A stretch of 64,000 nt of DNA from Oscillospiraceae bacterium. Its GTDB lineage: Bacteria > Bacillota > Clostridia > Oscillospirales > Acutalibacteraceae. This document shows positions 1 through 64,000 of the stretch, piece after piece. The stretch is taken from NCBI GenBank assembly GCA_015066015.1, contig SVPE01000005.1, positions 68,533 through 132,532 on the forward strand, given 5' to 3'. The notes beneath the pieces are model-generated. The model had not been told where the DNA came from. It saw nothing but the letters and a program-made list of their open reading frames with translations, and did not search any database. Numbering within the stretch: the stretch's first letter is position 1; every line of letters starts with the position of its first letter. A program made the translations under genes and the position numbers.

Positions 1-29
1 CTTCATATTTAAGGTGGTGAAAGATTCAC

Positions 30-773
30 ATGAAACAATATGCAATAGAGGTTGATCATGTAAGTATGCTCTTTCACCTTAACCGTGAAAGGGTAGACAA
101 TGCAAAGGAATATGTAATTCGTTTCCTTACAAGGAAACTGCATTACACAAAGTTCTGGGCGCTGAAGGATGTTTCCTTTAAAGTAGAAAAGGGAGACCGT
201 GTCGGTGTCCTCGGCTTCAACGGTGCAGGTAAGAGTACACTTCTTAAAACAATCGCAGGTGTACTCAAGCCTACAATGGGCACAGTAAAGGTTTCGGGAG
301 TAATCGCTCCTATGCTTGAGCTGGGTGCCGGCTTCGATCCGAATTATTCCGGTGCGGAAAATATTTACCTTTACGGAGCCACAATGGGCTTTTCAAGAAG
401 GTTTATCGACGAAAAGTATGATGAAATTGTGGAATTCTCCGAGCTTGGTGAGTTTATTGATGCTCCGCTCAAGAGCTACTCCTCAGGAATGAAGAGTCGT
501 CTGGGCTTTTCAATTGCAACGGCTGTCAAGCCCGATGTGCTGATTCTTGATGAGGTGCTTTCGGTAGGTGATGCCGCTTTCAAAGATAAGAGCGAGCAGA
601 GAATTCTCGATATGATGGCAGATGGCGTAACGGTGCTTTTTGTTTCGCACAGCACAGAGCGCGTCAAGAAAATCTGTAACAAGGCAATTATTCTCACAAA
701 GGGTCAGCTTGTGGCCCAGGGTGAGGCAAACGAAATCTGTGAGATTTACACAGAGATGGTGAATAAGAAGTAA
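30..773 (+). CDS. ABC transporter ATP-binding protein, glycopolymer (teichoic acid / O-antigen) exporter class (TagH/Wzt-like)
   Basis: 247-aa ORF with an AAGGTGGTGA RBS. Walker A is GFNGAGKSTLLK, the ABC signature is YSSGMKSRLGF and Walker B is VLILDE. The N-terminal FWALKDVSF..KG..VG and LELGAGFDP motifs are typical of TagH/KpsT/Wzt ATPases. Confidence 0.9.
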   Translation: MKQYAIEVDHVSMLFHLNRERVDNAKEYVIRFLTRKLHYTKFWALKDVSFKVEKGDRVGVLGFNGAGKSTLLKTIAGVLKPTMGTVKVSGVIAPMLELGAGFDPNYSGAENIYLYGATMGFSRRFIDEKYDEIVEFSELGEFIDAPLKSYSSGMKSRLGFSIATAVKPDVLILDEVLSVGDAAFKDKSEQRILDMMADGVTVLFVSHSTERVKKICNKAIILTKGQLVAQGEANEICEIYTEMVNKK

Positions 774-800
774 AGTTTCAGCCAAGACAGATATTTTATA

Positions 801-830
801 TCTTCCCCGTAGTTTCGGGGGAGATTTTTG
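801..830 (+). terminator. Rho-independent terminator after the ABC ATPase gene
   Basis: Hairpin CTTCCCCG-tagttt-CGGGGGAG followed by ATTTTTG. Confidence 0.6.
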
Positions 831-952
831 TATTTATAAACATCAAAAGTATTATTAAGGAGCACAAGAGGTCAAAATCACCAAACAAGAATTAACATTT
901 TCGTCACAAGACACAATTTTTTAATAATTATAAAAGTTTTTAAGAATTGATA

Positions 953-982
953 TTGACTTTATTGATTTTGAAATGATATACT
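953..982 (+). promoter_or_regulatory. sigma-A type promoter of the 2,374-aa gene (TTGACT, 18 nt, TGaTATACT extended -10)
   Basis: -35 TTGACT at 953-958 and -10 TATACT at 977-982, with TG at 974-975. The same AAATGATATACT string precedes the 10,378-aa gene. This leaves a ~200-nt leader. Confidence 0.55.
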
Positions 983-1184
983 GATACTAACTAAAAGTGA
1001 CTCTATATACCCTTTTGCGCCCAAATTGCGAAAAACGGTCAGGTCAGGGACTGCGCAAAGCGGCAACCTGAGGGTAAAAAGAGCACGGTAAGTTTCGTTC
1101 TGACGGTTAATATTAAAAGGATCGCTTATGCGGTCTTTAAGCCGTTTTACATAACGACATATTTTTATTAAGGAGGAAATCTTA

Positions 1185-4100
1185 ATGAAAAATTATTTAA
1201 AGAAAAGCTTATCTCTTTTAATGGCAGTTCTTATGATTCTGTCCTGCTGGGTGTGGATTGCACCTGATAAGGCAGAGGCAGCAACATCAGGATATTATCC
1301 TTTAACTCTTGTTTGGGATGTTAAAGACGAGGTTAACGGCGGTTCTGCAAAAGTAACGGTTACTTATACAACTAATAACGGAACCGGATCCTCGACCAGT
1401 AAAGAATATAGTATGGATGCTCTTAAAAGTAATACAGGTTCGGTTACTTGGTCCCAGGAGATTCCCGGCTTCCCGACGAATATTTCTATCACAATCGACA
1501 ACGAGGGTATGCGTCAGTTTGAAATGGTATTGCAGTCGATCACAATAGCAGGCAGAACGATTGGTACAGGTGACTGGACATTTAAGTCAACCTGGGGCAG
1601 TGCCTCAAAAAACTATCCTCAGGCCGGCGGCGGTGACTGGGGTACTGTTGACCCTACTACTAACTGGACCAAGCCTTTCCTCAACACAGCAACTGCAACT
1701 CTTGACCCCACTTCACATACACTTGCTAAGATAAATTCCGGTACAAATTCAACATCAACAATTTCTCTCAGCGGTTTTGTTGATGATTATGGTATTGACT
1801 GGAAAGGTACAGTTACTTCCACTTTCAATCTTCGTGTTGACGATGGTATAACACTTGGCTCAAATGCTACAATTGCCGGTAGCGGTAACAGCAGAACCAT
1901 TACAATCAAGCCCTGGTTCCAGACACTCTATTCGGGCAAACAGAATGCAAAGCTTTATATAGACTGGACTGCAACGGGCGGTAGCGGTACAAAGACAGGT
2001 ATAGAAACCATTACCGTTGACTTCCCCACCTACAAGGCAACCTTTGATGCTAACGGTGGTAAGATAGGTAACGATGACTCTGAAGCTAAGGATCAGATCG
2101 TTCTTGAAGGCGAAAAGATGAACATCGGTTCAATCATCGGTAAGGCTCCTGCTTATGCAACAAAGGACGGATTTGAGTTCAAGGGCTTCTATTCAACAAA
2201 GAATGCTGATGCAACAGGACTTAATGCCTCATTCAGCGGAACAAAGTTTAAAGATAATGAAACCACCATTCCCGCAGCTTCTACAGGTAACGGCGATACA
2301 ACCTGGTATGCTGCATGGCAGGCACTTCCCATCACTGCAACCTTCGTAACAGCTGACAATCAGCTTATCGGTACAGTTGAAGGTCGTTACAATAACTATA
2401 TGACTGCATCAAACATGTACAACGGTGATGCAGGACTTAATGCTGCAGTCAAGGCTGCTTATACAGGTTCAACTGTTAAGTTCAACAGCAACAACCAACC
2501 TATCTATACAGACGGTTCAACAAATTATACCTTCGACGGTTGGAAAATCATCAAAGCTTACGATGAAAGCGTTGTTGACGGTAACGAAGATACCGTTCTT
2601 CATGGTGACGTAACCTTCCAGGCAGTTTATAGAAAGGCTGATGCTGCTACATATACCGTTTCATTTGAAGACGGTAACGGCACGGTTATTTCAACACGGA
2701 GTGGTTATAAGTACAGAGACGATGTTACAAACATTCCTGCTAATGATCCCACCAAGGCTCAGGACGACAGATATGACTATGAGTTCATCGGTTGGGCAAA
2801 GGATATCGGCAAGAATTTCTACACTGTTGATGAATATGACAACGATGAAAACGGTGCAAAAATCGTTTACACACATAAGGATGGCGCCGAATTTATCGTT
2901 AAGGGCGATGCATCCTATGTTCCCGTATTCAGAATGATTCCCCGTGAATACAAGGTAACTTATAACTACATAGTTGACGGTGGTAATTCTGCAAGTATTG
3001 TTGTTGAGGGCTTCCACTGGCATGACGCGCCCACTATGCCCGAAATTAAGGATAATTACACAGCTGTCGGTTACAGATATTACCTTCTTGGTTGGAAGGT
3101 AAACAATACCGGAGAGATAAAGCAGCTTGATGAAATCGCTGTTAACGGTGATATGAGCCTTACTGCAGCTTACGGTAATCGCGAAGCTGCAAAGTACACC
3201 ATCAACTTCTACGGTAAGGATGTTGACGGTGAAACAGATGTACATCTTAACCCGGAAGCAAATATTTATGAGCATAATACAGCTGTAACTGTTCCTGATG
3301 TTGCTCCGACAATCGATACCGAGGATGCACTTTACACCTTTGCAGGTTGGTCACCTGAAATAAAGACAACTGCAAGCGGTGACGCTGAATATTATGCAAC
3401 ATATACAAAGAAGGATTATGCAGACCTTCACTTCTATAATTATGACGGAACCCTTATTGACGAACTCGACGGTAAAGAGAACAGTCTCTTTGTAGGTGAA
3501 ACAATTCCCGCTTTCACAGATGAAACACCGGTTAAGGAAGCTGATGTTGTCGGTACCTATAACTTCACAGGCTGGGCAGATGCAAGCGGTAACGAAGTTG
3601 TTCCCGGTACAGATAAATTCACCGGTGACACATACCTCACCGCACAGTTTGAAACTGATTATACAGAGTATAAAGTTATGTTTGTAAACGAAGGCGCAGT
3701 TGTTTCTGAAAAAGATTATCACTACGGTGAGGAAATTGTAATTCCTGATAATCCCACAAAGGCAGCTGACGTTGAGTATATCTATGACTTCAGAGCATGG
3801 TCACCCGACGTTTCAAAGGTTTGCTACGGCGAAGCAACCTACGAAGCAACCTACAGAAGAACTCCTCAGTATTATACTGTTACATGGCTTAATGATGCTA
3901 AGGCAATTCATACAGAAAGTAACTATCAGTATAATGCAAAGATTCAGCAGGCAGTAATCAACGATCCTGTAAGCTATGATGCTCCTGAAACAGGTAAGAC
4001 ATGGGCATTCAAGCACTGGGTACAGTGTGATGCAGACGGCAATGATATCCTTGTTGACGATGAGCAGGTAATCTTTGCACGTGGTATGAGAATGCCTGCA

Positions 4101-7100
4101 GAGCATCTCTACTTCTATCCTGTATTTGAGCAAGTAGATAATGTTCTTACAGTAACCTTCTATAAGGAAGACGGCACATCTCTTCTTGGTGAAGCTAAGA
4201 TTCCTTATGGCGGAAACATTGCTGATTATGCAGAGCCCTTCGCAGCAAAGGCTCCCAAGATTTCCGATGATACCTACCACTATATTATCAACAAGTGGGT
4301 AAATGTCAATGGTGGAGCAGATGTAACTAAAATCACTGCTGATGTTTCAGTTAAGCCGGACTATACATCGGAAGCTCATAACAAGCAGATTTATGAGGTC
4401 GTTGCAGAGCCCACCTGTAATGTTCCCGGCTACGGTCACTTCAGATGTGTGGATCAAGAAGGACGTATCGTTGAAGAGTGTACAGAAATCGACTACAATG
4501 TGGCTATTGCTCCCATCGCTGATGAAGGTGAGCCTACCGGTCAGATTTATGTGGGTACAGATAAGTGGACACTTGCTCAGTTTGATGCAGGCATTGATTA
4601 TACTGATGTCAAGTTTGTAGGTCCTAATACTCAGCTCATCGTAAATGCTGAAGATACAGGTACACGTTCAATGCCCTGGAATAACGAAGGTGAGCTTTCA
4701 AGAGGCGTAGGTAAGATCGAGTACTATGTTTCCGAAGAAGAAATAGATGATCTTACCATTGTAACAGAAGGTTGGACAGAAATCTACAACTATGAAGCTC
4801 TCAGACAGGAAGCACTCAACACAGTTCTTGCTGAAAAGAAGCTTACACTTGTTGATTATGACGGTTATTTAAGAGGCGGTCTTGAAGCTCAGATGAAGAA
4901 GGCAGAAATTGACAGAACAGTTGATGCTCTCCTTTCAATCTACAATGCAAACGCAACAGATGTTCTTTCAAACCTTAACCTTGTTAACGGTAAGGAATAC
5001 ATCATTTATATCAAGGTTTCCGACCGTGAAGGAAACGGTGAAGTAAACGTTAATTACTTCAGCTCAGGTTCTGTCAGCTACGGTTCAACAGCTGCGGAAA
5101 TTGCAGTAAGCGGTGAAGGCTACGGCACAAAGTTCTGCGCAGAGGCAACAATTAAGGTTACTGATGATAATGACGGCTTCAAGGTATTCGTTGATGAGGA
5201 TAAGGTTACTCTTACAAACGGCGAATACATTTGTGACAAGGCTGGCGTTCATACCGTAACTGTTATTGACAAGCACGGAAACAAAACAACTAAGATCTTT
5301 GAAATTAAGGGCAGCCACTCCTATAGAAACTACACAATTGCTGCTACATGTGAAAATGCAGGCTCAAGATATGACCTTTGTACTCTTTGCGGTGCAAAGG
5401 CAAATGAGACAGTACTTCCTGCACTCGGTCACAGTTATATAACAAACTTCATTGATAAGGATCCTGACTGTATCAACGATGGTACAAGAACATACGTCTG
5501 TGAAAACAACTGCGGTATTAAGCTCGTGCTTAAGCCTACAGATGATGCAGCTACAATTGCACAGGCAAAGAAGAATGTAGAAGGTCAGGAAGAGCCTGTT
5601 TCCCTTACAGCTGAAGACCTTGAGCATCTTAAAGCTACAGGTGTTCATACTTATGAAAAGGTTAAGGATGCCAACGGCAATGATACAGATGATGCATGGG
5701 TAATTGACAAAGAAGCAACATGTAAGGTTGCAGGTTCAAAACACAAGGATTGTACAAAGTGCGGTTACAGAGTAACTGAAGATATTGCTGTTGATACAGA
5801 AAACGGCCACAAGTTCTACCGTGAAAAGGTAACTCTTGAACCCACATGTACTGAAAAGGGTGAAAAGACAAAGACCTGCCGTTATTGTGGTTATAAAGAA
5901 ATAGTTGAAGAACTTGATGCACTTGGTCACAGTGAAGGCGAGTACAGAGTAATCGCTGACGCAACATGTGAAGTTGCCGGTTCAAAGATCCTCACTTGTG
6001 CAGTCTGCGGTGTTGACATCGGTGAGCCCATTGAGGTTGATGGCAAAGTAACCGGTTTTGACGGCAAGGAAGTTGAGATTCCTGCAACAGCTCACGCATG
6101 GAAGATCAGCGGTGAAGTATACGAAGAAAATGGTAAGTATTATCAGGACTATGTATGTAGAAAAGATAGCAATCATACCAAGAGAGAGGAAGTAGCAGAT
6201 TATCAGCCTCCCGTTGCTGCAACTGTCACCTTCGACTTCAATGGCGGTTCATACACAGTTCCTGCAGTAGGTAACCCCAATGAGATCGGCTATGTTCCCG
6301 AAATGCTCAAGGGCACTCAGGCAATCAGTACTTTCGTTGGTGAATCAATCGGTGCTGACGAAGTTGAGACAGCTTTCAAGCAGGATAATGCAACAAAGAC
6401 CTATAAGTTCGCTTATTGGGCAACCAAGAATGCTGATGGAACATATACCGAAGTTAATTTCCCCATCGAGGTTAAGGGCGATGCTACTTACTATGCAGTT
6501 TATACAGAAAAGTATGTAAACTATACAATTACATATTATAAGGAAGATGGCACAACCGAATTCAAGAAAGTTGGTTACCTCCATAATGGTGACGAAGTTG
6601 CACTTGTAGACGGTCCCTCAAAGGCAGAAACCAATCTTGTTAAGTATGTGTTTGCAGGTTGGAAGGAAACAACAGGAGATAAGGTTTACACCGATAAGGT
6701 AACAATCGACGGTGCAAACATCAACCTCAAGGCAACATATACAGAGGTTAAGAAGCAGTATGCAGTTACATACGCTTACTCAAGCAGCAACATCATTCAC
6801 ACTTACACCGTTACAGCCGGTGATCCCGCACCTGATGTTCGCAATGATTTTGATGTTGAAAAGGGATACGATACAAAGTATCACTATGAGTTCAAAGAAT
6901 GGAACAGAGATGCTCAGCTTGCAAAGGTCGAGAGCAACATTTACACAACACCTAACTTTGACCCCGTTCTTCATACATACGATCATGCAGGCGGCAAGAC
7001 TCTTCTTACTGCTGCAGACTGTACAAACAAGGCAGTATATACCTATACCTGTACTTGCGGATACAGCTATACAAAGGCTGAAGGTGAAGCACTCGGTCAT

Positions 7101-8309
7101 GATTGGGGTGATTATGTAGCCGGCGAAGACGGCAAGAGCGTCAGAACGTGTAAAAGATGTCAGGCCAAAGACGAAAATACAACAACATTTACAATCAAAT
7201 TCTTCAAGTATGCTGATGACACAGAAGATCTCAAGACTATCAGCTACATTCCCTGGAACACAATAATTGCAGCAACAAGACTTCCTGCAGCTCCCTCCAA
7301 GGAATCAGACTCAATGTATGATTATAAGTTTGCAGGCTGGATTGAAAAGGGTGATGCAACAGAAGCAGTTGTAGATTTCACAAATCTTGCTATCACAAAG
7401 AACTATGAATTTGTTGCAAAGTTTGACAAGACAATCAGAGAGTACAGTGTAATCTTCGCATATGATGCAAAGAATGCGATTCAGATCTCCACAAAGGTTC
7501 CTGCAGGTTCAAGTGTTAAATTCGAAGGAAGCATTCCTGTTAAGGAGTGTGATGTAAACTATCATTACACCTTCAGCGGATGGGAAGGCTATGAAGGCAC
7601 AGCTCACGACATTACTGTTACAAGTGTACAGTGCGATCTCTATATCCTTGCAAAGTTTGACAAAGCTCCTCATACATTCACAAGCTATGAGCTTGCAGCA
7701 GCTACCTGCACAAACGGTACCGGTACAAGATATTACTGTGACTGTGACGGCAACGGAGAGTTTACTGAAAAGGTCAACGGTAAATTTGTTGACTATTACT
7801 ATGATATAACAGGCAAGCCTCTTGATCATAAGTATAAAGAAATCACTCGTGTAGAAGCTACTCCTGACAGAGACGGTTATGTTAAGTATGAGTGTGAGAC
7901 CTGCGGTGCAACTACAGAGGAAACTCTTAAGTATAACGACAATACAATTGAAGTTAAGGTATATGCCGAGCATAATGGCAAACCCGCTTCAGGTATTAAG
8001 GTTGAAATCAGATCTCTCAGCACCGGCGCAGCGGTTTATGGCACAACAAATGCAAACGGTATTGCTATATTCAGAGTTGACAAGGATGATGCATATCAGT
8101 GTTATGCAAATGAAACCTTAATTACACTTACAACTGTTGCAAACGGCAATCTTGAAGGCGTATACAGCTACACAGATCAGGCAAACTGCACATGTGCTTG
8201 CCATCGTGACAATGTCTGGGGTGCAATCTTCAGATTCTTCCATAAGATTATCAAGCTCTTCACAGGCGAATTCAAGTGCTGCGGCAACCCCGACCCGATG
8301 TACGGCTAA
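1185..8309 (+). CDS. giant secreted repeat protein (2,374 aa): InlB-B/Listeria-Bacteroides-type repeats plus Cys-rich units; function unknown
   Basis: 7.1-kb ORF with SD AAGGAGG upstream of the ATG and signal peptide MKNYLKKSLSLLMAVLMILSCWVWIAPDKAEA. It has 14 units of the pattern Y-x-V-x-F...Y-x-F-x-GW...Y-x-A-x-Y and about 9 Cys-rich units. A CarboxypepD_reg-like beta domain (IEVKVYAEHNGKPASGIKVEIRS..NANGIAIFRV) lies near the C-terminus, followed by a Cys-rich amphipathic tail. Confidence 0.95.
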   Translation: MKNYLKKSLSLLMAVLMILSCWVWIAPDKAEAATSGYYPLTLVWDVKDEVNGGSAKVTVTYTTNNGTGSSTSKEYSMDALKSNTGSVTWSQEIPGFPTNISITIDNEGMRQFEMVLQSITIAGRTIGTGDWTFKSTWGSASKNYPQAGGGDWGTVDPTTNWTKPFLNTATATLDPTSHTLAKINSGTNSTSTISLSGFVDDYGIDWKGTVTSTFNLRVDDGITLGSNATIAGSGNSRTITIKPWFQTLYSGKQNAKLYIDWTATGGSGTKTGIETITVDFPTYKATFDANGGKIGNDDSEAKDQIVLEGEKMNIGSIIGKAPAYATKDGFEFKGFYSTKNADATGLNASFSGTKFKDNETTIPAASTGNGDTTWYAAWQALPITATFVTADNQLIGTVEGRYNNYMTASNMYNGDAGLNAAVKAAYTGSTVKFNSNNQPIYTDGSTNYTFDGWKIIKAYDESVVDGNEDTVLHGDVTFQAVYRKADAATYTVSFEDGNGTVISTRSGYKYRDDVTNIPANDPTKAQDDRYDYEFIGWAKDIGKNFYTVDEYDNDENGAKIVYTHKDGAEFIVKGDASYVPVFRMIPREYKVTYNYIVDGGNSASIVVEGFHWHDAPTMPEIKDNYTAVGYRYYLLGWKVNNTGEIKQLDEIAVNGDMSLTAAYGNREAAKYTINFYGKDVDGETDVHLNPEANIYEHNTAVTVPDVAPTIDTEDALYTFAGWSPEIKTTASGDAEYYATYTKKDYADLHFYNYDGTLIDELDGKENSLFVGETIPAFTDETPVKEADVVGTYNFTGWADASGNEVVPGTDKFTGDTYLTAQFETDYTEYKVMFVNEGAVVSEKDYHYGEEIVIPDNPTKAADVEYIYDFRAWSPDVSKVCYGEATYEATYRRTPQYYTVTWLNDAKAIHTESNYQYNAKIQQAVINDPVSYDAPETGKTWAFKHWVQCDADGNDILVDDEQVIFARGMRMPAEHLYFYPVFEQVDNVLTVTFYKEDGTSLLGEAKIPYGGNIADYAEPFAAKAPKISDDTYHYIINKWVNVNGGADVTKITADVSVKPDYTSEAHNKQIYEVVAEPTCNVPGYGHFRCVDQEGRIVEECTEIDYNVAIAPIADEGEPTGQIYVGTDKWTLAQFDAGIDYTDVKFVGPNTQLIVNAEDTGTRSMPWNNEGELSRGVGKIEYYVSEEEIDDLTIVTEGWTEIYNYEALRQEALNTVLAEKKLTLVDYDGYLRGGLEAQMKKAEIDRTVDALLSIYNANATDVLSNLNLVNGKEYIIYIKVSDREGNGEVNVNYFSSGSVSYGSTAAEIAVSGEGYGTKFCAEATIKVTDDNDGFKVFVDEDKVTLTNGEYICDKAGVHTVTVIDKHGNKTTKIFEIKGSHSYRNYTIAATCENAGSRYDLCTLCGAKANETVLPALGHSYITNFIDKDPDCINDGTRTYVCENNCGIKLVLKPTDDAATIAQAKKNVEGQEEPVSLTAEDLEHLKATGVHTYEKVKDANGNDTDDAWVIDKEATCKVAGSKHKDCTKCGYRVTEDIAVDTENGHKFYREKVTLEPTCTEKGEKTKTCRYCGYKEIVEELDALGHSEGEYRVIADATCEVAGSKILTCAVCGVDIGEPIEVDGKVTGFDGKEVEIPATAHAWKISGEVYEENGKYYQDYVCRKDSNHTKREEVADYQPPVAATVTFDFNGGSYTVPAVGNPNEIGYVPEMLKGTQAISTFVGESIGADEVETAFKQDNATKTYKFAYWATKNADGTYTEVNFPIEVKGDATYYAVYTEKYVNYTITYYKEDGTTEFKKVGYLHNGDEVALVDGPSKAETNLVKYVFAGWKETTGDKVYTDKVTIDGANINLKATYTEVKKQYAVTYAYSSSNIIHTYTVTAGDPAPDVRNDFDVEKGYDTKYHYEFKEWNRDAQLAKVESNIYTTPNFDPVLHTYDHAGGKTLLTAADCTNKAVYTYTCTCGYSYTKAEGEALGHDWGDYVAGEDGKSVRTCKRCQAKDENTTTFTIKFFKYADDTEDLKTISYIPWNTIIAATRLPAAPSKESDSMYDYKFAGWIEKGDATEAVVDFTNLAITKNYEFVAKFDKTIREYSVIFAYDAKNAIQISTKVPAGSSVKFEGSIPVKECDVNYHYTFSGWEGYEGTAHDITVTSVQCDLYILAKFDKAPHTFTSYELAAATCTNGTGTRYYCDCDGNGEFTEKVNGKFVDYYYDITGKPLDHKYKEITRVEATPDRDGYVKYECETCGATTEETLKYNDNTIEVKVYAEHNGKPASGIKVEIRSLSTGAAVYGTTNANGIAIFRVDKDDAYQCYANETLITLTTVANGNLEGVYSYTDQANCTCACHRDNVWGAIFRFFHKIIKLFTGEFKCCGNPDPMYG
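2031..4368 (+). repeat. block of 9 Listeria/Bacteroides-type (Flg_new / InlB B-repeat-like) units, ~70-100 aa each
   Basis: Unit starts are YKATFDANGGKIG, ITATFVTADNQ, YTVSFEDGNG, YKVTYNYIVDGG, YTINFYGKDVDG, LHFYNYDG, YKVMFVNEG, YTVTWLNDA and LTVTFYKEDG. Each ends in a Y-x-F-x-GW ... Y-x-A/P-x-Y/F pattern. Confidence 0.7.
5331..6180 (+). repeat. cluster of Cys-rich units (C-x6-G-x5-C-x2-CG ... LGH)
   Basis: ATCENAGSRYDLCTLCGAKANETVLPALGHSY; DCINDGTRTYVCENNCG; ATCKVAGSKHKDCTKCGY..ENGHKF; PTCTEKGEKTKTCRYCGYKEIVEELDALGHSEGEY; ATCEVAGSKILTCAVCG. Single extra units lie at ~4405-4490, ~7010-7170 and ~7690-7940. Confidence 0.7.
6219..6963 (+). repeat. second block of 3 Listeria/Bacteroides-type units
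   Basis: ATVTFDFNGGSY..YKFAYW..YYAVYTE; YTITYYKEDG..YVFAGW..LKATYTE; YAVTYAYSS..YEFKEW. Confidence 0.65.
7186..7660 (+). repeat. third block of 2 Listeria/Bacteroides-type units
   Basis: FTIKFFKYADD..YKFAGW..FVAKFD; YSVIFAYDAKN..YTFSGW..ILAKFD. Confidence 0.6.
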
Positions 8310-8334
8310 TTAAATAACGGCCTCCGGGCTTCAG

Positions 8335-8369
8335 AAAGGCATCTTCTTCGGAAGATGCCTTTCTTTATT
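8335..8369 (+). terminator. strong Rho-independent terminator of the 2,374-aa gene
   Basis: Perfect 12-bp stem AAAGGCATCTTC-ttcg-GAAGATGCCTTT followed by CTTTATT, 26 nt after the stop codon. Confidence 0.85.
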
Positions 8370-8412
8370 GACTGAAAAGAAAAATGATTACAGAAAACAT
8401 ATAATTTGGTAC

Positions 8413-8487
8413 ATCTTGTGGCAGTAGTGTCTTAAAACACAAGATATCGTTTTTGGTCCCTTTTACTAAAAGAGACCTCGTTTTTTT
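8413..8487 (+). terminator. two further terminator-like hairpins with T-runs
   Basis: ATCTTGTG-(17 nt)-CACAAGAT followed by ATCGTTTTTGG. Then GGTCCCTTT-tacta-AAAGAGACC (one mismatch) followed by TCGTTTTTTT. Confidence 0.45.
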
Positions 8488-8574
8488 GTCAAAATAACAG
8501 ATTTGTTAAACTAAACAAATTAAAATTAATACATCTATGCAAAATGTAGAATTAAAAAAAAATTAAAAAATATA

Positions 8575-8603
8575 TTGAAAATCTTGAGTTCAAATGATAT
8601 ACT
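8575..8603 (+). promoter_or_regulatory. sigma-A type promoter of the 10,378-aa gene (TTGAAA, 17 nt, TGaTATACT extended -10)
   Basis: -35 TTGAAA at 8575-8580 and -10 TATACT at 8598-8603, with TG at 8595-8596. It sits in a very AT-rich upstream region and leaves a ~135-nt leader. Confidence 0.55.
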
Positions 8604-8737
8604 TACTATAGTTATAGGTGTCTCTATGGGCGAATTGCACCCTTTTTTAGGGAAATTCGCTTTAAAAGCGTTATTTTTGACGCTGAGAAATCCTATTTTA
8701 GATCATATACAATCTTTCATTTAAGGAGGAAAATTTT

Positions 8738-11700
8738 ATGAAAGTTGGTAAAAAAGCGTTAAGTTTGCTGTTGGCCGTGATCATGATCATGTCCACAATG
8801 TCAGTATCTTTCAGCGTATTTGCAGCAACAAATACCACAGCTGACATTTACAGCGCAATCGTAATGCACTATGACAGCCTTATGGATGCCATTGACAAGG
8901 CTACAGTTGCGGATGAGTCCAAGAGGGATACATCCGGCGTTCCTGTCAAGGATGGCTCTGAATGGGTAGTCAAACGTGACACTTTAAACGGAGGTTGGCT
9001 TGCAGTCTCAAGAGCCATTGCGTCTTATGCAAAGGGCACAGTTGCCACTAATAAGACCTATGTAGACCTGGTCGAGAAGATTAAGCTCGATGCAGCAGGT
9101 TATGCAGGCTCAAACGGACATCCCGTTGCTGACTATAATGCTATTCTTGAATACTACAAGTTCGGCTCAACTGCAACAGGCACATTTGCAACTCAGGAAA
9201 CCGTTACTCTCAACATTGGTACCGGTTTTGATTTGCTTGCCTTTAAGGATGTAGCCTCCATTGTAGACAAGACATATTCAAAAGCAACATTAAAGTTCAC
9301 TCCTAAGGGTGAGCTTGCTACAGGTTATACCCTTTCAACTGCTGACGATATCAGCTTCACAACTGAAGATTTTGTTGAAGCAGGTACTGATGTAGCTGTT
9401 ATCAAGGGTGTTCTTGAGCAGTGTGTTGCCGCTGATGCATTTAAGACTTGGTTCAATGCAGGCACGCTTACCACACAGCAGCTTGCTGATATGACAAACC
9501 TTCTCGCTCTCTTTGATACAACAATGGCACTCGCAGGTCTCGGCTATACAGAAGCTGAAATCTGGGATCACTATGTTGCACCCGAAGTTGGTAAAACATA
9601 TACAGAAACAAAGGCCTGGTATGATAATGCCGGTGCACGTGCAGAGGCTGAGCCCAAGGCTGATGCTTATAAGGAACGTATCGATAACCTTATGGCAACA
9701 AGTACAACAGCAATGACAGCTGAACAGCTCCGTGATCATAAGCGAGCAGTTGAAACTGTTATTCAGGAAATGGATAACGACCAGTTCAGCGTTCTCGTTT
9801 ATCAGATCGTAAATGAGAAGGAAGCTGATTACATCGGTGCAGCAGGCCGCAAGGTAGAGACATATCTCAAAGAGCTTGGCGTTAAAGTAGGTCAGGCTTA
9901 TGCTCCGTTGTACGCTGATGAGCTTGTTGCACTTGCTACAAGTGTTGACTCACTCAAGACAAAGAACGATGTTGAACTCGCTGAAGGTCAGGCTTGGGAA
10001 GACACAGAAGAATACCGGGCAAACCTTAACTGGCTTGAAGCTGCATCAGAACTCATCAGCAATATAGACAACTATGTTCTTACAGGTGCTACCTTTGCAG
10101 ATATTGCCGAAAGCAAGACAGCTGCAGATAATGCTATCACAGAAGCTCTTTACAACAAGGTTGCATCAAAGGTTGGTGAACTCTCACTTGAAATCTACGG
10201 TTCAACATACCGTGAGGACAAGGCTGCTATGGACAGCATTATGGCAAATACCATTCTTGTAGGTCGTAGCTACAGTGCTGTTTATGAAATAGCTCAGGAG
10301 TTTATCGGCTATTATAATAAGGCTCTTTCACTTAAGAACACAGCTTCAATGCAGGCTGTGTATGAGTCCATTTATCCTGATGGACTTGATGCGTACGAAG
10401 CATATGTACATACTCTTAAGGCAGCAGCTGCAAAGGCTTACTATGATGCCATTTCAATTGTTGATACGTACATCAGTGAAGCCGGTAAGGTTGCTTACTA
10501 CAATTTTGAAGTAATCATTTCAAAGGCTAATGCTATCAGCTCATCAGACGGCACTTATTCTGTTGTAGGTGCATTCCTTGCTGATGATCCCGCATATGTT
10601 CCCGCAACAGGTGATGTAAAGCCGGAAGATATCTCTGCCCTTTACAACAAGATTTACACCTCAGGAGGCTATCTTGATAAGGCCTACGCATTCAAAACCG
10701 GACTTAATAACCTTCGTAATCTTGCATATACCAATGCAAACGAACAGGTTGTTGACAAGAAGCTCCTTGCTTACATTCTCCGTCAGGAAAACGTAACCGG
10801 TTCAGCATACGCATGGGAAAGCATGCTCGGTAACGTAAGTGTTGACAAGATACGTGAATTTGTTAACGATATCGAGCTTGTTCAGCAGACAGGTATCGAA
10901 ACAAAGAACGGTAAGATTACAGCAGGTGGTATTGAAGATCTTATGAGCCTTGCTGTTGAAGATCTTGATAAGATTCTTATTTCTAATGACCTTGGTACCC
11001 TCCTTAACTCACTTACAGCTAAAGAGAACGAAGAAACCGGTGCAACTGTAGGTTTCCTCGGTGTATGGGGATTTGACTACACATTCAAGAATCCCGAAGG
11101 CGGCACAACAACGGTTAAGGCCGGTGATCCTTGTAAGAACCTTCGCGAATTTCTCATCAACACCATCGTTGGTCTTCTTTGGGGCGGTTCTCTTCAGACA
11201 ACGCTCTTCAAGCTTCTTTCAGAAACTGTTGGTGGTGCAGTTTACAACTTTGGCGGTGCTGCATTCGATGTTGTTGTTGCTACAAAGGACGGATGGCAGT
11301 GGCTTCCTGAAATTCTTCATATGGCTATTCCAGTAATGCCTCATGACTATGTAGAAAACTGGACTAACCCCCTTACAGGTGATACAAATAAAACATATCA
11401 GCAGATAGCACAGGATTATTATGTTGACTGGTACAAATACTTTACCGGTGCGGCTTTTGGTGCAACCGGTCATGCTGAGTATGATTATACAGATATTCTT
11501 TACGTTCTTGATAAGGCTCCTATAGATAAGAAGTGTAATGATGACACTACTGAATGGAGATCTTATTGGAAGGGCTTTACATACGCTGACAACATCTCTA
11601 ATGATAACAGAACTGAATACAGACCCGGTAACGTAATTACCGAAGGCTCATCTGCAGGTCAGGCTCTTGATGCAAGATATTGGGGCGAGGCAAATGGCCA

Positions 11701-14700
11701 AAAGCAGCTCCCATTCTGTAATGACGGTGCAAACTGTACAAATGAAGATCATTACTTCGACAGTAAAAAAGCATGGCATGTTAATGACTGGGACGATTTT
11801 TACAGAACGTTTGCTGTTGCAACCTGCGGTCTTCACGTTCCTCTCGCAGAGCTTGTTACAAAGAAATCTTTGTCCCCTGGTGACAGTGAAGCTTCAAACC
11901 TTTTCGGTGAAGTAGATATTCTTGCTGTTGGTAACGGTAGAGGTCTTGACGCTACACTGCATGCATCTGAACTTGGTGATGCTCTTTACGATCGTCTCTT
12001 TATTCCTCTTTACAGACTTCTTGGTATCGAAGGATTCTACAATGTAAATACTAATCCCGGTGGTTATCACAATAAAGCCGACATCAGATCAGCTTCCGGT
12101 TCCTATGCAAAGGGTAACGGTAGGGTTTCAGTCGGTTCAATAAAAGATTCCGGTGTTACACTTTGGAAGTATGTTCTTGAACCCATTGTTTATTGGTTAG
12201 AAAATACTCTCTTTGTATCTCCCGTTAAGACAATCGCAGAGCTTCTTCCTAACCTTCTTACTATGCTTGAGTATGACCAGCTTATTCCTAAGCTGAAAAA
12301 TATTAATGTTGATATTAATGCAACAATCAAGCCTATGGGAATTACTGTTAATCTTGACGTTACAGAACTGAACCTCTCACAGATCATTATGCCTCTTCTT
12401 GAGGGACTTGGTCTTAATCAGGAGAATCTTTCAAAGGGTATAAACGGTCTTTTGGGTGTTCTTTTAGGTGGTGAGCGAGTAACAAGCAAGCCAAATATGA
12501 ACACTACGACTGATAAGTGGCTGATGCAGGTTACAAAGGTTACCGAAGAAGATGAGTTTGGTAATAAGGTAACAGTTAATAAAACCAGCGATACCGAGCC
12601 TGCTGCATGGAAATCTTCAGCTGATGGTAATACTTATTATCTTAAGAATCCCGGACTTCTGACAGCAACTCTCTATGGCCTTATGGTTCAGGAAAACGAT
12701 CCAACCACAACAGAAAACGAAACACTCAACAATGCTTTCCTTGACTGGATTTTCCTCAATGGTGGAACAAAAGCTGAGATTCCACTTCAGATTCCTGTTA
12801 ACCGCTTTATGGCTACCGGCTCACTTAAGGGCGGTGACCATCCCACAGCAGAATCGATTACAATTCCCGGTGTTTTCAGCTCTGTAACTAACTATCATAT
12901 TTATGCCGAAGCCGGTACATCAATGCTTGTACTTCTTCGTTGGCTTCTTAACGACGGCACACTTGATTCAATTATGCCGCTTCTCAACGGTCTTATTAAG
13001 CCGACTGTTGACCCCGAAACAGGCAAGGAATCAAGCATACTTGATACAATCATTCCTCTTGTTGACGGTCAGGCTGATACCCTTATGGCTATCATTATCT
13101 GTTTGCTCAATGACTATGTAATTGGTTTTGAGTCTTTCCAGGATCCCGCGCAGAATACTAATGATTGGGGTAAATGGAACGCTGAAGGTACAGAATTTAC
13201 ACCATACCTCACTGATGGTGGTGCATCACAGTTTAAGTATGGTACAGTATTCCAGAAGTACCTTTCCGAAGGTAACAAGGATGTAACTGCCAATGAGCTT
13301 GCAGCAGGTTATGGTACAGGCTTCACAGATGCAGACCTTCTTGCAAAGGCAAACCTTGCAGTTGCAAATGTTGACAAGACTATTGCTAAGCTTGTTCCCA
13401 CACTCTTCGTTGCTCTTAAGGATACACTTCTTGGTGTTGATGCTATCCGTGACCTTGGCTTCGAAGCAGTTATTGAAAAGGCAGAAAAGGCTATCGCAGA
13501 AGGTAACCTTGATGCTGTTACACTTGAAACAGTTGTTCTCGATACAGTTATCGGTAATGACCTCGTTGATATGATTATGAACCTTGTCTTCGGTAACGGT
13601 CTTCCCACAAAGGCTAAGGATGCCGCAGGTGCAGCTATTCAGGCTCACACCGACGGTGAGACTATGACCCAGACCTACACCGACGGTAAGGGCAACACAA
13701 CTACTACAACATATTACATTACAGCTGGTAGCGAATCTGCACCTCTTGCTTACGATGCAAACGGCGACGTTGAAATCGTACGCCAGGTTAAGTATGCCCT
13801 TGATGCTGACGGTAACGAAACTGACACAATCGAAGGCTTCGTAGTTAACGAGGGTCTTCTTGGCGGTCTCTTTGCTGATCCTGAAAGCATTCTTAACAAA
13901 GTTCTCGGTGCACTTGGCGACTTCAACCTTGACATTTCTCCCGCAGGCTTCTACGGGCTCTTCTCAGATACCGCTTATGAAGAGAAGACAGGCACAACCG
14001 CTGCCTTCATTAAGACTGCAGGCGCCAATACACATCTTGCTACATGGCTCAAATCACAGGCAGAGAAATTCTCAGGCAAAACTCTCAGCTCACACGCCGC
14101 TACGAAAGCAGAGCTCAAGAATATGACCTGGGGTGATATCCGTGCACCTAAGGGCACAGTATGGTTCGATGAGAACACAACAGACGTTATCGAAAAGTTC
14201 AACCGCTTTGCTGAAATGCTCTGTGACCTTCTCTATCCCCTTAACCCTGTACTTGCATTCCTTCTTTCCGGTCAGGATATTACACTCTTTGACGAACTTA
14301 AGCTCCAGGGTGAAAACGGCTATTCAAAGGGTATTGTTGCAATTCTTGAAGCTCTTATGCTTGATGCAGCTTGCATGAGCCAGAATAGCTTCGATAACTA
14401 TGTTTACACTGCAGCTATAGGCATAAGTCCGATTGGTTATAAAAATGACGCAAACGTAAATGTTGATAACCTTTCAAGCGGTACAATTATTAAGGACGGA
14501 GAAACAATTACAAAGAGATTTGCTGTTACCAAGAACTCACCTCTCAAACCCTTACTTTATGCTATCGGACAGCTTCTCTTCGGTACAAGTGACGGCACTG
14601 TTGATGGTCTTCTTGACGCTCCTCTTACTGTTCTCTTCTCACGTCTTCCCAACATTGCATACAACCTTTATCTCTTCAAGGGTGAAAACGGTAAGAACAC

Positions 14701-17700
14701 ATGTAACTTCTCAATCGCAGTTAAGAACCTTATTGCTCCCGTAACAAAGGTTCTTGAGATTGTTGACCCTGTTCTTGCAAGACTTGTTAACCTTGATATC
14801 AACGAGCTTCTTGACTCATTCCTTGATATTGAATCACTTATTAACAATCTTATTAATGGCCTTGCAGGTCTTGATGAAGGCACAGGCTCCAGTGTTGCTA
14901 TCTTCGAATTCGGTAAGCTTGCAGCTGACTCTGCAACAGTTGACCTTAACGCAACGACATACCGTCATGGCGCTTCTAAATTCACAAGATTTTACGGTGC
15001 GCCCGGTAAATTCTTCATCACACTTGTAAGAACTCTTCTTACTAAGGATGTTGTCGGCGCAATCGGCGGCCTTGTTGAAGGTATATTCAATAAGGAAGGC
15101 GAAAACAAGACTCCTGAAGAGCTTGAAGCCGACCAGCGCGTAAGAGATATCATCACAATGATAGAAAACAACCTTTGTAAGCCCGACACAGAAAACAAAC
15201 TTGCCGGCGGTGCATACATTGACTATCTTACAAGTATTATAATTGACATCTTTACAGACTATCTGCCTGAAGAAGGTGCATTCTACTTCTACGAAATCAT
15301 CAACCGTGTTGATGAAGAGCTTATTAAGCTCGAAGACCAGATTGATGCTATGTCTCTTGACAAGTACGGTATCAAGCACGACGGTTATGATTGGGCAACA
15401 AAGCCTGTTGATGAAAACGGCAACGTTCTCTTCACAGAAGCTGACGTTAACGAAACAATCGAAAACCTTGACTATGTTATCCGTAAGGCTGTTCCTGATG
15501 TCCTTTCAACTCTTCAGTCAAACGGTGTTATCGGTGGAGATCTCGTTGCATCACTTCAGGGTGACGACGGACTCTGGGGTCTTCTTAAGGGTCTTGCTCT
15601 TGACTATGCTCTTAAGGATGACGGTCTTACATGGCTTGCAAATGCTATTATCGGTCTCTTCGGTGAAGGTGGCAGTACAAGCACAACAAAGATAATTCAG
15701 CAGGCTCTCAAGGCTGCCGGATTTGATATGACCTTCGATGCATTCATGTACAAGAAGGGCGCAGACGGTAAGATTGACAAGTCACAGCCTACGGCTATCT
15801 ATGACTACTTCACTTACGGCTTCTACAAGAAAGACGGAAAACTCCAAAGCGAAACCGGTAAGATGGACTGGTATTATCTTGATGCCGACCACAACAATAA
15901 GGCAGATGATATTAACGGTGACGGTAATATCGATAAAAACGATGAAGTCGAGCTTACATTTGTTCAGATTTATAAGAACCACAGCTATGAACTTTACGAG
16001 ACTGACGATGACGGTAACCTTGTAATTGTTGACGGTCAGCCCAAGAAGAAGGCTGTTCAGATTCAGATTACTGAAGAACGCGAAGAAAAGAACGCAGAAG
16101 GCGTTATCGAAAAGGTTACCTACTACAAGTATATCGTTCTTGACGATAACGGTGAAGAAACAGCAGAAGTTATCTGGCTTAATGAATCAGGTAAGACAGA
16201 GGTTGTTGACGGTACAGTTACCAAGAAGCTTGTAGCAGATACAAAGGACAAGAAGGTTCTTGATGAAGACGGCAACGAAACAAATGTAACTGTTTATGAA
16301 ACCGCTCTTCTTTCAACAGCATATCCGCAGGTTAAGACAGCTGAAGGCTATAAGTATACCTATACAAACGCAGATGGTGAAGTAAAGGAATACTATGGTG
16401 CATATCAGCAGATGACTGTTCTTGACAGCGGTGAAGACAATGACAAGGGTGAGAACATCTACTACACCCTTAGCCCCGTATACTCTGAAGACATCGGTGA
16501 ACGTGAGTGGTCATGGGATATCGACGATATAATAGCGGGCGAATCCGAATCAAGAGACGTATTTACTCTCAGAAAGGTTAAATTCATTAACACACTCTGG
16601 GATGTTCTTGAACCCTTTGCAGTTGTATTCTCAACACTCTTTGCAGGCGATGCTCTCAGACTCTTTGATACACTCAACATCGAAGGCGGATTCGGTTATG
16701 ACGATTACCTCCTTCCCTTGATGCGTGCATTCGGTCTTGATTCTATTATCGAAATGCTCGGCGCAGAAAAACTCAGCCAGCTCCAGACAAAGGATGCCGG
16801 CGGTAATCCCATTGAGCATCTTATGACAAGAGATGAGTATATGGCAAAGGTTTACAACGCAGACGGTTCAATCAATCCTGAAGGCGTTGGCTACACAGTT
16901 AAGAATGTAGTTAACTATATCTTCTACTTCGTTGAAATCCTTTGTAACTATCCTGTTGAAACACTTGCAAACGCACTTCCCACTCTCGCATACTTCCTGT
17001 ATGCTGACGGTCTTACATCAATTCTCAACGGTGTACTTGTTCCCGTTACAACTCTTACAAACAGACTCAATGAAATCATTGACCTTGATGTAAACGCAAT
17101 CGGTGCAGGTCTCATCGACTATCTTGCAACAGGTGACTGGGCAAACTTCCAGGAATCACTTGGCGGCTTCATGTACATTGATCCCGATACAGGTAATCTT
17201 GTAACAAACGTTGATGCAAACCTTAACCTCACATATTCAATTCTTTCACTCATTACAAACCTTGAATTTGACCTTTCAGGCATTGTTGGTGAAGATGATC
17301 CTTACGAAGGAAAGTACGGTCTCGTTCTCTTCCTTAATAAGGAAAATGAGCATATGGCTAAGCAGCTTCTTAAGGATGCAGCTGAGCTCGAAAAGAACGG
17401 CGGCGCTACAGCTGAGCAGATCAAGCAGATGCGTCAGCAGGCAAGAGACTGCCGTGCAGGTACCCTCAAGGGCTTCCTTAAGTCAATTGCAGCTCTCGGT
17501 GATCCCGTAAGCGAAAAGCAAGGCTTAGCAAATGAATACATTTATAAAAACTATGCTGATTATGTATACATCTCCTCAACAGGTTCTGTACACGTAAGTA
17601 AGGCAGAAGTTCTTATGTTCCTTCTTGACTTCATCTTCGAGAACAACACTCTCAAGGAAGTTATCGGTTCACTTCTCGGCTATGATCTTACAGATGAAAA

Positions 17701-20700
17701 CACAAGCGATGCTGAGCTTCTTGATGAAATCATCACAAATGTATTCAATAATCCCAACGCACTTGTTAACCTCATCGTATCACTTCTTACAGACTATGAT
17801 GTAAAGCAGATTGTAGGAGTTGAGCTTAAGGAAATCGAAGCTGAAAATCACTTCGAATTCTATGAAGATGCAGGCTTCGATACACATGAAGAAGTTCTTG
17901 AACACAACAAGAACCTTGCAGCAGGCGAAGAAAAAGTTACAGAAATCTCACGTGTAAAGACAAGCGCAACAATTGATAACCTTGATGCACTTGTAGGTAA
18001 GATTCTTAACCTTTCAATCCTTAAGGATATGCTTGCTAAGGAAGATGATCCCGCTACCGCAGAAGATGAAAGCGGTGCATTCAATAAGCTCTTTGGCATT
18101 ACAACAGATGACACAATCACTCTCCAGGGCATTGTAGACGCTGTATTTGAGACATATCTCTATGACGATAAGGGTCTTAACAGCATTATGGATATGCTCA
18201 TTGGTCTCCTTGGCGGCGAAGGTGCATCACAGATCGTAAACATCGTTCTTGATATCCTCGCAGGCTCAGGCTATGACCTTACACCCGAAGCATTCAAGAC
18301 TAACGTTCCTCAGCTTGCTGCAACTATCGATAAGGCAGAGGATCTCAACGAAGACGGAAAGATCAGCTGGGACGAAGTTGTTAAGGCTAACTCCAAGTAT
18401 CAGTATGTTGTCAAGAACGCAGACGGCGAAGTAACTGCAACCTACTTTGCAGATGAAAAGGGCCTTACAAAGCTTGACCACGATGGCGATGCAGCTACAG
18501 AAGAAATTGATGTAATCGCTGATATGGTTCAGAAGCAGACTGAACGCAAGGTTGACAAGCAGGTAACTGACGAAACAACCGGTGAAACCTCAACCGTAAA
18601 GGTAACAGAGTACAAGTACACCTATTCAGTAAAGAATGCTGCAGGTGAGCTTGAAGATAAGGAAGTCTGGCTCGAAGAAGCAGGTAAGACTGAATGGATC
18701 GAAACTCCTGACGATCCTGAAACTGATGAAAACGAAGAAGTTAAGCATCTCGTTGAGGCTGAAATGTATGATACCGACAAGCAGAAGACTGCTGTCAAGA
18801 TCAGTGCAACATGGGGTCTCCAGACTCGTGACGATTTTGTAGACGTTCTCTGGAACTGCATTAAGCCTCTTGCTCCCATCTTTGCAGCACTCTTCTGCGA
18901 AGGCGAGCTCACTCTCTTCGACAAGATTTCAATCAAGGGCGCAGCAGGTTATGACGGCTTTGTTCTTCCTCTCATCAAGGCTCTCGGTATTCCCGCACTC
19001 CGTGCAAACAAGAATGCTGATGGTACTTGGTCAGATGATCTTACAACAGCTAACGAAAACGAAGGTGAATACTTCCTTAAGGCTGATAAGCTTGTAGACT
19101 ATGCAACCTATAAGGCAACAGTATACGGTTCAGACGGTATACTCGGCACAGGTGATGATAACGGTAAGATTATGCTTACTACAATCACAGATGCACTCTT
19201 TGCACTTGTAGATTCACTCTGTGCAAGACCTGTTAATACCCTTCTTACAATTATCCCCTACCTTGCTCACTTCATTGAAAGTGACGGCGTAGATGCAATT
19301 CTCGACAACCTCCTTGTACCTGTAACTACAATTACCGAAATGGTTAAGGATATCTATAAGATTGACCTTCTCGGTATGGTTAAGGATCTCCTCAGAGGCC
19401 TTATCAAGGATATGAACGACAAGGCAGGCGAAACATCCGACAGCACCAAGCCCGAAGATCAGGCAACAACAGGTGGTGCAGCTGCAGCATACGTTCTTAA
19501 CGTAATTGAAGAGTCAGAGGCTGACGCTGGCCAGTCCGCAGGCGAAGCAATTATTTCCGAACTTACTGATCCCGCACCTGCACTTGACCTCTCAGGTGGT
19601 GACGGTTCAAACTACAAGTTCAAGGATATCATCGTTGAACTTCTTGAAGGCGTATCAATCAACGGTACAGCTCTCAATACAATTATCGATCCCGAATTCA
19701 TCTTCCTTAACCTTGCTTCAATTGCATGGCTTCCCGGTGTGATGAAGGCTGACAACAGCGGTTGGGACAGATATCCCTCACAGAAGATCACAGTTACAAT
19801 CAATGCTGACAGACGTGGCGGTTCACACTCACTTTCAGATGCTGCAGTTTATACTGTTGACCGCGAATCAGTACTTATCAAGGTTCTCAATGATATCGTA
19901 TTCACAGACGGTATCCGTGACCTTATCGGTGACCTTATCAAGTTCGACTTCGGCAAGGATGCAATGACAACTCTTACCGAGGAAGACAGCAACTATCTTC
20001 TTACAGTTCTCCTCTACGGCGTATTTGAGGATCCCGAAGCTCTTGAGAGACTTCTCATTGACCTTCTTTCCTGGTACGAAATCGAATATGAGGACGCACG
20101 TGTTAAGAAGACAGATGTTGAAAATGCATATGACCTTGGCACAACAGAACCCATAGATTACGAAGCAGCAGGCCTTGATAAGGCTCAGATGGAAAAGCTT
20201 CCTGAAGATTTCGATAGCCTTATTGGTAAGATCGTTCCTGCAGTTATCGGCATGCTTCCCGCAGATGCTCTCGGCGATATCAAGCTCCAGGGTGCAAACC
20301 TTGAAGAAATGGTACACAACCTCCTTGCTGATCTTATGATGGATAAGGAAGTTACAAACGATGAAGGCGTTAAGGAAATGAAGTACGGCTTCGCAACTCA
20401 GCTTGTAGAGCTTCTTGTAAATCTCCTTGGCGGTAATGCAACAGTATCAATGATCGTAGGTCTTCTTCCCACAATCATTGAAGGTATGGATGTCGAGCTT
20501 AAGGACTTCAAGAAAGTAAATACAGCATTCAATACCTACTTTGCAGATTACGATACATGGGCAGAAGCATACGAAGGTCTCAAGACTATCAAGAAGTATG
20601 TTGCTCCCGACGAACCCGCAGCAGATTATGTTGCACCCGCATATGAAGAAGGCACACTCAATCTCTATGCAGTTGACGAAAACGGCAAGCCCGTTCCCGA

Positions 20701-23700
20701 ATATGCAGTTGACGAAAACGGCGCAAACATCCCCGTATATGCAAACGGCACAAAGGTAACTGACGCATGGGACAACGTATGGTACACAGCAGCCGGTACT
20801 CCCGCAAATGACGAAGAGACGGCTCTTGAAAACACCTATGTTGTTAAGACAGTTGACGGCAAGATCGTTTACAAATATCAGTATGAGCTCAAGCTCACAA
20901 ATACCAACTCCTTCGGTATTGCTACATATCAGGATGTTCTCGACCTTGTATCACAGATTCTTGCTCCCTTCGCACCCGTACTCAGATTCCTTCTTACAGA
21001 AGCTGATCTCGTAGCTCTTGACGGCGTACACCTTACCGGTGGCGACGGCTACGACAGATTCATCATACCTCTCTTCGAGATGCTCGGCGTTGATAAGTAC
21101 ATCGGCGCTCAGAAGTTCCTCAACAAGACAGACTTTGCAGCACTTGACAATGCAGCATTTACCGCAAAGGTAGTAGAATACATCGACGGTCTTATCTCAA
21201 TGGTAGTAAATACTCCCATCCAGACCATCGTTGACCTCGTTCCTGAGCTTGTATTCTTCGTATATTCAGACGGTCTTGCACAGGCAGTTGAACAGCTTGT
21301 TGCACCTCTGCTCACTCTCGTTGACATGGTTAACGACATTACAGCTAAGGAAGTTGTAATCGAAGGCAGAGACGATGCACTTGTTGCACTTGATATCGTT
21401 GCTCTTATCACAGACCTTATCAACGATAACCTTATGAAGCCCAACAACATTGCTGAAATCGACGGCTTCTACGGTGACAACGGTCTTATCACAAGACTTC
21501 TTACTGCTGAAGGTCTTGAGGCACTTCTCCAGGGTCTTCTTGACAATGCAAATGCATGGATTTATGCATACGAATACACAATTCCCAAGGATATGGTTGA
21601 AGGCGCAACAGAGGATGAAGTTGTAACTGTTTACTTCAACAGTGCTGATCTCGACGGCGCAACACACATTCCTACAAACGGTAACGGCAAGGATATGACA
21701 TTCACTCTTACTGCTGTTCCCGATAAGAATAAGACTCCCATCGATCTCGGTCTCGATAAGGACGGCGACGGCACGGCAGATGCTGCACCCATCAAAGGCA
21801 TCTTCAGATGGATCCTTGAAAAGACTTGCAAGATCGAAAAGGTTGACACAATCCGCACTTATGGTGCAGTAAACGGTAAGGTATGGGGCGTTAAGGCAAA
21901 TCGTGCAGATACACTTGTACAGATCATCTCCGAAACTCTCCTTGGCGGCGGCATGCTCACAAGCCTCCTCAACTCCTTCGGCGTTGAAATTAAGGAAGGC
22001 GACATCCTTGATACAATCCTCAAGGCACTTACCGGCGAAAACAAGTATCAGCTCTTCGTAGTTCTTCTTACATACTTCAACGAATATGACGTAGAAACCA
22101 TGCTTATGGACTACCTGTCATTCGAAAAGGTTGAATATGCTTACGAGACATATGTCGAAGGCACAAGACTTACACAGCGTAAGCTCAGAAGAGCTATCAA
22201 GAAGCTTGACGGTTCAATCCTCACAGTAGTTCCCGAGCTCATCCAGATGCTTGAAGAGGTTGAATTCATCAAGATGCTCCTTGACAAGATCGGCGGCTAT
22301 CATGGCCAGAGCCTCAAGGACCTCGTTCACGAGCTTCTCATGGCTTATGCATTCAACGATCAGACAATGAACCAGCTTATGGGTCTTCTCATCGGACTTC
22401 TCGGCGGTGAAGATCTTGCAGGCACACTCAACACAGTTCTGCCTCTCGTTAATGATATCGTTGGTATTGATATCACACCGTACGGCTTCTATGAAGCTAC
22501 AACCTCCGATGCTATTAAAGCGTATATGGAAGCTGCATTTGCAGCATTCCCGGCAGGTCCTGTTCTTGACGATAAGGGCGAGCCTGTTCTCAACGATGAC
22601 GGCACACCCAAGATGACAACAGTTAAGGATGACTTTACATGGGCAGACCTTGCTAAGTATTACACAGTATACGTATACTCATACAACGACGTCACAAAGA
22701 CAACCAAGTATGAATACACATACGAAAAGGATGGCAAGACAGAGTACTACTATGTAGACGAAGCTGTTGCAGCAGACGAAAACGGCAAGTACATCCTCAA
22801 GGATGGCGACAACGTTTATGAGCTTACTGCAACACAAGAAGTTACTAAGGACTTCTACTCATACGAAACCAACTATATGTACAGCAAGAACGCTGACCTC
22901 CACGGCACACCTGTTGAAGGCGTTGACGGCAAGACATGGTTCGGTTATGAGCAGGCAACAGATACTGAGGGTAACCTCAGTTGGGCTGACGAAGCTAAAG
23001 GTATCCCCGAAATCAAGACAGTTACAAAGACTGTAAATAAGGTTGACGCCGAAGGCAACAACATTGTTGTTGACGGTGTTATCCAGACAGAAGAAATCTC
23101 TGAGCAGGTTCGCGCAACAAGAGTTAACGCTCTTGAAGGCGATGCAGCATTCGCATGGGGCATTGATGCAAAGACCTCATACGAGGATAAGGCTGACAAG
23201 TTCATTGACATCCTTGCAGGTATCGTAGTTCCTCTTGAAGGCGTACTCAACTTCCTTCTCCGCGGCGATTCACTCTACATCCTTCCCGATGAAAAGACAG
23301 AAAACAGCGGCGTACTCGAGTTCTACGGAAACAACGGTTACGAAAATGTAATTATGCCTCTCTTCCAGGCACTCGGTGTTGACCAGGTTGGCGGCACAAT
23401 CGTATCAGCTGCAGACTATGAGGCAGGCAGAGGTACAGCTCTTACTCTTACAGCTATCACTGACGGTATCTTCTCAATCGTAGAAGCCCTCACTGACGGT
23501 CCTCTTGAGTATATCTTCACACTTCTTCCCTCACTTTCATACTTCATCAGCTGTAACGGTCCGGAAATCGTTCTCAACAACCTTCTCTCACCCGTACTTG
23601 CACTTCTCAACCTTGCAGATCCCATCGTTGGTGATCTTCTTGACGATCTCCTCGGTGCAACTCTCAGTGGCGTATTCGCTGACTATATGCCCGAAGACAT

Positions 23701-26700
23701 CGACTTCACTGAAACAACCAACTACAAGGCTCCCATCTATGTAGAGGTTGACGGTACAGGCGAATTCGAAGGTCAGATGGTTAAGGTTCCCGCAAGAACA
23801 GACAGCACAACTGTAACCTTCAGAGATGAAACATATTACATCGATGCAGGTACAGATGAAGGCGAAATCATCGAAGGCAAGTATGTTGTAACAACAGAAA
23901 CTGTTGACGGTGAACTCGTTCCTGACTTCGAAGAATACAATGCATACGCTCTCACAGACCTTCTCAAGATTTGTGGCGAAAACGGTGACAACCTCATTAA
24001 GATTCTCAATAAGCTTGTAGGTCCTCTCCTTCTTGCAGAAGATGCAACAGAAGAAGACAAGGCTGCATTCCAGCTTCTTCCTGAGACGTTCTTCGAGGAT
24101 TATGCAAAGCATGCAATCACAATCAATAAGCAGACAGCAAACGCTGACTTCTACTACTACTATGAAGATGCAGAAGGCAACAGAATCAAGATTAAGGATG
24201 ACCTTTATTCATCCGATATGGGCGAAATCAAAGAGGCACGTTATGTTGTTGACTGGTTCAAGGTTGACATTGCTGACTCTGCAGTATATCTTCTTGACAA
24301 CGTGCTTTCAGAGTCACTCCTTAATGAAATTGCAAGAATCGCTAAGATTGACATCAATAAGGAAGGCGATATCCTTGGCGGTATCCTCAAGAACCTCATT
24401 GAAGGCAACTTCAACGGTCTTGTAGTTGCAGACATCATTACAGCGCTCTTTGAAAATTACACAATCAAGTATAACGAGCTTTACGGCGAGTACATTACTC
24501 CTGACCACAGCCACCTTAACACTCTTGAGACTCAGGACGACAAGGATAAGGCTGCAAGAGTTCCCGGTCAGCTTGATACAATCATTGAAAATGCACTTCC
24601 CGCAATTGCTCCCATCCTCTCCGACCTCCTTGCTCCCAAGGAAGGCGCAGAGCCCACAATCCTTAACGACATCTTCGACAACTATGATACAATTGCAAAT
24701 GATGCAGCTGTTGCTGACCTCTATGAAGTTGTTGAATATCTTCTCGATGATCTCGTATTCTCCGACGAGCTTGTAAATACTCTTGCAGCTCTCATCATCA
24801 ACCTTATCGGTACAACCGATATCGTTGGTACAATCATCGAATACTTCGGTCTCACCGGAATCAAACTTGATCCTCAGAGCTACCTTGCAACCGTTAAGAA
24901 GGCTTATGAAAATAAGACTGAAATGGCAGATGCAGTAGCAGCTCTTGCAGGCATCATCGGTGAAGCAAAGACATGGGCAGATGTTGTCAAGAACGACACA
25001 ACTCCTCTCTATGCTTACGAATATGTTGACGGTGTAAACGAAGACGGCACAGCTAAGAAGTTCACCGTATACCTTGCTGATGAAAACGCAACAACCTACG
25101 AGCTTACAAAGACCGAAGGTGAAGGCGAAGAAGCTAAGGAAGTCAAGTACGAGTTTGCTCTTACTCAGGTTCTCGATGCAGATAAGAACCGTGTTGTTAA
25201 GGCTGAATACAATAAGGAAGAAAACGGCGAAAACGTTGCTGACGTAACATGGGGCGTAAATGCTGCTTCTGATAAGAAGACTGCATTCATCAAGGCTCTT
25301 GCAGTTATCGTTGAACCTCTCTTCCCCGTACTCCAGCTTGTACTTCAGGGTAAGACACTCACACTTATCGGTCACGATAAGGCAGCATACGAGCCTGTTA
25401 ATATGGTTGAATACAATGCTGACGGCGTTGCTACAACTATCATTGACGACTCCAGAACAGGTGAGGAAATCGGTAACGGTTACGTTGAGCTTATGGGCGT
25501 AAACGGCTATGAAGAACTCCTTGTTCCCATTCTCGATGCAATCGGCGGTCTTGAAGCATTCGGTGCATATTCCGCTGACAACACAGACGGCATTATGACT
25601 GTTGCAGAATTCTGCGCAATCAACAATGCATATGATATGCTCTCCTACATTGTTAACGTAGTATTCGGCTTCGTTAATAACCTTGTAGAAGCACCTGTAA
25701 CCTATCTTGCAACATACCTTCCCTCACTCCTCTACTTCATTGGCAGTGACGGAGTATATAATGCAGTTCATTCAGTTCTCCAGCTTGTAAATGCTCTTAT
25801 TGCAGTCGCTGAACCTCTCATCGGTGCAAACGGCATCAAGCTTTCAGACACAATAGGTCTTCCTCTTGACCTTCTTATGCTCAAGCTTGACGACTCAACT
25901 GTACCCGGCAAGGTTCAGAAGACTGTTGACGGTAAGTTCGTTTACATTGCTAAGGGCGACGAAAACAAGGAAGAAATCTATCTTGATAAGGCTGGTCTTA
26001 CAAAGAACGGCGAAACTGAAATCGAAGCAGTAATGGTTGACGGTATGGTTACCGTTGAAGGTCTCTGCTCACTTATCAATGGTCTCATCAAGAAGGATAA
26101 CCTCATTAATAAGGACATCATCCTTAAGCTTGCAGGCTACCTCGGTGACTATGCTGTAATCAATACAGTCAAGAGAAATGCAACATCCGCTCTCTACGAC
26201 ACAAAACTTGATGCATATGTAAATATGAACGGTGATATCGTAGCTAAGAAGGATGGCGACATCTGGGTAGATGCATACGGCAACGCTACAACTAAGCCTG
26301 CAACAGGCAGCCAGATGATAACAATCGTTGGCGATACCAAGTACACACTTACAGGTCTCCTTCAGTTTGCTCTTGCAGACGGTCTTGTTGGTGGTCTCGT
26401 TGATACTTCCGAGATGGAAGGCATCCTCAAGACAATCATCGACAACGTAATGGGCCCGGATGCTACTAAGAACGTAACTGAAATTCTCATCAAGCTTCTC
26501 AATAAGTATGTAATCACATATAAGGCTATCGAAGAGCCTGCAGAAGCTCTCGTTCCTGCAGCAACCGATTACGCTAAGTACGGTGTAGAAAAGACTGAAG
26601 TTCAGCTTGCTCTCGGTAACATCCAGAAGCTTCTTCCTGAGGTTCTCGATCTCCTCGGTGTAGGTTCACTCGACAAGCTCGTGGCTGATAACCTCTATAC

Positions 26701-29700
26701 CGATAAGGTTGTAAACGGCATTATCGCAATGCTCGTAGGTCTTCTCGGCGGTCTCGACGAAAAGACCTGGGGCACAATCACCGACATCCTTGGTTATGTT
26801 AAGGATATCGTTGGTCTGAACATTGACATCACTCCTGCAGCTTATGCAGCAGAAGGTAACAAGCTTGCTCCCTTCATCAACGCTGTTGATGTTAAGAGAG
26901 ACGTTGTTGACGAAGACGGCAACGTAACAGGCGAAGAAAGAATTCCTGTAGCTGACCTCACATGGGCTGACGTTGCTGAGTTCTACACCAAGTACGAATA
27001 CCGTTACATGGTAGAAGCAGCTAAGCCGGCAGAAGGTGTAGAGGGCGAAGAAGGCTACAAGGCTCCCGTTGAAGCTAAGTATGTAACCGTATGGTTCGCA
27101 GATGCTGACCTTAACGGTAAGGATCATACACCTACAACAGGCGACTATGCAGGCAAGACCTTCAAGCTTGAAAAGGTTGAAACTGTATACTACGGTTATG
27201 AGTACACAATTCCCGCAGTCGGCGAAGAGGGTGCTGAGGACTATGTAGCAGCTAAGACTGAAACACTCAAGTCAACTGACAGCGAGCTTACCGAATATAA
27301 GGTAGGCGAGGTAACCTACGCTCTTACAGCGAAGGGTGAAGTTGAACGTGTTCACAACACCAAGGTTGAATCCGACTTCGTATGGGGTGTAGCAGAAGGT
27401 GCAACACTCAATGAAAAGGCTGACAAGCTCGTTGCAGTTGTAATTGATCTTCTTAAGCCTCTTGACGGTGTGCTTGAGCTTCTCCTTGCAGGCGGCGTAT
27501 ATGAATTCGACGGCACAACATACGGCGATTCACTCGGCGCATTCGAAGAAATCAATATCATGGGCGGTAGTGGCTACAACTACGCTATTATCCCGCTTCT
27601 TGAGGCTCTCAGCGTTCCTGCTGACAAGATCCTCACTCAGGCAGACTACGAAGCAACAATCGCAACAAAGGGTACACTCGGTTACATTCTGGAGACAGTT
27701 CTTCACACTGTAAACGACAACCTCGATAAGCCTCTTGACTTCGTACTCGGTCTCTTCGCAAACCTTGCATACACAATCTCCAAGAACGGTGCAACAACCT
27801 TCGTATCCAACCTCATTGCTCCTCTCAGTGAAGTAATTGAAGCTATCGAAGGCGTACTTCCCGTAGCTATCAAGGTTAACCTTATGGCTCTTATGGATGG
27901 CGGCAGTGTTGCTGAAATCCTTCTCGGCAGTGACGTAGCACTCAAGGGCGCAGAAGTTGGTCTTACACTTGACCTCGACTGTGATACTCTTGAAGCTCTC
28001 CTTGCAAAGGTTCTCGCTAAGTTCGTAGCAGGCTTTGATATCACAATCAGCTTCAAGGATATCGCTGCTAAGTCAGCAAAGCTTGACGAAATGGGCGACA
28101 TCGAATACTTCAACTCCAAGGTAGATCCCAAGTGGGATATCTGCCTCGGCATACCCGGAAAGAATATCCAGGGCGACACAGCAGCAACAATCATCACTCT
28201 CCTCGCTATGGTTATTACTACCGATAATATTGACGCACTTCTCCAGATGCTCAATCTTGACATCAATACACTTGACAAACCCATCGCAGACCTTATCAAT
28301 AAGGCAATTGAAAGTCCTGACGTTCTCATCGGTGCAGTTATCAAGCTCCTTGCTAATAACTACGATGTAGTTGGTGTGATCGAAGCAATGGTATTCTACT
28401 TCCTCGGCGAAGCTGAATACGATTACTCAAACATCAAGGGTGGTCTCCTCAATGGTGGACACAGTGCAGTCAACAGCGCAATCAGCAAGTTCGATAAGAT
28501 GGTTAACAACCTCATTCCGAAGCTCCTCAAGCTCCTCGGCAATGATCTTGATAAGCCCGTTGAAATCATCGCTGACATCTATAACGGTCTTGGCGAAGAT
28601 GCAGCAGACGCTGACATCAAGGCAGTAGTTGACTATCTCCTCAACGACCTTGTATTCAACGACAAGATGATGAACCAGCTTCTCGGTCTTATCGTTGGTC
28701 TCCTCGGCGGTATTGATGAAAAGACATTCAAGACAATCGTTGATATCGTTAAGGAAGTTCTCGGCATTGACCTTTCACCCGCAGGCGTAGCAGCAATTTC
28801 TGAAGCTAACGGCGGTAAGGTTGCAGCATTCATCAATGCTCACGAAGCATCTGATAAGGATGCAGGCCTCACATGGGCTGACATTGCTAACGCTCACGCT
28901 TGGTACGAATATAAGTACTGTGTAGTTGAAGCTAAGGAAGCAGTCGGCACAGAAGGTGAAGAAGGTTACGTGCCCGCAGTTGAAGCTAAGTATGTAACAA
29001 CTCACTTTGCTGATGCTGACCTCGACGGTGAGGATCATACTCCCACAACCGGCGACTACGCAGGCAAGACATTCAAGCTTGAAAAGGTTACAAAGGACGA
29101 TAAGCACGTAACTAAGGTTATCCTCGAAGAAACCTGGAATATCTCCGATAAGGACGACTTCCTCGGTATCCTTTACGAAGTAACCGCAGTTGTTGAACCT
29201 CTCCTTGCATTCCTCTTCAAGGGTGAAAACATCAACATCCTCATTGATGACTTCGGTCTCAAGGGTAGCGATGGTTATACACACGCACTTATTCCTCTTG
29301 CAAAGGCACTGCACATTGAAATAGAAGAAGATGTAACTAAGTTTGATGATGCAAACGAAATGCTCAAGGAAGTTGTAAACGGTATCTTCGGTCTCGTTGA
29401 AGACATCGAAAAGGCTCCCATATCAACAATTCTTGAGGTACTCGGCAGCGCATCCTACTTCATCGCAAACGACGGTGTTGCACTCGTTATCAACAACCTT
29501 ATCGCTCCTGTAACAGGTCTTATCTCTATCTTCGAGAAGAAGACAACTGTTGAAGTAAACGGCGAAATAGTTGAAAAGAGCGAAGGCATCACAATGGCTG
29601 ACATCAATGCACTCCTTAAGAGCCTCATTAAGATGGATCTTAACGATATCACAGGTATCGCTGGTGCAGACGGCAGCAAGCTCGTTTCAATGATCAACGG

Positions 29701-32700
29701 ACTTCTTCCCAAGGTTTACCTTGTTGACGAAGCAACAGGCGAAAAGACAAGACTCGCAGAGCCTCTTCCCGCTAAGTTCTTCGAAATCATGAGCACATAT
29801 GCTATCAACTATGACAGCATGACAAATGCTCAGAAGAAGGACGCAGCAAATATCAGAACTCTTGAAGTAACCGAGTGGTCAGTTGATAAGGCAGACGTAC
29901 TTATGTATCTCCTTTCAACAGTTTGCTCTGACGACTTCCTTGCATTCATCGGCAACCTTGCTAAGGCAGAAGAAGGCACCGTTCTCGGTGATGTAATCTA
30001 CGGCCTTGCAGGTGACGAAGACCTTGTAATCAACATTATCTCAATGCTTCTCAATGAGTATAAGCTTGTATATAACAAGTACGCTCAGGTTGACATTACA
30101 AAGATCAATGTTGATCCTAAGGATCCTCTTACCGATACAAACCTTGCACAGGCAATCCAGGCAATCGACGGTCTTGTACCCGCAATCATCGGTCTCCTTG
30201 TTAAGGATGCTGATTCACTCAAGGGTCTTGTTGAAAACCTTGTTGCAGGCGCAGACCTCGGCAACCTTCTCATGAATCTCCTTGTTCCTCTCCTTGCAGG
30301 TCTCGACATCGACGAAATCCTCGGCTATGTCAAGGAATTCAGTAACCTCAATGTCAAGCTTGATCCTTCCGCATGGACTGCAGATGCTGACAGCGAAATC
30401 GCTAAGTTCATCCTTGCAGCTGATGAGGATAAGGACGGTAAGGTAACATGGGCAGATGTAGAAGCATTCTACACTCAGTATGAATTCACATACACAATTC
30501 CTGCAGTTGGTGCAGAAGGTGAAGAAGGCTATGTAGCAGCTAAGACTGAAACAGTCTTCAAGCCCGCCGGCACAACGAAGATTACAATCGGTGAAGGTAA
30601 GGACGCTAAGACCTATGACCTCACAAAAGTTAACGAATACGAATACACCTACACCGTAACAACAGGTGAGGGTGAAGAAGCTAAGACAGAAGAAAAGACC
30701 ATCATCCTTGATAAGGACGATTACACAACATATGATGTTGACGGTAACGAAGAAACTGCTGATGTTGAAGTAACACTCAGCAAGCCTGTCCAGAAGTCAA
30801 AGATGGTAAGCGAATATGATTGGAACATCGATAACTTCGACGGTCTCAAGAACTTCGCAGTTGACCTTCTCAAGCCTCTCGACGTAGTATTCGAGCTTCT
30901 CCTTGCAGGTGCAAACATCATCGTTGCTCCTGATACTAAGACAGATGTTGAACCCTATCCCGCAGAAATCACAGTACGTGGCGGTGACGGCTACAACTTC
31001 GCAATCATTCCTCTTCTTGAAGCTCTCGGCGCAACCGGTCTCAAGACTCAGGCTGAATACGAAGCTCAGGCTGCAACTGACGGTTCACACCTCAAGTATG
31101 TTCTTGACGTACTCTTCGCAGAAGTTGAAGAAATCCTTGCAACTCCTGTATCACAGCTTATGTCAAGACTTGCAAATCTCTTCTACTTCCTTGGTAACAA
31201 CTCCGCAAACGACCTCGTTGATAACCTTCTTGCTCCTGTCAATACTCTTATTGCAGAAGTAGATCCCATCTTCCCGCTTGCAATCAACATCGATGTAAGC
31301 AAGATCGGTACAGATGATATCATCGGCCTCTACCTTGGTAAGGCACACGACGGCGTTGAAGCTGGTATCCATGTAAATGTAGAATCCACTGCTATTGCAA
31401 CACTCCTCAATGACCTTCTTGCAGGCATCGAAATCAACGGCACAAAGCTTGGTCTCAGCCTTGACCTTAACTGGCTTGAAATCGCAGCTAAGATGGCTAA
31501 GACCGAAGACGCTACAAAGCAGTCAACAACCGGTGCTAAGATTGCTACAGTTGCTTCCAAGATGGATTATAAGTCATATGAAAACGTTGTAGGTAACACC
31601 GAATATGCAGACGGTAAATACTACAATATCCAGGGTGACGTAGTTGACACCTTCATAACTCTCCTTCAGGTTCTTCTTACAGACAACAATACTGAAGCTC
31701 TCAAGAACCTTATCGAAGGTCTCCTTAAGGATGCACCTCAGGAGGTTAAGGATATTCTTGATGATATCCTTTCAGATCCCGACGCAATCGAAAAGCTTGT
31801 TGGCGTTGTAGTTCTTCTCCTTACCGGTAGAGGTGAAATGGAAGACTATCCTCTTGCCTTCGCATACAAGTTCCTCGGTGAACTCAACTTCAACTACAAG
31901 AATGACGAAATCAACGCAGCAATCAGCAAGTTTGACAAGATGGTTGTTCGTGAGGCTGTTGGCATCCTTAAGATGTTCGGTACTCCCGCAGCTGATAAGA
32001 AGGAAGAAGATTACAACTTCCTTGAGAAGATGGTAGTCGGCGTTTCCGATAAAGAAAATGCAACTCTTGCCGATATCGTTGACTGGCTCCTCGGTGAATT
32101 CGCATTCACTTCAGAGAACTTCACAGGTCTTATGGAAATCCTCAACAATGTTCTTGCAGATGCTATCACAGCAGAGCTTGCAGACATTCTTGCAACAATT
32201 CTTCCCATCAGGCTTATGCCTTATGAATTTGCAGAGGCAACAGGCAACGCTAAGCTTCAGGCTTATGTTGGTAAGGCTGTAACAAAGGCAGTTGATGCAC
32301 TTGTATTTGCAGACGATGCAACTGATGAAGACAAGGCAAAGGCTATTGACGAAGCTAAGAAGGCAGTAACATGGGCAGACGTTCGTGCAGCCTATGCAAC
32401 ATCTGCTGAAAAGGACGGCAAGACTGTATGGACATACAACTACGGTGAAGGCGACAACGCATTCACATGGGGTGTAGAAGATAAGGATACATTCGTAGGT
32501 GCAATCCTTGACCTTCTCAAGCCTCTCAACCCGATCCTCGACTTCCTGTTCGCAGGTAAGGAACTCGCATTTGAAATCGAAGGCGTTAAGCTCTGGGGTG
32601 CAGACGGTTACGCAAACGCAATTGTTCCTCTTCTTAACGCTCTCGGTCTCAAGCAGCTCGGCGTTGAAATGCCCGCAACTGCAGCAGATTCAACAACAGC

Positions 32701-35700
32701 ACTCGGCTACATCGTTGATGCTCTTCTTGGCACAACAGAGGCAAAGGGTGCGGTAGATGCAATCTGTGAAGCTCCCATCACATCAATCCTTAAGATTGTC
32801 GGTAACCTCAGCTACTTCATTGCTAACGGTAACCTTGACGAGCTCATCCAGAACCTTCTTGCTCCTGTATTCGGTCTCCTTGACCTTGCAGAATCACTTG
32901 TATCAAGAGAAGATCTCGATACAATCATCGAAGGTCTTGCAAAGATTACCCTTCCCGGCGGTAAGGCACTCAACATCACTAACATCATCAACATTGCTGG
33001 TGCTGAAGGTGAAGGCCTTGTAGCTCTCATCAACGAGCTTATCGGTGGTATCAGAGTTTACGAGAAGGAAATCGTTGTAGAAGACGGTAAGAACGTAAGT
33101 AAGATCGTTGTATATGATAAGGCTTATGTTGAAGATCATCCCGAATTCGACTGGTGGGCAGTTGATAAGACAGACGCAGACGGCAATGTAGTTTACGAAA
33201 CGGACGAAGAAGGTAACGAAGTTCTTGATAAGGACGGCAAGCCCGTCGCAGAACAGGTTTACTACAAGGTTCTTCAGATGATCAACCTTCTTCCCGATGA
33301 CTTCTTCAAGCAGTTTGCTAAGTATGTTGTTGAAGAAAGCGAACTTAACGGTGTTGCAGTAACAACAGTTGGTGCAGACGTTGACAGCTGGACAATCAAC
33401 GTAGGCGACGCACTCATGTACGTTCTCTCAACAGTTCTTGACTACGACTTCTTCGAGACAATTCTCAAGAAGGTAGGTCTTGACCTCAGCCAGGGTATCG
33501 GTGCAACTGTTCTCACAATGGCTGATAAGGAAAATGAGCTTATCGACGTACTTGTAATGCTTCTTAACGATTATAAGGTTGTATACTCAAAGGTTGAGCA
33601 GGCAACACTTCCTGCTGATGTAACTACACCTTACACTAACTTCGGTCAGGATAAGGACGGTAACGATCTCCTTGACAACGAAAATACAACCAATGCAGTT
33701 GCAGCTCTTGATCCCATTATCAATACTGTAGTTGCAATGCTCGCAGACGGTAAGACTCTCAGTGATCTTGTAAACGGTCTCATCGCAGATGCTGACCTTG
33801 CAAACATCATCATGAATGCTCTTGTTCCCGTACTTGCAGGACTTGATAAGAACGAGAATCTTGACCTTGATGCAATTCTCTCATATGTATATGAGCTTAC
33901 AAACATCAAGCTTGAAACCCTTGCTCCGACTCTTTGGGACGATGATTTCGGTTCAGCTCTTGTAACCTTCATCGATGGCTCAGAGACTTGGGCAGAGGTT
34001 GAAGCTAAGTATACTCAGTATGAATATTCATACACAGCCGACGGCGCAGAAGAAGCTACTGTAGTTTATAAGCCTGAAGCAGGCCGACATGACTACACAG
34101 TAACTGTAGGCGAAGGCGAAAATGCAAAGACTTACGATCTCAGACCTGTACTTGACGGTACAACCCAGAAGTCCAAGATGCTCAGCGAATTCAACTGGGG
34201 CATCGAAGATCTCAATGATCTTGTTCCTCTCGTATGTGACCTTCTTGCACCTCTTGATATCGTATTCCAGATTCTCCTTAGTGCTAAGCCTATCATCGCT
34301 CTTGAAGACGATGTAACAAGCGATCGCAACGACATCAGAATCATGGGTGGTTACGGTTACAACTACGCTATTATTCCTCTCCTTGAGGCATTCGGCGCAG
34401 ACGGTCTCCTCACTCAGGAAGAATACGAAGAAAAGGCTGCAGCTGACGGTTCACACCTCAAGTACATCCTTGAAACACTCATCGGTGAGGTTGAAGAAAT
34501 CCTCGAAACACCTCTCAACGAGCTTCTTTCAAGACTTGCAAACCTCTTCTACTTCATCGGCAGCGACGGTATCAACGCAATCGCTGATAACCTCCTCGCT
34601 CCTCTCAATACCCTTATCGAAGAAGTTGACGATCTCTTCCCGCTTGCAATCAGAATTGATGTTGCAGCAGATGAAATCCTCGGTCTCTACCTCGGTAAGG
34701 AACACGAAGGCATTCCCGCAGGTATCACTGTAAACGTTTCCGGTGCAGACCTTGCAGCTCTTATCAATGATCTTATCGGTGACCTCACGATCGGTGAAAT
34801 CCATCTCAACCTCCACCTTGACCTTGACTGGACAGAAATCGCAGCTAAGATGGCTAAGAAGGATACAGATGGTAAGATTCTCACCACCGGTACGAAGCAG
34901 GTATACAACCTCGGCACAGTTAAGAATCCTGCTGTTGCTGATCTTGTAAATCTCACAGGTGATGCAGCAAATGCAATCGTAACGCTCCTTGACACAGTTC
35001 TTACAGAAGAAAACTGCAAGAACATCTATACCCTTGTAACAGGTCTCCTTGGCGATATGGATCCCACACTCAAGAGTGTAATCGAAGAGCTCATCGGTAG
35101 CCCCGACTCAATCAAGGGCATCGTTGCAGCAGTAGTTCTCATCCTCACAGGTGAATACGAAGTTGCAGAGCTTGATTACATCTTCAAGTATCTCGGTGTA
35201 CTTACATTCGCTAAGTCCGCAGATGCTAAGACAGCAGTTGAAAGCCTTGACAGAGTTCTTATTAAGGCAGTTCCCGTAATCATCGAGCTCCTTGCAAAGG
35301 ATGTAACAGATACAGAGAACTTCCTCTACAAGCTTTACCATGGCACAAACAAGAATGCTACTCTTGACAACATTGTCAACTATCTCCTTAACGACTTCCT
35401 GTTCACAGATTCAATGATGAACACCATCACAGGTGCTCTCCTTGGTATCCTTAAGAACCTCGGTACAGATATCACGGATATCCTTAAGGACTTCCTCGGC
35501 ATCGATCTTGCTCCTGTAGCATTTGCCGCAGCTTCCGGTAACGCACAGCTTATCGCATATGTTGGCAATGCAGCAACCTGGGCAGACGTAGTAGCAGCTC
35601 ACACCGATGCAGACGGTAACCTTGCAGCAGTATTCACAGACGTTGCAGGTAAGGAAGCATGGGTAGGCGCAATCCTTGATATGCTCAAGCCTCTTGAAAA

Positions 35701-38700
35701 GGTTCTTGCATTCCTTCTTACAAATGAAGACCTTGTGGTAACCGTTGAAAATAACGGTCAGAAGGCTCAGCTTACACTCAAGGGCGGTAACGCTTATGAG
35801 TCAGCTATCGTTCCCATCCTCTACCAGGGTCTCGGTCTTGAAGAAATCATCACCGGCACTAATAAGGCAAAGGTTGAATCCGCTGTTAAGGTTGATTCTG
35901 CAAATGCAGCAATTGAAGCAGTTGTTGACGCACTTCTTGTTGACCTTGTAGGCGCAATTAAGAAGGCTCCTCTCTCAACAATCCTTACAGTAGTAGGTAA
36001 CCTCGGTTACTTCATTGCAAACGACGACGTTGCAGTTGCAATCCAGAACCTTGTAGCTCCTGTACTCGGTATCGTAGATGCTCTCGGCGGCGTAATCTCC
36101 AGAACACAGCTTGATACTCTTATCGAAGGTCTCGCTAAGATTGAGCTTCCCAACGGTAAGATGCTCAACATCACCAACATTATCAACATTGCCGGCGACA
36201 ATGGTGCAATCCTTGTTGACCTCATCAACGGTCTCCTTCCCGGTATCGAGATTAAGGATGATCAGGGTAATGTTATCCAGGTAATCAATGCACTTCCCGA
36301 CACCTTCTTCCTTGACCTTGCTAAGGCAGCTGTTAAGGTAACAGATCCCGAAACAGGTCTTGTTGAAGGCGAAACAGATGCAAAGACATGGACCACCGAT
36401 AATGGCGGCGCAATCATGTACGTACTTTCAACCGTACTTACAACTGACTTCCTCAACATCCTTTGCGATGTAATCGGTATTGAAGAGAAGACAGAAGACG
36501 GTAAGGACAACATGGTATACGGTATCATTACTTCACTTGCAGGTTCTGCAGATGCAGTAGTTGATCTCCTTCTCAAGCTTCTCAACAGATATCTTGTTGA
36601 ATACAAGGCATATGTACAGCCTGAAATCAATAAGACAAAGATTAACTATGAAGGCGGCGAAGCTGCTCACAGACAGTTCAATCAGGTTATTTCAAACCTT
36701 GACGGACTTATCCCCGTAATCTTCGAACTTCTTGTTAAGCAGGAAGGTGTAAACAACCTTGCAGATCTCGTATATCCGTTATTTGTTAAGGATGACATCG
36801 CTAACCTCCTTGTAAGTGCTATTGCTAAGCTTCTTGCAGGTCTTCCCGCAGAGACAATTACAATGATTGAAGATCTTGTAACTGATCTTGCAAACGTCAA
36901 GAATGCTACAGTTAAGGATGCAGACGGCAACGAAGTTGAAGTATTCAGCATCGCACCTACAGCATTCAAGGCTGACAACTTCAAGTCTAAGCTTGACGAA
37001 TACATCGGCGATGCAAAGACTTGGGCAGAAGTATGGGCAGCACACAGTGAAGACAAGAAGGATGAAAACGGTAATATCGTTTATGCTAAGGATGCAGACG
37101 GCAAGACAGTTGTTGATGCTGAAGGCAATCCTGTAGCAGAAAAGGTAGCATCCGCATATGCTTGGAACATCAAGACTGTAGATGACTTCATCAATCTCAT
37201 CTGTGACTTCCTTGCACCTCTTGACTGCGTACTTAACCTCCTTCTTTCAGGCGGTATGGTAAGAGCAGACTTTGACACAAATCGTCCTAACGAGACATTC
37301 ATGGGCAAGAGACTCGCTGTATTCGATGATATCGCAATCAGCGGCGGTAGCGGTTACAACTACGCAATCATTCCTCTCCTTGAGCTCTTCGGTGTTGATG
37401 CTGATACTCAGGAAGAGTACATGATCGCAGTTGAAACCAATTACAACAGCGCACTCTACCCCGTACTCACAGCACTCTTCGACAGAGTTGATGAAATCCT
37501 TACAGCTCCTGTTGAAAGTCTCCTCGATATTCTTGCAAACCTCTGCTATGCCCTTGGCACAGGCAGCGTTGCAACAATCGTTGAAAATCTCATTGCTCCT
37601 GTAAACAATGTAATTGCAGCAGTTGATGAAATCTTCCCGATCGCAATTCCCATCGACGTAGGCGCTCTCATCAATGGTCAGGCACTTAAGGTTTACCTTG
37701 GTGAAGCACATCCCGGTATCGATTCAGGTATCACCTTCAAGCTCGAAGGCAATGATGTAGCAGCACTTCTTGAAGATGTAATTGCCGGTATCAACATCGG
37801 CGGTGCATCACTCGAAGTTGACCTCGATTGGATGGCACTTGCAGCTGCAGCCGCAGCAGACGTAAACGGTGATGGTAAGGGAGACTTTGACGGTTCAAAG
37901 ATGAGCACCAAGTGGGATATCTACAACGGTGGCGCATACAAGAACCTCAAGGGTGATGCAGGCGACACATTCGTAACACTTATTAAGACAGTTCTCACAG
38001 AAAAGAACTGGAATGCTCTTAAGGAAGCTCTTGGCCTTGATCTCGGTGACTTCAACACAGTTGTTGACGGCATCATCAAGGATCCCACAAAGCTTATCGA
38101 CCTTATCGGCAGTATCTTCAGTATCGAAGGCGTTCACTACATTCCTGTACAGAACAGAAAGGTAGAAGCTAAGCCTTACGACTACACAACATACCTCTAC
38201 ATGACAGAGCAGAATGCTGACATTATTGCTCAGAACATCGACAAGCTTGTAAATGACATCCTTCAGGCAGCCGGCTTCGGTTCACTCAAGGGTCTTATCG
38301 GTACACTTCTCACTAACAAGCTTGCAGGTGACCTCATCGGTAAGATTACAGGTCTCCTCGGTGGCGATACAGTTGGTCCTATCCTCGGAACAATTGCAGG
38401 TCTTACCGGCGGCGAAGATCCGATCCTCGTTGTATACGATGCAGCAGGTAATGTTACAAAGCTTAACCTTGACCTCACAGTTAAGGGTTATGCAGATGCA
38501 TACGACAATTACGCTAACCATAACAGAGCCTTTGCTCAGGAACTCCACAGAGTTGCTAATGCAAACGGCACATGGGCAGATGTAAATGTTGCTAACATCG
38601 ATTGGGGTGTAAACGGCACAGTTACAAGCTTCGCAAATGCATTCGCATCAATCCTCAATCCTCTCAACAGTGTTCTCGAACTTCTCCTTGTTGGTGAAGG

Positions 38701-39874
38701 CAAGTCCCTTGGCTTACTTCCCGCTAAGGACGAAAACGGCGAATACAAGAAGGATGCAAACGGAATGCCTGAATGTGTTGTAAGCATCAAGGGCGGCAAC
38801 GGTTACGATTACGCAATCATTCCTCTCCTTGAAGCATTCGGTCTCAAGTCAGGCGAAGTTATGAACGTAACAGCTTATAACAACGCTTATAAGGCAGATA
38901 ACTCCAAGCTTATGGGTTACATCCTTGAGAGAGTTGGCTTCTTTGCTGACAGACTTCTCAACAAGCCCATCGACGGTCTTCTTACAATCCTTCCCAACCT
39001 TGCATACTTCATTGCAAACGAGGGTGTCGGACTTGTAGTCAGAAACCTTGTAGCTCCTGTTTACTCAATTCTTGGTCTCCTCGGTCTTGACCTTATGGAA
39101 ATGCTTAACCTCGGCAATCTCCTTGGCAGCATCGAAATTCCCATCGACATCCTCGGCGAGAAGCTTGGTCTCCACCTTCCCGATATCGATTGGATGAAGC
39201 TTGCACAGGAAGGCGCAAGTGAAGTAGTAGAAGTTACAACTTCACGTTCACAGGCTGCTAACTCCTTCGTCAATGCACAGAGACTTACAAACCAGGCAGA
39301 CGTTGATAATTACATTAAGAATTATCCCGTAGGCTATGAAGGCAGATCCAACAAGCTCACTCAGACCTTCATCGTAGCAGATAAGGGCGACGTTCTTACA
39401 CTTGTCTTCACATGGCTCTTCGAGCTCTTCGAGGATCCTGACAACCAGAACGCTCTTGTTGAGTGGATTGCAGCAACCTTCAACCTTCAGTCCGGCGCTA
39501 AGGAAACTGTAAGATATGCTATCAACCAGCTCTTCCTTAAGGCTAAGATTTATAACGCACCTGATATCATCGTAGGTGGTCTCTTCTCAGCTCTCGGTGT
39601 AGTACTTGTATTCAACGAAGCTCTCAAGGGAAATATTACTGAAGTTGTTAACATCTTCAAGGAACTCTTCGGTGCAGCAGGTAGCGGCGGATGCGCATAC
39701 TCAAGCATTGCTAAGATCATGGAAGATCTTACCGGTGTATGGGATGACACAATCGGTTCCGATCAGGATCATGAGGACGCAGTTGAAGACGCTGAAGAAA
39801 GCCTTAACTGGTTCCAGAGACTTATCAAGAAGATTAAGGAATTCTTCCAGAAGATTTTCAGTATCTTTAAGTAA
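8738..39874 (+). CDS. giant secreted modular protein, 10,378 aa, unknown family
   Basis: The 31,137-nt frame has no stop. SD AAGGAGG lies upstream of the ATG and the signal peptide is MKVGKKALSLLLAVIMIMSTMSVSFSVFA/ATN. Codon usage is consistent throughout and 15 internally homologous modules are present. A possible C-terminal TM segment (IIVGGLFSALGVVLVF) is followed by the amphipathic tail LNWFQRLIKKIKEFFQKIFSIFK. A terminator lies 39 nt downstream. Confidence 0.93.
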   Translation: MKVGKKALSLLLAVIMIMSTMSVSFSVFAATNTTADIYSAIVMHYDSLMDAIDKATVADESKRDTSGVPVKDGSEWVVKRDTLNGGWLAVSRAIASYAKGTVATNKTYVDLVEKIKLDAAGYAGSNGHPVADYNAILEYYKFGSTATGTFATQETVTLNIGTGFDLLAFKDVASIVDKTYSKATLKFTPKGELATGYTLSTADDISFTTEDFVEAGTDVAVIKGVLEQCVAADAFKTWFNAGTLTTQQLADMTNLLALFDTTMALAGLGYTEAEIWDHYVAPEVGKTYTETKAWYDNAGARAEAEPKADAYKERIDNLMATSTTAMTAEQLRDHKRAVETVIQEMDNDQFSVLVYQIVNEKEADYIGAAGRKVETYLKELGVKVGQAYAPLYADELVALATSVDSLKTKNDVELAEGQAWEDTEEYRANLNWLEAASELISNIDNYVLTGATFADIAESKTAADNAITEALYNKVASKVGELSLEIYGSTYREDKAAMDSIMANTILVGRSYSAVYEIAQEFIGYYNKALSLKNTASMQAVYESIYPDGLDAYEAYVHTLKAAAAKAYYDAISIVDTYISEAGKVAYYNFEVIISKANAISSSDGTYSVVGAFLADDPAYVPATGDVKPEDISALYNKIYTSGGYLDKAYAFKTGLNNLRNLAYTNANEQVVDKKLLAYILRQENVTGSAYAWESMLGNVSVDKIREFVNDIELVQQTGIETKNGKITAGGIEDLMSLAVEDLDKILISNDLGTLLNSLTAKENEETGATVGFLGVWGFDYTFKNPEGGTTTVKAGDPCKNLREFLINTIVGLLWGGSLQTTLFKLLSETVGGAVYNFGGAAFDVVVATKDGWQWLPEILHMAIPVMPHDYVENWTNPLTGDTNKTYQQIAQDYYVDWYKYFTGAAFGATGHAEYDYTDILYVLDKAPIDKKCNDDTTEWRSYWKGFTYADNISNDNRTEYRPGNVITEGSSAGQALDARYWGEANGQKQLPFCNDGANCTNEDHYFDSKKAWHVNDWDDFYRTFAVATCGLHVPLAELVTKKSLSPGDSEASNLFGEVDILAVGNGRGLDATLHASELGDALYDRLFIPLYRLLGIEGFYNVNTNPGGYHNKADIRSASGSYAKGNGRVSVGSIKDSGVTLWKYVLEPIVYWLENTLFVSPVKTIAELLPNLLTMLEYDQLIPKLKNINVDINATIKPMGITVNLDVTELNLSQIIMPLLEGLGLNQENLSKGINGLLGVLLGGERVTSKPNMNTTTDKWLMQVTKVTEEDEFGNKVTVNKTSDTEPAAWKSSADGNTYYLKNPGLLTATLYGLMVQENDPTTTENETLNNAFLDWIFLNGGTKAEIPLQIPVNRFMATGSLKGGDHPTAESITIPGVFSSVTNYHIYAEAGTSMLVLLRWLLNDGTLDSIMPLLNGLIKPTVDPETGKESSILDTIIPLVDGQADTLMAIIICLLNDYVIGFESFQDPAQNTNDWGKWNAEGTEFTPYLTDGGASQFKYGTVFQKYLSEGNKDVTANELAAGYGTGFTDADLLAKANLAVANVDKTIAKLVPTLFVALKDTLLGVDAIRDLGFEAVIEKAEKAIAEGNLDAVTLETVVLDTVIGNDLVDMIMNLVFGNGLPTKAKDAAGAAIQAHTDGETMTQTYTDGKGNTTTTTYYITAGSESAPLAYDANGDVEIVRQVKYALDADGNETDTIEGFVVNEGLLGGLFADPESILNKVLGALGDFNLDISPAGFYGLFSDTAYEEKTGTTAAFIKTAGANTHLATWLKSQAEKFSGKTLSSHAATKAELKNMTWGDIRAPKGTVWFDENTTDVIEKFNRFAEMLCDLLYPLNPVLAFLLSGQDITLFDELKLQGENGYSKGIVAILEALMLDAACMSQNSFDNYVYTAAIGISPIGYKNDANVNVDNLSSGTIIKDGETITKRFAVTKNSPLKPLLYAIGQLLFGTSDGTVDGLLDAPLTVLFSRLPNIAYNLYLFKGENGKNTCNFSIAVKNLIAPVTKVLEIVDPVLARLVNLDINELLDSFLDIESLINNLINGLAGLDEGTGSSVAIFEFGKLAADSATVDLNATTYRHGASKFTRFYGAPGKFFITLVRTLLTKDVVGAIGGLVEGIFNKEGENKTPEELEADQRVRDIITMIENNLCKPDTENKLAGGAYIDYLTSIIIDIFTDYLPEEGAFYFYEIINRVDEELIKLEDQIDAMSLDKYGIKHDGYDWATKPVDENGNVLFTEADVNETIENLDYVIRKAVPDVLSTLQSNGVIGGDLVASLQGDDGLWGLLKGLALDYALKDDGLTWLANAIIGLFGEGGSTSTTKIIQQALKAAGFDMTFDAFMYKKGADGKIDKSQPTAIYDYFTYGFYKKDGKLQSETGKMDWYYLDADHNNKADDINGDGNIDKNDEVELTFVQIYKNHSYELYETDDDGNLVIVDGQPKKKAVQIQITEEREEKNAEGVIEKVTYYKYIVLDDNGEETAEVIWLNESGKTEVVDGTVTKKLVADTKDKKVLDEDGNETNVTVYETALLSTAYPQVKTAEGYKYTYTNADGEVKEYYGAYQQMTVLDSGEDNDKGENIYYTLSPVYSEDIGEREWSWDIDDIIAGESESRDVFTLRKVKFINTLWDVLEPFAVVFSTLFAGDALRLFDTLNIEGGFGYDDYLLPLMRAFGLDSIIEMLGAEKLSQLQTKDAGGNPIEHLMTRDEYMAKVYNADGSINPEGVGYTVKNVVNYIFYFVEILCNYPVETLANALPTLAYFLYADGLTSILNGVLVPVTTLTNRLNEIIDLDVNAIGAGLIDYLATGDWANFQESLGGFMYIDPDTGNLVTNVDANLNLTYSILSLITNLEFDLSGIVGEDDPYEGKYGLVLFLNKENEHMAKQLLKDAAELEKNGGATAEQIKQMRQQARDCRAGTLKGFLKSIAALGDPVSEKQGLANEYIYKNYADYVYISSTGSVHVSKAEVLMFLLDFIFENNTLKEVIGSLLGYDLTDENTSDAELLDEIITNVFNNPNALVNLIVSLLTDYDVKQIVGVELKEIEAENHFEFYEDAGFDTHEEVLEHNKNLAAGEEKVTEISRVKTSATIDNLDALVGKILNLSILKDMLAKEDDPATAEDESGAFNKLFGITTDDTITLQGIVDAVFETYLYDDKGLNSIMDMLIGLLGGEGASQIVNIVLDILAGSGYDLTPEAFKTNVPQLAATIDKAEDLNEDGKISWDEVVKANSKYQYVVKNADGEVTATYFADEKGLTKLDHDGDAATEEIDVIADMVQKQTERKVDKQVTDETTGETSTVKVTEYKYTYSVKNAAGELEDKEVWLEEAGKTEWIETPDDPETDENEEVKHLVEAEMYDTDKQKTAVKISATWGLQTRDDFVDVLWNCIKPLAPIFAALFCEGELTLFDKISIKGAAGYDGFVLPLIKALGIPALRANKNADGTWSDDLTTANENEGEYFLKADKLVDYATYKATVYGSDGILGTGDDNGKIMLTTITDALFALVDSLCARPVNTLLTIIPYLAHFIESDGVDAILDNLLVPVTTITEMVKDIYKIDLLGMVKDLLRGLIKDMNDKAGETSDSTKPEDQATTGGAAAAYVLNVIEESEADAGQSAGEAIISELTDPAPALDLSGGDGSNYKFKDIIVELLEGVSINGTALNTIIDPEFIFLNLASIAWLPGVMKADNSGWDRYPSQKITVTINADRRGGSHSLSDAAVYTVDRESVLIKVLNDIVFTDGIRDLIGDLIKFDFGKDAMTTLTEEDSNYLLTVLLYGVFEDPEALERLLIDLLSWYEIEYEDARVKKTDVENAYDLGTTEPIDYEAAGLDKAQMEKLPEDFDSLIGKIVPAVIGMLPADALGDIKLQGANLEEMVHNLLADLMMDKEVTNDEGVKEMKYGFATQLVELLVNLLGGNATVSMIVGLLPTIIEGMDVELKDFKKVNTAFNTYFADYDTWAEAYEGLKTIKKYVAPDEPAADYVAPAYEEGTLNLYAVDENGKPVPEYAVDENGANIPVYANGTKVTDAWDNVWYTAAGTPANDEETALENTYVVKTVDGKIVYKYQYELKLTNTNSFGIATYQDVLDLVSQILAPFAPVLRFLLTEADLVALDGVHLTGGDGYDRFIIPLFEMLGVDKYIGAQKFLNKTDFAALDNAAFTAKVVEYIDGLISMVVNTPIQTIVDLVPELVFFVYSDGLAQAVEQLVAPLLTLVDMVNDITAKEVVIEGRDDALVALDIVALITDLINDNLMKPNNIAEIDGFYGDNGLITRLLTAEGLEALLQGLLDNANAWIYAYEYTIPKDMVEGATEDEVVTVYFNSADLDGATHIPTNGNGKDMTFTLTAVPDKNKTPIDLGLDKDGDGTADAAPIKGIFRWILEKTCKIEKVDTIRTYGAVNGKVWGVKANRADTLVQIISETLLGGGMLTSLLNSFGVEIKEGDILDTILKALTGENKYQLFVVLLTYFNEYDVETMLMDYLSFEKVEYAYETYVEGTRLTQRKLRRAIKKLDGSILTVVPELIQMLEEVEFIKMLLDKIGGYHGQSLKDLVHELLMAYAFNDQTMNQLMGLLIGLLGGEDLAGTLNTVLPLVNDIVGIDITPYGFYEATTSDAIKAYMEAAFAAFPAGPVLDDKGEPVLNDDGTPKMTTVKDDFTWADLAKYYTVYVYSYNDVTKTTKYEYTYEKDGKTEYYYVDEAVAADENGKYILKDGDNVYELTATQEVTKDFYSYETNYMYSKNADLHGTPVEGVDGKTWFGYEQATDTEGNLSWADEAKGIPEIKTVTKTVNKVDAEGNNIVVDGVIQTEEISEQVRATRVNALEGDAAFAWGIDAKTSYEDKADKFIDILAGIVVPLEGVLNFLLRGDSLYILPDEKTENSGVLEFYGNNGYENVIMPLFQALGVDQVGGTIVSAADYEAGRGTALTLTAITDGIFSIVEALTDGPLEYIFTLLPSLSYFISCNGPEIVLNNLLSPVLALLNLADPIVGDLLDDLLGATLSGVFADYMPEDIDFTETTNYKAPIYVEVDGTGEFEGQMVKVPARTDSTTVTFRDETYYIDAGTDEGEIIEGKYVVTTETVDGELVPDFEEYNAYALTDLLKICGENGDNLIKILNKLVGPLLLAEDATEEDKAAFQLLPETFFEDYAKHAITINKQTANADFYYYYEDAEGNRIKIKDDLYSSDMGEIKEARYVVDWFKVDIADSAVYLLDNVLSESLLNEIARIAKIDINKEGDILGGILKNLIEGNFNGLVVADIITALFENYTIKYNELYGEYITPDHSHLNTLETQDDKDKAARVPGQLDTIIENALPAIAPILSDLLAPKEGAEPTILNDIFDNYDTIANDAAVADLYEVVEYLLDDLVFSDELVNTLAALIINLIGTTDIVGTIIEYFGLTGIKLDPQSYLATVKKAYENKTEMADAVAALAGIIGEAKTWADVVKNDTTPLYAYEYVDGVNEDGTAKKFTVYLADENATTYELTKTEGEGEEAKEVKYEFALTQVLDADKNRVVKAEYNKEENGENVADVTWGVNAASDKKTAFIKALAVIVEPLFPVLQLVLQGKTLTLIGHDKAAYEPVNMVEYNADGVATTIIDDSRTGEEIGNGYVELMGVNGYEELLVPILDAIGGLEAFGAYSADNTDGIMTVAEFCAINNAYDMLSYIVNVVFGFVNNLVEAPVTYLATYLPSLLYFIGSDGVYNAVHSVLQLVNALIAVAEPLIGANGIKLSDTIGLPLDLLMLKLDDSTVPGKVQKTVDGKFVYIAKGDENKEEIYLDKAGLTKNGETEIEAVMVDGMVTVEGLCSLINGLIKKDNLINKDIILKLAGYLGDYAVINTVKRNATSALYDTKLDAYVNMNGDIVAKKDGDIWVDAYGNATTKPATGSQMITIVGDTKYTLTGLLQFALADGLVGGLVDTSEMEGILKTIIDNVMGPDATKNVTEILIKLLNKYVITYKAIEEPAEALVPAATDYAKYGVEKTEVQLALGNIQKLLPEVLDLLGVGSLDKLVADNLYTDKVVNGIIAMLVGLLGGLDEKTWGTITDILGYVKDIVGLNIDITPAAYAAEGNKLAPFINAVDVKRDVVDEDGNVTGEERIPVADLTWADVAEFYTKYEYRYMVEAAKPAEGVEGEEGYKAPVEAKYVTVWFADADLNGKDHTPTTGDYAGKTFKLEKVETVYYGYEYTIPAVGEEGAEDYVAAKTETLKSTDSELTEYKVGEVTYALTAKGEVERVHNTKVESDFVWGVAEGATLNEKADKLVAVVIDLLKPLDGVLELLLAGGVYEFDGTTYGDSLGAFEEINIMGGSGYNYAIIPLLEALSVPADKILTQADYEATIATKGTLGYILETVLHTVNDNLDKPLDFVLGLFANLAYTISKNGATTFVSNLIAPLSEVIEAIEGVLPVAIKVNLMALMDGGSVAEILLGSDVALKGAEVGLTLDLDCDTLEALLAKVLAKFVAGFDITISFKDIAAKSAKLDEMGDIEYFNSKVDPKWDICLGIPGKNIQGDTAATIITLLAMVITTDNIDALLQMLNLDINTLDKPIADLINKAIESPDVLIGAVIKLLANNYDVVGVIEAMVFYFLGEAEYDYSNIKGGLLNGGHSAVNSAISKFDKMVNNLIPKLLKLLGNDLDKPVEIIADIYNGLGEDAADADIKAVVDYLLNDLVFNDKMMNQLLGLIVGLLGGIDEKTFKTIVDIVKEVLGIDLSPAGVAAISEANGGKVAAFINAHEASDKDAGLTWADIANAHAWYEYKYCVVEAKEAVGTEGEEGYVPAVEAKYVTTHFADADLDGEDHTPTTGDYAGKTFKLEKVTKDDKHVTKVILEETWNISDKDDFLGILYEVTAVVEPLLAFLFKGENINILIDDFGLKGSDGYTHALIPLAKALHIEIEEDVTKFDDANEMLKEVVNGIFGLVEDIEKAPISTILEVLGSASYFIANDGVALVINNLIAPVTGLISIFEKKTTVEVNGEIVEKSEGITMADINALLKSLIKMDLNDITGIAGADGSKLVSMINGLLPKVYLVDEATGEKTRLAEPLPAKFFEIMSTYAINYDSMTNAQKKDAANIRTLEVTEWSVDKADVLMYLLSTVCSDDFLAFIGNLAKAEEGTVLGDVIYGLAGDEDLVINIISMLLNEYKLVYNKYAQVDITKINVDPKDPLTDTNLAQAIQAIDGLVPAIIGLLVKDADSLKGLVENLVAGADLGNLLMNLLVPLLAGLDIDEILGYVKEFSNLNVKLDPSAWTADADSEIAKFILAADEDKDGKVTWADVEAFYTQYEFTYTIPAVGAEGEEGYVAAKTETVFKPAGTTKITIGEGKDAKTYDLTKVNEYEYTYTVTTGEGEEAKTEEKTIILDKDDYTTYDVDGNEETADVEVTLSKPVQKSKMVSEYDWNIDNFDGLKNFAVDLLKPLDVVFELLLAGANIIVAPDTKTDVEPYPAEITVRGGDGYNFAIIPLLEALGATGLKTQAEYEAQAATDGSHLKYVLDVLFAEVEEILATPVSQLMSRLANLFYFLGNNSANDLVDNLLAPVNTLIAEVDPIFPLAINIDVSKIGTDDIIGLYLGKAHDGVEAGIHVNVESTAIATLLNDLLAGIEINGTKLGLSLDLNWLEIAAKMAKTEDATKQSTTGAKIATVASKMDYKSYENVVGNTEYADGKYYNIQGDVVDTFITLLQVLLTDNNTEALKNLIEGLLKDAPQEVKDILDDILSDPDAIEKLVGVVVLLLTGRGEMEDYPLAFAYKFLGELNFNYKNDEINAAISKFDKMVVREAVGILKMFGTPAADKKEEDYNFLEKMVVGVSDKENATLADIVDWLLGEFAFTSENFTGLMEILNNVLADAITAELADILATILPIRLMPYEFAEATGNAKLQAYVGKAVTKAVDALVFADDATDEDKAKAIDEAKKAVTWADVRAAYATSAEKDGKTVWTYNYGEGDNAFTWGVEDKDTFVGAILDLLKPLNPILDFLFAGKELAFEIEGVKLWGADGYANAIVPLLNALGLKQLGVEMPATAADSTTALGYIVDALLGTTEAKGAVDAICEAPITSILKIVGNLSYFIANGNLDELIQNLLAPVFGLLDLAESLVSREDLDTIIEGLAKITLPGGKALNITNIINIAGAEGEGLVALINELIGGIRVYEKEIVVEDGKNVSKIVVYDKAYVEDHPEFDWWAVDKTDADGNVVYETDEEGNEVLDKDGKPVAEQVYYKVLQMINLLPDDFFKQFAKYVVEESELNGVAVTTVGADVDSWTINVGDALMYVLSTVLDYDFFETILKKVGLDLSQGIGATVLTMADKENELIDVLVMLLNDYKVVYSKVEQATLPADVTTPYTNFGQDKDGNDLLDNENTTNAVAALDPIINTVVAMLADGKTLSDLVNGLIADADLANIIMNALVPVLAGLDKNENLDLDAILSYVYELTNIKLETLAPTLWDDDFGSALVTFIDGSETWAEVEAKYTQYEYSYTADGAEEATVVYKPEAGRHDYTVTVGEGENAKTYDLRPVLDGTTQKSKMLSEFNWGIEDLNDLVPLVCDLLAPLDIVFQILLSAKPIIALEDDVTSDRNDIRIMGGYGYNYAIIPLLEAFGADGLLTQEEYEEKAAADGSHLKYILETLIGEVEEILETPLNELLSRLANLFYFIGSDGINAIADNLLAPLNTLIEEVDDLFPLAIRIDVAADEILGLYLGKEHEGIPAGITVNVSGADLAALINDLIGDLTIGEIHLNLHLDLDWTEIAAKMAKKDTDGKILTTGTKQVYNLGTVKNPAVADLVNLTGDAANAIVTLLDTVLTEENCKNIYTLVTGLLGDMDPTLKSVIEELIGSPDSIKGIVAAVVLILTGEYEVAELDYIFKYLGVLTFAKSADAKTAVESLDRVLIKAVPVIIELLAKDVTDTENFLYKLYHGTNKNATLDNIVNYLLNDFLFTDSMMNTITGALLGILKNLGTDITDILKDFLGIDLAPVAFAAASGNAQLIAYVGNAATWADVVAAHTDADGNLAAVFTDVAGKEAWVGAILDMLKPLEKVLAFLLTNEDLVVTVENNGQKAQLTLKGGNAYESAIVPILYQGLGLEEIITGTNKAKVESAVKVDSANAAIEAVVDALLVDLVGAIKKAPLSTILTVVGNLGYFIANDDVAVAIQNLVAPVLGIVDALGGVISRTQLDTLIEGLAKIELPNGKMLNITNIINIAGDNGAILVDLINGLLPGIEIKDDQGNVIQVINALPDTFFLDLAKAAVKVTDPETGLVEGETDAKTWTTDNGGAIMYVLSTVLTTDFLNILCDVIGIEEKTEDGKDNMVYGIITSLAGSADAVVDLLLKLLNRYLVEYKAYVQPEINKTKINYEGGEAAHRQFNQVISNLDGLIPVIFELLVKQEGVNNLADLVYPLFVKDDIANLLVSAIAKLLAGLPAETITMIEDLVTDLANVKNATVKDADGNEVEVFSIAPTAFKADNFKSKLDEYIGDAKTWAEVWAAHSEDKKDENGNIVYAKDADGKTVVDAEGNPVAEKVASAYAWNIKTVDDFINLICDFLAPLDCVLNLLLSGGMVRADFDTNRPNETFMGKRLAVFDDIAISGGSGYNYAIIPLLELFGVDADTQEEYMIAVETNYNSALYPVLTALFDRVDEILTAPVESLLDILANLCYALGTGSVATIVENLIAPVNNVIAAVDEIFPIAIPIDVGALINGQALKVYLGEAHPGIDSGITFKLEGNDVAALLEDVIAGINIGGASLEVDLDWMALAAAAAADVNGDGKGDFDGSKMSTKWDIYNGGAYKNLKGDAGDTFVTLIKTVLTEKNWNALKEALGLDLGDFNTVVDGIIKDPTKLIDLIGSIFSIEGVHYIPVQNRKVEAKPYDYTTYLYMTEQNADIIAQNIDKLVNDILQAAGFGSLKGLIGTLLTNKLAGDLIGKITGLLGGDTVGPILGTIAGLTGGEDPILVVYDAAGNVTKLNLDLTVKGYADAYDNYANHNRAFAQELHRVANANGTWADVNVANIDWGVNGTVTSFANAFASILNPLNSVLELLLVGEGKSLGLLPAKDENGEYKKDANGMPECVVSIKGGNGYDYAIIPLLEAFGLKSGEVMNVTAYNNAYKADNSKLMGYILERVGFFADRLLNKPIDGLLTILPNLAYFIANEGVGLVVRNLVAPVYSILGLLGLDLMEMLNLGNLLGSIEIPIDILGEKLGLHLPDIDWMKLAQEGASEVVEVTTSRSQAANSFVNAQRLTNQADVDNYIKNYPVGYEGRSNKLTQTFIVADKGDVLTLVFTWLFELFEDPDNQNALVEWIAATFNLQSGAKETVRYAINQLFLKAKIYNAPDIIVGGLFSALGVVLVFNEALKGNITEVVNIFKELFGAAGSGGCAYSSIAKIMEDLTGVWDDTIGSDQDHEDAVEDAEESLNWFQRLIKKIKEFFQKIFSIFK
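11950..12295 (+). repeat. module core 0 (degenerate first copy)
   Basis: ..LYDRLFIPLYRLLGIEG .. VSPVKTIAELLPNLLTMLEYDQLIPKL; matches the IPL..LG and LP.L...L halves of the later cores. Confidence 0.5.
14198..14775 (+). repeat. module core 1
   Basis: FNRFAEMLCDLLYPLNPVLAFLLSG..LQGENGYSKGIVAILEALMLD..LPNIAYNLY..KNLIAPVTKV. Confidence 0.75.
15908..15943 (+). other. EF-hand / dockerin-like 12-residue Ca-binding loop inside the giant ORF
   Basis: DINGDGNIDKND fits D1-x-N3-x-D5-G6-x-I8-x-x-x-D12. Confidence 0.5.
16583..17078 (+). repeat. module core 2
   Basis: WDVLEPFAVVFSTLFAG..IEGGFGYDDYLLPLMRAFGLD..LPTLAYFLYADG..GVLVPVTTL. Confidence 0.8.
18341..18376 (+). other. EF-hand-like 12-residue loop inside the giant ORF
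   Basis: DLNEDGKISWDE fits D1-x-N3-x-D5-G6-x-I8-x-x-x-E12 and runs into the recurrent (T/S)W(A/D)(D/E)V motif. Confidence 0.5.
18830..19354 (+). repeat. module core 3
   Basis: WNCIKPLAPIFAALFCEG..IKGAAGYDGFVLPLIKALGIP..IPYLAHFIESDG..NLLVPVTTI. Confidence 0.8.
20927..21340 (+). repeat. module core 4
   Basis: VSQILAPFAPVLRFLL..LTGGDGYDRFIIPLFEMLGVD..VPELVFFVYSDG..QLVAPLLTL. Confidence 0.8.
23188..23626 (+). repeat. module core 5
   Basis: LAGIVVPLEGVLNFLLRG..FYGNNGYENVIMPLFQALGVD..LPSLSYFISCNG..NLLSPVLAL. Confidence 0.8.
25274..25819 (+). repeat. module core 6
   Basis: LAVIVEPLFPVLQLVLQG..LMGVNGYEELLVPILDAIGG..LPSLLYFIGSDG..SVLQLVNAL. Confidence 0.8.
27415..27856 (+). repeat. module core 7 (A subtype)
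   Basis: VIDLLKPLDGVLELLLAG..IMGGSGYNYAIIPLLEALSVP..FANLAYTISKNG..NLIAPLSEV. Confidence 0.8.
29153..29542 (+). repeat. module core 8 (B subtype)
   Basis: VTAVVEPLLAFLFKG..LKGSDGYTHALIPLAKALHIE..LGSASYFIANDG..NLIAPVTGL. Confidence 0.8.
30422..30457 (+). other. EF-hand-like 12-residue loop inside the giant ORF
   Basis: DEDKDGKVTWAD fits D1-x-D3-x-D5-G6-x-V8-x-x-x-D12 and is fused to the TWADVEAF module-boundary motif. Confidence 0.5.
30841..31270 (+). repeat. module core 9 (A subtype)
   Basis: AVDLLKPLDVVFELLLAG..VRGGDGYNFAIIPLLEALGAT..LANLFYFLGNN..NLLAPVNTL. Confidence 0.8.
32485..32899 (+). repeat. module core 10 (B subtype)
   Basis: ILDLLKPLNPILDFLFAG..LWGADGYANAIVPLLNALGLK..VGNLSYFIANG..NLLAPVFGL. 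Confidence 0.8.
34211..34636 (+). repeat. module core 11 (A subtype)
   Basis: VCDLLAPLDIVFQILLS..IMGGYGYNYAIIPLLEAFGAD..LANLFYFIGSDG..NLLAPLNTL. Confidence 0.8.
35651..36094 (+). repeat. module core 12 (B subtype)
   Basis: ILDMLKPLEKVLAFLL..LKGGNAYESAIVPILYQGLGLE..VGNLGYFIANDD..NLVAPVLGI. Confidence 0.8.
37181..37633 (+). repeat. module core 13 (A subtype)
   Basis: ICDFLAPLDCVLNLLLSG..ISGGSGYNYAIIPLLELFGVD..LANLCYALGTG..NLIAPVNNV. Confidence 0.8.
38621..39091 (+). repeat. module core 14 (A-like, last copy)
   Basis: FASILNPLNSVLELLLVG..IKGGNGYDYAIIPLLEAFGLK..LPNLAYFIANEG..NLVAPVYSI. Confidence 0.8.
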
Positions 39875-39912
39875 GTTTCACGGTTAACAAATAACCGATT
39901 AAACAAAAATTA

Positions 39913-39944
39913 CTCCCTGCCTCAATCGAGGCGGGGAGTTTTTC
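39913..39944 (+). terminator. Rho-independent terminator of the 10,378-aa gene
   Basis: CTCCCTGCCTC-aatc-GAGGCGGGGAG (one G-U pair) followed by TTTTTC. Confidence 0.8.
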
Positions 39945-39962
39945 TGTGTAGCTGTCGGTGAC

Positions 39963-40005
39963 AAAAAAAGAAGCTCAGCAATGATTTTCGCTGAGCTTCT
40001 TTTTT
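39963..40005. terminator. bidirectional terminator shared by the giant gene (+) and the GH3 gene (-)
   Basis: GAAGCTCAGC-(10 nt)-GCTGAGCTTC, flanked by AAAAAAA upstream and TTTTTT downstream. Confidence 0.75.
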
Positions 40006-40015
40006 ATAGTTCTGA

Positions 40016-42457
40016 TTATATTGCTTTAAGAAGGTCGGGTAATTTTCTGATTGCACCTAAAAGACCTGCAAGAATCTTTCCGAGACCGTAAGCCGGTTTT
40101 TCTCCGTTAAGTATCATAAGAAGGCCGTTAGCCATTTCCTCACTGAATACACCGGCACTCATTGTAACAAAGTTTCTGATGGGAATTTCAAGAGCCATTG
40201 CCTTTGCCATGCCCATTGCTTGATCTTCGCCGGAAACTGAAGAAAGTGCTTTGTCAAGAAGGTTGTTGATAACCTTGCCCCATTTTGTATTTACTGCATC
40301 ACCAAGAGAATTAAGCATTGTAAGAGGAGCATTTTTGTCAAGGGTTGAGGAAGGTAGCTTTCTTCCGAGAATTGCTTCAAACTCTTCTGCTGTGGCTTCG
40401 TTTGCTCTTCCTTCATAATAGCAAGCTGCAGTTTTACGGTAATCGGGAATTTCTGCTTCTACGGTGCTTTCAACAGTTACTGTTGCTTCAAGCTTTATAT
40501 TGCGGGAGGAGGCGCCTATAAGAATATCAAAATCGCCACTTTCTACGTGCCATTCACCGATGTTTATGTTGTAGTATGCAAAGGCTCTTTTTGAAAGGGT
40601 GATTTCTACAGTTTTTTCTTCGCCGGGTTCAAGGAAAATCTTTTTGAAACCACGAAGCTCCTTTTCCGGGCGATAGACGGTACTTTCTTTATCCTTAACA
40701 TAGAGCTGAGCAATTTCTGCACCTGCGATCTTGCCGGTATTTTTTATCTTGAAGGTTACGGTAAGCTCTTCGGTATCTTTGATTTTTTTCTTTGACAGCT
40801 TTAATCCGCTATATTTGTAATCGGTGTATGAAAGTCCGTATCCGAAGGGGAAGAGGACATTTTTTTTTGCTGAATCATAGTATCTGTAACCTACAAAAAT
40901 GCTTTCGCGGTGCTCAGCAGTTGTGCCTGTTGCCGGATAAAACCTGTTGCAGGGCGTATCCTCGAGGGAGAGCGGATAAGTTTCTGCGAGCTTTCCGCAG
41001 GGGTTGAAATCACCGCTCAATATTTCAACGAGCGCGCTTCCTCCTGCCTGTCCGCCGAGGTAACCGTTAACAAGAGCCTTGATCTTGTCGAGCTGAGGAA
41101 TAACAACAGGTGAGCCTCCATAAAGTACTACGGTAACATTCTCGTTTACCTTAAGAATTTCTTCAAGAAGTTTCACGTGAGACGAAGGTAGGTTAAGATG
41201 TGTTCTGTCATAGCCCTCGGACTCGTATTCTTCTGTAAGACCTATGAAAAGAAGTACATTGTCAGCTCTTTCGGCAACGATACAGGCATCCTTGAGCATG
41301 ATTTCGTTGACAGCATCTTTTTTCTTGTTGTATCCGGGAGCAAAATTGACTTTATAACCTTTTTCAAGAAGCGCGTCAAAGGCGTCATCAAGCTGAGTAG
41401 GATTGATATTTGAGCTGCCTGCGCCCTGATAACGGGGACAACGAGCCATTTCTCCTATAACGGCAATTGTTTTATCCTTTTTCAAAGGAAGCATATTGTC
41501 TTCATTTTTCAGAAGAACGAGACTGTTTTTGCAGATTTCAGCGGCAATTTTGTGATGCTCTTTTTTGTCGTAGGTGTGAGAAGAAAGGCTTTCCTTTGAC
41601 TTGAGGATAAGATCAAGCACTCTGTCAGCACAGGTGTCTACACTGTCAATTTTCATTCTGCCTTCACGCACGGCTTTGCACACTTTTGCATCGTTATATC
41701 CGCCGGAGGAGGGCATTTCAAGATCATTGCCGTTAATCATACCTGTAACTCTGTCGTTTGCTGCGCCCCAGTCACTGACAACAAGACCTTCAAAGCCCCA
41801 CTCGTTGCGGAGAATAGTATTCTGAAGATATCCGTTGTCGGAAGCGTATACCCCGTTTACTTTATTGTAAGAGTTCATTACAGTCCATGGTTGAGCTTCC
41901 TTGACGGCAATTTCAAAGGCGGTAAGATAAGTTTCACGTAAAGCACGCTCGTCGACAATGCTGTCGATTGTCATACGCTTCTTTTCCTGACTGTTTGCAG
42001 CAAAGTGCTTAAGAGAAGCACCTACATTTTTTGACTGAATACCTCTTATAAGGGCTGCTGCCATTTTTCCGGCAAGCAGAGGATCCTCTGAAAAATATTC
42101 GAAGTTTCTGCCACAAAGAGGGGAACGTTTTATGTTTACACCGGGGCCGAGAATTACACTTACCTTTTCAGCAAGGCACTCTTCTGCCATTGTTTCACCC
42201 ATTTTGTAAAGAAGGTCTTCGTCCCAAGAGCATGCGGTTGTAACTGCCGTAGGAAAGCAGGTTGCCGGCACAGAATCTGAAAGGCTTGATTTACCGCTTT
42301 CATTATTTTTCTTTCTTAAGCCGTGAGGACCGTCAGTGAGTGTGATTTCAGGAATTCCGATACGGGGGATTCCCTTCAGTGTCCAGAAATCCTTACCGGA
42401 GCAAAGACCAACTTTTTCTTCAAGGGTTAATTTGTCAAGAAGTTCTTTATTCTTCAT
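40016..42457 (-). CDS. glycoside hydrolase family 3 beta-glucosidase (BglX-like)
   Basis: 813 aa with a GGAGG RBS. GH3 N-terminal motifs are present (TLEEKVGL, GIPEITLTDGPHGLRK), along with the nucleophile region GLVVSDWGA and a C-terminal FnIII-like region (VTFKIKNTGKIAGAEIAQLYV). Confidence 0.9.
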   Translation of the reverse strand: MKNKELLDKLTLEEKVGLCSGKDFWTLKGIPRIGIPEITLTDGPHGLRKKNNESGKSSLSDSVPATCFPTAVTTACSWDEDLLYKMGETMAEECLAEKVSVILGPGVNIKRSPLCGRNFEYFSEDPLLAGKMAAALIRGIQSKNVGASLKHFAANSQEKKRMTIDSIVDERALRETYLTAFEIAVKEAQPWTVMNSYNKVNGVYASDNGYLQNTILRNEWGFEGLVVSDWGAANDRVTGMINGNDLEMPSSGGYNDAKVCKAVREGRMKIDSVDTCADRVLDLILKSKESLSSHTYDKKEHHKIAAEICKNSLVLLKNEDNMLPLKKDKTIAVIGEMARCPRYQGAGSSNINPTQLDDAFDALLEKGYKVNFAPGYNKKKDAVNEIMLKDACIVAERADNVLLFIGLTEEYESEGYDRTHLNLPSSHVKLLEEILKVNENVTVVLYGGSPVVIPQLDKIKALVNGYLGGQAGGSALVEILSGDFNPCGKLAETYPLSLEDTPCNRFYPATGTTAEHRESIFVGYRYYDSAKKNVLFPFGYGLSYTDYKYSGLKLSKKKIKDTEELTVTFKIKNTGKIAGAEIAQLYVKDKESTVYRPEKELRGFKKIFLEPGEEKTVEITLSKRAFAYYNINIGEWHVESGDFDILIGASSRNIKLEATVTVESTVEAEIPDYRKTAACYYEGRANEATAEEFEAILGRKLPSSTLDKNAPLTMLNSLGDAVNTKWGKVINNLLDKALSSVSGEDQAMGMAKAMALEIPIRNFVTMSAGVFSEEMANGLLMILNGEKPAYGLGKILAGLLGAIRKLPDLLKAI

Positions 42458-42521
42458 ATTTTATACCTCCGCAGATTTATTCATTATCATTATAACTGCT
42501 ACTTCCCATTCGGTCAAGGTA

Positions 42522-42818
42522 TCACTTGAAAAGAGTTTCTAAAATATTGTGCCTACGGGAGCTTGTGCAGTTGTTGCAGGCTGTGTCACAGCAGACGATT
42601 ATTGTATCATTACCGATTACCTCGATATCTTTCCAAGGTATTTTTATGTCATTGTCAGACGGTAATAGTCCGAAAAATCTGCCTTTACCCCAGATAATAA
42701 TTGAGGCAACACAACCTGAGCAGGTGTCAATCTCTACATCACAGACTGTGCCTAGCCGGCAACCGTTTTTACCGTTTATTACCTCTTTGTTGCGAAGATC
42801 TGTAATTGAACAGTTCAT
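42522..42818 (-). CDS. YlmC/YmxH family sporulation protein (PRC-barrel)
   Basis: MNCSITDLRNKEVINGKNGCRLGTVCDVEIDTCSGCVASIII..IKIPWKDIEVIGNDTIIV. I placed the start at the internal ATG (42818), which has a GGTGAT RBS. The 35-codon upstream extension of the ORF track has no homology-like features. Confidence 0.8.
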   Translation of the reverse strand: MNCSITDLRNKEVINGKNGCRLGTVCDVEIDTCSGCVASIIIWGKGRFFGLLPSDNDIKIPWKDIEVIGNDTIIVCCDTACNNCTSSRRHNILETLFK

Positions 42819-42951
42819 AATTATCACCGTTAAAATCATATGAGCATAAAACAGAAAAAATGTTTCACGTGGGAAAAGGCGAGCAAGTTTCACGTGATAA
42901 AAAATCCCGGATGTGTGAAACACCCGGGAAAGATTGATTTTCTTTGAGAAA

Positions 42952-43647
42952 TCAGATATCGCTCTGTTCAGCTTCGGCTACAGGTTGCTGGTAATACGCC
43001 TGAACACCTTCGGGTGTGTAAGCAACGTTTGCAGGCTGAGCCTGAGGAGCAACAGGAGACTGTGCTGTATATACGGGGTAGGGATACATATAACCCTGAT
43101 TCTGAGCGGGATAAGGAACGTATACGGGAGTTTGAGCCTGAGTCGGCTGAGGCTGCTGAACTGCCTGTACGGGCTGCTTGGGTGTGCCGGCCTTTTTAAC
43201 CTGAGGCTTCTTCATTGCTGCGGGATCAGGCTTGTCAAGAGGTTTTGCATCGATAAGCTGCTGAAGAAGTCTGATTGCTTCAGAAAGTGCTCTGAAGATA
43301 ATTGCGATAATTCCGGCAACAAGCATAGAAAGCGAGAATGCGAGTACGGTTGCAGTTTCGGTAAGGTCTGCAGCAACGATACCTGCGATTCCGCCGATAA
43401 TGAGGATTACGAATGAAAGCGCGTTGAGTAAAATTGCAACAGAATTTCTGCCGATTTTTCCTACACCGTTTGAGGCTTTTACAAGTTCCTCATATTCTTC
43501 GTCAGTGACGATGATAGGGGTGACCTTTTTGCCGTCAGTCTTTGTTGTAAGACCCCAGGATTTAAGGTCGGCATCCTTTTTCTTGTAATATTCTTCTGCA
43601 CGGAGTTTTTTCAGTTCCTGGATTTTGTTTTCAACTTGTTCAAGCAT
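42952..43647 (-). CDS. membrane protein of unknown function (coiled N-terminus, 2 TM helices, Pro/Gln/Tyr-rich tail)
   Basis: 231-aa ORF with an AAAGGAAG RBS. TM segments are VAILLNALSFVILIIGGIAGIVAA and VLAFSLSMLVAGIIAIIF. The tail is QPVQAVQQPQPTQAQTPVYVPYPAQNQGYMYPYPVY. Confidence 0.7.
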   Translation of the reverse strand: MLEQVENKIQELKKLRAEEYYKKKDADLKSWGLTTKTDGKKVTPIIVTDEEYEELVKASNGVGKIGRNSVAILLNALSFVILIIGGIAGIVAADLTETATVLAFSLSMLVAGIIAIIFRALSEAIRLLQQLIDAKPLDKPDPAAMKKPQVKKAGTPKQPVQAVQQPQPTQAQTPVYVPYPAQNQGYMYPYPVYTAQSPVAPQAQPANVAYTPEGVQAYYQQPVAEAEQSDI

Positions 43648-43808
43648 AATATATTCTTCCTTTCGGTGAAAGCATTATTTGAATATGTTCTTTAATAGAT
43701 TACCACATTTTTATAAAATGTTCAAGTATTATATGAAAAAAATAGGGCAGTATAGAGAGTTTTATTTTTTGTTTACAATATTTACCACAAAGAAAAAACT
43801 CGGACTTG

Positions 43809-43817
43809 TGTTATAAT
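43809..43817 (+). promoter_or_regulatory. extended -10 element TGTTATAAT upstream of the SH3b-peptidase gene
   Basis: Exact TGnTATAAT 49 nt upstream of the RBS-supported ATG. No clear -35. Confidence 0.4.
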
Positions 43818-43865
43818 TTGCAAGGACGTCTCATGGCAAATACAACGGCGTCCTCAGGAGGTAAA

Positions 43866-44822
43866 ATGAAAAGAATTTTTTATTTTTTTGCAGTTTCGTC
43901 TGTTTTGTTGGTTTTTACAGCTTTCTCGGCGTCAGCAAAAACTGCAGGAAAGGTTGTTACAGAAGGTGGCAGACTGAATCTGAGACAGTCACCGACAACA
44001 TCTGCATCTGTTGTGGCAAGCGCGAGAAACGGAAGCTGGCTTACGGTGGAAGAAAAAACAGGTAATTGGTATCTTGTAGAGTACGAAAAAGGTAAAAAAG
44101 CATATGCAAGCGCAGACTATGTCAGAAATTACCCGAATACAGTTGAGGGCGAAGTTAATGTCATATCAGGCGTACTTAATGTGCGTACAGGACCCGGTAC
44201 AGGCTATGCTATTAAGGATAAGCTCACAGACGGGCAGAGGATTCTTGCCGTAAAGAGTAATTCCGAGTGGGCCGGAATTGTCTATGACGGGAATAAAACG
44301 GGATATGTTGCAAAGCCCTATCTCAGGAGGCTTTCAGCGGAGTATTTCCCGTCGGTGGTGCTTTCGGTGCCTTCATATAAGCAGTATGACGCAAAATGGA
44401 AAAATTATCCCATAGGCATACAGGGAGATACTATAGGCACAATAGGTTGTCTTACAACTGCAATTTCAATGGTTGAGTCTCATAGAGCAGGATATAAAAT
44501 TACTCCGCCGCAAATGGCAGACAGACTTTCCTATTCTTCGTCGGGATCACTTTACTGGCCGTCGGATTATGTGCGTGCTGATGCATCGGGAAATTATCTT
44601 AAGAGTGTATATGAGCTTCTCAAAAAAGGGAAGCCTGTAATTGTTGGTGCAAAAAAAGCTTCAGGCGGACAGCATTGGGTAACCGTTTACGGATATAAGG
44701 CCACAGGTAGCTTTACTGCGGAAAGTTTTATGATACACGATCCGGGTTCGGAAAGAAGGACGACACTGGCTGCGTTTTTCACTGCGTATCCTTATCCTGA
44801 CAGATTTGTATATAAAAAATAA
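43866..44822 (+). CDS. secreted 2x SH3b-domain protein with a C-terminal papain-like (peptidase C39-like) domain
   Basis: Start moved to ATG 43866 (AGGAGG RBS). The signal peptide is MKRIFYFFAVSSVLLVFTAFSASA. Two SH3b-like units are present (GRLNLRQSPTTSASVV..WYLVEY; LNVRTGPGTGYAI..WAGIVY). The candidate Cys/His pair is GTIGCLTTAISM ... GGQHWVTVYGY ... IHDPG. Confidence 0.7.
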   Translation: MKRIFYFFAVSSVLLVFTAFSASAKTAGKVVTEGGRLNLRQSPTTSASVVASARNGSWLTVEEKTGNWYLVEYEKGKKAYASADYVRNYPNTVEGEVNVISGVLNVRTGPGTGYAIKDKLTDGQRILAVKSNSEWAGIVYDGNKTGYVAKPYLRRLSAEYFPSVVLSVPSYKQYDAKWKNYPIGIQGDTIGTIGCLTTAISMVESHRAGYKITPPQMADRLSYSSSGSLYWPSDYVRADASGNYLKSVYELLKKGKPVIVGAKKASGGQHWVTVYGYKATGSFTAESFMIHDPGSERRTTLAAFFTAYPYPDRFVYKK

Positions 44823-44886
44823 CACTTGAAACTTTCTTCTTCAGAGAGTATACTGAAATAAAAAATTTGTCTGAAGGAGAATTAAG

Positions 44887-45732
44887 ATGAAAAAACACAG
44901 AAAGCTTAAAATAGCAGCTTCCGTTATACTTTTGTTGGCCTTAGCGGTAGTAATAATTATGGTGCCGCATATGTATGTTCCGAAAATAAGTGACGGTCTT
45001 TCAATTTCGAGTCACACCTCACATCAGCCGAAAATGGTAGCTCACCGAGGACTTTCCGGACTTGCACCGCAGAATTCCATACCTGCAGTTGAGCTTGCAG
45101 CTGAATACGGATATGACGGTTGTGAATTTGACATCCATACAACAAAGGACGGTAAGTGGGTTGTAATTCACGACGACACTGTCGATGCCATGACCGACGG
45201 TGAAGGAAAGGTTTCGGATTTCACTCTTGAGGAAATACGGAAGCTGACGCTTGACGAGGGTAACGGAATAGAAAATTATGATAACCTTAAGATTCCTACG
45301 CTTGAAGAGGTGCTTGAGGTACTTGGAAACTCAGATACCCGACCGGTTATTGAAATCAAGGGCTGCGATGTGAAGTATATCCCATCACTTAAGGAAACTC
45401 TTGATAAATACGGACTTGCCGAGAAGTCAAGCATTATTTCTTTTACAAGGGAATATCTTGAGCATTACAGAAAGGTTGACCCTGAAGCTCGCATAATGCT
45501 TCTGGTTTCGGTTATTTCCGAAGGAGATGTTCAGTGGTGCATTGAAAATGGGGTGGATACGGTCAACTTCAATTATTTTAATTTCAGCAAGAGCATTAAA
45601 GGCTATAAAGCTGCAAAAGAAAAGGGCCTCAGTCTTGCAGCGTGGACTGTAGATAATACCGTTTATAAAGACGTGATGGTTCTTTTCGGTGTGGAGACCA
45701 TCACAACAAACAAGCTTATTATAAAAAAGTAA
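44887..45732 (+). CDS. glycerophosphodiester phosphodiesterase (GDPD family), membrane-anchored
   Basis: N-terminal TM followed by VAHRGLSGLAPQNSIPA..GCEFDIHTTKDGKWVVIHDDTVD, the GDPD catalytic signature. Confidence 0.85.
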   Translation: MKKHRKLKIAASVILLLALAVVIIMVPHMYVPKISDGLSISSHTSHQPKMVAHRGLSGLAPQNSIPAVELAAEYGYDGCEFDIHTTKDGKWVVIHDDTVDAMTDGEGKVSDFTLEEIRKLTLDEGNGIENYDNLKIPTLEEVLEVLGNSDTRPVIEIKGCDVKYIPSLKETLDKYGLAEKSSIISFTREYLEHYRKVDPEARIMLLVSVISEGDVQWCIENGVDTVNFNYFNFSKSIKGYKAAKEKGLSLAAWTVDNTVYKDVMVLFGVETITTNKLIIKK

Positions 45733-45738
45733 AACCGA

Positions 45739-45772
45739 CTCCTGTCCGTGAACCTGCGGACAGGAGCTTTTT
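45739..45772. terminator. terminator between convergent GDPD and GPH-symporter genes
   Basis: CTCCTGTCCG-tgaacctg-CGGACAGGAG followed by CTTTTT. Confidence 0.75.
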
Positions 45773-47163
45773 CAGTCTTTGTGCTTTTCTTTGAGGATTC
45801 TGATATTTTCTTCTACCTGTTTTTTGTGGAGGGGATACCAGAACCATAAAATAGCAGCAAGGAGAATAAGACCTATTGCGGGGACAAGTGTCGCGATGTT
45901 GAAAATTCCGCTTTTTACGCCGCTTGTAATATTGTCAGGGTTATAGCCGATAAGGGTAAGAAGAGCGCCCGAAACACCCGAGGAGGCGGCTTGTCCCAAT
46001 TTTCTTGCAAAAGAATAAAGAGCATAGACCGAGCCGTCCTCACGGACTCCGTTTTTGATTTCGCTGTAGTCAATAACATCGGTAATAAGTGCCCAGTTAA
46101 CCATAGCGAAAATCCCGAGACCAATCCAGGAAACTGCCTGAAATACGATGTAAACATAAACGCTCGAGGGACGTATAAAGAAAAGAATAAGATTGATAAT
46201 TCCGGCAAAGAGATTTGATACAACGCTGACTTCCGCTTTTCCGAAGCGTTCAGACAGTGGCTTTGCAAGGGCGGCGGCAACAGCCATACCAAACAGCATT
46301 ATAACTGTGGAAAGACTTATCATTTTTGCATTTCCGTAGGTTACGGGAAAAACATAGTTTGACATCTGTTGCATAGTAAGTTGAGAAAGAAGCATGACAA
46401 CAGATGCGGCAATAATTGAAATAAGAGCGCGATTCGATGCGGCGTTTTTCAGCATAGTGAAGACATTGTTGCTGTTTTGTGCTTCTCCGACAGTTTTGCT
46501 TCTGACTCTTTCTGTCGTGAGAAAATAACAAAGCAGATAGCACACGACGGCAAGAATTGAAAAAACACCTGCCGTAACAGAAAAACGGTAGGGAGCAATA
46601 ACATCAATTCCGAGAGAAGGATCTTTTATGAAGGCGAAAAGGGGAACGCCTGCAGTGATGATCGCGCCTGCCAGCATGCCTCCTATTGTTCGGAAGGTTG
46701 AAAGAGACTGACGGTCTCCTGATTCGGGAGAAATAGCCGAAGCCATTGAGCCGTAAGGAATGTTGACAGAGGTGTAAAAAAACGAGCCCCAGAGGATGTA
46801 GGTTATAAAAAGATATAAAACCCTGAGAGTATAAGGAAGATTTGCAACAGCAGGGATATACATAAGAAAAGAGGAAACCGCAACAGGTACACACATACGT
46901 ATAATCCACGGACGGAATTTACCTCTTGCAGAAAGAGGACTTTTGTCACAGATTCTGCCCATAGCAACGTCTGTGAAGGCGTCAATGATGCGGGCGCTCA
47001 TCATAATGACACCTACGACACCTGCGGAAACGCCGATTACGTCGGTGTAAAACTTCATAAGAAAGCTCGAGGAAAAAAGAAAGGTAAAGTCGTTACCGAA
47101 ATCGCCGAACAGGTAGCCCAACTTGTCTTTTATTCCGAAGGGAGGGGTTTTGTTATCTTTCAT
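45772..47163 (-). CDS. glycoside-pentoside-hexuronide (GPH) family sugar:cation symporter (MFS)
   Basis: 463 aa with ~12 TM helices. The N-terminus KLGYLFGDFGNDFTF..FYTDVIGVSAGVVGVIMMSARIIDAFTDVAMG is typical of MelB/YicJ-type transporters. Confidence 0.85.
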   Translation of the reverse strand: MKDNKTPPFGIKDKLGYLFGDFGNDFTFLFSSSFLMKFYTDVIGVSAGVVGVIMMSARIIDAFTDVAMGRICDKSPLSARGKFRPWIIRMCVPVAVSSFLMYIPAVANLPYTLRVLYLFITYILWGSFFYTSVNIPYGSMASAISPESGDRQSLSTFRTIGGMLAGAIITAGVPLFAFIKDPSLGIDVIAPYRFSVTAGVFSILAVVCYLLCYFLTTERVRSKTVGEAQNSNNVFTMLKNAASNRALISIIAASVVMLLSQLTMQQMSNYVFPVTYGNAKMISLSTVIMLFGMAVAAALAKPLSERFGKAEVSVVSNLFAGIINLILFFIRPSSVYVYIVFQAVSWIGLGIFAMVNWALITDVIDYSEIKNGVREDGSVYALYSFARKLGQAASSGVSGALLTLIGYNPDNITSGVKSGIFNIATLVPAIGLILLAAILWFWYPLHKKQVEENIRILKEKHKD

Positions 47164-47287
47164 AGGGAAAATCCTTTCTTAGTTATAAAGCATCTTATTA
47201 TATTTTGACTTGTTTTCCAAAAAGAATTCATTGCGGTTGAATTAAGGTGAAATCTTTTTTGAAAGGTAACAAAAATCGGCAAAAATA

Positions 47288-47316
47288 TTGAGTTTGAAGT
47301 AATTTTATGTTATAAT
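47288..47316 (+). promoter_or_regulatory. sigma-A promoter (TTGAGT, 17 nt, TGtTATAAT)
   Basis: -35 at 47288-47293 and extended -10 at 47308-47316, upstream of the DUF554 gene. Confidence 0.5.
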
Positions 47317-47349
47317 GCCTCTTAATTTCTTATGAAAGAAGATGTAAAA

Positions 47350-48066
47350 ATGACAGGAGTTCTTGTTAATGTTGCAACAGTTATTCTCGGCAGCACAATA
47401 GGTCTGGTTTTTAAAAAGGGTATTTCAAAAAAATACAGTGAAGCAGTAATGACCGGTATCGGTTTTTGCACGATACTTATCGGTATCCAGGGAATGCTCA
47501 AGGGCGAGAATGTGCTTGTTGCCATTGTTTCAATGGTGCTTGGTGCAATTGTCGGTACAGCCGCAGATATAGACAAAAGACTCAATTTGGCAGGGGATTT
47601 TCTTTCCGGTAAGCTGAAAAAAGACGGCTCAGACAAGGTGAGTGTCGCTGAGGGCTTTGTTACGGCAAGCCTGCTTTTCTGTGTCGGCGCCATGACAATA
47701 GTAGGTTCACTCAATTCAGGACTCAAGGGCGACCACAGTATGATCTTTACAAAAAGTGTACTGGACCTGTTTTCATCAATGATGCTCTCTGCATCTTTAG
47801 GTGTCGGCGTAATATTTGCTGCAATTTTTGTTTTTGTTTTTCAGGGCGGGATAGTCCTTCTTGCAGGCGTGCTTGAGCCTCTTCTTAGTGATATGGCAAT
47901 TGCAGAAATTACCTGTGTGGGCTCTATTATGATTCTTGCGCTCGGACTTAATCTTACGGGTATTGCAAAATTCAAGGTTGCCAATTATCTTCCCGCGTTG
48001 TTTTTTGCTCCTGTTGTGTGTCTGTTTTTCGATTTTCTCGGAAAATATATACCGGCATTTGCTTAA
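47350..48066 (+). CDS. DUF554 (YdfK/YqgA-like) membrane protein
   Basis: MTGVLVNVATVILGSTIGLVFKKGIS.., a polytopic membrane protein. The ATG at 47332 lies only ~15 nt after the -10 element, so the second ATG (47350) is preferred. The start is uncertain. Confidence 0.8.
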   Translation: MTGVLVNVATVILGSTIGLVFKKGISKKYSEAVMTGIGFCTILIGIQGMLKGENVLVAIVSMVLGAIVGTAADIDKRLNLAGDFLSGKLKKDGSDKVSVAEGFVTASLLFCVGAMTIVGSLNSGLKGDHSMIFTKSVLDLFSSMMLSASLGVGVIFAAIFVFVFQGGIVLLAGVLEPLLSDMAIAEITCVGSIMILALGLNLTGIAKFKVANYLPALFFAPVVCLFFDFLGKYIPAFA

Positions 48067-48097
48067 GCCGGCATAATCTGACTGAAAGGAATTTCAC

Positions 48098-49009
48098 ATG
48101 AAACAAAACAGTAAAAATCAGCTTTTAGGCTCGGTGCTTCTTCTTATCTGTGCATTTATATGGGGCAGTGCTTTTGTTGCACAGACCACGGGAGCGGAAT
48201 ATGTTGAGCCCTTTACCTTTATATGTCTGAGAAACATTCTCGGCGGAGTGATTCTCATACCCGTTGTACTTGTGTCAGATTTACTGAAGAAGAAAAAAGG
48301 AATTTACCGTAAAATCGATAAAAAAGAGAAGAAAACACTTTTAACCGGAGGCATCTGCTGCGGTGTGGCTCTTTGCTTTGCTTCTGTTTTTCAGCAGGCA
48401 GGTCTCGACAAGGGTACAGATCCGGGAAAGGCCGGATTTATTACGGCGCTTTATATACTTCTTGTGCCTTTGTCTTCTCTTTTTATGAAAAAAAGAGTGC
48501 GCCCCGTTGTGTGGATATGTGTTGCAGCGTCGATTGTTGCACTTTATCTTCTTTGTGTAACGGAAAGCAACTCTGTTGAGCTTTCGGATATGCTTGTGCT
48601 TATCTGTGCAGCGCTTTATACGGTGCATATACTTGTAATTGATAAGGTTTCACCCTATGTGGACGGAATAAAGCTTTCTTGCATACAGTTTTTTGTTGCG
48701 AGTGCGCTGAGTTTTTTCCCTGCACTTATCTTTGAGGGCTTTGACTTTGAGATGATAATTGCCGCAATGCCTTCAATCGCTTATGCAGGCATAATGTCAA
48801 GCGGCGTTGCATACACTCTGCAGATTTTGGGTCAGCAGAAGACAGATCCTACTCTCGCTTCAATGATTATGAGCCTTGAAAGCGTTTTTGCGGTGCTTAC
48901 CTCAATGCTTGTACTGCATCTTGCACCGACGCCGAGAGAGGCAATAGGATGCGTGATTATGTTTGTTGCAATTATTGTGGCACAGCTTCCCGAAAAAAAT
49001 AAAAATTAA
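48098..49009 (+). CDS. DMT superfamily (EamA-like) transporter
   Basis: 303 aa with 10 predicted TM helices in two halves. The N-terminus LLLICAFIWGSAFVAQ is typical of the EamA domain. Confidence 0.85.
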   Translation: MKQNSKNQLLGSVLLLICAFIWGSAFVAQTTGAEYVEPFTFICLRNILGGVILIPVVLVSDLLKKKKGIYRKIDKKEKKTLLTGGICCGVALCFASVFQQAGLDKGTDPGKAGFITALYILLVPLSSLFMKKRVRPVVWICVAASIVALYLLCVTESNSVELSDMLVLICAALYTVHILVIDKVSPYVDGIKLSCIQFFVASALSFFPALIFEGFDFEMIIAAMPSIAYAGIMSSGVAYTLQILGQQKTDPTLASMIMSLESVFAVLTSMLVLHLAPTPREAIGCVIMFVAIIVAQLPEKNKN

Positions 49010-49089
49010 TTTACAAATTAAAATTTATATGATACAATTAACCGGTAAGATTATTTATCGGTTAATTTTCTTTATAAAAGGAGAAAAAA

Positions 49090-50130
49090 ATGAGCGTTAC
49101 AAAAACACTTTTTGACACAATGCCCGACGGTGCTCCGGTACACCTTTTCACTATTGAAAACGACAACGGCGTTACTGCGGGAATCATTACAAGAGGAGCA
49201 ACACTCCAGAGCTTCTGCTGTCCCGATAAGGACGGTAAAAACGGAGACATTATCATGGGTTTTGACACAGTTGCCGGTCATATGGCATCAGGCACTTATA
49301 CCGGTAATATCATCGGTCAGTATGCCAACAGACTTTGCGGTGGAAAATTCTCTGTAAACGGAAAGGAATATCAGGTTACACAGAATGAAAAAGGTAAGAC
49401 CTGTCTTCACGGCGGCGGGGAATTCAACAGCGCAATCTGGAATGCAATCATTATTGATGACGATGCGGTTGAATTTACCTACAGAAGTCCCGACGGCAAG
49501 GAAGGCTTCCCTGGAAATCTTGATGTGACGGTTACCTATGTCCTCACACAGAGAAACGAGCTTGAAATTCACTACAAGGCAGTTACAGACACCGATACGG
49601 TTATAAATATGACGAATCACGCCTACTTCAACCTCGGCGGTGCGGAAAACGGAAACGTGCTTGATACAGAGCTTATGCTCAATTGTGATTACTTCACACC
49701 CACTGATGCAGACAGTATCCCCACAGGCGAATTGAGAAGCGTAAAGGGCACTGCCTTTGATTTTACCGAGGGCAAGAAAATCGGCAGAGACATCGACGCA
49801 GACGATGAGCAGCTTATTATGTGCAGAGGATATGACCACAACTTCTGTGTAAACGGTGAGGCAGGAAAGCTTCGTCTTGTTGCAAAGGCAAAGGATGAAA
49901 AAAGCGGTAGGAAGCTGGAGGTTATGAGTGACCTTCCCGGTGTGCAGCTTTATACCGGCAACTTCCTCGACGGCACAGAGACCGGTAAGGGCGGAGTCAA
50001 GCTTCAGCAGCATTACGGCTTCTGTCTGGAGACTCAGTATTATCCCGATACTCCGAATCATCCCGATTTCCCTCAGTGCACATTCAAAAAAGGTGAGAAA
50101 TTTGAAAGTCTTACGATTTTCAAGGTTTAA
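49090..50130 (+). CDS. galM: aldose 1-epimerase (galactose mutarotase)
   Basis: 346 aa with an AAAGGAGA RBS. Motifs are GQYANRLCGGKFSVNGKEYQVTQNE..LHGG, NMTNHAYFNL and FCLETQYYPD. Confidence 0.9.
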   Translation: MSVTKTLFDTMPDGAPVHLFTIENDNGVTAGIITRGATLQSFCCPDKDGKNGDIIMGFDTVAGHMASGTYTGNIIGQYANRLCGGKFSVNGKEYQVTQNEKGKTCLHGGGEFNSAIWNAIIIDDDAVEFTYRSPDGKEGFPGNLDVTVTYVLTQRNELEIHYKAVTDTDTVINMTNHAYFNLGGAENGNVLDTELMLNCDYFTPTDADSIPTGELRSVKGTAFDFTEGKKIGRDIDADDEQLIMCRGYDHNFCVNGEAGKLRLVAKAKDEKSGRKLEVMSDLPGVQLYTGNFLDGTETGKGGVKLQQHYGFCLETQYYPDTPNHPDFPQCTFKKGEKFESLTIFKV

Positions 50131-50164
50131 CACATATTATAATTAAAGAAAGAAGGCAGCAAAA

Positions 50165-51052
50165 ATGGATATTACAACAATCGTAGTTTATCTCAAGGGT
50201 CTGATAGGAACAATTATGAGTCTGCTTATGATGATGTCTCCTATTTCATCTGCAGGTGAGAGCTTCGGCGCAAGGGATTCCGAAAAGCTGGTTACAAGTT
50301 TTGCAGTTGTTTCTGATATTCACGTTGAAACAAACAATCCCGAGCCTTACGGCAGGTTCAGGGGTGTGCTTGAAGGAATCAAGGCAGGCGAAGACATTAA
50401 AACAGCCGTCTATCTCGGGGATAATGTAATGAACGGACAGGATCTCGAAAACTTTTTCTTCTACACCGCTTTAAAGGCAGTTTCACCTGCAGAAAACAAC
50501 CTTGTTGTTATGGGCAATCATGATATCGGCAACGGCGAAGGTGTATACACTCATCTGCGTGACAGCTTTTTGGGCTTCAATCACATCCTTACCGGAGAAA
50601 GACATGAGAACCCCTACTATTACAAGGTTATTGACGGATGCTATTTCATAGTTCTGGGAATTGAAGACCTTGCCGTAAATGAGAGTGTTATGACTCAGGC
50701 TCAGCTTGACTGGCTCAAGGGAGTTCTTGATGAAGCTCAGGCAGCAGATGCAAACATCTTTGTTCTCAACCATCATCCGATGAATTATCTTAACGGTGTT
50801 CCGAGCGACAGCCTTGAAAATCTTCTCAAGCAGTATGATAAGGTAATATTCTTCCACGGACATATGCACAAAGCGATGGACGAAACCAGCTATTACACAA
50901 TATCGGGTATTCCCTGCTTTAATGTTCCCCGTGCAACAGACATCGGTGACGGATACATAGTAGAGGTTTACGAGGATGAAATTCTTGTAAGAGGCAGAAA
51001 CTTTATTGAGGGCAGCTGGTACGAAGCACTTGAATACTCCTTCAGCTTCTGA
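50165..51052 (+). CDS. secreted metallophosphoesterase (calcineurin-like)
   Basis: Signal-like N-terminus. Motifs are VSDIHVE, LGDNVMNG, GNHD, NHHP and GHMH. Confidence 0.8.
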   Translation: MDITTIVVYLKGLIGTIMSLLMMMSPISSAGESFGARDSEKLVTSFAVVSDIHVETNNPEPYGRFRGVLEGIKAGEDIKTAVYLGDNVMNGQDLENFFFYTALKAVSPAENNLVVMGNHDIGNGEGVYTHLRDSFLGFNHILTGERHENPYYYKVIDGCYFIVLGIEDLAVNESVMTQAQLDWLKGVLDEAQAADANIFVLNHHPMNYLNGVPSDSLENLLKQYDKVIFFHGHMHKAMDETSYYTISGIPCFNVPRATDIGDGYIVEVYEDEILVRGRNFIEGSWYEALEYSFSF

Positions 51053-51123
51053 GAACAGGAAGCTGAAAGGATGTGCTGACAGATAAAATGCTGTTGCGTT
51101 AAACACAGACTAAAAGATAACAA

Positions 51124-51169
51124 AAACAGATGTATTTAAGTTGATTTTTTTGCTTAAATACATCTGTTT
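51124..51169. terminator. bidirectional terminator between the metallophosphoesterase and aroK genes
   Basis: Perfect 17-bp stem AAACAGATGTATTTAAG-(12 nt)-CTTAAATACATCTGTTT with A/T runs on both sides. Confidence 0.8.
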
Positions 51170-51218
51170 GATTTTATTCTGATTCGTTTTCAGGAGGCTT
51201 ATCCCCGGATTTATGGAA

Positions 51219-51728
51219 TCAGGTCGGATCTCGTAGGATTATTTTTTCAACGATTGTGTCAACACATTCTTCTGCGGTAAGTCCCGTGCAATCGAGAGTT
51301 ATATCGGCATATTTTTTATACAGAGGAAGCCTTTCGCTGAAAAGCTCTTTTACCGTTGTGCCTTTTTTCATGGCAACACCCCGGTTTTTTATGTTCGACA
51401 GCCTTTTTTCAAGCTCTTCAACGCCGACATCGAGAAAGATTACAATACCGTCACGGCGGAGCTTGTCCATTGCTTTTTCACCGTAGACAGCACTTCCGCC
51501 CGTAGCTACAACGGTGTTGAGGAAGTCTTCGCCGCAGATTATGTCGCTTTCAAGCTGCAGAAAGCCTTCGGTTCCTTTTTCGTCGAGAAGTTGGCAAAGG
51601 CTTTTTCCGGTTCTTTTCTGTATTGTAAGGTCAGTGTCCTCAAAATCCATAAGCAGACTTTTTGCAAGAATTACTCCGATAGTGCTCTTACCTGCTCCCG
51701 GCATACCGATGAGGATTATGTTTTTCAT
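51219..51728 (-). CDS. aroK: shikimate kinase
   Basis: Start moved to ATG 51728 (AGGAGA RBS). MKNIILIGMPGAGKSTIG is the Walker A motif, and ATGGSAVY is present. About 169 aa, typical for AroK. Confidence 0.9.
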   Translation of the reverse strand: MKNIILIGMPGAGKSTIGVILAKSLLMDFEDTDLTIQKRTGKSLCQLLDEKGTEGFLQLESDIICGEDFLNTVVATGGSAVYGEKAMDKLRRDGIVIFLDVGVEELEKRLSNIKNRGVAMKKGTTVKELFSERLPLYKKYADITLDCTGLTAEECVDTIVEKIILRDPT

Positions 51729-51940
51729 AACGAATCTCCTTTGATTTTTTATGTGGAAATAATAACACGAATAAAGAATCTTTTCAATACAGTGTGAAAA
51801 AAGAACGCACAAAAAAGGCAACCATGTATAAAAAACGCGAAACAATCAGCATAAAATGAATAAAAATTAAACATTGTTCGTATATTTATTCATTTTGCTA
51901 GGTCTTTAACTATTATTTTTTATAAAAATTCTTTTTTTAC

Positions 51941-51969
51941 TTGACAACAAGGGCTAAATATATTACAAT
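51941..51969 (+). promoter_or_regulatory. sigma-A promoter (TTGACA, 17 nt, TACAAT) of the TAXI-TRAP operon
   Basis: Near-consensus hexamers with exact 17-nt spacing, ~90 nt upstream of the start codon. Confidence 0.6.
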
Positions 51970-52055
51970 TATAAAAATATGAAATTTATGAGTATCTGAG
52001 ACAAGGGAAAACTCATATGTTTCAAAACAAAATTTATCAAACGGAGGAAAATCAC

Positions 52056-53063
52056 ATGAAAAAGTTTTTAGCAGTTCTTCTTGCAGCTCTCATGCTCTTC
52101 ACACTTGCAGCATGTGGCGGCAACAACGCAACAGACGGTAATGCATCTGACGGCAACGCATCAGCAGGCAATGCCAGCGCACTTAAGGCAGTTACTATGG
52201 GTACCGGCGGTCCTCAGGGTACATACTATGCTTACGGCGGTGTTCTTGGCACACAGATCAAGAATTCTACAGGTGTTAATGTAACCGTAGTTTCCACAGA
52301 TGGTTCAAAGGATAACATTCTCAGAATTAAATCCGGTAACATTCAGCTTGGTACTGTTCAGTCAGACGTTCTTGCATATGCTTATTCAGGTACAAACATT
52401 TTTGCAGAAGAAGGTAAGGTTGACACTTTCCGTGTAATCGCTGGCCTTTATGCAGAAGCTGTTCAGCTCATCACAATGGATCCCGAAATCAAGAGCGTAG
52501 CTGACCTTGCAGGTAAGAGAGTATCTATCGGTGCTCCTAACTCAGGTGTATATTTCAATGCTGTTGATATTCTTGGCGCAGCAGGTCTCACAGAAGCTGA
52601 TATTCAGCCTCAGTATCTTTCATTCGATGCATCTGTTGACTCACTTACCGACGGTAAGATTGATGCTGCATTCATCGTTGCAGGTGCTCCTACACCCGCA
52701 GTTGAGCAGCTTACAGCAGTAGCTGATGCTTACCTCGTTCCTATTGACGGCGATATCGCTGACAAGCTTATGGCAAACTCATCCTACTACACAGTATATG
52801 AAATTCCTGCAGGCACATATAAGGGTCAGGAAGAAGCAGTAAAGACTGTTACAGTTAAGGCTACACTTATTGTAAGCGCTGACCTTGCAGAGGAAGATGT
52901 TTACAACATCACAAAGGCAATTTTCGATAATGCTGATACTATTCCTCATGCAAAGGCTGCAGAGCTTTCACTTGAAAATGCAACAAGCGGTATGGCTGCT
53001 CCCTTCCATACAGGTGCTGCTAAGTACTTTGCAGAAAAAGGCATCACAGTTGAATCAAAGTAA
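52056..53063 (+). CDS. TAXI-family TRAP transporter solute-binding lipoprotein
   Basis: Start at ATG 52056 (GGAGG RBS). The lipobox is LFTLAAC. TAXI-like motifs are present (TGGPQGTYYAYGG, SDVLAYAY, GKRVSIGAPNSG). It lies directly upstream of the fused TRAP permease. Confidence 0.85.
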   Translation: MKKFLAVLLAALMLFTLAACGGNNATDGNASDGNASAGNASALKAVTMGTGGPQGTYYAYGGVLGTQIKNSTGVNVTVVSTDGSKDNILRIKSGNIQLGTVQSDVLAYAYSGTNIFAEEGKVDTFRVIAGLYAEAVQLITMDPEIKSVADLAGKRVSIGAPNSGVYFNAVDILGAAGLTEADIQPQYLSFDASVDSLTDGKIDAAFIVAGAPTPAVEQLTAVADAYLVPIDGDIADKLMANSSYYTVYEIPAGTYKGQEEAVKTVTVKATLIVSADLAEEDVYNITKAIFDNADTIPHAKAAELSLENATSGMAAPFHTGAAKYFAEKGITVESK

Positions 53064-53137
53064 GTTAAGTACTTTTTGACAACTATCGGCTGCAGTCGAC
53101 AAAGCTGCAGCCAATTTTAAGTTTACAGGAGGTTTAT

Positions 53138-55096
53138 ATGGCATTTTTAAAGAAAAAAACAGCCCCCGAAACAGCACCGGAAGCCATGAATCTCGATGAC
53201 GTAATGAAAAAGTTTGACCGTGAGTCAAATACCCGTGTCTGGGAAGGCGTCCCCAAGATTATTGTAAGCTGTATTCTCGCATCTTTTTCGATTTTTTGTA
53301 TATATGTAACGTTTTTTGCAACATGGCTTGACGAAGTCCGTCTTACATCCTTTGTAGGATTTATTATGTTTATCGGCTTCCTTGTGTTCCCTGCTAAAAA
53401 GGGTACACAGAAAGTAAATTATATGCCTTGGTATGATATAGTTATCATGCTTTTGGGAACAGGAGCCTTCCTTTATTTTACTTTCAATGCGATGAGCATC
53501 ATCAAAACATATGACAGATCCACTGTTGAAATTATCATCGCTGTTGTTGGTATTCTTTGTCTTGCAGAGCTTTGCCGCAGAAGTGTAGGATTACCGATAC
53601 TTATTGTTGCAGGAGTTCTGATGGTCTATGCGATTTTCTGGGGTTCAACAAACCCTGATATAATTGCAAGAATAGTAGAATACATACGTGTTCTCTTCTA
53701 CACAAAAGAAGGTATTTTGTCTACACCGATAAATGTATGCTCTAAGTACATTGTTATGTTCATCATATTCGGTGCTTTCCTTGAGCGTACCGGCATCGCT
53801 GATTTCTTCATCAACATAGCAAATGCTCTTGTTGGTCGTTTCTCAGGCGGTCCTGCAAAGGTAGCTGTTGTTGCATCAGCTCTTGAAGGTATGGTTTCAG
53901 GCTCTTCCGTTGCTAATACAGTAGGCTCAGGTGCGGTTACTATTCCTCTTATGAAGAAGACCGGCTACAAGCCTGAATTCGCCGCAGCTGCAGAAGCATC
54001 AGCTTCTACCGGCGGTCAGATTATGCCACCCATTATGGGCGCGGCAGCTTTCCTTATGGCTGAAACAGTCGGTGAAAAGTATTCAACCATCGTTGTTAAG
54101 GCTATTCTTCCTGCAATTCTTTATTTCGCAGGTGTATTCATTACAGTTCATCTTGAAGCTAAAAAAGAAGGCCTCAGAGGTCTTACAAAGGAAGAGCTTC
54201 CCAAGCTTGTTCCTCTTCTTAAGAAGGCTTATCTTCTTATTCCTCTTATTCTCCTTATCTGGCTTGTAGGCTCAAACACAAAATCAATTGCTTACGCCGC
54301 TGCAATTGCAATTATTGCGGCCATTGTCGTGAGTATGTTTGATAAATCGACCAGAGTTACCCCGAAACGACTTCTTGAAGCTCTTGCGGCCGGCGGTCAG
54401 GGTATGATTACTGTTGCCGCAGCTTGCGGTATTGCAGGTATTATTGCGGGTCTTATTACTGCTACAGGTCTTGCAAATAAAATCTTCACAGGTATTGTTG
54501 CTCTTGCGGGCAATCAGGTAATTGTTGCCCTCTTCCTTACAATGCTTTGTTGTATTGTGCTTGGTATGGGTGTTCCTACCACCGCAAACTACTGCATTAT
54601 GGCGGCTACCTGTGCTCCCATTCTTGTACAGATGGGCGTTCCCATGATTGCAGCTCACTTCTTCGTATTCTATTTCGGTATCGTTGCTGACCTTACACCT
54701 CCCGTTGCTCTTGCGGCTTATGCGGGTGCGGCTATAGCGCAGGCGAATCCGATGAAGACGGCGTTTACGGCAACAAAGCTTGCAATCGGAGCCTTCATTA
54801 TTCCGTATGTGTTTGCTCTTAATCCGGCAATGCTTTTCATTGATACAAATGCATGGGAAGTTGTCCTTATCTGCATTACATCCTTTGTAGGTATGTTTGG
54901 TGTTTCAGCGGCTCTTCAGGGATATTTCCTTGGAGGTATGTCCTGGTATGAGAGAATTATAAGCGCTGCGGGCGGTCTTCTTCTTATCTATCCCGGTCTG
55001 ACAACAGACATTATCGGTCTTGCTCTTGTCGGAGTTGTACTTGTTATTCAGTTCATCAAGAAAAAGAGTAAGCACGAAGTTCCCGTCGCTGCATAA
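53138..55096 (+). CDS. TRAP transporter fused permease (TAXI-associated, DctQ-DctM-like)
   Basis: 652 aa, highly hydrophobic with many TM helices. It follows the TAXI binding protein. Confidence 0.85.
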   Translation: MAFLKKKTAPETAPEAMNLDDVMKKFDRESNTRVWEGVPKIIVSCILASFSIFCIYVTFFATWLDEVRLTSFVGFIMFIGFLVFPAKKGTQKVNYMPWYDIVIMLLGTGAFLYFTFNAMSIIKTYDRSTVEIIIAVVGILCLAELCRRSVGLPILIVAGVLMVYAIFWGSTNPDIIARIVEYIRVLFYTKEGILSTPINVCSKYIVMFIIFGAFLERTGIADFFINIANALVGRFSGGPAKVAVVASALEGMVSGSSVANTVGSGAVTIPLMKKTGYKPEFAAAAEASASTGGQIMPPIMGAAAFLMAETVGEKYSTIVVKAILPAILYFAGVFITVHLEAKKEGLRGLTKEELPKLVPLLKKAYLLIPLILLIWLVGSNTKSIAYAAAIAIIAAIVVSMFDKSTRVTPKRLLEALAAGGQGMITVAAACGIAGIIAGLITATGLANKIFTGIVALAGNQVIVALFLTMLCCIVLGMGVPTTANYCIMAATCAPILVQMGVPMIAAHFFVFYFGIVADLTPPVALAAYAGAAIAQANPMKTAFTATKLAIGAFIIPYVFALNPAMLFIDTNAWEVVLICITSFVGMFGVSAALQGYFLGGMSWYERIISAAGGLLLIYPGLTTDIIGLALVGVVLVIQFIKKKSKHEVPVAA

Positions 55097-55112
55097 TATA
55101 AAACAACAGTAA

Positions 55113-55149
55113 AATCACCTGTCATTTTAAATGGCGGGTGATTTTTTTC
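55113..55149 (+). terminator. terminator after the TRAP permease
   Basis: AATCACC-(17 nt)-GGTGATT followed by TTTTTTC. The hairpin contains the ATG at 55131 used by the ORF track. Confidence 0.55.
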
Positions 55150-55196
55150 TTATCCGGGAAATAGAATGTATTATAAAACTAAAAGGAGGAGTCATT

Positions 55197-55829
55197 CTGA
55201 ATCCCGATAACTTGGATGAAATCATAAAAAAATACAGCGAAGCTCTTATGGAAATGGGCGATGCCTATGGCGGCGAGGTGCCCCGTGAAACAAAAAAAGA
55301 CGCCGAATCTGTGTCAAAAACCGATTCTGACGAGCCTTACAGAGGAACGACAACGGAGTCGCAGGAGACGAAAAAGACTGCAAATGCCATAAATACGGCA
55401 GCAGAAACGCAAAAAAACACGCTTCCCGAGGTGTCGGATGATACAGTAAATACAGCGCCTGCGGTCAGGGAGCCCACTGTCAGCTTTCCCGAGGGAGAAG
55501 CAACCTCATCGGCAACATTTTTTGCCGGGGTGTTTACAGCGGAAAATGCTTATCCTGTTGAAGGGGCAAAGGTTGTAGTTTACCGTGGGGACAATATATA
55601 TGCCTTCCTTGAAACTGATGGAGAGGGGAGAACGAAAAAGATAAATCTGCCAGCCTTTAAAGAGAGCAATTCCCTTGATGAAAACAGTGAATACCAAAGC
55701 ATTGATTATATGGCTGATGTTTTTGCGACGGGCTTTATACCGCAGAAGGAGCTGCTTGTTTCCTCGGTTGGCGGAAGTGATATTGTACTGAATGTACTGC
55801 TTATACCTGAAGAGGAAGGACTTGGCTGA
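55197..55829 (+). CDS. hypothetical protein with a C-terminal carboxypeptidase-regulatory-like beta domain
   Basis: The frame is open from 55131, but that ATG sits inside the upstream terminator hairpin. AAAGGAGGA at 55182-55190 is followed 7 nt later by CTG 55197, a non-canonical and uncertain start. The C-terminus ENAYPVEGAKVVVYRGDNIYAFLETDGEGRT is CarboxypepD_reg-like. The stop overlaps the next start (TGATATG). Confidence 0.6.
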   Translation: MNPDNLDEIIKKYSEALMEMGDAYGGEVPRETKKDAESVSKTDSDEPYRGTTTESQETKKTANAINTAAETQKNTLPEVSDDTVNTAPAVREPTVSFPEGEATSSATFFAGVFTAENAYPVEGAKVVVYRGDNIYAFLETDGEGRTKKINLPAFKESNSLDENSEYQSIDYMADVFATGFIPQKELLVSSVGGSDIVLNVLLIPEEEGLG

Positions 55830-55830
55830 T

Positions 55831-57228
55831 ATGGCGACACCGATAATACCGGAAAGCATTCGGGTGCATCTGGGTTCACCGAGGTCATCGGCAGAAAATG
55901 TTACGGTAAGCTTCCCGGACTATATCAAAAATGTAGCTTCGTCGGAAATATATTCTACCTGGCCCGAGGAGGCTATAAGGGCAAATGTACTCGCCCAGGT
56001 TTCTTTTGCGCTTAACAGAATTTATACCGAGTGGTACCCTTCCATGGGCTATGATTTTGATATCACAAACAATACAAATTTTGATCAGAAGTTCATAAAA
56101 GGCAGAAACATATATGAAAATATCAGCCGTATTGTTGATGATCTTTTTAATGACTATATCCGTAAGGAGGGGACAGTAAATCCTTTCTTCGCTCAGTACT
56201 GCAACGGTACAACTGTGACCTGTGACGGGCTTTCCCAATGGGGAACTGTACCGCTTGCCGAGGATGGGCTGTCAGCCTTTGAAATTCTTGAAAATTACTA
56301 CGGCAACGATATTGAGCTTGTTGTCAATGCTCCTGTTGCGGATAACCTTCCATCATACCCGGGAACTCCTCTTGCTGAGGGGAGCCTTGATGAAAACGTC
56401 AGGCGTATGCAGCTTTATCTCAACAGAATATCTGCTAATTATCCTTCAATACCGAAAATAAGTGTGATAAACGGGCTCTTTGATGAAAATACAGAAAATG
56501 CAGTCAAGGCCTTTCAGCGGATATTCAATCTTGATACGGACGGAATTATAGGTAAGGCTACCTGGTACAGAATCGTGTATATCTATTCGGCAGTAACGAG
56601 ACTTGCCGAGCTTACGGGTGAGGGCATAGGATATGAAAATCTCCCGAAGAGGTTTGAGGGAGATCTCAGTGAAGGGGACAGCGGAGGTCAGGTTGTGACG
56701 CTTCAGTATTTCTTGAATCTGATTTCATTTTTTAATTCGCAGATTCCCGGCGTGGATGTAGACGGAATTTACGGCGCAGGCACCAAAAATTCTGTTGCAG
56801 CATTTCAGCGCTTTGCAAACCTGCCGCAGACGGGAGCAGTTGATAAGATTACTTGGGATAATCTGTACGGAGCATACAAGGGGACCGTGGATTACCTCGA
56901 AGAAAGGCAGCTCATAGAGACCGTTAATACTCAGCCGTATCCGGGAGTAGTGCTCAGAAGAGGTGATACGGGTCCTTCTGTGCTTGCATTCAAAACTTAT
57001 CTTAATTATATTGCCTCATACTTTTTCGGATTGCCGTCTCTTGCAACAACACCTGTTTTCGATACCCGTACGCAAAATGCAGTAAGACAGTTTCAGCAGA
57101 TTTTTTCTTTGCCTGCAACAGGTCAGGTGAATGAAAGCACCTGGAATACGATTGCTGATGTTTATCGTGTGCTTCGTGAGGGTCAGCAGCGACTTAAGGG
57201 TCAGTATCCCGGCTATGAAATTTCCTGA
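55831..57228 (+). CDS. peptidoglycan-binding protein: SpoIID/LytB-like or SleC-like N-domain plus 3x PG_binding_1
   Basis: ATG 55831 is coupled to the upstream stop. The N-domain is EEAIRANVLAQVSFALNRIYTEWY. Three PG_binding_1 repeats are present (..NAVKAFQRIFNLDTDGIIGKATWYRI; ..NSVAAFQRFANLPQTGAVDKITWDNL; ..NAVRQFQQIFSLPATGQVNESTWNTI). Confidence 0.75.
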   Translation: MATPIIPESIRVHLGSPRSSAENVTVSFPDYIKNVASSEIYSTWPEEAIRANVLAQVSFALNRIYTEWYPSMGYDFDITNNTNFDQKFIKGRNIYENISRIVDDLFNDYIRKEGTVNPFFAQYCNGTTVTCDGLSQWGTVPLAEDGLSAFEILENYYGNDIELVVNAPVADNLPSYPGTPLAEGSLDENVRRMQLYLNRISANYPSIPKISVINGLFDENTENAVKAFQRIFNLDTDGIIGKATWYRIVYIYSAVTRLAELTGEGIGYENLPKRFEGDLSEGDSGGQVVTLQYFLNLISFFNSQIPGVDVDGIYGAGTKNSVAAFQRFANLPQTGAVDKITWDNLYGAYKGTVDYLEERQLIETVNTQPYPGVVLRRGDTGPSVLAFKTYLNYIASYFFGLPSLATTPVFDTRTQNAVRQFQQIFSLPATGQVNESTWNTIADVYRVLREGQQRLKGQYPGYEIS

Positions 57229-57242
57229 AAGGCGGTTACAGC

Positions 57243-57737
57243 GTGACAGAGAAGGAGAAAGTGATTTATGAGATTCAGCAGTATCTACGGAACATTTCGA
57301 AAAGCCGTAGCGATGAGCCGGCAATAATACCTGACGGCATTTTTTCATCGGAAACAGAAAATTCAGTGAGAGATTTTCAGGGCCTTATGGGCCTTGATGT
57401 AACAGGCAGAGTGGACTATCTTACGTTTGATGCATTAGTCAGGGAAAATCAACGTGTGATTGAGGAAGGCAAAGCTCCGGTTCAGGTTATGTCTATAGAA
57501 AACAGTGATCTGCCGCTTTATTACGGCAAGGAAAATGAGTTCGTTGAAAAGCTCAGGATAATGCTTGACTTTGTCGCGGATAAGCACAGTAACTTCAAGC
57601 ATCTTGAAAGAGGCAATGTGTTTGACCGTGAAACCGAAAGTGAAGTGAAACGTTGGCAACGTGTAATTGCTGTCGCAGATAACGGTGTAGTTGATAAATT
57701 CACGTGGAACTCTCTTGCTGAATATTATCTTTTGTAA
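57243..57737 (+). CDS. small protein with 2x PG_binding_1 domains
   Basis: GTG start. Repeats are ..ENSVRDFQGLMGLDVTGRVDYLTFDAL and ..ESEVKRWQRVIAVADNGVVDKFTWNSL. Confidence 0.7.
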   Translation: MTEKEKVIYEIQQYLRNISKSRSDEPAIIPDGIFSSETENSVRDFQGLMGLDVTGRVDYLTFDALVRENQRVIEEGKAPVQVMSIENSDLPLYYGKENEFVEKLRIMLDFVADKHSNFKHLERGNVFDRETESEVKRWQRVIAVADNGVVDKFTWNSLAEYYLL

Positions 57738-57744
57738 AAAGAAA

Positions 57745-57779
57745 AAACCGTGTATTACTTACCTTGTAATACACGGTTT
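57745..57779. terminator. bidirectional terminator between the PG-binding gene (+) and the esterase gene (-)
   Basis: AAACCGTGTATTAC-ttacctt-GTAATACACGGTTT, a 14-bp perfect stem that overlaps the esterase stop codon. Confidence 0.8.
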
Positions 57780-58780
57780 CAATTGGTTTCTATTCCAAGC
57801 CAACTGTTGATGCGTTCTTGCAACAACGTTTCGGTATAATCTCTTGTTTCTTTATCTTTATCAAGTGTGTGACCTGAATTCTCAAAGGTGATAAGGTCGT
57901 GATTTACAGAAAAAGCAGTAAGCTTTTCGCTGAGAATTTCACTGCCTTTGTAGGGTGCTACAGTATCTTTTTTTCCGTGCGCAATCAGAGTGGGCACACT
58001 GTCTTCAGTAACATATTCTGTGGGAGAAAGCTCTTTAAGAAGCTTTTCGTATCCGGCTCTTGTTTGTGGGGTGAAGGTTTCACCGCAAGCCTTTGACATA
58101 AGCTCACACATATGCTTCTCGTCACCGAGACTGTTTGATTTGTAGAATTCATCAAGAGAAAGCTCAACGGCGGGAGACGTTACAAAAACACCTACAGGAG
58201 TTACGGGTGAAATATCTTTATATCTGTAAGCATAAAGAAGTGCTAGGTGACCTCCTGCGGAGTGACCGCAAAGAACAACCTTTGTTATGTTCACTGAATA
58301 GCCTGCAGCGAGAGTTTTTATATGTGAAATAGCCGCTGTTATATCGTTGATGATATCGTAAATATCGGTTTTTCCTGTTTCGGCAAGTCTGTAGTTGATT
58401 GAGGCTGTGGCATAGTTCTTATTTTCTTTAAGAACACCGAAATTCTTTTTTACTGTAGCCTTGTCGCCTGCAATCCATCCGCCGCCGTGAAGGAAAAGAA
58501 CAAGACCGGTTTCTTCTCTGTCGTCTACGGGCAGATGAAGGTCAAGCTTGTTGTCTTCGGAAGAGCCATAAGAAATGTCTTTGAAGGAGCAGACAATGGT
58601 TTCTGTTTTTGGCTCGGTGACAGTTTCTTTTGTTGTGGTTTCGGTGGTTTCTGCAGTCACGGATGTCTCTGTCTGTGCAGTGGCGTCGGCATCAACCTTG
58701 TCTTCAGCAAAACCGATAAGATGTAACGAGGCAAAGAAAAGCAACAAAGAGAGAGAGAGTGCAACAATTCTTGATTTCAT
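57779..58780 (-). CDS. secreted alpha/beta-hydrolase (esterase/lipase fold)
   Basis: The signal peptide is MKSRIVALSLSLLLFFASLHLIGFA. The oxyanion motif is LHGGGW and the nucleophile elbow is GHSAGG. Confidence 0.85.
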   Translation of the reverse strand: MKSRIVALSLSLLLFFASLHLIGFAEDKVDADATAQTETSVTAETTETTTKETVTEPKTETIVCSFKDISYGSSEDNKLDLHLPVDDREETGLVLFLHGGGWIAGDKATVKKNFGVLKENKNYATASINYRLAETGKTDIYDIINDITAAISHIKTLAAGYSVNITKVVLCGHSAGGHLALLYAYRYKDISPVTPVGVFVTSPAVELSLDEFYKSNSLGDEKHMCELMSKACGETFTPQTRAGYEKLLKELSPTEYVTEDSVPTLIAHGKKDTVAPYKGSEILSEKLTAFSVNHDLITFENSGHTLDKDKETRDYTETLLQERINSWLGIETN

Positions 58781-58816
58781 ATAAAAGTCCCCGTTTTTAA
58801 TATTCCGTATTTTTGG

Positions 58817-58847
58817 GAGAAAACAAGCCTACCGGAGAGGTAGGCTT
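58817..58847 (-). terminator. terminator of the rpsF-ssb-rpsR operon
   Basis: On the minus strand: AAGCCTACC-tctcc-GGTAGGCTT followed by GTTTTCTC. Confidence 0.7.
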
Positions 58848-58862
58848 AATTCTTGTTTGTTA

Positions 58863-59105
58863 TCAGTCGCTTGTGTAAGCCATAAGAGCTACCTGGCGTG
58901 CGCGCTTGATAGCTGTTGTAAGCTCGCGCTGATGACGTGCACAGGTGCCGGTTACTCTGCGAGGAAGGATCTTAGCTCTGTCAGATGTGAACTTACGGAG
59001 CTTCTGAACATCCTTGTAATCGATTTCTTCAACCTTATCTACACAGAATGCGCAAACCTTTTTGCGTGACTTTCTGTTAGGACGGTTGCCCTTTTCATAT
59101 GCCAT
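58863..59105 (-). CDS. rpsR: 30S ribosomal protein S18
   Basis: 80 aa; [46 protein letters not shown]. Confidence 0.97.
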
Positions 59106-59132
59106 GATACGTATTCCTCCTGTTAGTAATTT

Positions 59133-59573
59133 TTAGAAAGGTAAATCTTCGTCGTCGGTGATTTCTTCAAAATCATTTGCAGAGGCTGTCTGATAAGCGG
59201 GAGCTACTGCAGGAGCAACCTGAGGAGCAGGTGTCACTGAAGTGCCGCTTTCTGCCTTGCTGCCACAGAAACTGATTTCGTTGGCAATAACCTCGAAAGC
59301 AGATCTCTTGGCGCCGTTGGCATCTTCGTAATTTCTTGTCTGGATACGACCCTGAATGGCTATCATTGAGCCTTTCTGGAAATATCTGCAGACAAAGTTA
59401 GCGCTGCTTTCCCAGGCAACGATTCTGATGAAATCGGCCTGTCTCTGCTCGCCCTGCCTTACGAAAGAACGGTCAACTGCAATCGTGAAGGTTGCAACGG
59501 ATTTACCGGTTGGTGTTGTGCGAAGCTCGGGATCTGCCACAAGGCGTCCCATAAGTGTTACGCAGTTAAGCAT
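59133..59573 (-). CDS. ssb: single-stranded DNA-binding protein
   Basis: 146 aa; MLNCVTLMGRLVADPELRTTPTGKSVATFTIAV.. OB fold with an acidic tail DDEDLPF. Confidence 0.97.
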   Translation of the reverse strand: MLNCVTLMGRLVADPELRTTPTGKSVATFTIAVDRSFVRQGEQRQADFIRIVAWESSANFVCRYFQKGSMIAIQGRIQTRNYEDANGAKRSAFEVIANEISFCGSKAESGTSVTPAPQVAPAVAPAYQTASANDFEEITDDEDLPF

Positions 59574-59587
59574 TTTTAGCTTCCTCC

Positions 59588-59881
59588 TTACTTTCTGATT
59601 GTGAGAACACGGAGAACGCCTTCAGTGATGCCTGCAACACGCTCAAGCTCTGCGGGGAGAGAAGCGTTTGCTTCGTAGTTCATAAGAACATAAGCACCCT
59701 GAGTTTCGTCGTTGATCTCGTAAGCAAGGTTGCGTACGCCGTTTATGCCGCCGAAAGGTTCTGCTGATACGAGAGTACCGCCAGCCTTTGTAATAAGAGC
59801 CTGGAATTTCTCGCTGAGAGCAGCAACAGCTTCTTCGCCTTTTGCAACTGAGAATACGAACATTGATTCATACTTGTTCAT
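59588..59881 (-). CDS. rpsF: 30S ribosomal protein S6
   Basis: 97 aa; MNKYESMFVF...; first gene of the conserved rpsF-ssb-rpsR arrangement. Confidence 0.95.
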   Translation of the reverse strand: MNKYESMFVFSVAKGEEAVAALSEKFQALITKAGGTLVSAEPFGGINGVRNLAYEINDETQGAYVLMNYEANASLPAELERVAGITEGVLRVLTIRK

Positions 59882-59995
59882 TTTTTTACCTCCTTATGGT
59901 CTCTGGCCCCGAAACTATCCTTCGGAGCAAGGAAATTTATCGCAATACATACTGCGACAGTTACAAAGTATACCAATAAAAAGGAAATAAGTCAA
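59882..59995 (-). promoter_or_regulatory. rpsF promoter (TTGACT, 17 nt, TATACT) and structured 5' leader
   Basis: On the minus strand the -35 is at 59995-59990 and the -10 at 59972-59967. The leader contains hairpins TCGCA-gtatgtat-TGCGA and CCGAA-ggatagt-TTCGG before GGAGG. Confidence 0.5.
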
Positions 59996-60113
59996 GGCAA
60001 AAATGTAAAAAAAAACACGTTGTGAGAAATTTTTGCCGTTTTGCCTTGCTTTTTTACAAACAGGCGACAAAAAGGTGTATAAGATGACCAAAAAGCGTAC
60101 AATAAATGAACTG

Positions 60114-60142
60114 TTGACAAGGGCTACAAACTTAGATATAAT
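60114..60142 (+). promoter_or_regulatory. perfect consensus sigma-A promoter (TTGACA, 17 nt, TATAAT)
   Basis: Both hexamers are exact and the spacing is exactly 17 nt, 45 nt upstream of the zinc-ribbon gene start. Confidence 0.7.
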
Positions 60143-60186
60143 GTATTCACAGTATGATATATCGGTATTTACAAGGAGGTAAACTT

Positions 60187-60705
60187 ATGAATTGTCCGAT
60201 TTGCAATGCAATTATTCCTGAAGGTCAGAACAAGTGCAGTGTTTGCGGGTTTGTAACAGGTGATCAGCCAGTCAACCGGCAGGCAGACGCCTCTTTTCAG
60301 CAGCAGAATCCTTATGTTAACAACAATGATTCTCAGAATTAACAGCAGCCTCAGGCTTATTACAGTCAGCCGCAGCAGACTTATCAGCAGCCGCAGAATT
60401 TTAACCAACCTCCTCAGGGTTATTACGGCCAGCCTCAACAGGGATATCCGCAGTATAACGGTTTTCAGCCCTACAATCAGTTTAACCCTAATGATGTGCC
60501 AAGCGGCGGCATGAATTTTCTTGCGTTTATAATTCCGATTATTGGAATTATTCTTTATTTTGTTGAAAAAGATAAGACGCCCAACAAATCAAAGGCTATG
60601 TTAAAGTGGGCAATTATCGGTTGGGTGTCATCCTTTGTTTTTGTTATTATTATGTATGCGGTGTTCTTCGCGATAGGCATGTCATCGGGCGGATACTATT
60701 ATTAA
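60187..60705 (+). pseudogene. zinc-ribbon / PQ-rich linker / 2-TM membrane protein interrupted by a single in-frame TAA (60340-60342)
   Basis: AAGGAGG RBS and ATG at 60187. The N-terminus MNCPICNAIIPEGQNKCSVCGF is a zinc ribbon. The frame continues without any other stop through QQPQAYYSQPQQTYQQPQNF..., into the TM region NFLAFIIPIIGIILYF..WAIIGWVSSFVFVIIMYAVFFAI, and on to stop 60705. Confidence 0.6.
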
Positions 60706-60720
60706 GTTTAAAGCATATGA

Positions 60721-60756
60721 AAAGGTGCTGTAAAAACACTCTTTTACAGCACCTTT
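60721..60756. terminator. terminator hairpin after the zinc-ribbon gene
   Basis: Perfect 15-bp stem AAAGGTGCTGTAAAA-acactc-TTTTACAGCACCTTT. Confidence 0.65.
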
Positions 60757-60780
60757 ATGTTAAAAAATTAAAGCATAAAG

Positions 60781-60809
60781 AAAAGGGACTGCTGATTCTG
60801 AGCAGTCCC
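60781..60809 (-). terminator. terminator of the efp operon
   Basis: On the minus strand: GGGACTGCT-cagaatc-AGCAGTCCC followed by TTTTCTTTAT. Confidence 0.75.
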
Positions 60810-60822
60810 TTGAGTTTTCTGA

Positions 60823-61254
60823 TTATTCTTCGATTTCTTCTTCTTCTTCGATTTCAAACTCGAGAACTGCGCCGCAGCAGGGGCATTCAACCTCGCCTGC
60901 TTCGTCGATTTCGTCAAAGCCGATGCATACTGTTTCTTCGCAAGCGGGGCAAACAACCTCGATGCAATCGTCGTCGCAGCAGCAGTCACAGTCATCGTCA
61001 AGGCAACCGCAATCGCAGTCGTCATCCTCAAAGCACTCGTATACGAATTCCTCAACGTCGCCGAGGTCTTCGTCAAGCTCTTCAACATAATCTGTGAGAT
61101 CTTCAAGATCTTCATCGATGTCGCTTAAATCGGAAGCGATTTCATCAAGAGCGTCGATAATAGCGGCAAACATCTTGCCTTCCTTCTTATCGTCGTCGAT
61201 ATCAAGACCTTCCATAAGGCCTCTTAAATAAGCTACTTTTTCTGAAACTGACAT
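60823..61254 (-). CDS. highly acidic Cys-rich zinc-ribbon protein (CD1247-like, efp-linked)
   Basis: The start is at ATG 61254, 26 nt after the efp stop. The N-terminus is MSVSEKVAYLRGLMEGLDIDDD... It has an Asp/Cys cluster CFEDDDCDCGCLDDDCDCCCDDDC and a C-terminal CPAC...CPCC ribbon. Confidence 0.75.
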   Translation of the reverse strand: MSVSEKVAYLRGLMEGLDIDDDKKEGKMFAAIIDALDEIASDLSDIDEDLEDLTDYVEELDEDLGDVEEFVYECFEDDDCDCGCLDDDCDCCCDDDCIEVVCPACEETVCIGFDEIDEAGEVECPCCGAVLEFEIEEEEEIEE

Positions 61255-61279
61255 AGTAGTTAATTCCTTTCGTTTAAAA

Positions 61280-61846
61280 TTATTCGCCCTTTGAACGGCC
61301 GAGATATTCACCTGTTCTTGTATCGATCTGAATGAATTCACCTTCGTCGATGAAGAGGGGAACCTTTACCTCTGCGCCGGTTTCAAGTGTTGCGGGCTTT
61401 GTTGTGTTTGTTGCTGTGTTGCCTGCAAAGCCGGGATCAGTCTTTGTAACCTGAAGGTCAACAAAGTTCGGGGGTTCAACACCGAAAACGTTACCCTTGT
61501 AGGAAAGAACCTTACAAGTCATATTTTCCTTAACGAACTTGAAGTTATCTGAAAGCTCACTTTCGTTGATGGGAACAAGCTCATAGGTTTCGGGATCCAT
61601 AAAGTAATAAAGACCGCCGTCACTGTATGAATATTCCATATCCTTTCTTTCAACAAAAGCGGTGGGGAACTTTTCACTGGGGTTGAAAGTTCTTTCAATA
61701 ACTGAACCTGTGATAACGTTCTTAACCTTTGCGCGAACAAAAGCTGCACCCTTACCGGGCTTTACGTGCTGGAATTCGATAATCTGAAGAACGTTGCCAT
61801 CCATTTCGAATGTAACGCCGTTTCTGAAATCACCTGCTGATACCAT
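61280..61846 (-). CDS. efp: translation elongation factor P
   Basis: 188 aa; [38 protein letters not shown]..; strongly conserved EF-P sequence. Confidence 0.97.
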
Positions 61847-62057
61847 TTTATATTCCTCCGAATAATAAAGATTATTTGTACTTCAACATTTTATACTAAA
61901 ACTGAAAATATTTCAAGTCTTTTTTTAAATTAGAATAACTTTTGATGCATATATTGTATAAATTCTTACAAATTTAATAAAATTCTGCACTCTGTATTGG
62001 GTTTTTGGAATTTTTATGTTAAAATCGAATTGCAATCGGAATAAAGGAAGTGAAAAA

Positions 62058-62867
62058 ATGAAGAGGTTAATTTGTTTTTTTCTTATAATAGTATGTCTTT
62101 TTTTGTTGCCGTCATGCGCAAGAGAAGAGGAAGCAGAGCTACCTCTTACCGTCACTGTAACATTTCCTGAAGGATATACGGTAAAAGAATTTGCCGAACT
62201 TTTGCAGGAAAATCATGTCTGTGAGGCGTCAGAATTTATATCTCTTACAAATAACGCCCGATATCTTAAGAGGTTGGAGCATTCTTTTTTAAAACAGATT
62301 CCGAACTATAAAAATCGTCCATTCATTCTTGAAGGCTATCTTTTTCCCGATACCTACGAATTTTACACCAACGAGGGCGCAGAAGCAGCTCTTTCACGCT
62401 TCCTTGACAATACGGAGCAAAAGCTTAATGTTGAATATAAGAGAAGGGCAGAAGAAATCGGATACACAATGGACGAGATTCTCTCCCTTGCTTCAATAAT
62501 TCAAGAAGAGGCCGGTGAGTACGAGCATATGCCGAATGTGTCTTCTGTGCTTCATAACCGACTGGAAAAGCGAGATTACAACAGACTTGAGTGTGATGTA
62601 ACGGTAAATTACATAAGCAACAATATCAAGGATTCACCTTATATCAGTGTGAGGCTCTCGGAAGTTGAGGAAAATTACGACACATATGTATGTTACGGAC
62701 TTCCTTTGGGTGCTATATGTAATCCCGGTATTCATGCTATTGAGGCGGCACTCTATCCGCCCGAGACGGATTATTTCTTTTTTGTCACCGATACGGACTG
62801 GAATTACTATTATGCTGAAACCTATGAGGAGCATCAGGAAAATTGCAGGATAGCAGGTGTACATTAA
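62058..62867 (+). CDS. mltG: endolytic murein transglycosylase MltG (YceG-like), lipoprotein form
   Basis: Start at ATG 62058. The lipobox is LLPSC. YceG motifs are LEGYLFPDTYEF, SLASIIQEEA and NPG..AIEAAL.P. Confidence 0.85.
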   Translation: MKRLICFFLIIVCLFLLPSCAREEEAELPLTVTVTFPEGYTVKEFAELLQENHVCEASEFISLTNNARYLKRLEHSFLKQIPNYKNRPFILEGYLFPDTYEFYTNEGAEAALSRFLDNTEQKLNVEYKRRAEEIGYTMDEILSLASIIQEEAGEYEHMPNVSSVLHNRLEKRDYNRLECDVTVNYISNNIKDSPYISVRLSEVEENYDTYVCYGLPLGAICNPGIHAIEAALYPPETDYFFFVTDTDWNYYYAETYEEHQENCRIAGVH

Positions 62868-62872
62868 AAAAT

Positions 62873-62902
62873 ACGGGAGGTGAAAACCTCCCGTTATTTT
62901 TA
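62873..62902. terminator. bidirectional terminator between mltG (+) and cysK (-)
   Basis: ACGGGAGGT-gaaa-ACCTCCCGT, with AAAAAAT upstream and TATTTTTA downstream. Confidence 0.8.
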
Positions 62903-62958
62903 ATGTTTAAACAGTCAAAACAATTTTAATTGTTATTGTCGGAAATGAACTACATCCT

Positions 62959-63879
62959 TTAAAATAGCCCCACGCTCATATATCTTTCTCCTGAATCGGG
63001 CAGAAGGACAACGATATTTTTGCCTTTGTTTTCTTCTCTTTGTGCAATTTCTCTTGCCGCACATAGTGCTGCACCTGAAGAAATACCCACCAGGATGCCT
63101 TCTGATTTGGCAAGACTGCGACACATAGTGAAGCAATCGTCTGTTTTAACGGTAAGCACTTCGTCAACAACACTCATATCGAGGTTTTCGGGAATGAAGT
63201 TTGCACCTATACCTTGGATGCCGTGCTTGCCTGCGAAGCCCTTTGTGATAAGAGGCGAGTCGAAAGGTTCAACACCGATAACCTTAAGCTGAGGAATCTT
63301 TTCTTTAAGATAAGCGCCGGTGCCTGAAATTGTACCTCCGGTGCCTATGCAAGCAACAAAAATGTCTGCATTGCCTTCGGTGTCACGGTAGATTTCGGGG
63401 CCTGTTGTGAGCGAATGTGAATCGGGATTGTCGCGGTTTTCAAACTGAGAGGGAATGAAGGAGTTGGGTGTTGCGTCGTGAAGCTCCTTCGCCTTTTCGA
63501 TTGAGCCCAGCATACCCTTTGAACCGTCTGTAAGAACAATTTCTGCACCGTAAGACTTAAGTAGCTGCTGGCGTTCAACACTCATCGTGTCGGGCATAAC
63601 GAGAATTGCCTTATAGCCCTTGCTTACGCAGGCGGCAGCAAGACCTATTCCGGTGTTTCCGCTTGTGGGTTCAATAATCGTTGCACCTTCAGAAATAAGC
63701 TTTCTGTCAGCTGCTTTTGTGAGCATATGAACGGCAACTCTGTCCTTGACGGATCCTGCAGGATTGAAGTATTCAAGCTTCAGAAGAAGTTTTGCGTCTA
63801 TGCTTTCGTTTTTACAAAAGCGTGAAGCATCAAGAAGCGGTGTGTTTCCCACAAGGGAAGAAAAGTCACTGTGTATCAT
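62959..63879 (-). CDS. cysK: cysteine synthase A (O-acetylserine sulfhydrylase)
   Basis: 306 aa. KLEYFNPAGSVKDR carries the PLP lysine; PTSGNTGIGLA and GTGGT are also present. Confidence 0.95.
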   Translation of the reverse strand: MIHSDFSSLVGNTPLLDASRFCKNESIDAKLLLKLEYFNPAGSVKDRVAVHMLTKAADRKLISEGATIIEPTSGNTGIGLAAACVSKGYKAILVMPDTMSVERQQLLKSYGAEIVLTDGSKGMLGSIEKAKELHDATPNSFIPSQFENRDNPDSHSLTTGPEIYRDTEGNADIFVACIGTGGTISGTGAYLKEKIPQLKVIGVEPFDSPLITKGFAGKHGIQGIGANFIPENLDMSVVDEVLTVKTDDCFTMCRSLAKSEGILVGISSGAALCAAREIAQREENKGKNIVVLLPDSGERYMSVGLF

Positions 63880-63897
63880 TGTAAAAGCACCCCGTAA

Positions 63898-64000
63898 TTA
63901 TTTTTCCCCGAGAAGCTTTGCCAATTCATCCATAAATGTATTGATGTCCTTGAACTGACGGTAAACTGAAGCAAAACGCACATATGCAACTTCATCAAGA
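63898..64000 (-). CDS. nrdR: transcriptional repressor NrdR, C-terminal fragment (gene continues beyond the window)
   Basis: The reverse-strand translation of the window end reads ..[33 protein letters not shown], the conserved NrdR ATP-cone C-terminus. Confidence 0.8.

Follow-up and report, generated by a model that had tools for sequence, protein, structure and literature searches.

A conserved pair of giant secreted-protein genes with plausibly related promoter modules in one Acutalibacteraceae genus

Two neighbouring genes for very large secreted proteins in an uncultured gut bacterium of the Acutalibacteraceae form a conserved pair, plausibly driven by related promoter modules rather than by one shared cassette, and would be expressed in parallel. 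The window analysed here is a stretch of 64,000 nt (Oscillospiraceae bacterium, GCA_015066015.1, contig SVPE01000005.1, 68,533-132,532 of the forward strand); the host genome (2.38 Mb, 2054 called genes, 91% complete) is coded G000 among its relatives. The two genes are:

1185..8309, + strand: gene A, 2,374 aa
8738..39874, + strand: gene B, 10,378 aa

The initial annotation of this DNA described the mature proteins as unrelated, and BLASTP bore this out by aligning the signal peptide only (E 0.13). Listeria-Bacteroides repeats were the sole Pfam result in protein A; Pfam gave nothing credible for protein B, and NCBIfam had no match to protein A or to either end of protein B. Over its N-terminal 1,000 residues, protein B is 29-66% identical among relatives. 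A literature search retrieved no description of the A/B locus.

Each gene appears to start from a near-consensus σA promoter with a TG-extended -10, followed by a long 5' leader (about 196 nt in A, 128 nt in B), a full-complement Shine-Dalgarno (SD) sequence 8 nt before AUG AAA, and a putative Sec-type signal peptide.

Promoters and early leaders

The strings quoted in the initial annotation were all recovered at their positions. The region from the upstream blocks to the early leaders comprises the following features:

898..936, + strand: block 5' of the gene A -35 (TTTTCGTCACAAGACACAATTTTTTAATAATTATAAAAG), kept across the genus in relatives' upstream sequences, absent from gene B
953..982, + strand: gene A promoter, TTGACT-18-TATACT, with TG-extended -10 AAATGATATACT at 971-982
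983..1016, + strand: start of the gene A leader, predicted transcription start site (TSS) ~989, GATACTAACTAAAAGTGACTCTAT then TACCCTTTT, from the alignment of the A family
8537..8574, + strand: upstream block of gene B, TATGCAAAATGTAGAATT then an A-rich, UP-element-like tract, genus-conserved, absent from gene A
8575..8603, + strand: gene B promoter, TTGAAA-17-TATACT, with TG-extended -10 AAATGATATACT at 8592-8603
8604..8649, + strand: start of the gene B leader, predicted TSS ~8610, TACTATAGTTATAGGTGTCTCTATGGGCGAATTGCACCCTTTTTT, almost invariant in the genus

Both promoters have the elements of an extended -10 σA promoter, namely a -35, a spacer of 17 ± 1 nt and a TG one base upstream of the hexamer. 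The -35 agrees with TTGACA at five of six positions in A (TTGACT) and four of six in B (TTGAAA), and both -10 elements read TGATATACT, a 5/6 hexamer match plus the TG. The pair resembles the Firmicutes extended -10 promoters (TG-n-TATAAT) in its TTGAnn -35, 17-18 nt spacer, TG and 5/6 hexamer, and the A-rich tract 5' of the B -35 counts as a further likeness. Unlike what a promoter is defined by, however, the A/B sequence from +1 to ~+45 is also genus-conserved and partly common to two unrelated genes. The 12-mer AAATGATATACT has three copies in the genome, two at A and B and the third inside a coding region. In both promoters the spacer contains another TTGA, offset by 9 nt from the first; with an extended -10 behind it, TTGA-N5-TTGA was found upstream of only three of the 2054 genes, which are A, B and another large-secreted-protein operon. 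An overlapping TTGAGT-17-TATAGT match (8584-8612) falls within the B promoter region.

Downstream of the -10, A and B share the positions TA.A.RGTG.CTCT at the same offset, +10..+22 after the -10. CTCTAT-type strings stand at 997-1006 in A (GTGACTCTAT) and 8618-8627 in B (GTGTCTCTAT), and in both leaders the box is followed by YACCCTTTT, with CCCTTTT at 1010-1016 and 8640-8646. AATTGC, also listed as a common string, does occur in each leader; however, it does not stand in the same order with CCCTTTT in the two, and relatives do not keep it. The families also disagree at positions that each of them keeps fixed (GTTATAGG in B versus ACTAACTAAAA in A). The exact 17-mer of the B leader start is confined to the genus among 201 genomes of the family.

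A sequence-only model of the B core (R1) found the B promoter in 47 of 61 genomes of the genus (47-82 bits), and the reverse model built from A (R2) found the A promoter in 42 of 61 (35-78 bits); pairwise identity of the core within the genus averages 77% (B) and 83% (A). On another contig (C27), an A paralogue has a leader with GGGYGAATTRYACCCTTTT in common with B and TATACCCTTTTGCG..AAAAAC..CTGAGGG in common with A.

Specificity of the likeness

The translation starts and signal peptides, which the initial annotation had counted as part of the shared module, are these:

1168..1187, + strand: gene A translation start, TTAAGGAGGAAATCTTA then ATG
1185..1280, + strand: gene A signal peptide, MKNYLKKSLSLLMAVLMILSCWVWIAPDKAEA
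8721..8740, + strand: gene B translation start, TTAAGGAGGAAAATTTT then ATG
8738..8824, + strand: gene B signal peptide, MKVGKKALSLLLAVIMIMSTMSVSFSVFA

The near-identity claimed for the translation-initiation regions is real at the level of strings, with TTAAGGAGGAAA at 1168-1179 and 8721-8732, each time 5 nt 5' of ATGAAA, but the SD is the canonical AAGGAGG and is not specific to the pair. AAGGAGG precedes 184 of the 2054 genes (9%), and TTAAGGAGGAAA itself precedes five, all with signal-peptide-like starts. Sec signal peptides combine a basic n-region with an h-region of 10-15 hydrophobic residues and carry small residues at -3/-1. Inspection by eye, aided by a crude hydropathy filter, showed the features of an SPase I substrate in A (MKNYLKK, SLSLLMAVLMILSCWVWIA and ..AEA↓A) and in B (MKVGKK, ALSLLLAVIMIMS.. 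and VFA↓A). The suggestion that the two peptides are specifically paralogous did not hold, as B ranked only seventh for A, and A fourth for B, among 2054. The A peptide lies nearest to those of its own paralogues (74-76 versus 54 for B), dozens of peptides score 40-60, the CWVWxAP ending of A is common to A paralogues and not to B, and the pattern KKxLSxLLAVxMxxS recurs in dozens of this genome's secreted proteins. SD and signal peptide are thus the genome's house style for secreted proteins and are therefore uninformative on the A-B pair specifically.

The promoter and early leader fared differently when the rest of the genome was taken as background. An nhmmer profile of the B upstream region, searched against both strands (4.77 Mb), returned as its best non-self match the A upstream region (E 6.3e-4); the remaining matches had E ≥ 0.18 and covered the promoter portion only. 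R1 likewise matched the A promoter in G000 (E 1e-3) and, among the matches listed, in at least nine further genomes. When 197 extended -10 sites were aligned at the -10 and ranked against a B-family matrix, A came first in +1..+24 (-1.8 bits; the next site, -14.7), tied for first in the extended -10 and was fourth in the spacer, although the absolute matrix score of the A site is negative (-3.4 bits). The same-offset score of the A leader start was reached at only 0.018% of genome positions.

Could house style account for everything, with A and B converging independently on a strong σA promoter, a perfect SD, AUG AAA and a standard signal peptide, and the early-leader likeness being post hoc chance? 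We regard this as fairly unlikely. The generic SD and signal peptide speak for it, as do the 63 genes of this genome with TTGA..TGnTATA[AC]T promoters and the match of just 12 of 24 positions after the -10 between the two consensus sequences (a hand count on the A and B family alignments). By pairwise Smith-Waterman alignment the A-B pair was only third and sixth of 2031 upstream regions, with unrelated regions scoring higher; R2 did not retrieve the B promoter in G000 at E ≤ 0.01 and did so only in one relative (G024); and ordinary strong promoters of other genomes score 15-22 bits against R1, the same range as the 20.2 bits of A. On the other hand, the unbiased genome-wide profile picked out the neighbouring gene as its top non-self match, a gap of 13 bits separates A from the next promoter in +1..+24, and within each family dozens of species show little or no variation at the shared positions.

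On balance, we think it somewhat more likely than not that A and B are two transcription units whose promoter core and early leader come from one ancestral module, giving parallel strong expression. Descent of both 5' ends from a single ancestral promoter/early-leader module is, we infer, the most likely reading, with traces of that module apparently also in the leader of the A paralogue on C27. The likeness would be older than the radiation of the genus and held by selection separately in A and B, and the module would confer the same strong, parallel expression on both genes. No sign of concerted evolution was seen between the A and B promoters: one and the same genome has different -15 regions in the two (ATGC versus ATGG, ATGT or ATGA), and such within-genome differences at variable positions argue against gene conversion, which we rejected. 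Of the single expression and export cassette originally proposed, the alike promoter core and first ~24 transcribed bases remain, while the generic SD and signal peptide and the differing later leaders do not fit it.

A stronger claim is that a single trans-acting factor switches A and B together by way of the TA.A.RGTG.CTCT box, possibly with the TTGA-N5-TTGA spacer as a second part of its site; the factor might be a DNA-binding regulator or an RNA-binding protein, or the box might be a σ-dependent pause or loading site for an elongation factor adapted to transcripts of 7 kb and 31 kb. Such dedicated co-regulation seems doubtful to us. A and B carry the box at an identical distance from the -10, both families conserve it, and the composite of promoter and box occurs genome-wide at A and B only. 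Both genes have -10-like hexamers after the real -10 (TATAGT and TATAGG in B, GATACT in A), and promoter-like motifs in early transcribed DNA are described as causing σ-dependent pausing (PMC5389655). However, the search for a candidate factor found none, with only one NusG-family gene in the 91%-complete genome; the blocks 5' of the -35 are wholly different between A and B; and the genome search for a regulon gave zero further composite copies. A single additional intergenic GTG[AT]CTCTAT stands in a convergent terminator region, and where the 17-mer recurs with two mismatches it does so within coding sequence. Weaker R1 matches on contigs C9 and C38 were rejected as regulon members, being generic. 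The B leader also carries two palindromic ATAG-N6-CTAT boxes; a palindromic operator common to both genes was likewise rejected, the matching sequence in A not being palindromic.

Later leaders and the short ORF of gene B

Beyond the early leaders we located three further features:

1036..1053, + strand: A-leader hairpin CGGUC/GACUG with conserved loop AGGUCAGG, predicted by RNAalifold from 17 A leaders; the B leader lacks it
1103..1150, + strand: nested A-leader stem-loop followed by UUUUA, just 5' of the SD, seen when the leaders of 17 relatives were folded singly; not present in the B leader
8626..8724, + strand: B-leader short ORF of 32 codons, MGELHPFLGK..., with an SD-like AGGTG 5 nt 5' of its ATG

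Past about +45, to judge by these predicted structures and motifs, the A and B leaders are different devices, so that any fine control would be gene-specific. Their lengths, conserved upstream blocks and conserved internal motifs all differ, contrary to the idea of one leader cassette for both genes. In A, the candidate control devices would be the AGGUCAGG-loop hairpin, with pairing-compatible stem changes seen by eye in the 17-leader alignment, and the stem-loop before the SD, whose stems vary in sequence yet keep pairing (ACGGC/GCCGU, AUGGU/ACCAU, CUGCG/CGCAG). RNAalifold detected only a weak 4-bp GGUG/CACC helix (-2 kcal/mol) in the B leader; its candidate devices would be the SD-like site with the short ORF MGxLHPFxG, and the ATAG-N6-CTAT boxes. 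The whole window had no Rfam match at gathering thresholds, and permissive searches of the leaders gave only chance-level matches, far below gathering.

The B box may alternatively be a leader-peptide translation start (AGGUG, 5 nt, AUG GGC AUU UUG CAC CCU UUU, reading MGxLHPFxG), to which the resemblance of A would be incidental or vestigial; we think this rather improbable. The ATG and the SD-like AGGTG occur in 39 of 46 box-carrying B leaders, and synonymous changes fall at the third positions of Gly2 (GGC/GGT), Pro6 (CCT/CCA) and Gly9 (all four bases). In two relatives the same layout, AAGGAAGTG-TTTCT-ATGGGAATTTTT, stands at a real gene start; in G258 another gene is preceded by a comparable short ORF (MGILYPF) with a terminator-like hairpin after it, and the same 21-mer recurs at a second locus in G016. 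Against this, seven divergent lineages have ATC, ATA or ATT for the ATG with its surroundings kept, the ORF ranges from 7 to >44 codons with the downstream box 2 in differing frames, and third positions make up five of eight clearly variable sites, which is not significant (about 0.09, binomial estimate). A conserved short ORF was not found in the A leader, where some species lack an ATG and the others have it in differing frames. The stop codon of the B-leader ORF, TAA, directly abuts the GGAGG of the gene B SD.

Synteny, transcription units and known systems

The adjacency of the two genes had been put down to something other than chance, and the relatives agree with this: A lies directly 5' of B in 34 of 39 assessable genomes (the 47 with a B element minus eight cut by contig ends). 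In these 34 an A-type and a B-type promoter share contig and strand, the former 6.9-13.8 kb 5' of the latter; in five the two are clearly non-adjacent (G013, G004, G022, G012 and G263). Between the genes we identified by eye a terminator that a simple scan had not listed:

8336..8369, + strand: intrinsic terminator 3' of gene A, AAGGCATCTTC-TTCG-GAAGATGCCTT then a T-run

With this terminator after A and B having its own conserved promoter (8575-8603), A and B are best taken as two transcription units rather than a single operon. Co-transcription by read-through from the A promoter, with the second 'promoter' unused, would suit the adjacency, common strand and synteny but is very unlikely, because the terminator 3' of A is strong and has equivalents with different stem sequences (by eye) in relatives, and the B promoter is kept (47-82 bits) in 47 genomes including the five without A upstream.

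Gram-positive bacteria possess 5' mRNA stabilizers such as the ermC leader peptide with its stalled ribosome, the cryIIIA STAB-SD and the aprE leader. In the B leader, an SD-like AGGUG with a short ORF likewise lies within ~20 nt of the predicted 5' end, and by analogy a very long mRNA could be shielded by a ribosome at this site; MGxLHPFxG would resemble the ErmCL peptide at its first residues only. Unlike these stabilizers, the A leader lacks both an SD-like site and a conserved ATG at the corresponding position. The ops/RfaH and LoaP systems use leader elements to recruit processive antiterminators to long operons, and here too a short conserved element lies just past the promoter of very long units (7 kb and 31 kb). 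In contrast to those systems, no ops-like sequence was seen by eye in the A and B leaders, nor did these match an Rfam family; antitermination of the RfaH/LoaP type was rejected, PF02357 finding one NusG-family locus only (contig C41) in the 91%-complete genome. A related bipartite antitermination system of conjugative elements is described in PMC8191782.

A pair that is similar by description comes from the 'Hodor' megaplasmids of gut Clostridia, which encode two giant secreted proteins of >7,300 aa and about 2,640 aa, reportedly co-transcribed in one operon, with S-layer and MBG domains and sortases nearby (bioRxiv 10.64898/2026.02.21.707213). In both cases a very large and a large secreted protein of gut Clostridia form a conserved module, whose two genes are expressed jointly in Hodor and would be so here. 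Unlike Hodor, A and B have two promoters and an intervening terminator, protein B lacks a Pfam domain and protein A carries Listeria-Bacteroides repeats.

We also advance, as a tentative and on present evidence unlikely proposal, that the module from +1 to ~+45 is an undescribed cis-regulatory element for the very long mRNAs of giant surface proteins in one Acutalibacteraceae genus, acting on elongation, stability or early translation. The putative element reads TA.A.RGTG.CTCT followed by YACCCUUUU, in B readable as an SD plus the leader peptide MGxLHPFxG. Related copies of the module lie 5' of the A paralogue and, in two relatives (G258, G016), 5' of an unrelated gene.

Genes of 7 kb and 31 kb make unusual demands on transcription, mRNA survival and export. 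To our knowledge, almost nothing is known about the expression of such giant genes in uncultured gut Clostridia. The resemblances of SD and signal peptide should not be over-read. The conserved pair, with a promoter and early leader that are genus-conserved while the N-terminal 1,000 residues of protein B drop as low as about 30-40% identity, offers defined, testable control elements for giant surface proteins. If functional, the early-leader box would be a handle by which their expression may be predicted or manipulated.

The gene pair and its 5′ regions

The window spans 68533-132532 of contig C16. The source genome (42 contigs, 2.38 Mb, G+C 43%) has close relatives among the uncultured Acutalibacteraceae/Oscillospirales of animal guts. 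Its genes A and B, neighbours on the same strand, encode giant secreted proteins, and all the strings quoted for their 5′ regions in the initial annotation were found in the window. The features are as follows.

1185-8309, gene A, 2,374 aa, with Listeria-Bacteroides repeats
8738-39874, gene B, 10,378 aa
971-982 (A) and 8592-8603 (B), AAATGATATACT
Promoters: A, TTGACT-18-TATACT; B, TTGAAA-17-TATACT; TG in both
997 (A), GTGACTCTAT; 8618 (B), GTGTCTCTAT
1010 and 8640, CCCTTTT
1168 and 8721, TTAAGGAGGAAA, each with ATGAAA 5 nt downstream
8336-8369, terminator 3′ of gene A, in the same place in relatives with other stem sequences
8626-8724, short ORF MGELHPFLGKFALKALFLTLRNPILDHIQSFI ending in a stop, SD-like AGGTG 5 nt upstream

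AATTGC does occur in both leaders as claimed, but its order relative to CCCTTTT differs and relatives do not conserve it. Overlapping the main B promoter, 9 nt further downstream, is another promoter-like match, TTGAGT-17-TATAGT (8584-8612), which may account for the conservation of the second TTGA and of TATAGT.

The mature proteins are indeed unrelated, the only BLASTP match being the signal peptide (E 0.13); gene B had no credible match in Pfam or NCBIfam. Two classes of C-terminal tail occur among the large secreted proteins of this genome. The first, C.C.CH..G(F/W)...IYKI..FFWKLF....C.CG..HY, is found in the A paralogues and, as a variant, in A (8211-8306); the second, FFQKI..WF.KII.WFKNLF, belongs to two proteins, one of 3,345 aa (contig C26) and one of 1,198 aa (C9), and B has a variant of it (39803-39871). 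FFxKI...F is common to A and B.

Related promoters, generic export signals

To search the whole source genome, we built an nhmmer profile from B-upstream regions of 27 genomes. It retrieved B itself first and the upstream region of A next (E 6.3e-4); the remaining matches had E ≥ 0.18 and covered the promoter portion only. Likewise, R1, a covariance model of the B core (78 positions) built on sequence without structure, matched the A promoter in this genome (E 1e-3) and, among the matches listed, in at least nine further genomes, with positions confirmed by R2, the corresponding model of the A core. When 197 promoter-like sites with an extended −10, each upstream of a gene in the source genome, were aligned on the −10 and scored with B-family matrices, A ranked first over +1 to +24 (−1.8 bits; next site, −14.7), joint first in the extended −10 and fourth in the spacer; its same-offset score is attained at 0.018% of genome positions. 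TTGA-N5-TTGA followed by an extended −10 occurs only upstream of A, B and one other operon for large secreted proteins. Other results caution against reading too much into this: by plain pairwise local alignment the A-B pair came only third and sixth of 2,031, the R2 search of this genome at E ≤ 0.01 did not retrieve B, and the 20.2 bits of the A promoter under R1 lie within the 15-22 bits of ordinary strong promoters in relatives. Judged from these comparisons, the relationship is real but modest, and limited to about −35 to +45. No further copies that would define a regulon were found in the genome search.

The Shine-Dalgarno (SD) and export signals gave a different picture. Among 2,054 genes called by a simple ORF + SD procedure, AAGGAGG precedes 184 and TTAAGGAGGAAA five, all five with signal-peptide-like N-termini. 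AAGGAGGAAA precedes 24, 16 of which have such N-termini, suggesting that the secreted proteins of this genome favour it as a context for translation initiation. The signal peptides had been called paralogous, which did not hold: the pattern MKK..LS.LLAV.M..S is common to dozens of proteins, A and B included, and in a continuum of similarity scores B ranks only seventh for the peptide of A, and A fourth for that of B. The nearest to the A peptide are those of its own paralogues, via a common CWVWVAPxxAxA. As both the SD and the peptide pattern recur across the secreted proteins of this genome, this part of the 'cassette' is their house style. Thus, of the proposed shared expression and export cassette, the promoter and early leader are related, but the SD and signal peptide are generic and the leaders otherwise differ.

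Gene-specific leaders and a short ORF

A single cassette is also contradicted by the terminator between the genes, different upstream blocks and different leader devices. Upstream of the −35 each gene has a conserved block of its own, unrelated to that of the other (TTTTCGTCACAAGACACAATTTTTTAATAATTATAAAAG in A; TATGCAAAATGTAGAATT and an A-tract in B), and the leaders measure about 196 nt (A) and 128 nt (B). Gene conversion between the promoters was rejected because variable positions differ between A and B within single genomes.

The A leader carries a hairpin (1036-1053) with a conserved loop, AGGUCAGG, whose pairing is, by eye, kept through stem changes. Loops displaying AGGUCAG occur in the leaders of A and two A paralogues, on C27 near 55729 (−) and C38 near 13369 (+); A has the loop AGGUCAGG and the other two have GGAGGUCAG, on stems of dissimilar sequence (TTTCAC/GTGAAA, TTCGCAA/TTGCGA, CGGTC/GACTG). 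Before the SD lies a stem-loop (1103-1150) whose stem varies among relatives with pairing preserved. It is not clearly a terminator, because the UUUUA on its 3′ side may pair instead with a conserved upstream AUUUCGU. Neither stem-loop is present in the B leader, for which RNAalifold gives just a weak GGUG/CACC helix; its conservation is one of primary sequence, comprising box 1 (ATAGTTATAGGTGTCTCTATGGG), GCACCCTTTTT, box 2 (TATAGGGAATCCTAT) and ATTCTTTCAT before the SD.

The GGTG-TCTCT-ATG of the B box can be read as an SD-like site and start codon. The resulting ORF begins MG[IEV]LHPF[LSWF]G in 39 of 46 box-carrying leaders; its first 9-10 codons (MGxLHPFxGK) are conserved, with synonymous variation in the third base of the Gly2, Pro6 and Gly9 codons. 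Its length ranges from 7 to > 44 codons and the downstream frame is not conserved: it stops at the B start or is fused in frame with B in some species, and in the source genome its TAA immediately precedes the GGAGG of the B SD. ATC, ATA or ATT replaces the ATG in seven divergent lineages. A similar ORF, ATGGGGATATTATACCCTTTT (MGILYPF...), at G258:C18:18114-19000 (L103) precedes a terminator-like hairpin and an unrelated gene (MNEEKKLTAIHSIENPKRR...), and the ATGGGGATATTATACCCTTTT 21-mer recurs at a second locus in genome G016 (G016:C115:2579-2599); this type of leader may thus occur in a different setting. In the matching A sequence the 11 nt GGGCGAATTGC are missing, and an ATG occurs in some species only, in differing frames. 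The C27 A-paralogue leader combines a B-like GGGTGAATTATACCCTTTT with an A-like TTTTGCG..AAAAAC..CTGAGGG, and this mixture is the main hint of a common ancestry of these leaders.

Conservation of the pair and proposed expression

Homologues of B (9,000-12,900 aa) were found in 21 of 24 sampled same-genus genomes and in none of 16 genomes from other families of the order. R1 detected the B core in 47 of 61 genus genomes (47-82 bits) and R2 the A core in 42 (35-78 bits). Among 201 family genomes the exact 17-mer GTTATAGGTGTCTCTAT is confined to the genus; with 1-2 mismatches, its frequency outside is about that of a reversed control. Pairwise identity in the cores averages 83% (A) and 77% (B); over the first 1,000 residues of B, protein identity ranges from 29 to 66%.

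The adjacency of the genes was borne out in relatives: in 34 genomes the two cores share a contig and strand, that of A being 6.9-13.8 kb upstream of that of B, with flanks that differ from genome to genome. In five (G013, G004, G022, G012, G263) the A core is clearly not upstream, and eight could not be judged owing to contig ends. The B promoter is retained even without A upstream, and G013 retains the A promoter on another contig. On G266:C52 and G250:C88 the distance from the A-type promoter downstream to the B-type one is 13-13.8 kb, compared with the usual 7.6 kb or so, reflecting either a much larger gene A or an extra gene in between. Three genomes, G003 (C21, C108), G265 (C162, C216) and G249 (C146, C305), have two copies of the B-type promoter/leader and probably two B-type giant genes each.

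No description of the locus came up in a literature search. An analogous pair of giant secreted proteins, reported to be co-transcribed, is encoded by the 'Hodor' megaplasmids of gut Clostridia (bioRxiv 10.64898/2026.02.21.707213). Searches found no NusG paralogue in the 91%-complete source genome and no Rfam family in the window or leaders. Candidate roles for the box shared by both early leaders (TA.A.RGTG.CTCT, +10 to +22 after the −10) are a common binding site, a σ-dependent pause site or a 5′ stabilizer. The reading best supported by the sequence comparisons is that two homologous, near-consensus σA promoter/early-leader modules would express a conserved gene pair strongly and in parallel, with gene-specific leader devices downstream of the modules and generic SD and Sec signals after them.

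Follow-up and report, generated by a model that had tools for sequence, protein, structure and literature searches.

A conserved 31-kb gene of an uncultured Oscillospirales bacterium encodes a predicted exoprotein of 10,378 residues built from modules of a Pfam-dark family

The giant gene and its neighborhood

The window, that is the whole stretch of 64,000 nt analyzed here, contains no N and carries a giant ORF that starts with ATG and has its sole stop codon at the end. The ORF listing and the translation agreed on 10,378 codons, confirming the single uninterrupted 31-kb frame reported in a preliminary description of this DNA. The encoded protein of 1.13 MDa has a pI of 4.27 and contains 11.3% L, 9.9% A, 8.6% D, 7.9% each of G and V, 7.4% T, and 7.2% E. 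The strong Shine-Dalgarno sequence and the clean terminator noted earlier were both found, the former as AAGGAGG located 8 nt ahead of the ATG and the latter as a strong intrinsic terminator in which a T-run comes after a 12-bp stem containing 8 GC pairs. Upstream of the gene, TTGAAA-17-TATACT with a TG (8575–8603) matches the promoter consensus at 10 of 12 positions and TTGACG-18-GATCAT (8677–8706) at 9 of 12. The evidence for a promoter is weak because five hexamer pairs were seen against 2.4 ± 1.5 expected from shuffles; the hexamers of the promoter-like element described before are thus present, whereas their enrichment is not significant.

The upstream gene encodes a secreted, beta-rich protein of 2,374 aa, which contains Flg_new and CarboxypepD_reg/Ig-like C-terminal domains and carries at its end a variant, flanked by Cys, of the tail helix described below (aa 2345–2359, nt 8217–8261). 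Its homologues are located directly upstream of the giant head in three relatives, L042 (70% identity), L047 (56%), and L048 (~33%), which supports the pairing proposed earlier. The partner had also been labelled a repeat protein; a BLASTP self-comparison at E < 1e-5 shows no internal repeats, and the label is right only in a loose sense. No homology was found between the partner and the giant protein. An ABC-2 transporter pair lies just upstream of this two-gene cassette, and in L047 an Rce1-like gene takes its place. T1SS-type secretion through these ABC genes was rejected since the giant protein has an N-terminal Sec signal and L047 does not have the ABC genes at this place. The neighbors of the giant gene are housekeeping or sugar-use genes, and no tRNA, phage, or mobile-element signals were found around it.

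Table 1. Features of the giant gene and of its partner in the window.
Feature	Position (nt)	Strand	Basis
Conserved partner gene, secreted beta-rich protein	1185..8309	+	Pfam, synteny
Promoter-like hexamer pairs (weak)	8575..8706	+	Hexamer scan against shuffles
Shine-Dalgarno sequence	8723..8729	+	Sequence
Giant ORF, 10,378 codons and stop	8738..39874	+	ORF listing, translation
Sec-type signal peptide, aa 1–29, predicted cleavage after VFA	8738..8824	+	Sequence, head alignment
N-terminal head, aa 30–1008	8825..11761	+	Homology searches, AF2 model
Array of 15 divergent tandem modules, aa 1009–10272	11762..39553	+	Self-BLAST, iterative self-HMM
Moderately hydrophobic segment, aa 10273–10296	39554..39625	+	Kyte-Doolittle 2.07
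Acidic linker, aa 10297–10356	39626..39805	+	Sequence
Basic/aromatic amphipathic helix, aa 10357–10378, proposed retention element	39806..39871	+	Hydrophobic moment
Intrinsic terminator	39912..39939	+	Sequence

The giant ORF is a genuine and conserved gene

Because the DNA comes from a metagenome, the frame could be suspected of being a mis-assembly, a pseudogene, or a run of functionless degenerate repeats that stays open by accident. In addition, the independent assemblies reach the two ends of the gene, on either side of a middle stretch of 11.7 kb, and one relative is broken into ORFs of 474 and 585 aa on a contig of 4.7x coverage. Against this, four independent metagenome assemblies from four samples are 100% identical over both ends (window 1–18309 and 30016–52457), and the region between them (18310–30015) is supported by a 225-kb JGI contig, on which a called gene of 10,378 aa matches the giant ORF. 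Long near-identical DNA repeats are absent from the gene, the longest repeat being 300 nt at 74% identity. Syntenic orthologues exist in five other species (L001–L004 and L006), the frame is open across all 10 kb covered in 24 of 25 species genomes, and dN/dS is ~0.21 (0.21–0.24) and uniform over the 3,350 codons compared. Furthermore, the family includes hundreds of full-length relatives, some of which were recovered repeatedly at equal length, such as the 62 members of cluster 6 with ~6,550 aa each. An open frame of 10,378 codons in DNA of 42–47% GC cannot have originated by chance, and a stretch of ~31 kb that purifying selection has kept as one coding frame in different species must be of importance to the cell. 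An artefact is largely refuted by these findings and is in our view barely credible; the giant ORF is a genuine, conserved chromosomal gene of an uncultured Oscillospirales bacterium from an animal gut. Its nearest relatives carry the label Acutalibacteraceae.

Signal peptide, head, and module array

The N-terminus reads MKVGKKALSLLLAVIMIMSTMSVSFSVFA followed by A. Its n-region is basic and leads into a hydrophobic core and a cleavage-type site, V-F-A, in agreement with the classical Sec signal peptide recognized earlier. The motif KKxLSxLLAxxMI in this region is conserved family-wide, with K6, L8, S9, L12, M16, S22, V23, and F25 as invariant columns of the head alignment, and a crude test found an N-terminal signal in 110 of 150 relatives. 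The head that follows has a small alpha/beta region leading into long-helix bundles, and many family members show distant conservation of its first ~700 aa. The AF2 model of the head showed long helices with pLDDT 80–95 at aa 220–580, and aa 684–1008 were poorly modelled. The head gave no match in Pfam and neither a sequence nor a fold match in the PDB, and a Pfam scan of the heads of eight distant relatives gave no match either.

The modules range from 809 to 484 aa, the final one being a half-module of 321 aa. Each starts with a conserved subdomain of ~170 aa, which aligns in 15 copies with the motif W(G/N)..D.F...L.PL..VL..LL.G...GG.GY..AIIPLL.ALG...LPNL.YFI..DG...NL.APV, and most of them finish near a TWADV motif. 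A word-indexed homology search was insensitive for this protein (6, 7, and 12 matches) and an exhaustive profile search was required. The module profile then matched at least 656 representative protein clusters, 384 of them at E ≤ 1e-30. These proteins are mostly 2,000–7,700 aa long with 5–18 matched stretches each, and nearly all are annotated as “hypothetical proteins” of Clostridia gut MAGs; the subfamily closest to the giant protein is from Acutalibacteraceae. The length of family proteins correlates with module copy number (r = 0.91). Like its relatives, the giant protein has tandem modules of ~500 aa with the elements GG.GY..AIIPLL.ALG, LPNL.YFI..DG, and NL.APV, here in 15 copies, together with a Sec signal, a head in the range of ~700–1100 aa, and a C-terminal Phe/Trp/Lys helix, the place of which is taken by a TM segment in some members. 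The profile matches indicate that its modules belong to a large, uncharacterized, Pfam-dark family.

Among 1,103 module instances, the best-conserved columns are G, P, Y, F, and L, and no catalytic-type signature was found in them. This, together with helix-dominated AF2 models, suggests that the module is structural and non-enzymatic. The AF2 model of the module was mostly helical, which agrees with the earlier impression of a largely helical protein. Both models are of moderate confidence (mean pLDDT 64; pTM 0.50 and 0.38), and these imperfect models are the basis of the terms “helical rod” and “no known fold”.

Searches for known domains, motifs, and folds

Pfam and NCBIfam searches with the whole giant protein in three pieces returned sub-threshold noise only, including a DotY match (E 0.005, 17 bits against a cut-off of 27) and a NaPRTase fragment, both of which were rejected. 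Scans of the head and of each module against Pfam at E ≤ 1 gave no recurrent family other than EF-hand_7, which was matched in 2 of the 15 modules; loops resembling EF-hands are located at aa 2391, 3202, and 7229. PDB searches with the sequence (phmmer) and with the profile (hmmsearch) gave no match below E 0.027. Foldseek searches of the module against PDB, the module against BFVD, and the head against PDB had best E values of 0.5, 0.8, and 0.08, respectively, with TM ≤ 0.15, and the top matches were generic helical solenoids and rods; as the query models are of moderate confidence, these searches count as weak negative evidence. Thus, HMM libraries on the whole protein and its modules and models of module and head produced no known family. 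The statement that the protein has no recognizable domain family holds for every curated library and for solved structures, but it is not an orphan, being part of the 656-cluster family.

The motif and domain scans also agreed with the reported lack of LPXTG, SLH, cohesin/dockerin, RTX repeats, and NRPS/PKS motifs. LP.TG is absent from all 10,378 aa, a lone NP.TG is present at aa 877, and Gram_pos_anchor was not matched. No SLH, cohesin, dockerin, or adhesin-type domain was detected in the giant protein itself by Pfam and NCBIfam, nor was a toxin, Rhs/YD, RTX, or enzymatic domain. GGxGxD occurs three times in isolation, each time as part of the GGxGY(D/N) motif of a module. An RTX adhesin or toxin was rejected because tandem nonapeptides and HemolysinCabind matches are lacking and an N-terminal Sec signal is present, and an NRPS/PKS megasynthase because there is no condensation, adenylation, KS, AT, or PCP match and the signal peptide indicates export. 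A multi-pass membrane protein was likewise rejected, since none of the hydrophobic 19-mers inside the protein averages above 2.0 and these stretches include D, E, K, or P residues.

The C-terminal tail as a putative membrane tether

Three short elements follow the array. The first, NAPDIIVGGLFSALGVVLVFNEAL, has a hydrophobic core of ~16 residues that includes a polar position conserved among relatives. The ~60 residues after it, which end in DAVEDAEESL, are net acidic with 14 D/E against 3 K/R, and because this contradicts the positive-inside rule, a TM nature of the segment is disfavored. The extreme C-terminus is formed by the basic and aromatic helix NWFQRLIKKIKEFFQKIFSIFK, directly followed by the stop codon. 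Its hydrophobic moment (muH) of 0.80 is the maximum of all 18-mers in the giant protein, for which the 99th percentile is 0.54. A comparable C-terminal helix was found in 106 of 150 relatives by a test of hydrophobic moment and composition, and in a separate count by pattern, 10 of the 150 ended in a TM segment and a basic cluster (KKKK); the interchangeability of helix and TM is taken from this pattern count and from the absence of the helix in listed representatives that have neither ending. In a tail-alignment search, the EESLNWFQKIIKAIKDFF tail was also found to end secreted Flg_new, MucBP, Big_2, fn3, and SHIRT proteins that lack the giant module. Pfam gave no match to the C-terminal tail alone.

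The hydrophobic segment could be a real TM helix, in which case the linker and the C-terminal helix would be in the cytoplasm and the helix would rest on the inner leaflet. Its Kyte-Doolittle value and the presence of a similar hydrophobic stretch before the tail in other subfamilies fit such a type-I topology, and cytoplasmic C-terminal amphipathic helices that target the membrane are a well-known class (MinD, FtsA). However, the short core with its conserved polar position speaks against it, the true TM variants precede KKKK and not an acidic stretch, in other adhesins with this tail no such segment comes before the helix, and the acidic linker itself argues against a cytoplasmic tail. We consider a type-I topology very unlikely; the segment is probably a buried helix.

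The protein might also be released from the cell and serve as a toxin, an effector, or the scaffold of a matrix or biofilm, with the helix acting as a signal for secretion, sorting, or oligomerization. The hydrophobic pattern of the tail is heptad-like and fits a coiled coil, and the helix could mediate oligomerization, bind cell-wall polymers, or be recognized by a sorting enzyme. The position of the ABC-2 pair next to the cassette would also suit release, and the giant proteins of Apilactobacillus kunkeei occur both on cells and in the supernatant (PMC12863079). Yet with an N-terminal Sec signal there is no need for a secretion signal at the C-terminus, the ABC genes are not a conserved part of the neighborhood, and the protein has neither a toxin-type or enzymatic domain nor catalytic-type residues. 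In addition, relatives without the helix have a stop-transfer TM anchor at the equivalent place, which argues for retention. Release is thus regarded as unlikely, and the giant protein is probably tethered to the cell through its C-terminal amphipathic helix. The cell-surface fiber or scaffold suggested in the preliminary description draws support, short of proof, from the Sec signal, the family-wide tail helix that is swapped for a TM segment, and the adhesin-type carriers of the same tail.

A head-stalk-anchor model

On balance, the giant ORF is likely to encode an acidic exoprotein of head-stalk-anchor design. The Sec signal, read from the sequence and conserved in relatives, would drive export with cleavage after VFA29. 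The 15 divergent and mostly helical modules of 320–810 aa, non-enzymatic in character, would form a presumably elongated stalk, the length of which in the family would be set by module copy number, as the array and the copy-number relation indicate. The last 22 residues, a Phe/Trp/Lys-rich helix that is observed to be portable among proteins, would fasten the C-terminus to the outside of the cytoplasmic membrane in a PBP5-like manner. With the C-terminus so held, the head of ~1000 aa would project far beyond the cell and could attach to a substrate, a host surface, or other cells, probably in cooperation with the beta-rich partner bearing the tail variant. We infer the surface location, the shape, and the ligand role of the protein from these features.

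A wider and more tentative proposal, which we hold as possible but somewhat doubtful, is that the tail helix (...EESLNWFQ[KR][IL]IKxIKxFFxK[IL]F) and KKxLSxLLAxxMI together mark an undescribed retention or sorting system that replaces LPXTG/sortase for adhesins in Acutalibacteraceae and related Oscillospirales. The giants would be its largest cargo with a new fold, and their stalks may be hundreds of nanometers long with the length tuned by the number of modules (5 to 15 or more). A candidate for a processing enzyme in such a system is the Rce1-like/CPBP protease encoded beside the cassette in L047.

Giant surface proteins govern the attachment of gut bacteria to particles, mucus, and one another, and the Oscillospirales, which dominate the hindguts of ruminants and humans, are almost entirely uncultured. 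The present analysis exposes a Pfam-dark repeat module shared by hundreds of proteins of several thousand residues each, a head domain lacking recognizable relatives in curated libraries, and a portable C-terminal helix that appears to fill the role of LPXTG, SLH, or TM anchors in other Firmicutes. A new family or sorting signal could be defined from each of the three, the module, the head, and the tail, so that thousands of giant ORFs now listed as “hypothetical” in gut metagenomes would be better annotated, and the 22-residue tail offers an experimentally tractable handle on surface display in this lineage.

Comparison with known giant and membrane-tethered proteins

Bacterial proteins above 10,000 aa had been described as very rare; they are rare, but Clostridia gut giant proteins of 10–30 kaa have already been reported by West-Roberts et al (bioRxiv 10.1101/2023.11.21.568195). 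The giant protein resembles them in bacterial class, mammalian gut metagenome habitat, size range, and presumed surface or adhesion role. They carry beta-type RCC1, Listeria-Bacteroides repeat, YG repeat, dockerin, and LRR domains, whereas the giant protein is helical and has none of these.

The earlier comparison with Ebh holds for size and design but not for homology. Ebh is described as having 1.1 MDa, 52 repeats, and, by prediction, a length of 320 nm (PMC9302970). Ebh of Staphylococcus aureus and Embp of S. epidermidis (FIVAR-GA) share with the giant protein a mass of ~1.1 MDa, ~10,000 aa, a signal peptide, a unique N-terminal region, a helical repeat array as stalk, and a cell-associated C-terminus, the last being proposed here for the giant protein. 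There is no sequence or profile similarity, and FIVAR, GA, and DUF1542 were undetected by Pfam in the three pieces of the giant protein and in each module at E ≤ 1. The modules of Ebh/Embp are ~125–170 aa compared with 320–810 aa here, their signal is of the YSIRK-G/S type unlike MKVGKKALSLLLAVIMIM..., which lacks YSIRK, and they end in a TM segment with a basic tail in place of an amphipathic helix after an acidic linker. The giant protein is thus, on balance, likely to be a Sec-exported, C-terminally tethered helical stalk that is analogous to Ebh/Embp without being homologous.

Giant1-3 of A. kunkeei are extracellular Firmicutes proteins of 3,000–8,000 aa. They likewise have a Sec signal, a putative binding region at the N-terminus, a long run of parallel alpha-helical repeats that are highly imperfect, and, at the C-terminus, a conserved region for attachment; their genes are located beside other giant surface-protein genes (PMC12863079). 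They differ in their beta-solenoid head and DUF5776/SH3b-like C-terminal domains, and their repeats measure 62–366 aa; there is no homology to the giant protein. Neither the last 3,378 aa of the giant protein nor the tail by itself matched DUF5776 or SH3, and a beta-solenoid is absent from the AF2 head model, which is confident at aa 220–580 and poor at aa 684–1008.

The nearest parallel for the tail is PBP5 of E. coli, which is exported through Sec and remains attached to the outer side of the cytoplasmic membrane through an amphipathic helix at its extreme C-terminus (PMC2909392). An exported protein with a high-moment helix at the same place fits this class at the level of sequence, and NWFQRLIKKIKEFFQKIFSIFK resembles the helices of PBP5/PBP6 (DacA/DacC) in sequence character. 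The cargo of PBP5 is an unrelated 40-kDa carboxypeptidase in a Gram-negative host, and no homology is claimed. For the C-terminal helix of PBP5, muH was 0.50, compared with 0.80 for the tail of the giant protein.

The giant gene is a real gene

The open reading frame had been placed at 8738..39874 of the forward strand in the preliminary description, and this was found to be exact: it starts with ATG, comprises 10,378 codons with a single terminal stop, and the window contains no ambiguous bases. The product (hereafter the giant) has a mass of 1.13 MDa and a pI of 4.27, and its composition favours L, A, D, G, V, T and E, with little Cys or Arg. Its N-terminus, MKVGKKALSLLLAVIMIMSTMSVSFSVFA followed by A, reads as the n-, h- and c-regions of a Sec/SPase I signal, and the giant is predicted to be Sec-exported through this signal peptide. 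Promoter-like hexamers are present upstream, yet their count was not above the shuffled expectation. The locus lies on the chromosome near the origin, with mnmG, rsmG, noc/parB, parA, parB and serS just upstream in the related locus L043 (1-9589), and no phage or mobile-element context was found around the gene. The features of the locus are collected in the table.

Features of the giant gene, its product and its downstream flank
Feature	Position	Strand	Basis or remark
Shine-Dalgarno AAGGAGG	8723-8729	+	8 nt before ATG
Head, unique	aa 30-1008	+	Self-comparison, iterative self-HMM
15 tandem modules	aa 1009-10272	+	Self-comparison, iterative self-HMM
Tail, 106 aa	after aa 10272	+	Self-comparison, iterative self-HMM
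Hairpin, GC-rich 12-bp stem, then T-run	39912-39939	+	Terminator of the giant
Second hairpin with flanking A/T runs, AAAAAAAGAAGCTCAGC...GCTGAGCTTCTTTTTT	39958-40015		Between the giant's terminator and the convergent GH3 gene; read from sequence, not reported by the terminator scan; probably the GH3 terminator
GH3 gene	40016..42457	-	Convergent with the giant

Several independent lines show that the giant gene is real, and its being an artefact or a pseudogene is essentially excluded. A JGI contig of 225 kb (3300031555) agrees with window 1-18309 at 100% identity, and a gene of exactly 10,378 aa has been called on it. Further matches are another JGI sample over 110-14643, an ENA assembly over 30016-52457 and an additional JGI contig over 39614-43452; this independent re-assembly spans the gene except for 18310-30015. 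The identical 2,374-aa neighbour is present on 10 contigs. Repeat collapse or expansion is of no concern because the longest direct DNA repeat within the ORF is 300 nt at 74% identity. Collinearity with five species-representative genomes (L001-L004 and L006), at 72-89% nucleotide identity, covers the gene's last 10 kb and continues into the downstream GH3, SH3-peptidase, GDPD and MFS genes. Among the matches listed, the frame stays open through all 10 kb available upstream of the stop in 24 of the 25 genomes with a full tail match. The dN/dS against five orthologues was 0.21-0.24, even along ~3,350 codons.

Within the giant gene, the GC content steps from 0.42-0.43 up to ~18 kb to 0.445-0.47 over 18-40 kb (window 8000-40000), and the GC skew is mostly slightly negative inside the gene and positive in most flanking windows.

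The giant is built of a head, modules predicted to be helical and a tail outside curated families

The modules resolved by self-comparison and iterative self-HMM comprise, in order, seven of ~700-810 aa, seven of ~485-585 aa and a final 321-aa half-module. Identity to the reference module is low, at 18-46%. Common to them is an N-terminal subdomain of ~170 aa, W(G/N)..D.F...L.PL..VL..LL.G...GG.GY..AIIPLL.ALG...LPNL.YFI..DG...NL.APV; a TWADV-type motif lies near the end of 11 modules (3 and 5-14), and variable T/E/K/Y-rich inserts follow several. Conservation across 1,103 module instances, drawn from 151 proteins, is strongest in Gly, Pro, Tyr, Phe and Leu columns, and no conserved His, Cys, Ser or Lys signature was found, which speaks for a structural repeat and against an enzyme.

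The AF2 models were of moderate quality. The module model (554 aa, 15-sequence MSA; pLDDT 64, pTM 0.50) is mostly helical with a few short strands, its first ~230 residues reaching pLDDT 75-87. In the head model (1,008 aa, 12-sequence MSA; pLDDT 64, pTM 0.38), residues 220-580 (pLDDT 80-95) are modelled as long helices, 20-35 residues each, that follow a small alpha/beta region, and residues 684-1008 are poorly predicted.

Pfam and NCBIfam returned nothing on the whole giant, single modules or heads, even at E<=1, and PDB sequence and profile searches also gave nothing, which is solid evidence that no curated family covers it. LPXTG, SLH, cohesin/dockerin, RTX, cadherin/Big and NRPS/PKS features, earlier excluded by eye, were all confirmed to be absent. 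Foldseek with the module and head models gave chance-level matches to generic helical repeats (best E 0.08-0.8, TM <= 0.15); the models being imperfect, it counts as weak evidence of a new fold.

Three canonical EF-hand-type loops (e.g. DLNEDGKISWDE) occur at aa 2391, 3202 and 7229 (window ~15908, 18341 and 30422), against 0.12 expected from shuffling. Two of them lie at an equivalent position, immediately before the TWADV motif, and therefore a few modules may retain a Ca2+ site.

The modules define a family of large hypothetical proteins

When 1.84 billion representative proteins were scored with a profile built from the 15 modules, 656 clusters matched at E<=1e-3, 384 of them at E<=1e-30; judged by these matches, the giant belongs to a family and is no orphan. 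Among the best 150 of the 656, the median length is 3,082 aa and the longest protein has 7,691 aa; each shows 5-18 matched stretches and at most 13 module copies, against 15 in the giant. Length correlates with copy number (r=0.91). Other members of similar size may exist since the two closest relatives are N-terminally truncated fragments. Every named member is annotated as "hypothetical protein" and comes from a Clostridia or Ruminococcus MAG. A single cluster comprises 62 proteins of ~6,550 aa, several of which are present on multiple contigs. Among the matches listed, the closest subfamily in GTDB species representatives comes from Acutalibacteraceae, Oscillospiraceae and unclassified Clostridia MAGs of roe deer, sheep, goat, cattle, rabbit and some human samples. 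Many subfamilies retain distant similarity to the first ~700 aa of the head, and no Pfam domain was found in the heads of eight distant members.

In the related locus L048 (2802-6089), on a contig of 4.7x coverage, the giant gene is broken into 474-aa and 585-aa ORFs, probably by a sequencing frameshift. L017 (6515-10394) has just 1,293 open codons upstream of the tail, which marks it as a shorter member or else as a disrupted gene.

A portable amphipathic helix ends the giant

Nearly all complete relatives carry a Phe/Trp/Lys-rich amphipathic helix directly before the stop codon (NWFQRLIKKIKEFFQKIFSIFK in the giant, ...NGFIKFFQKIIxFFKNLF in others). Its 18-mer has a hydrophobic moment of 0.80, the highest in the giant (99th percentile, 0.54). 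A moment-plus-composition test of the tail was passed by 106 of 150 representatives, a hydrophobic TM segment followed by basic residues ends 10 of the 150 in a separate pattern count, and the rest include visibly truncated fragments. The tail helix thus appears to occupy the place held by a membrane anchor in some relatives.

A tail search of genomes gave, among the matches listed, 16 further loci matching the last 30-40 residues only, frequently in genomes that also hold a giant; none of the 16 has a giant-type module. All nine complete tail-only proteins (1,100-2,100 aa) have a signal peptide, and the four that were scanned contain Flg_new, MucBP, Big_2, fn3, SHIRT and DUF285 domains, which are typical Gram-positive adhesin architectures that elsewhere would end in LPXTG. 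Because it ends signal-peptide proteins lacking the giant module, the helix is, on sequence grounds, a portable C-terminal element of this lineage's secreted surface-type proteins. In species-representative genomes, at least 600 stretches fitted the two tail peptide patterns, against 41 confirmed with a 130-aa query among the matches listed, so the short motif may have a far wider distribution than the loci examined show.

The most economical reading is that the giant is a Sec-exported, C-terminally tethered, acidic alpha-helical stalk, which would display the ~1000-aa head far from the cell at a length set by module number. A type-I topology, with aa 10273-10296 as a stop-transfer TM and the helix cytoplasmic, is possible; it is disfavoured because the following 60 residues, directly before the helix, are strongly acidic (14 D/E vs 3 K/R). 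Release as a matrix or effector protein is also possible. For the tethered stalk, the best mechanistic precedent, by analogy and not homology, is PBP5, a Sec-exported protein whose C-terminal amphipathic helix tethers it to the outer face of the E. coli inner membrane (PMC2909392). Its design logic is that of Ebh/Embp (1.1 MDa, helical repeats, predicted ~320 nm; PMC9302970) and of A. kunkeei Giant1-3 (PMC12863079), but the giant is made of unrelated parts. Size alone is precedented, as gut Clostridia proteins of 10-30 kaa have been reported (bioRxiv 10.1101/2023.11.21.568195); those consist of known beta-type repeats, whereas the giant has a Pfam-dark helical module. What is new is this module family, its head and the portable helix, and a limited literature search found no paper describing any of them.

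The giant and its upstream partner form a conserved cassette

The pairing of the giant with the adjacent 2,374-aa protein, proposed earlier, holds in three relatives, where partner homologues with the same tail (70%, 56% and ~33% identity) lie directly upstream of the giant's head, so the two genes form a conserved cassette. Beta-rich in composition, the partner carries a signal peptide, a Flg_new domain and, at its C-terminus, a CarboxypepD_reg/Ig-like domain; no homology between it and the giant was found. It ends in a Cys-flanked variant of the tail helix (CTCACHRDNVWGAIFRFFHKIIKLFTGEFKCC..., window 8217-8261, aa 2345-2359), whose motifs, C.CACHRDN.WG.IFRFFH.IIK..TGEFKCC, are conserved in the related loci L042, L047 and L048 and may mark a metal- or disulfide-stabilised anchor. 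The giants P0049, P0085 and P0094 have a Cys-flanked tail resembling the partner's, CDCDCHS..FFFKIANFFRRLFGM..CECGDAHW.

Directly upstream of the cassette, L047 (1-657) carries a gene for an Rce1-like/CPBP intramembrane protease, a candidate tail-processing enzyme; an ABC-2 transporter pair holds this position in the window.

The signal-peptide columns K6 L8 S9 L12 M16 S22 V23 F25 are invariant even between heads of only 16% identity. The pattern KKxLSxLLAxxMI is unusually conserved in the giant (window 8738-8824), the partner (1185-1280) and other tail-bearing adhesins (L028-L039). It is absent from two other signal-peptide-like N-termini of the window, those of the SH3-peptidase (43806..44822) and an NMT1-type binding protein (52017..53063), and may represent a specialised export signal.

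Follow-up and report, generated by a model that had tools for sequence, protein, structure and literature searches.

Fifteen copies of a repeat domain new to curated libraries in a putative megadalton surface protein of an Oscillospiraceae bacterium

Comparison of protein profiles indicates that the domain repeated along a giant ORF of an Oscillospiraceae bacterium, an uncultured member of the gut Clostridia, is real and is new to curated libraries, though not unique to the source genome. The ORF occupies nt 8738-39874 (+) of the window (the whole 64,000-nt stretch of DNA that was analyzed) as one uninterrupted frame, and its deduced product has 10,378 aa, a mass of 1.13 MDa and a pI of 4.27. 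All other features described below also lie on the + strand. Judging from its sequence, this giant protein rather likely serves outside the cell as a stalk or adhesin that is tethered to the membrane and made up of copies of the new domain.

The giant gene and its core repeats

The giant gene appears from its flanking sequences to have its own promoter-like site, ribosome-binding site and terminator. A TTGAAA-17-TATACT site with a TG (nt 8575-8603), recognized by consensus match only, is present in the 428-nt intergenic region, and a Shine-Dalgarno sequence, AAGGAGG (nt 8723-8729), is located 8 nt 5' of the ATG. An intrinsic-terminator-like hairpin of 12 bp (8 GC) followed by a T-run was found at nt 39912-39939. 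No tRNA or Rfam elements were detected in the 64,000-nt window. The first part of the mature protein (aa 30-1007, nt 8825-11758) is non-repetitive and has no family match; P0008 was the sole protein that aligned with it, at 27% identity.

The first-pass annotation had described 15 divergent copies of a core motif set downstream of this region. An external family HMM, built from 931 domains that all come from genomes other than the source, matched exactly 15 full-length copies at 46-152 bits. The first copy, R1, scored 46.6 bits (i-E 1.6e-16) and the other 14 scored 93-152 bits, whereas the best of 300 shuffled 400-aa segments reached 4.0 bits. An HMM constructed from nine copies detected R1 weakly (i-E 2e-3) and gave i-E values of 1e-22 to 1e-67 for the 14 others. 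These results indicate that the periodicity of the protein is significant, the 15 copies being recovered by HMMs far above shuffled segments. No core match was found in any other frame or ORF of the window. Individual core envelopes range from 158 to 219 aa, and 171 positions make up the profile. The consensus derived from all 931 domains begins with wg..d...F..aL...L.Pl.plL..LL.G and continues with i.i.G..GY..gl.PlLEALG ... Pv...l.lLPNl.YFin.nGl...v.NLl.pv, thereby reproducing the six motifs in the order originally read.

R1, the most diverged core, was located with the external family HMM at nt 11759-12379 (aa 1008-1214). Based on the HMMs and the core alignment, the following cores were mapped to nt 14165-14821 (R2, aa 1810-2028), 16553-17116 (R3, aa 2606-2793), 18788-19390 (R4, aa 3351-3551), 20888-21391 (R5, aa 4051-4218), 23138-23653 (R6, aa 4801-4972) and 25226-25858 (R7, aa 5497-5707), the last of which carries a long insert in a beta-hairpin. 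In the core alignment, the last eight modules alternate two subtypes. Subtype A is represented by R8 (nt 27359-27904, aa 6208-6389), R10 (nt 30797-31327, aa 7354-7530), R12 (nt 34172-34687, aa 8479-8650) and R14 (nt 37139-37681, aa 9468-9648), and subtype B by R9 (nt 29111-29584, aa 6792-6949), R11 (nt 32444-32938, aa 7903-8067) and R13 (nt 35618-36133, aa 8961-9132). R15 (nt 38582-39106, aa 9949-10123) showed only a loose affiliation with the R9/11/13 subtype.

Core start-to-start distances were 2406, 2388, 2235, 2100, 2250, 2088 and 2133 nt from R1 to R8, and 1752, 1686, 1647, 1728, 1446, 1521 and 1443 nt from R8 to R15, in agreement with the ~2.1-2.4 kb (early) and ~1.4-1.8 kb (late) first reported. 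The hallmark GY...IPLL..A.G, searched as a regular expression, matched at nt 16694, 18947, 23336, 25505, 27572, 29273, 30989, 32606, 34355, 37352 and 38801, and four more diverged copies were found at about nt 11987, 14318, 21047 and 35792 using the translation and the core alignment. All of these positions are within ~15 nt of the values given earlier.

Module architecture and searches for known families

The core accounts for only ~26% of the giant protein. In each module, of 480-800 aa, a 136-aa pre-core and a variable insert precede the core, which is followed by a post-core region. The pre-core is a second conserved helical element, which an HMM detected in 13-14 copies. It was located before R3 (nt 15443-15754, i-E 1.8e-9), R4 (nt 17960-18388, i-E 5e-43), R5 (nt 20195-20515, i-E 1e-7), R6 (nt 22181-22597, i-E 8e-40), R7 (nt 24548-24991, i-E 8e-35), R8 (nt 26591-26929, i-E 1e-24), R9 (nt 28466-28891, i-E 3e-48), R10 (nt 30134-30466), R11 (nt 31904-32353, i-E 1e-40), R12 (nt 33695-34003, i-E 7e-8), R13 (nt 35222-35596, i-E 1e-47) and R14 (nt 36671-37036, i-E 3e-7), and weakly before R15 (nt 38231-38587, i-E 0.013). 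The pre-core and the core appear to be unrelated, because their hhalign probability was 2%. The inserts between them are beta-rich D/E/K/T/Y sequences of 0-220 aa that vary greatly in composition. A YD/Rhs reading of the YxYxxDG-like inserts was rejected, as it was without Pfam support.

AF2 models, which were of moderate confidence (pLDDT 68-77) and derived from shallow paralogue alignments, were obtained for the R12 core and for a 483-aa unit containing the pre-core and R13. The R12 core was modeled as seven helices plus a beta-hairpin (pLDDT 77, pTM 0.66). The 483-aa unit was mostly helical, and its pTM of 0.65 suggests that the pre-core before R13 may pack with the core. The positions conserved family-wide are G, P, Y, F and L together with one E and one N; as read from the alignment, the conserved core residues are no enzyme signature.

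The pre-core before R10 ends with an intact EF-hand-like loop, DEDKDGKVTWAD (nt 30422-30457, from aa 7229). The strict pattern DxDxDGxIxxxE identified three single loops in the giant (aa 2391, 3202 and 7229) versus 0.045 expected. The loops are unpaired and are degenerate in the other modules, and EF-hand_7 matched the giant with E 0.016 and 16 bits, under the 30-bit cut-off. With 3 intact loops in the giant and 11 in 510,000 family residues, a general calcium-binding role seems unlikely.

The first-pass annotation had not recognized the core signature from any named Pfam family, and searches of Pfam, NCBIfam, PDB sequences and structures by Foldseek (PDB and BFVD) were all empty. Pfam gave nothing on the whole giant, searched in three chunks, nor on 11 homologues. 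When 14 single cores were searched against Pfam at E <= 5, no family recurred; SAM_5 (0.0022) and SHOCT (0.012) were isolated chance-level matches. The whole giant had no Pfam match to FIVAR or GA, nor to the wall-binding domains SLH, CWB2, LysM, choline-binding and GW, and neither Pfam nor NCBIfam revealed RHS/YD, RTX, glucosyltransferase, protease or translocation domains in it. NCBIfam gave nothing relevant on the giant, its upstream partner or P0086. A profile search of PDB sequences found nothing (best E 0.16, to designed helical proteins). Foldseek, run against PDB with both the core and the 483-aa unit and against BFVD with the latter, gave no match: the best hits (E 0.11-1.0, TM <= 0.25) were generic helical solenoids such as CRM1, and no toxins were among the matches of the core and the unit. 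Given the moderate confidence of the models and the shallow paralogue alignments behind them, this absence of a fold match counts for less than it may seem.

Conceivably, the core belongs to a described family or fold from which it has diverged so far that the link was missed, since helical bundles are hard to match and the models are only moderately reliable. However, a 14-copy HMM, the single copies at E <= 5 and whole homologues all lacked a recurrent Pfam or NCBIfam match, and the PDB profile and Foldseek values given above also speak against such a relationship, which we consider improbable.

A survey of giant genes (bioRxiv 10.1101/2023.11.21.568195) reported Clostridia/Oscillospiraceae giants with RCC1, Listeria-Bacteroides, YG and dockerin repeats, and the giants of Clostridia treated in this survey and in the megaplasmid paper are others, with RCC1, Listeria-Bacteroides and S-layer/MBG repeats; the core domain is described in neither. 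The surveyed proteins share with the present giant the mammalian gut habitat, taxon, size class and extracellular interpretation, but the core domain differs from their RCC1, Listeria-Bacteroides, YG and dockerin repeats.

Distribution of the family and constraint on the repeats

An exhaustive HMM search of 1.84 billion representatives identified 624 clusters carrying the core, 332 of them at E <= 1e-30. Among the 150 best-scoring of the 624 clusters, almost all were large proteins with 2-14 copies, and the few named members were 'hypothetical' proteins of Clostridia, Oscillospiraceae or Eubacterium MAGs. In total, 931 core domains were collected from 171 family proteins, most commonly 4 and at most 14 per protein. 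Word-index homologue searches gave 4 and 3 matches, mostly fragments on short contigs. The features found for this new family were the ordered motifs within ~170 aa, at least two copies, and a predicted signal peptide and C-terminal anchor. The guts of humans and ruminants harbor abundant Oscillospiraceae, Acutalibacteraceae and related Clostridia, most of which are uncultured. The family exceeds 600 clusters, yet the named members among the clusters listed are all 'hypothetical', and none of the members searched has a Pfam or NCBIfam domain. A model of the new domain would provide an annotation handle for hundreds of very large dark proteins, and the core is a candidate new fold for structure determination.

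The copies had been interpreted as old duplications held under constraint, and both parts of this interpretation were borne out. The copies are 17-58% identical in protein and no more than 74% in DNA, and the order of modules is kept in distant orthologues: 54 orthologues, the closest of which are from Acutalibacteraceae MAGs, are collinear over the C-terminal half (~5,200 aa), even where overall identity is 30-40%. The dN/dS values for four orthologues were 0.20-0.22, and the hallmark GGxGY..IIPLLEALG ranks with the best-conserved 24-aa windows when orthologues are compared (72-88% versus 48% overall). These comparisons indicate that the copies are old duplications under purifying selection. 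Because dN/dS was equal in cores and linkers, there was no sign of diversifying hot spots at the resolution used.

These data also bear on the possibility that the ORF was produced by mis-assembly, to which long repetitive genes in MAGs are liable, or by pseudogene-like decay. The open frame of 31 kb with its ribosome-binding site, promoter-like site and terminator, the collinearity of the 54 independently assembled orthologues and the dN/dS of 0.2 make this explanation extremely improbable. Furthermore, a collapse of repeats is unlikely because the best DNA repeat pair among the copies is 74% identical over 300 nt and no DNA repeat exceeds this identity.

Export signal, C-terminus and proposed role

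Just two segments of the giant reached KD >= 2.0. One is a predicted Sec-type signal peptide (nt 8738-8824) composed of MKVGKK, a hydrophobic core and a VFA/A cleavage-type end; a signal-peptide-like N-terminus was seen in 111 of 150 family representatives (the best 150 of 624 clusters). The other, APDIIVGGLFSALGVVLVF (aa 10274-10292, nt 39557-39613), is the sole strongly hydrophobic internal segment and lies in the conserved C-terminal region, the last 255 aa being 54% identical across orthologues. The protein terminates in a cationic amphipathic helix, SLNWFQRLIKKIKEFFQKIFSIFK (nt 39800-39871), whose hydrophobic moment (0.76) is the highest in the giant and whose net charge is +5. This helix is 85% identical across orthologues that share 48% overall. 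An amphipathic aromatic/basic helix ends at least 112, and a TM helix followed by a basic cluster (KKKK) at least 12, of the 150 representatives taken as the best of 624. No LPXTG-like motif was present in the C-terminal 110 aa, and the giant ends with ...KEFFQKIFSIFK.

About 20 further segments, most of them corresponding to core helix 2 or the NLLAPV helix, showed KD values of 1.6-1.9. Their coincidence with conserved core helices, together with the strongly membrane-seeking amphipathic helix at the end of the protein, would fit a membrane-active, toxin- or transport-like protein in which hidden core helices (LLxPLxxVLxxLL, NLLAPV) insert into a target membrane or the cell's own, or line a lipid conduit. 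However, each of these segments contains a central proline as well as 1-4 charged residues, and all of them stay below the KD of 2.0 reached only by the signal peptide and the one C-terminal segment. Moreover, no toxin, pore-forming or lipid-transfer domain was found by Pfam, NCBIfam, PDB sequence or Foldseek searches, and no immunity-like or secretion-system genes were found nearby. A membrane-active role is accordingly very unlikely.

The gene upstream (nt 1185-8309) encodes a secreted protein of 2,374 aa with Listeria-Bacteroides repeats (Flg_new / InlB B-repeat). The tail of this partner, WGAIFRFFHKIIKLF, is of the same amphipathic kind, with Cys clusters on both flanks. Partner homologues are located directly upstream of giants at L061/L062 and L063, in three genomes only. 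Elsewhere, family members adjoin either a FIVAR giant protein and Lgt or YfhO and two CotH genes. A functional link to the downstream genes (GH3 and others) was rejected, as synteny is kept in the 6-8 closest genomes only.

These features lead us to infer that the giant is located on the surface, is held there by its C-terminus, and plays a structural or adhesive part, not an enzymatic one. The giant would be exported by the Sec pathway and kept on the cell by its C-terminus, through the hydrophobic segment and the strongly cationic amphipathic terminal helix; in some relatives, the TM helix followed by KKKK would take the place of the amphipathic helix. As a long stalk, spacer or adhesin, the giant may extend its helical modules, together with the unique N-terminal region of 1,000 aa, away from the cell, and it probably acts jointly with the upstream Listeria-Bacteroides-repeat protein. 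More tentatively, uncultured gut Clostridia (Oscillospiraceae, Acutalibacteraceae and relatives) could possess an unrecognized megadalton envelope apparatus defined jointly by the core/pre-core module, the conserved partner and the near-invariant cationic amphipathic helix at the C-terminus. It would be a helical-module fibre of new fold with a new sortase-independent attachment, linking cells with one another, with particles or with the host. If the giants form surface fibres, they would likely determine particle or host attachment and might be targets for phage or immune recognition.

The modules might instead be ligand-binding units of a multivalent binder, whose ligands could be, for instance, glycans from the diet or the host, mucus or other cells, with the GGxGY loop and the variable beta-rich inserts as binding surfaces. 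Within each module, orthologues agree best at the hallmark, the sequences that separate the pre-core from the core differ widely in length and composition, and the gut habitat and the Listeria-Bacteroides-repeat or FIVAR neighbours are typical of adhesins. On the other hand, no carbohydrate-binding or adhesin domain was detected in 12 family proteins, the conserved residues are Gly, Pro and hydrophobic ones, which are expected in turns and at packing positions and not in a polar binding site, and the equal dN/dS of cores and linkers gives no indication of diversifying hot spots at the resolution used. We regard a binder of this type as doubtful.

A stalk or adhesin, the reading preferred here, resembles several known systems. 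Ebh, the giant ECM-binding protein homologue of Staphylococcus, has FIVAR-GA helical repeats with a module of 126 aa and a size of ~1.1 MDa. Both proteins have megadalton size and, by prediction in the giant, an N-terminal export signal, a long array of tandem, mainly alpha-helical modules and an acidic, extracellular, rod-like design. The C-terminal membrane anchor of Ebh may have a counterpart in the TM helix and basic residues of some relatives of the giant; the giant itself has one hydrophobic segment and the amphipathic helix at this end. One family member adjoins a FIVAR giant protein, as noted above. In contrast to Ebh, the giant is without FIVAR/GA, its composite module is four to six times longer (480-800 versus 126 aa), its copies are far more diverged, most of its relatives end in an amphipathic helix rather than a TM helix, and its family occurs in uncultured gut Clostridia. 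Bap, SiiE, LapA, Rib/alpha-like and Listeria-Bacteroides fibrillar adhesins are likewise giant secreted tandem-domain proteins common in gut bacteria, and the upstream partner (Flg_new) is of the Listeria-Bacteroides type. Unlike these beta-sandwich-stalk adhesins, the giant has repeats that are predicted to be mainly helical and match none of those families, and it lacks both LPXTG and a T1SS-type C-terminal signal.

For the terminal helix, E. coli PBP5 and PBP6, which have C-terminal amphipathic-helix membrane anchors, offer a comparison. In these exported proteins, too, the terminal helix has a polar face that is basic and a hydrophobic moment that is very high, but their tails have no sequence relation to that of the giant, and the likeness is by analogy only. 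The helix could equally be a recognition signal as an anchor. As an anchor, it would represent a possible new way to hold giant proteins on a Gram-positive surface, common to giants and partners. When all loci were compared (544 ORFs), this type of tail was confined essentially to the giants and their partner proteins.

The core repeat of the giant protein

An unbroken ORF at positions 8738–39874 of the forward strand encodes a protein of 10,378 aa (hereafter the giant; calculated mass 1.13 MDa, pI 4.27). The first-pass annotation had described 15 divergent core copies in it, here numbered R1 to R15 from the N to the C terminus (~170 aa each). Regular expressions for the GY...IPLL..A.G hallmark, the P...LPNLxYFI motif, and the NLL.PV motif matched at the positions given there. 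With an HMM of nine copies, 14 were detected strongly (i-E 1e-22 to 1e-67) and R1 weakly. In order to avoid circularity, an independent profile of 931 homologous domains, all from other genomes, was used. This profile matched 15 of 15 copies full-length, with 46.6 bits (i-E 1.6e-16) for R1 and 93–152 bits for the other copies, compared with a best score of 4.0 bits among 300 shuffled segments of 400 aa; the rest of the window, in all ORFs and frames, gave no match. The 15 periodic copies were thus confirmed, and the spacing agreed with that reported earlier (start-to-start 2.09–2.41 kb over the first eight copies, then 1.44–1.75 kb). All six motifs of the annotation were reproduced in the family-wide consensus.

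The earlier view that the core belongs to no named Pfam family also held: Pfam gave no match, whether the query was the whole giant, any of the cores scanned singly, or one of 11 homologues. An NCBIfam scan of the giant, its upstream partner protein, and one four-copy homologue yielded nothing relevant, and a profile search of PDB sequences with the core gave no match. An exhaustive core HMM search of 1.84 billion representatives, a check proposed in the annotation, retrieved 624 proteins at E ≤ 1e-3 (332 at E ≤ 1e-30). The members that carry a name, from MAGs of Eubacterium sp., Oscillospiraceae, and Clostridia, are called solely "hypothetical protein". Almost all of the best 150 of the 624 proteins have 1,100–7,700 aa and 2–14 copies. 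The modal copy number in the family is 4, and the 15 of the giant are the highest among the proteins examined. Published giant Clostridia proteins contain other repeat types (bioRxiv 10.1101/2023.11.21.568195). Judged by these searches, the core domain lies outside known curated families, yet its family is large.

Structure prediction and Foldseek, also suggested earlier, were performed. The AlphaFold2 model of R12 (alignment of 14 paralogues; pLDDT 77, pTM 0.66) consisted of seven helices and one beta-hairpin, and the GGxGY hallmark formed the hairpin-to-helix junction, the best-predicted part. Foldseek of the models against PDB and BFVD gave best E values of 0.11–1.0 with TM ≤ 0.25, and it appears improbable that the core is a hidden relative of a known fold.

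Age, constraint, and module architecture

The peptide pattern GY[ND][YF]AIIPL was scanned against 185,579 species genomes. It yielded 58 loci, all 58 in MAGs, which were labeled Acutalibacteraceae, Oscillospiraceae, Ruminococcaceae, Ruminococcus, Faecalibacterium, Eubacteriales or Clostridia and in many cases bore gut-sample names (human, cattle, sheep, goat, deer or buffalo). Full-length loci had 8–10 copies (12 in one), and those cut by contig ends had 4–5. The distance from the match to the gene end was the same as in the window, and 54 of the 58 fragments were collinear with giant aa ~5130–10378, with identities ranging from 86% to about 30%. This identity often exceeds that between the core copies of the giant (17–58%), which indicates that most duplications are older than the divergence of these species. 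The dN/dS values of the giant against four orthologues were 0.20–0.22, for cores as well as for linkers. Across orthologues, conservation in 24-aa windows peaked at GGxGY..IIPLLEALG (72–88%) and at the extreme C terminus (85%), compared with 48% overall. The first-pass interpretation is supported: the core repeat is genuine, its copies are old and under constraint, and it is absent from curated libraries.

The best DNA repeat pair reached just 74% over 300 nt, and no near-identical DNA repeats were found in the giant, so that repeat collapse or recent amplification is unlikely. An assembly artefact is ruled out over the C-terminal half by the orthologues and is opposed for the whole gene by the same lack of near-identical repeats and by the intact 31-kb frame.

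Cores account for 26% of the giant, whose first 1,000 aa are without repeats. A second helical element of about 136 aa, the pre-core (LLxDxxFxDxxxNxLxxLLxGLLGG ... DLxPxAF ... TWADV), lies N-terminal of 13–14 cores; hhalign detected no kinship between the two (probability 2%). The module order is pre-core, insert (0–220 aa, beta-prone, rich in D/E/K/T/Y), core, and post-core region. The AlphaFold2 model of a 483-aa unit comprising a pre-core, R13, and post-core (pLDDT 68, pTM 0.65) was mostly helical with few short strands, and its pTM suggests that pre-core and core are packed as one body. The last eight modules (27359–39106) alternate between two subtypes, R8/10/12/14 (39–58% identity) and R9/11/13 (32–44%), forming super-repeats of about 1,000–1,150 aa; the C-terminal half thus seems to have grown through duplication of a two-module unit of this size.

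The inserts of modules 8 and 9 share 84 nt (27095–27178 and 29006–29089; FADADL[ND]G[KE]DHTPTTGDYAGKTFKLEKV) at 88% DNA identity, as against 60–74% for cores, which suggests a local, later duplication or gene conversion. Three canonical EF-hand/dockerin-like loops were found against 0.045 expected by chance: DINGDGNIDKND (15908–15943) in the pre-core-to-R3 insert, and DLNEDGKISWDE (18341–18376) and DEDKDGKVTWAD (30422–30457) at the site of a degenerate TWADV in other modules. The wider family has few of them (11 in 510,000 residues).

Export signal, C-terminal tail, and proposed role

At its N terminus the giant carries a Sec signal peptide of typical form (MKVGKK, hydrophobic core, VFA|A). 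The one further segment to reach KD 2.0 is aa 10274–10292, about 100 aa from the C terminus. The terminal helix, SLNWFQRLIKKIKEFFQKIFSIFK (39800–39871, +), ends in the 22 residues NWFQRLIKKIKEFFQKIFSIFK, which have a charge of +5 in a protein of pI 4.3 and the maximum helical hydrophobic moment of the giant (0.76; 99th percentile, 0.50). This helix is nearly invariant among orthologues otherwise 30–40% identical, and may represent a new signal for C-terminal anchoring or sorting. A signal-peptide-like start is present in 111 of the best 150 family representatives. The tail is of the aromatic/basic amphipathic ..PNGFIxFFQKIxxFFKNLF type in at least 112 of the 150, and its place is taken by a classical TM helix plus KKKK in at least 12. 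This interchange of amphipathic helix and TM-plus-basic anchor argues that the C terminus keeps the protein at the membrane. Among the 544 ORFs of all examined loci, the amphipathic tail was, apart from one additional secreted protein, essentially confined to giants and their upstream partners.

The giant would belong to the well-known class of tandem-repeat surface proteins. Its C terminus would tether it to the membrane, with the acidic chain of modules and the unique N-terminal region pointing away from the cell, and the cores would serve as building blocks of a long stalk or adhesin. Family-wide, the residues conserved in the core are G, P, Y, F, and L together with one E and one N, and none of catalytic type is conserved. 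Modules acting as multivalent ligand binders, a possible but less favored role, would also fit the data and depart from the stalk reading in emphasis alone. A membrane-active protein or lipid conduit is highly improbable: its sole support is the moderate hydrophobicity of the conserved core helices, but these contain charges and prolines. As a stalk or adhesin, the giant has its closest analogue in design in Ebh; it differs from such known giant tandem-repeat surface proteins in its undescribed composite helical module and its unusual, highly conserved amphipathic tail.

The partner and gene neighborhoods

The partner (1185–8309, +; 2,374 aa), named "DUF4198 / InlB B-repeat protein" at NCBI, is a secreted protein in which Listeria-Bacteroides (Flg_new) repeats are accompanied by numerous CxxC-type Cys clusters. 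It ends in CTCACH..WGAIFRFFHKIIKLF..CCGNPD, a giant-type tail between Cys clusters. A Cys-flanked tail also occurs in some giants themselves (P0044, P0080, and P0088). The partner gene lies directly upstream of the giant gene on the same strand, and in two other genomes partner homologues with the same tail (26–28% identity, E 1e-48 to 1e-76) have this position relative to family members (loci L061/L062 and L063). The 428-nt intergenic region (8310–8737) is AT-rich, with a terminator-like hairpin for the partner gene at about 8334–8370 and long A/T runs 5' of a promoter-like site of the giant gene (8575–8603, +; consensus match only). The ribosome-binding site AAGGAGG (+) lies 8 nt 5' of the ATG, and a 12-bp GC-rich hairpin followed by a T-run lies 3' of the gene (39912–39939, +). 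Exact-sequence matches identified the flanking proteins as MBE6773311.1 and MBE6773313.1; the downstream genes are without conservation across relatives. No Rfam families or tRNAs were found anywhere in the window. Several opposite-strand ORFs of 150–350 aa inside the giant gene (14834–15379, 23588–25375, and 26666–29314, −) can probably be dismissed as frame shadows of a long gene with biased composition.

In two loci, the common four-copy member (2,581 aa, TM helix plus KKKK) is followed after 14 nt by a gene whose 317-aa product has a hydrophobic N-terminal segment and gave no Pfam match (L059, 17653–18606; L060, 12479–13432), and a divergent response regulator lies upstream. Elsewhere, family members adjoin two CotH-family genes and YfhO (L064, 5578–9352), or a FIVAR protein of >3,268 aa and Lgt (L065, 1–9785); these, too, are envelope-related contexts.
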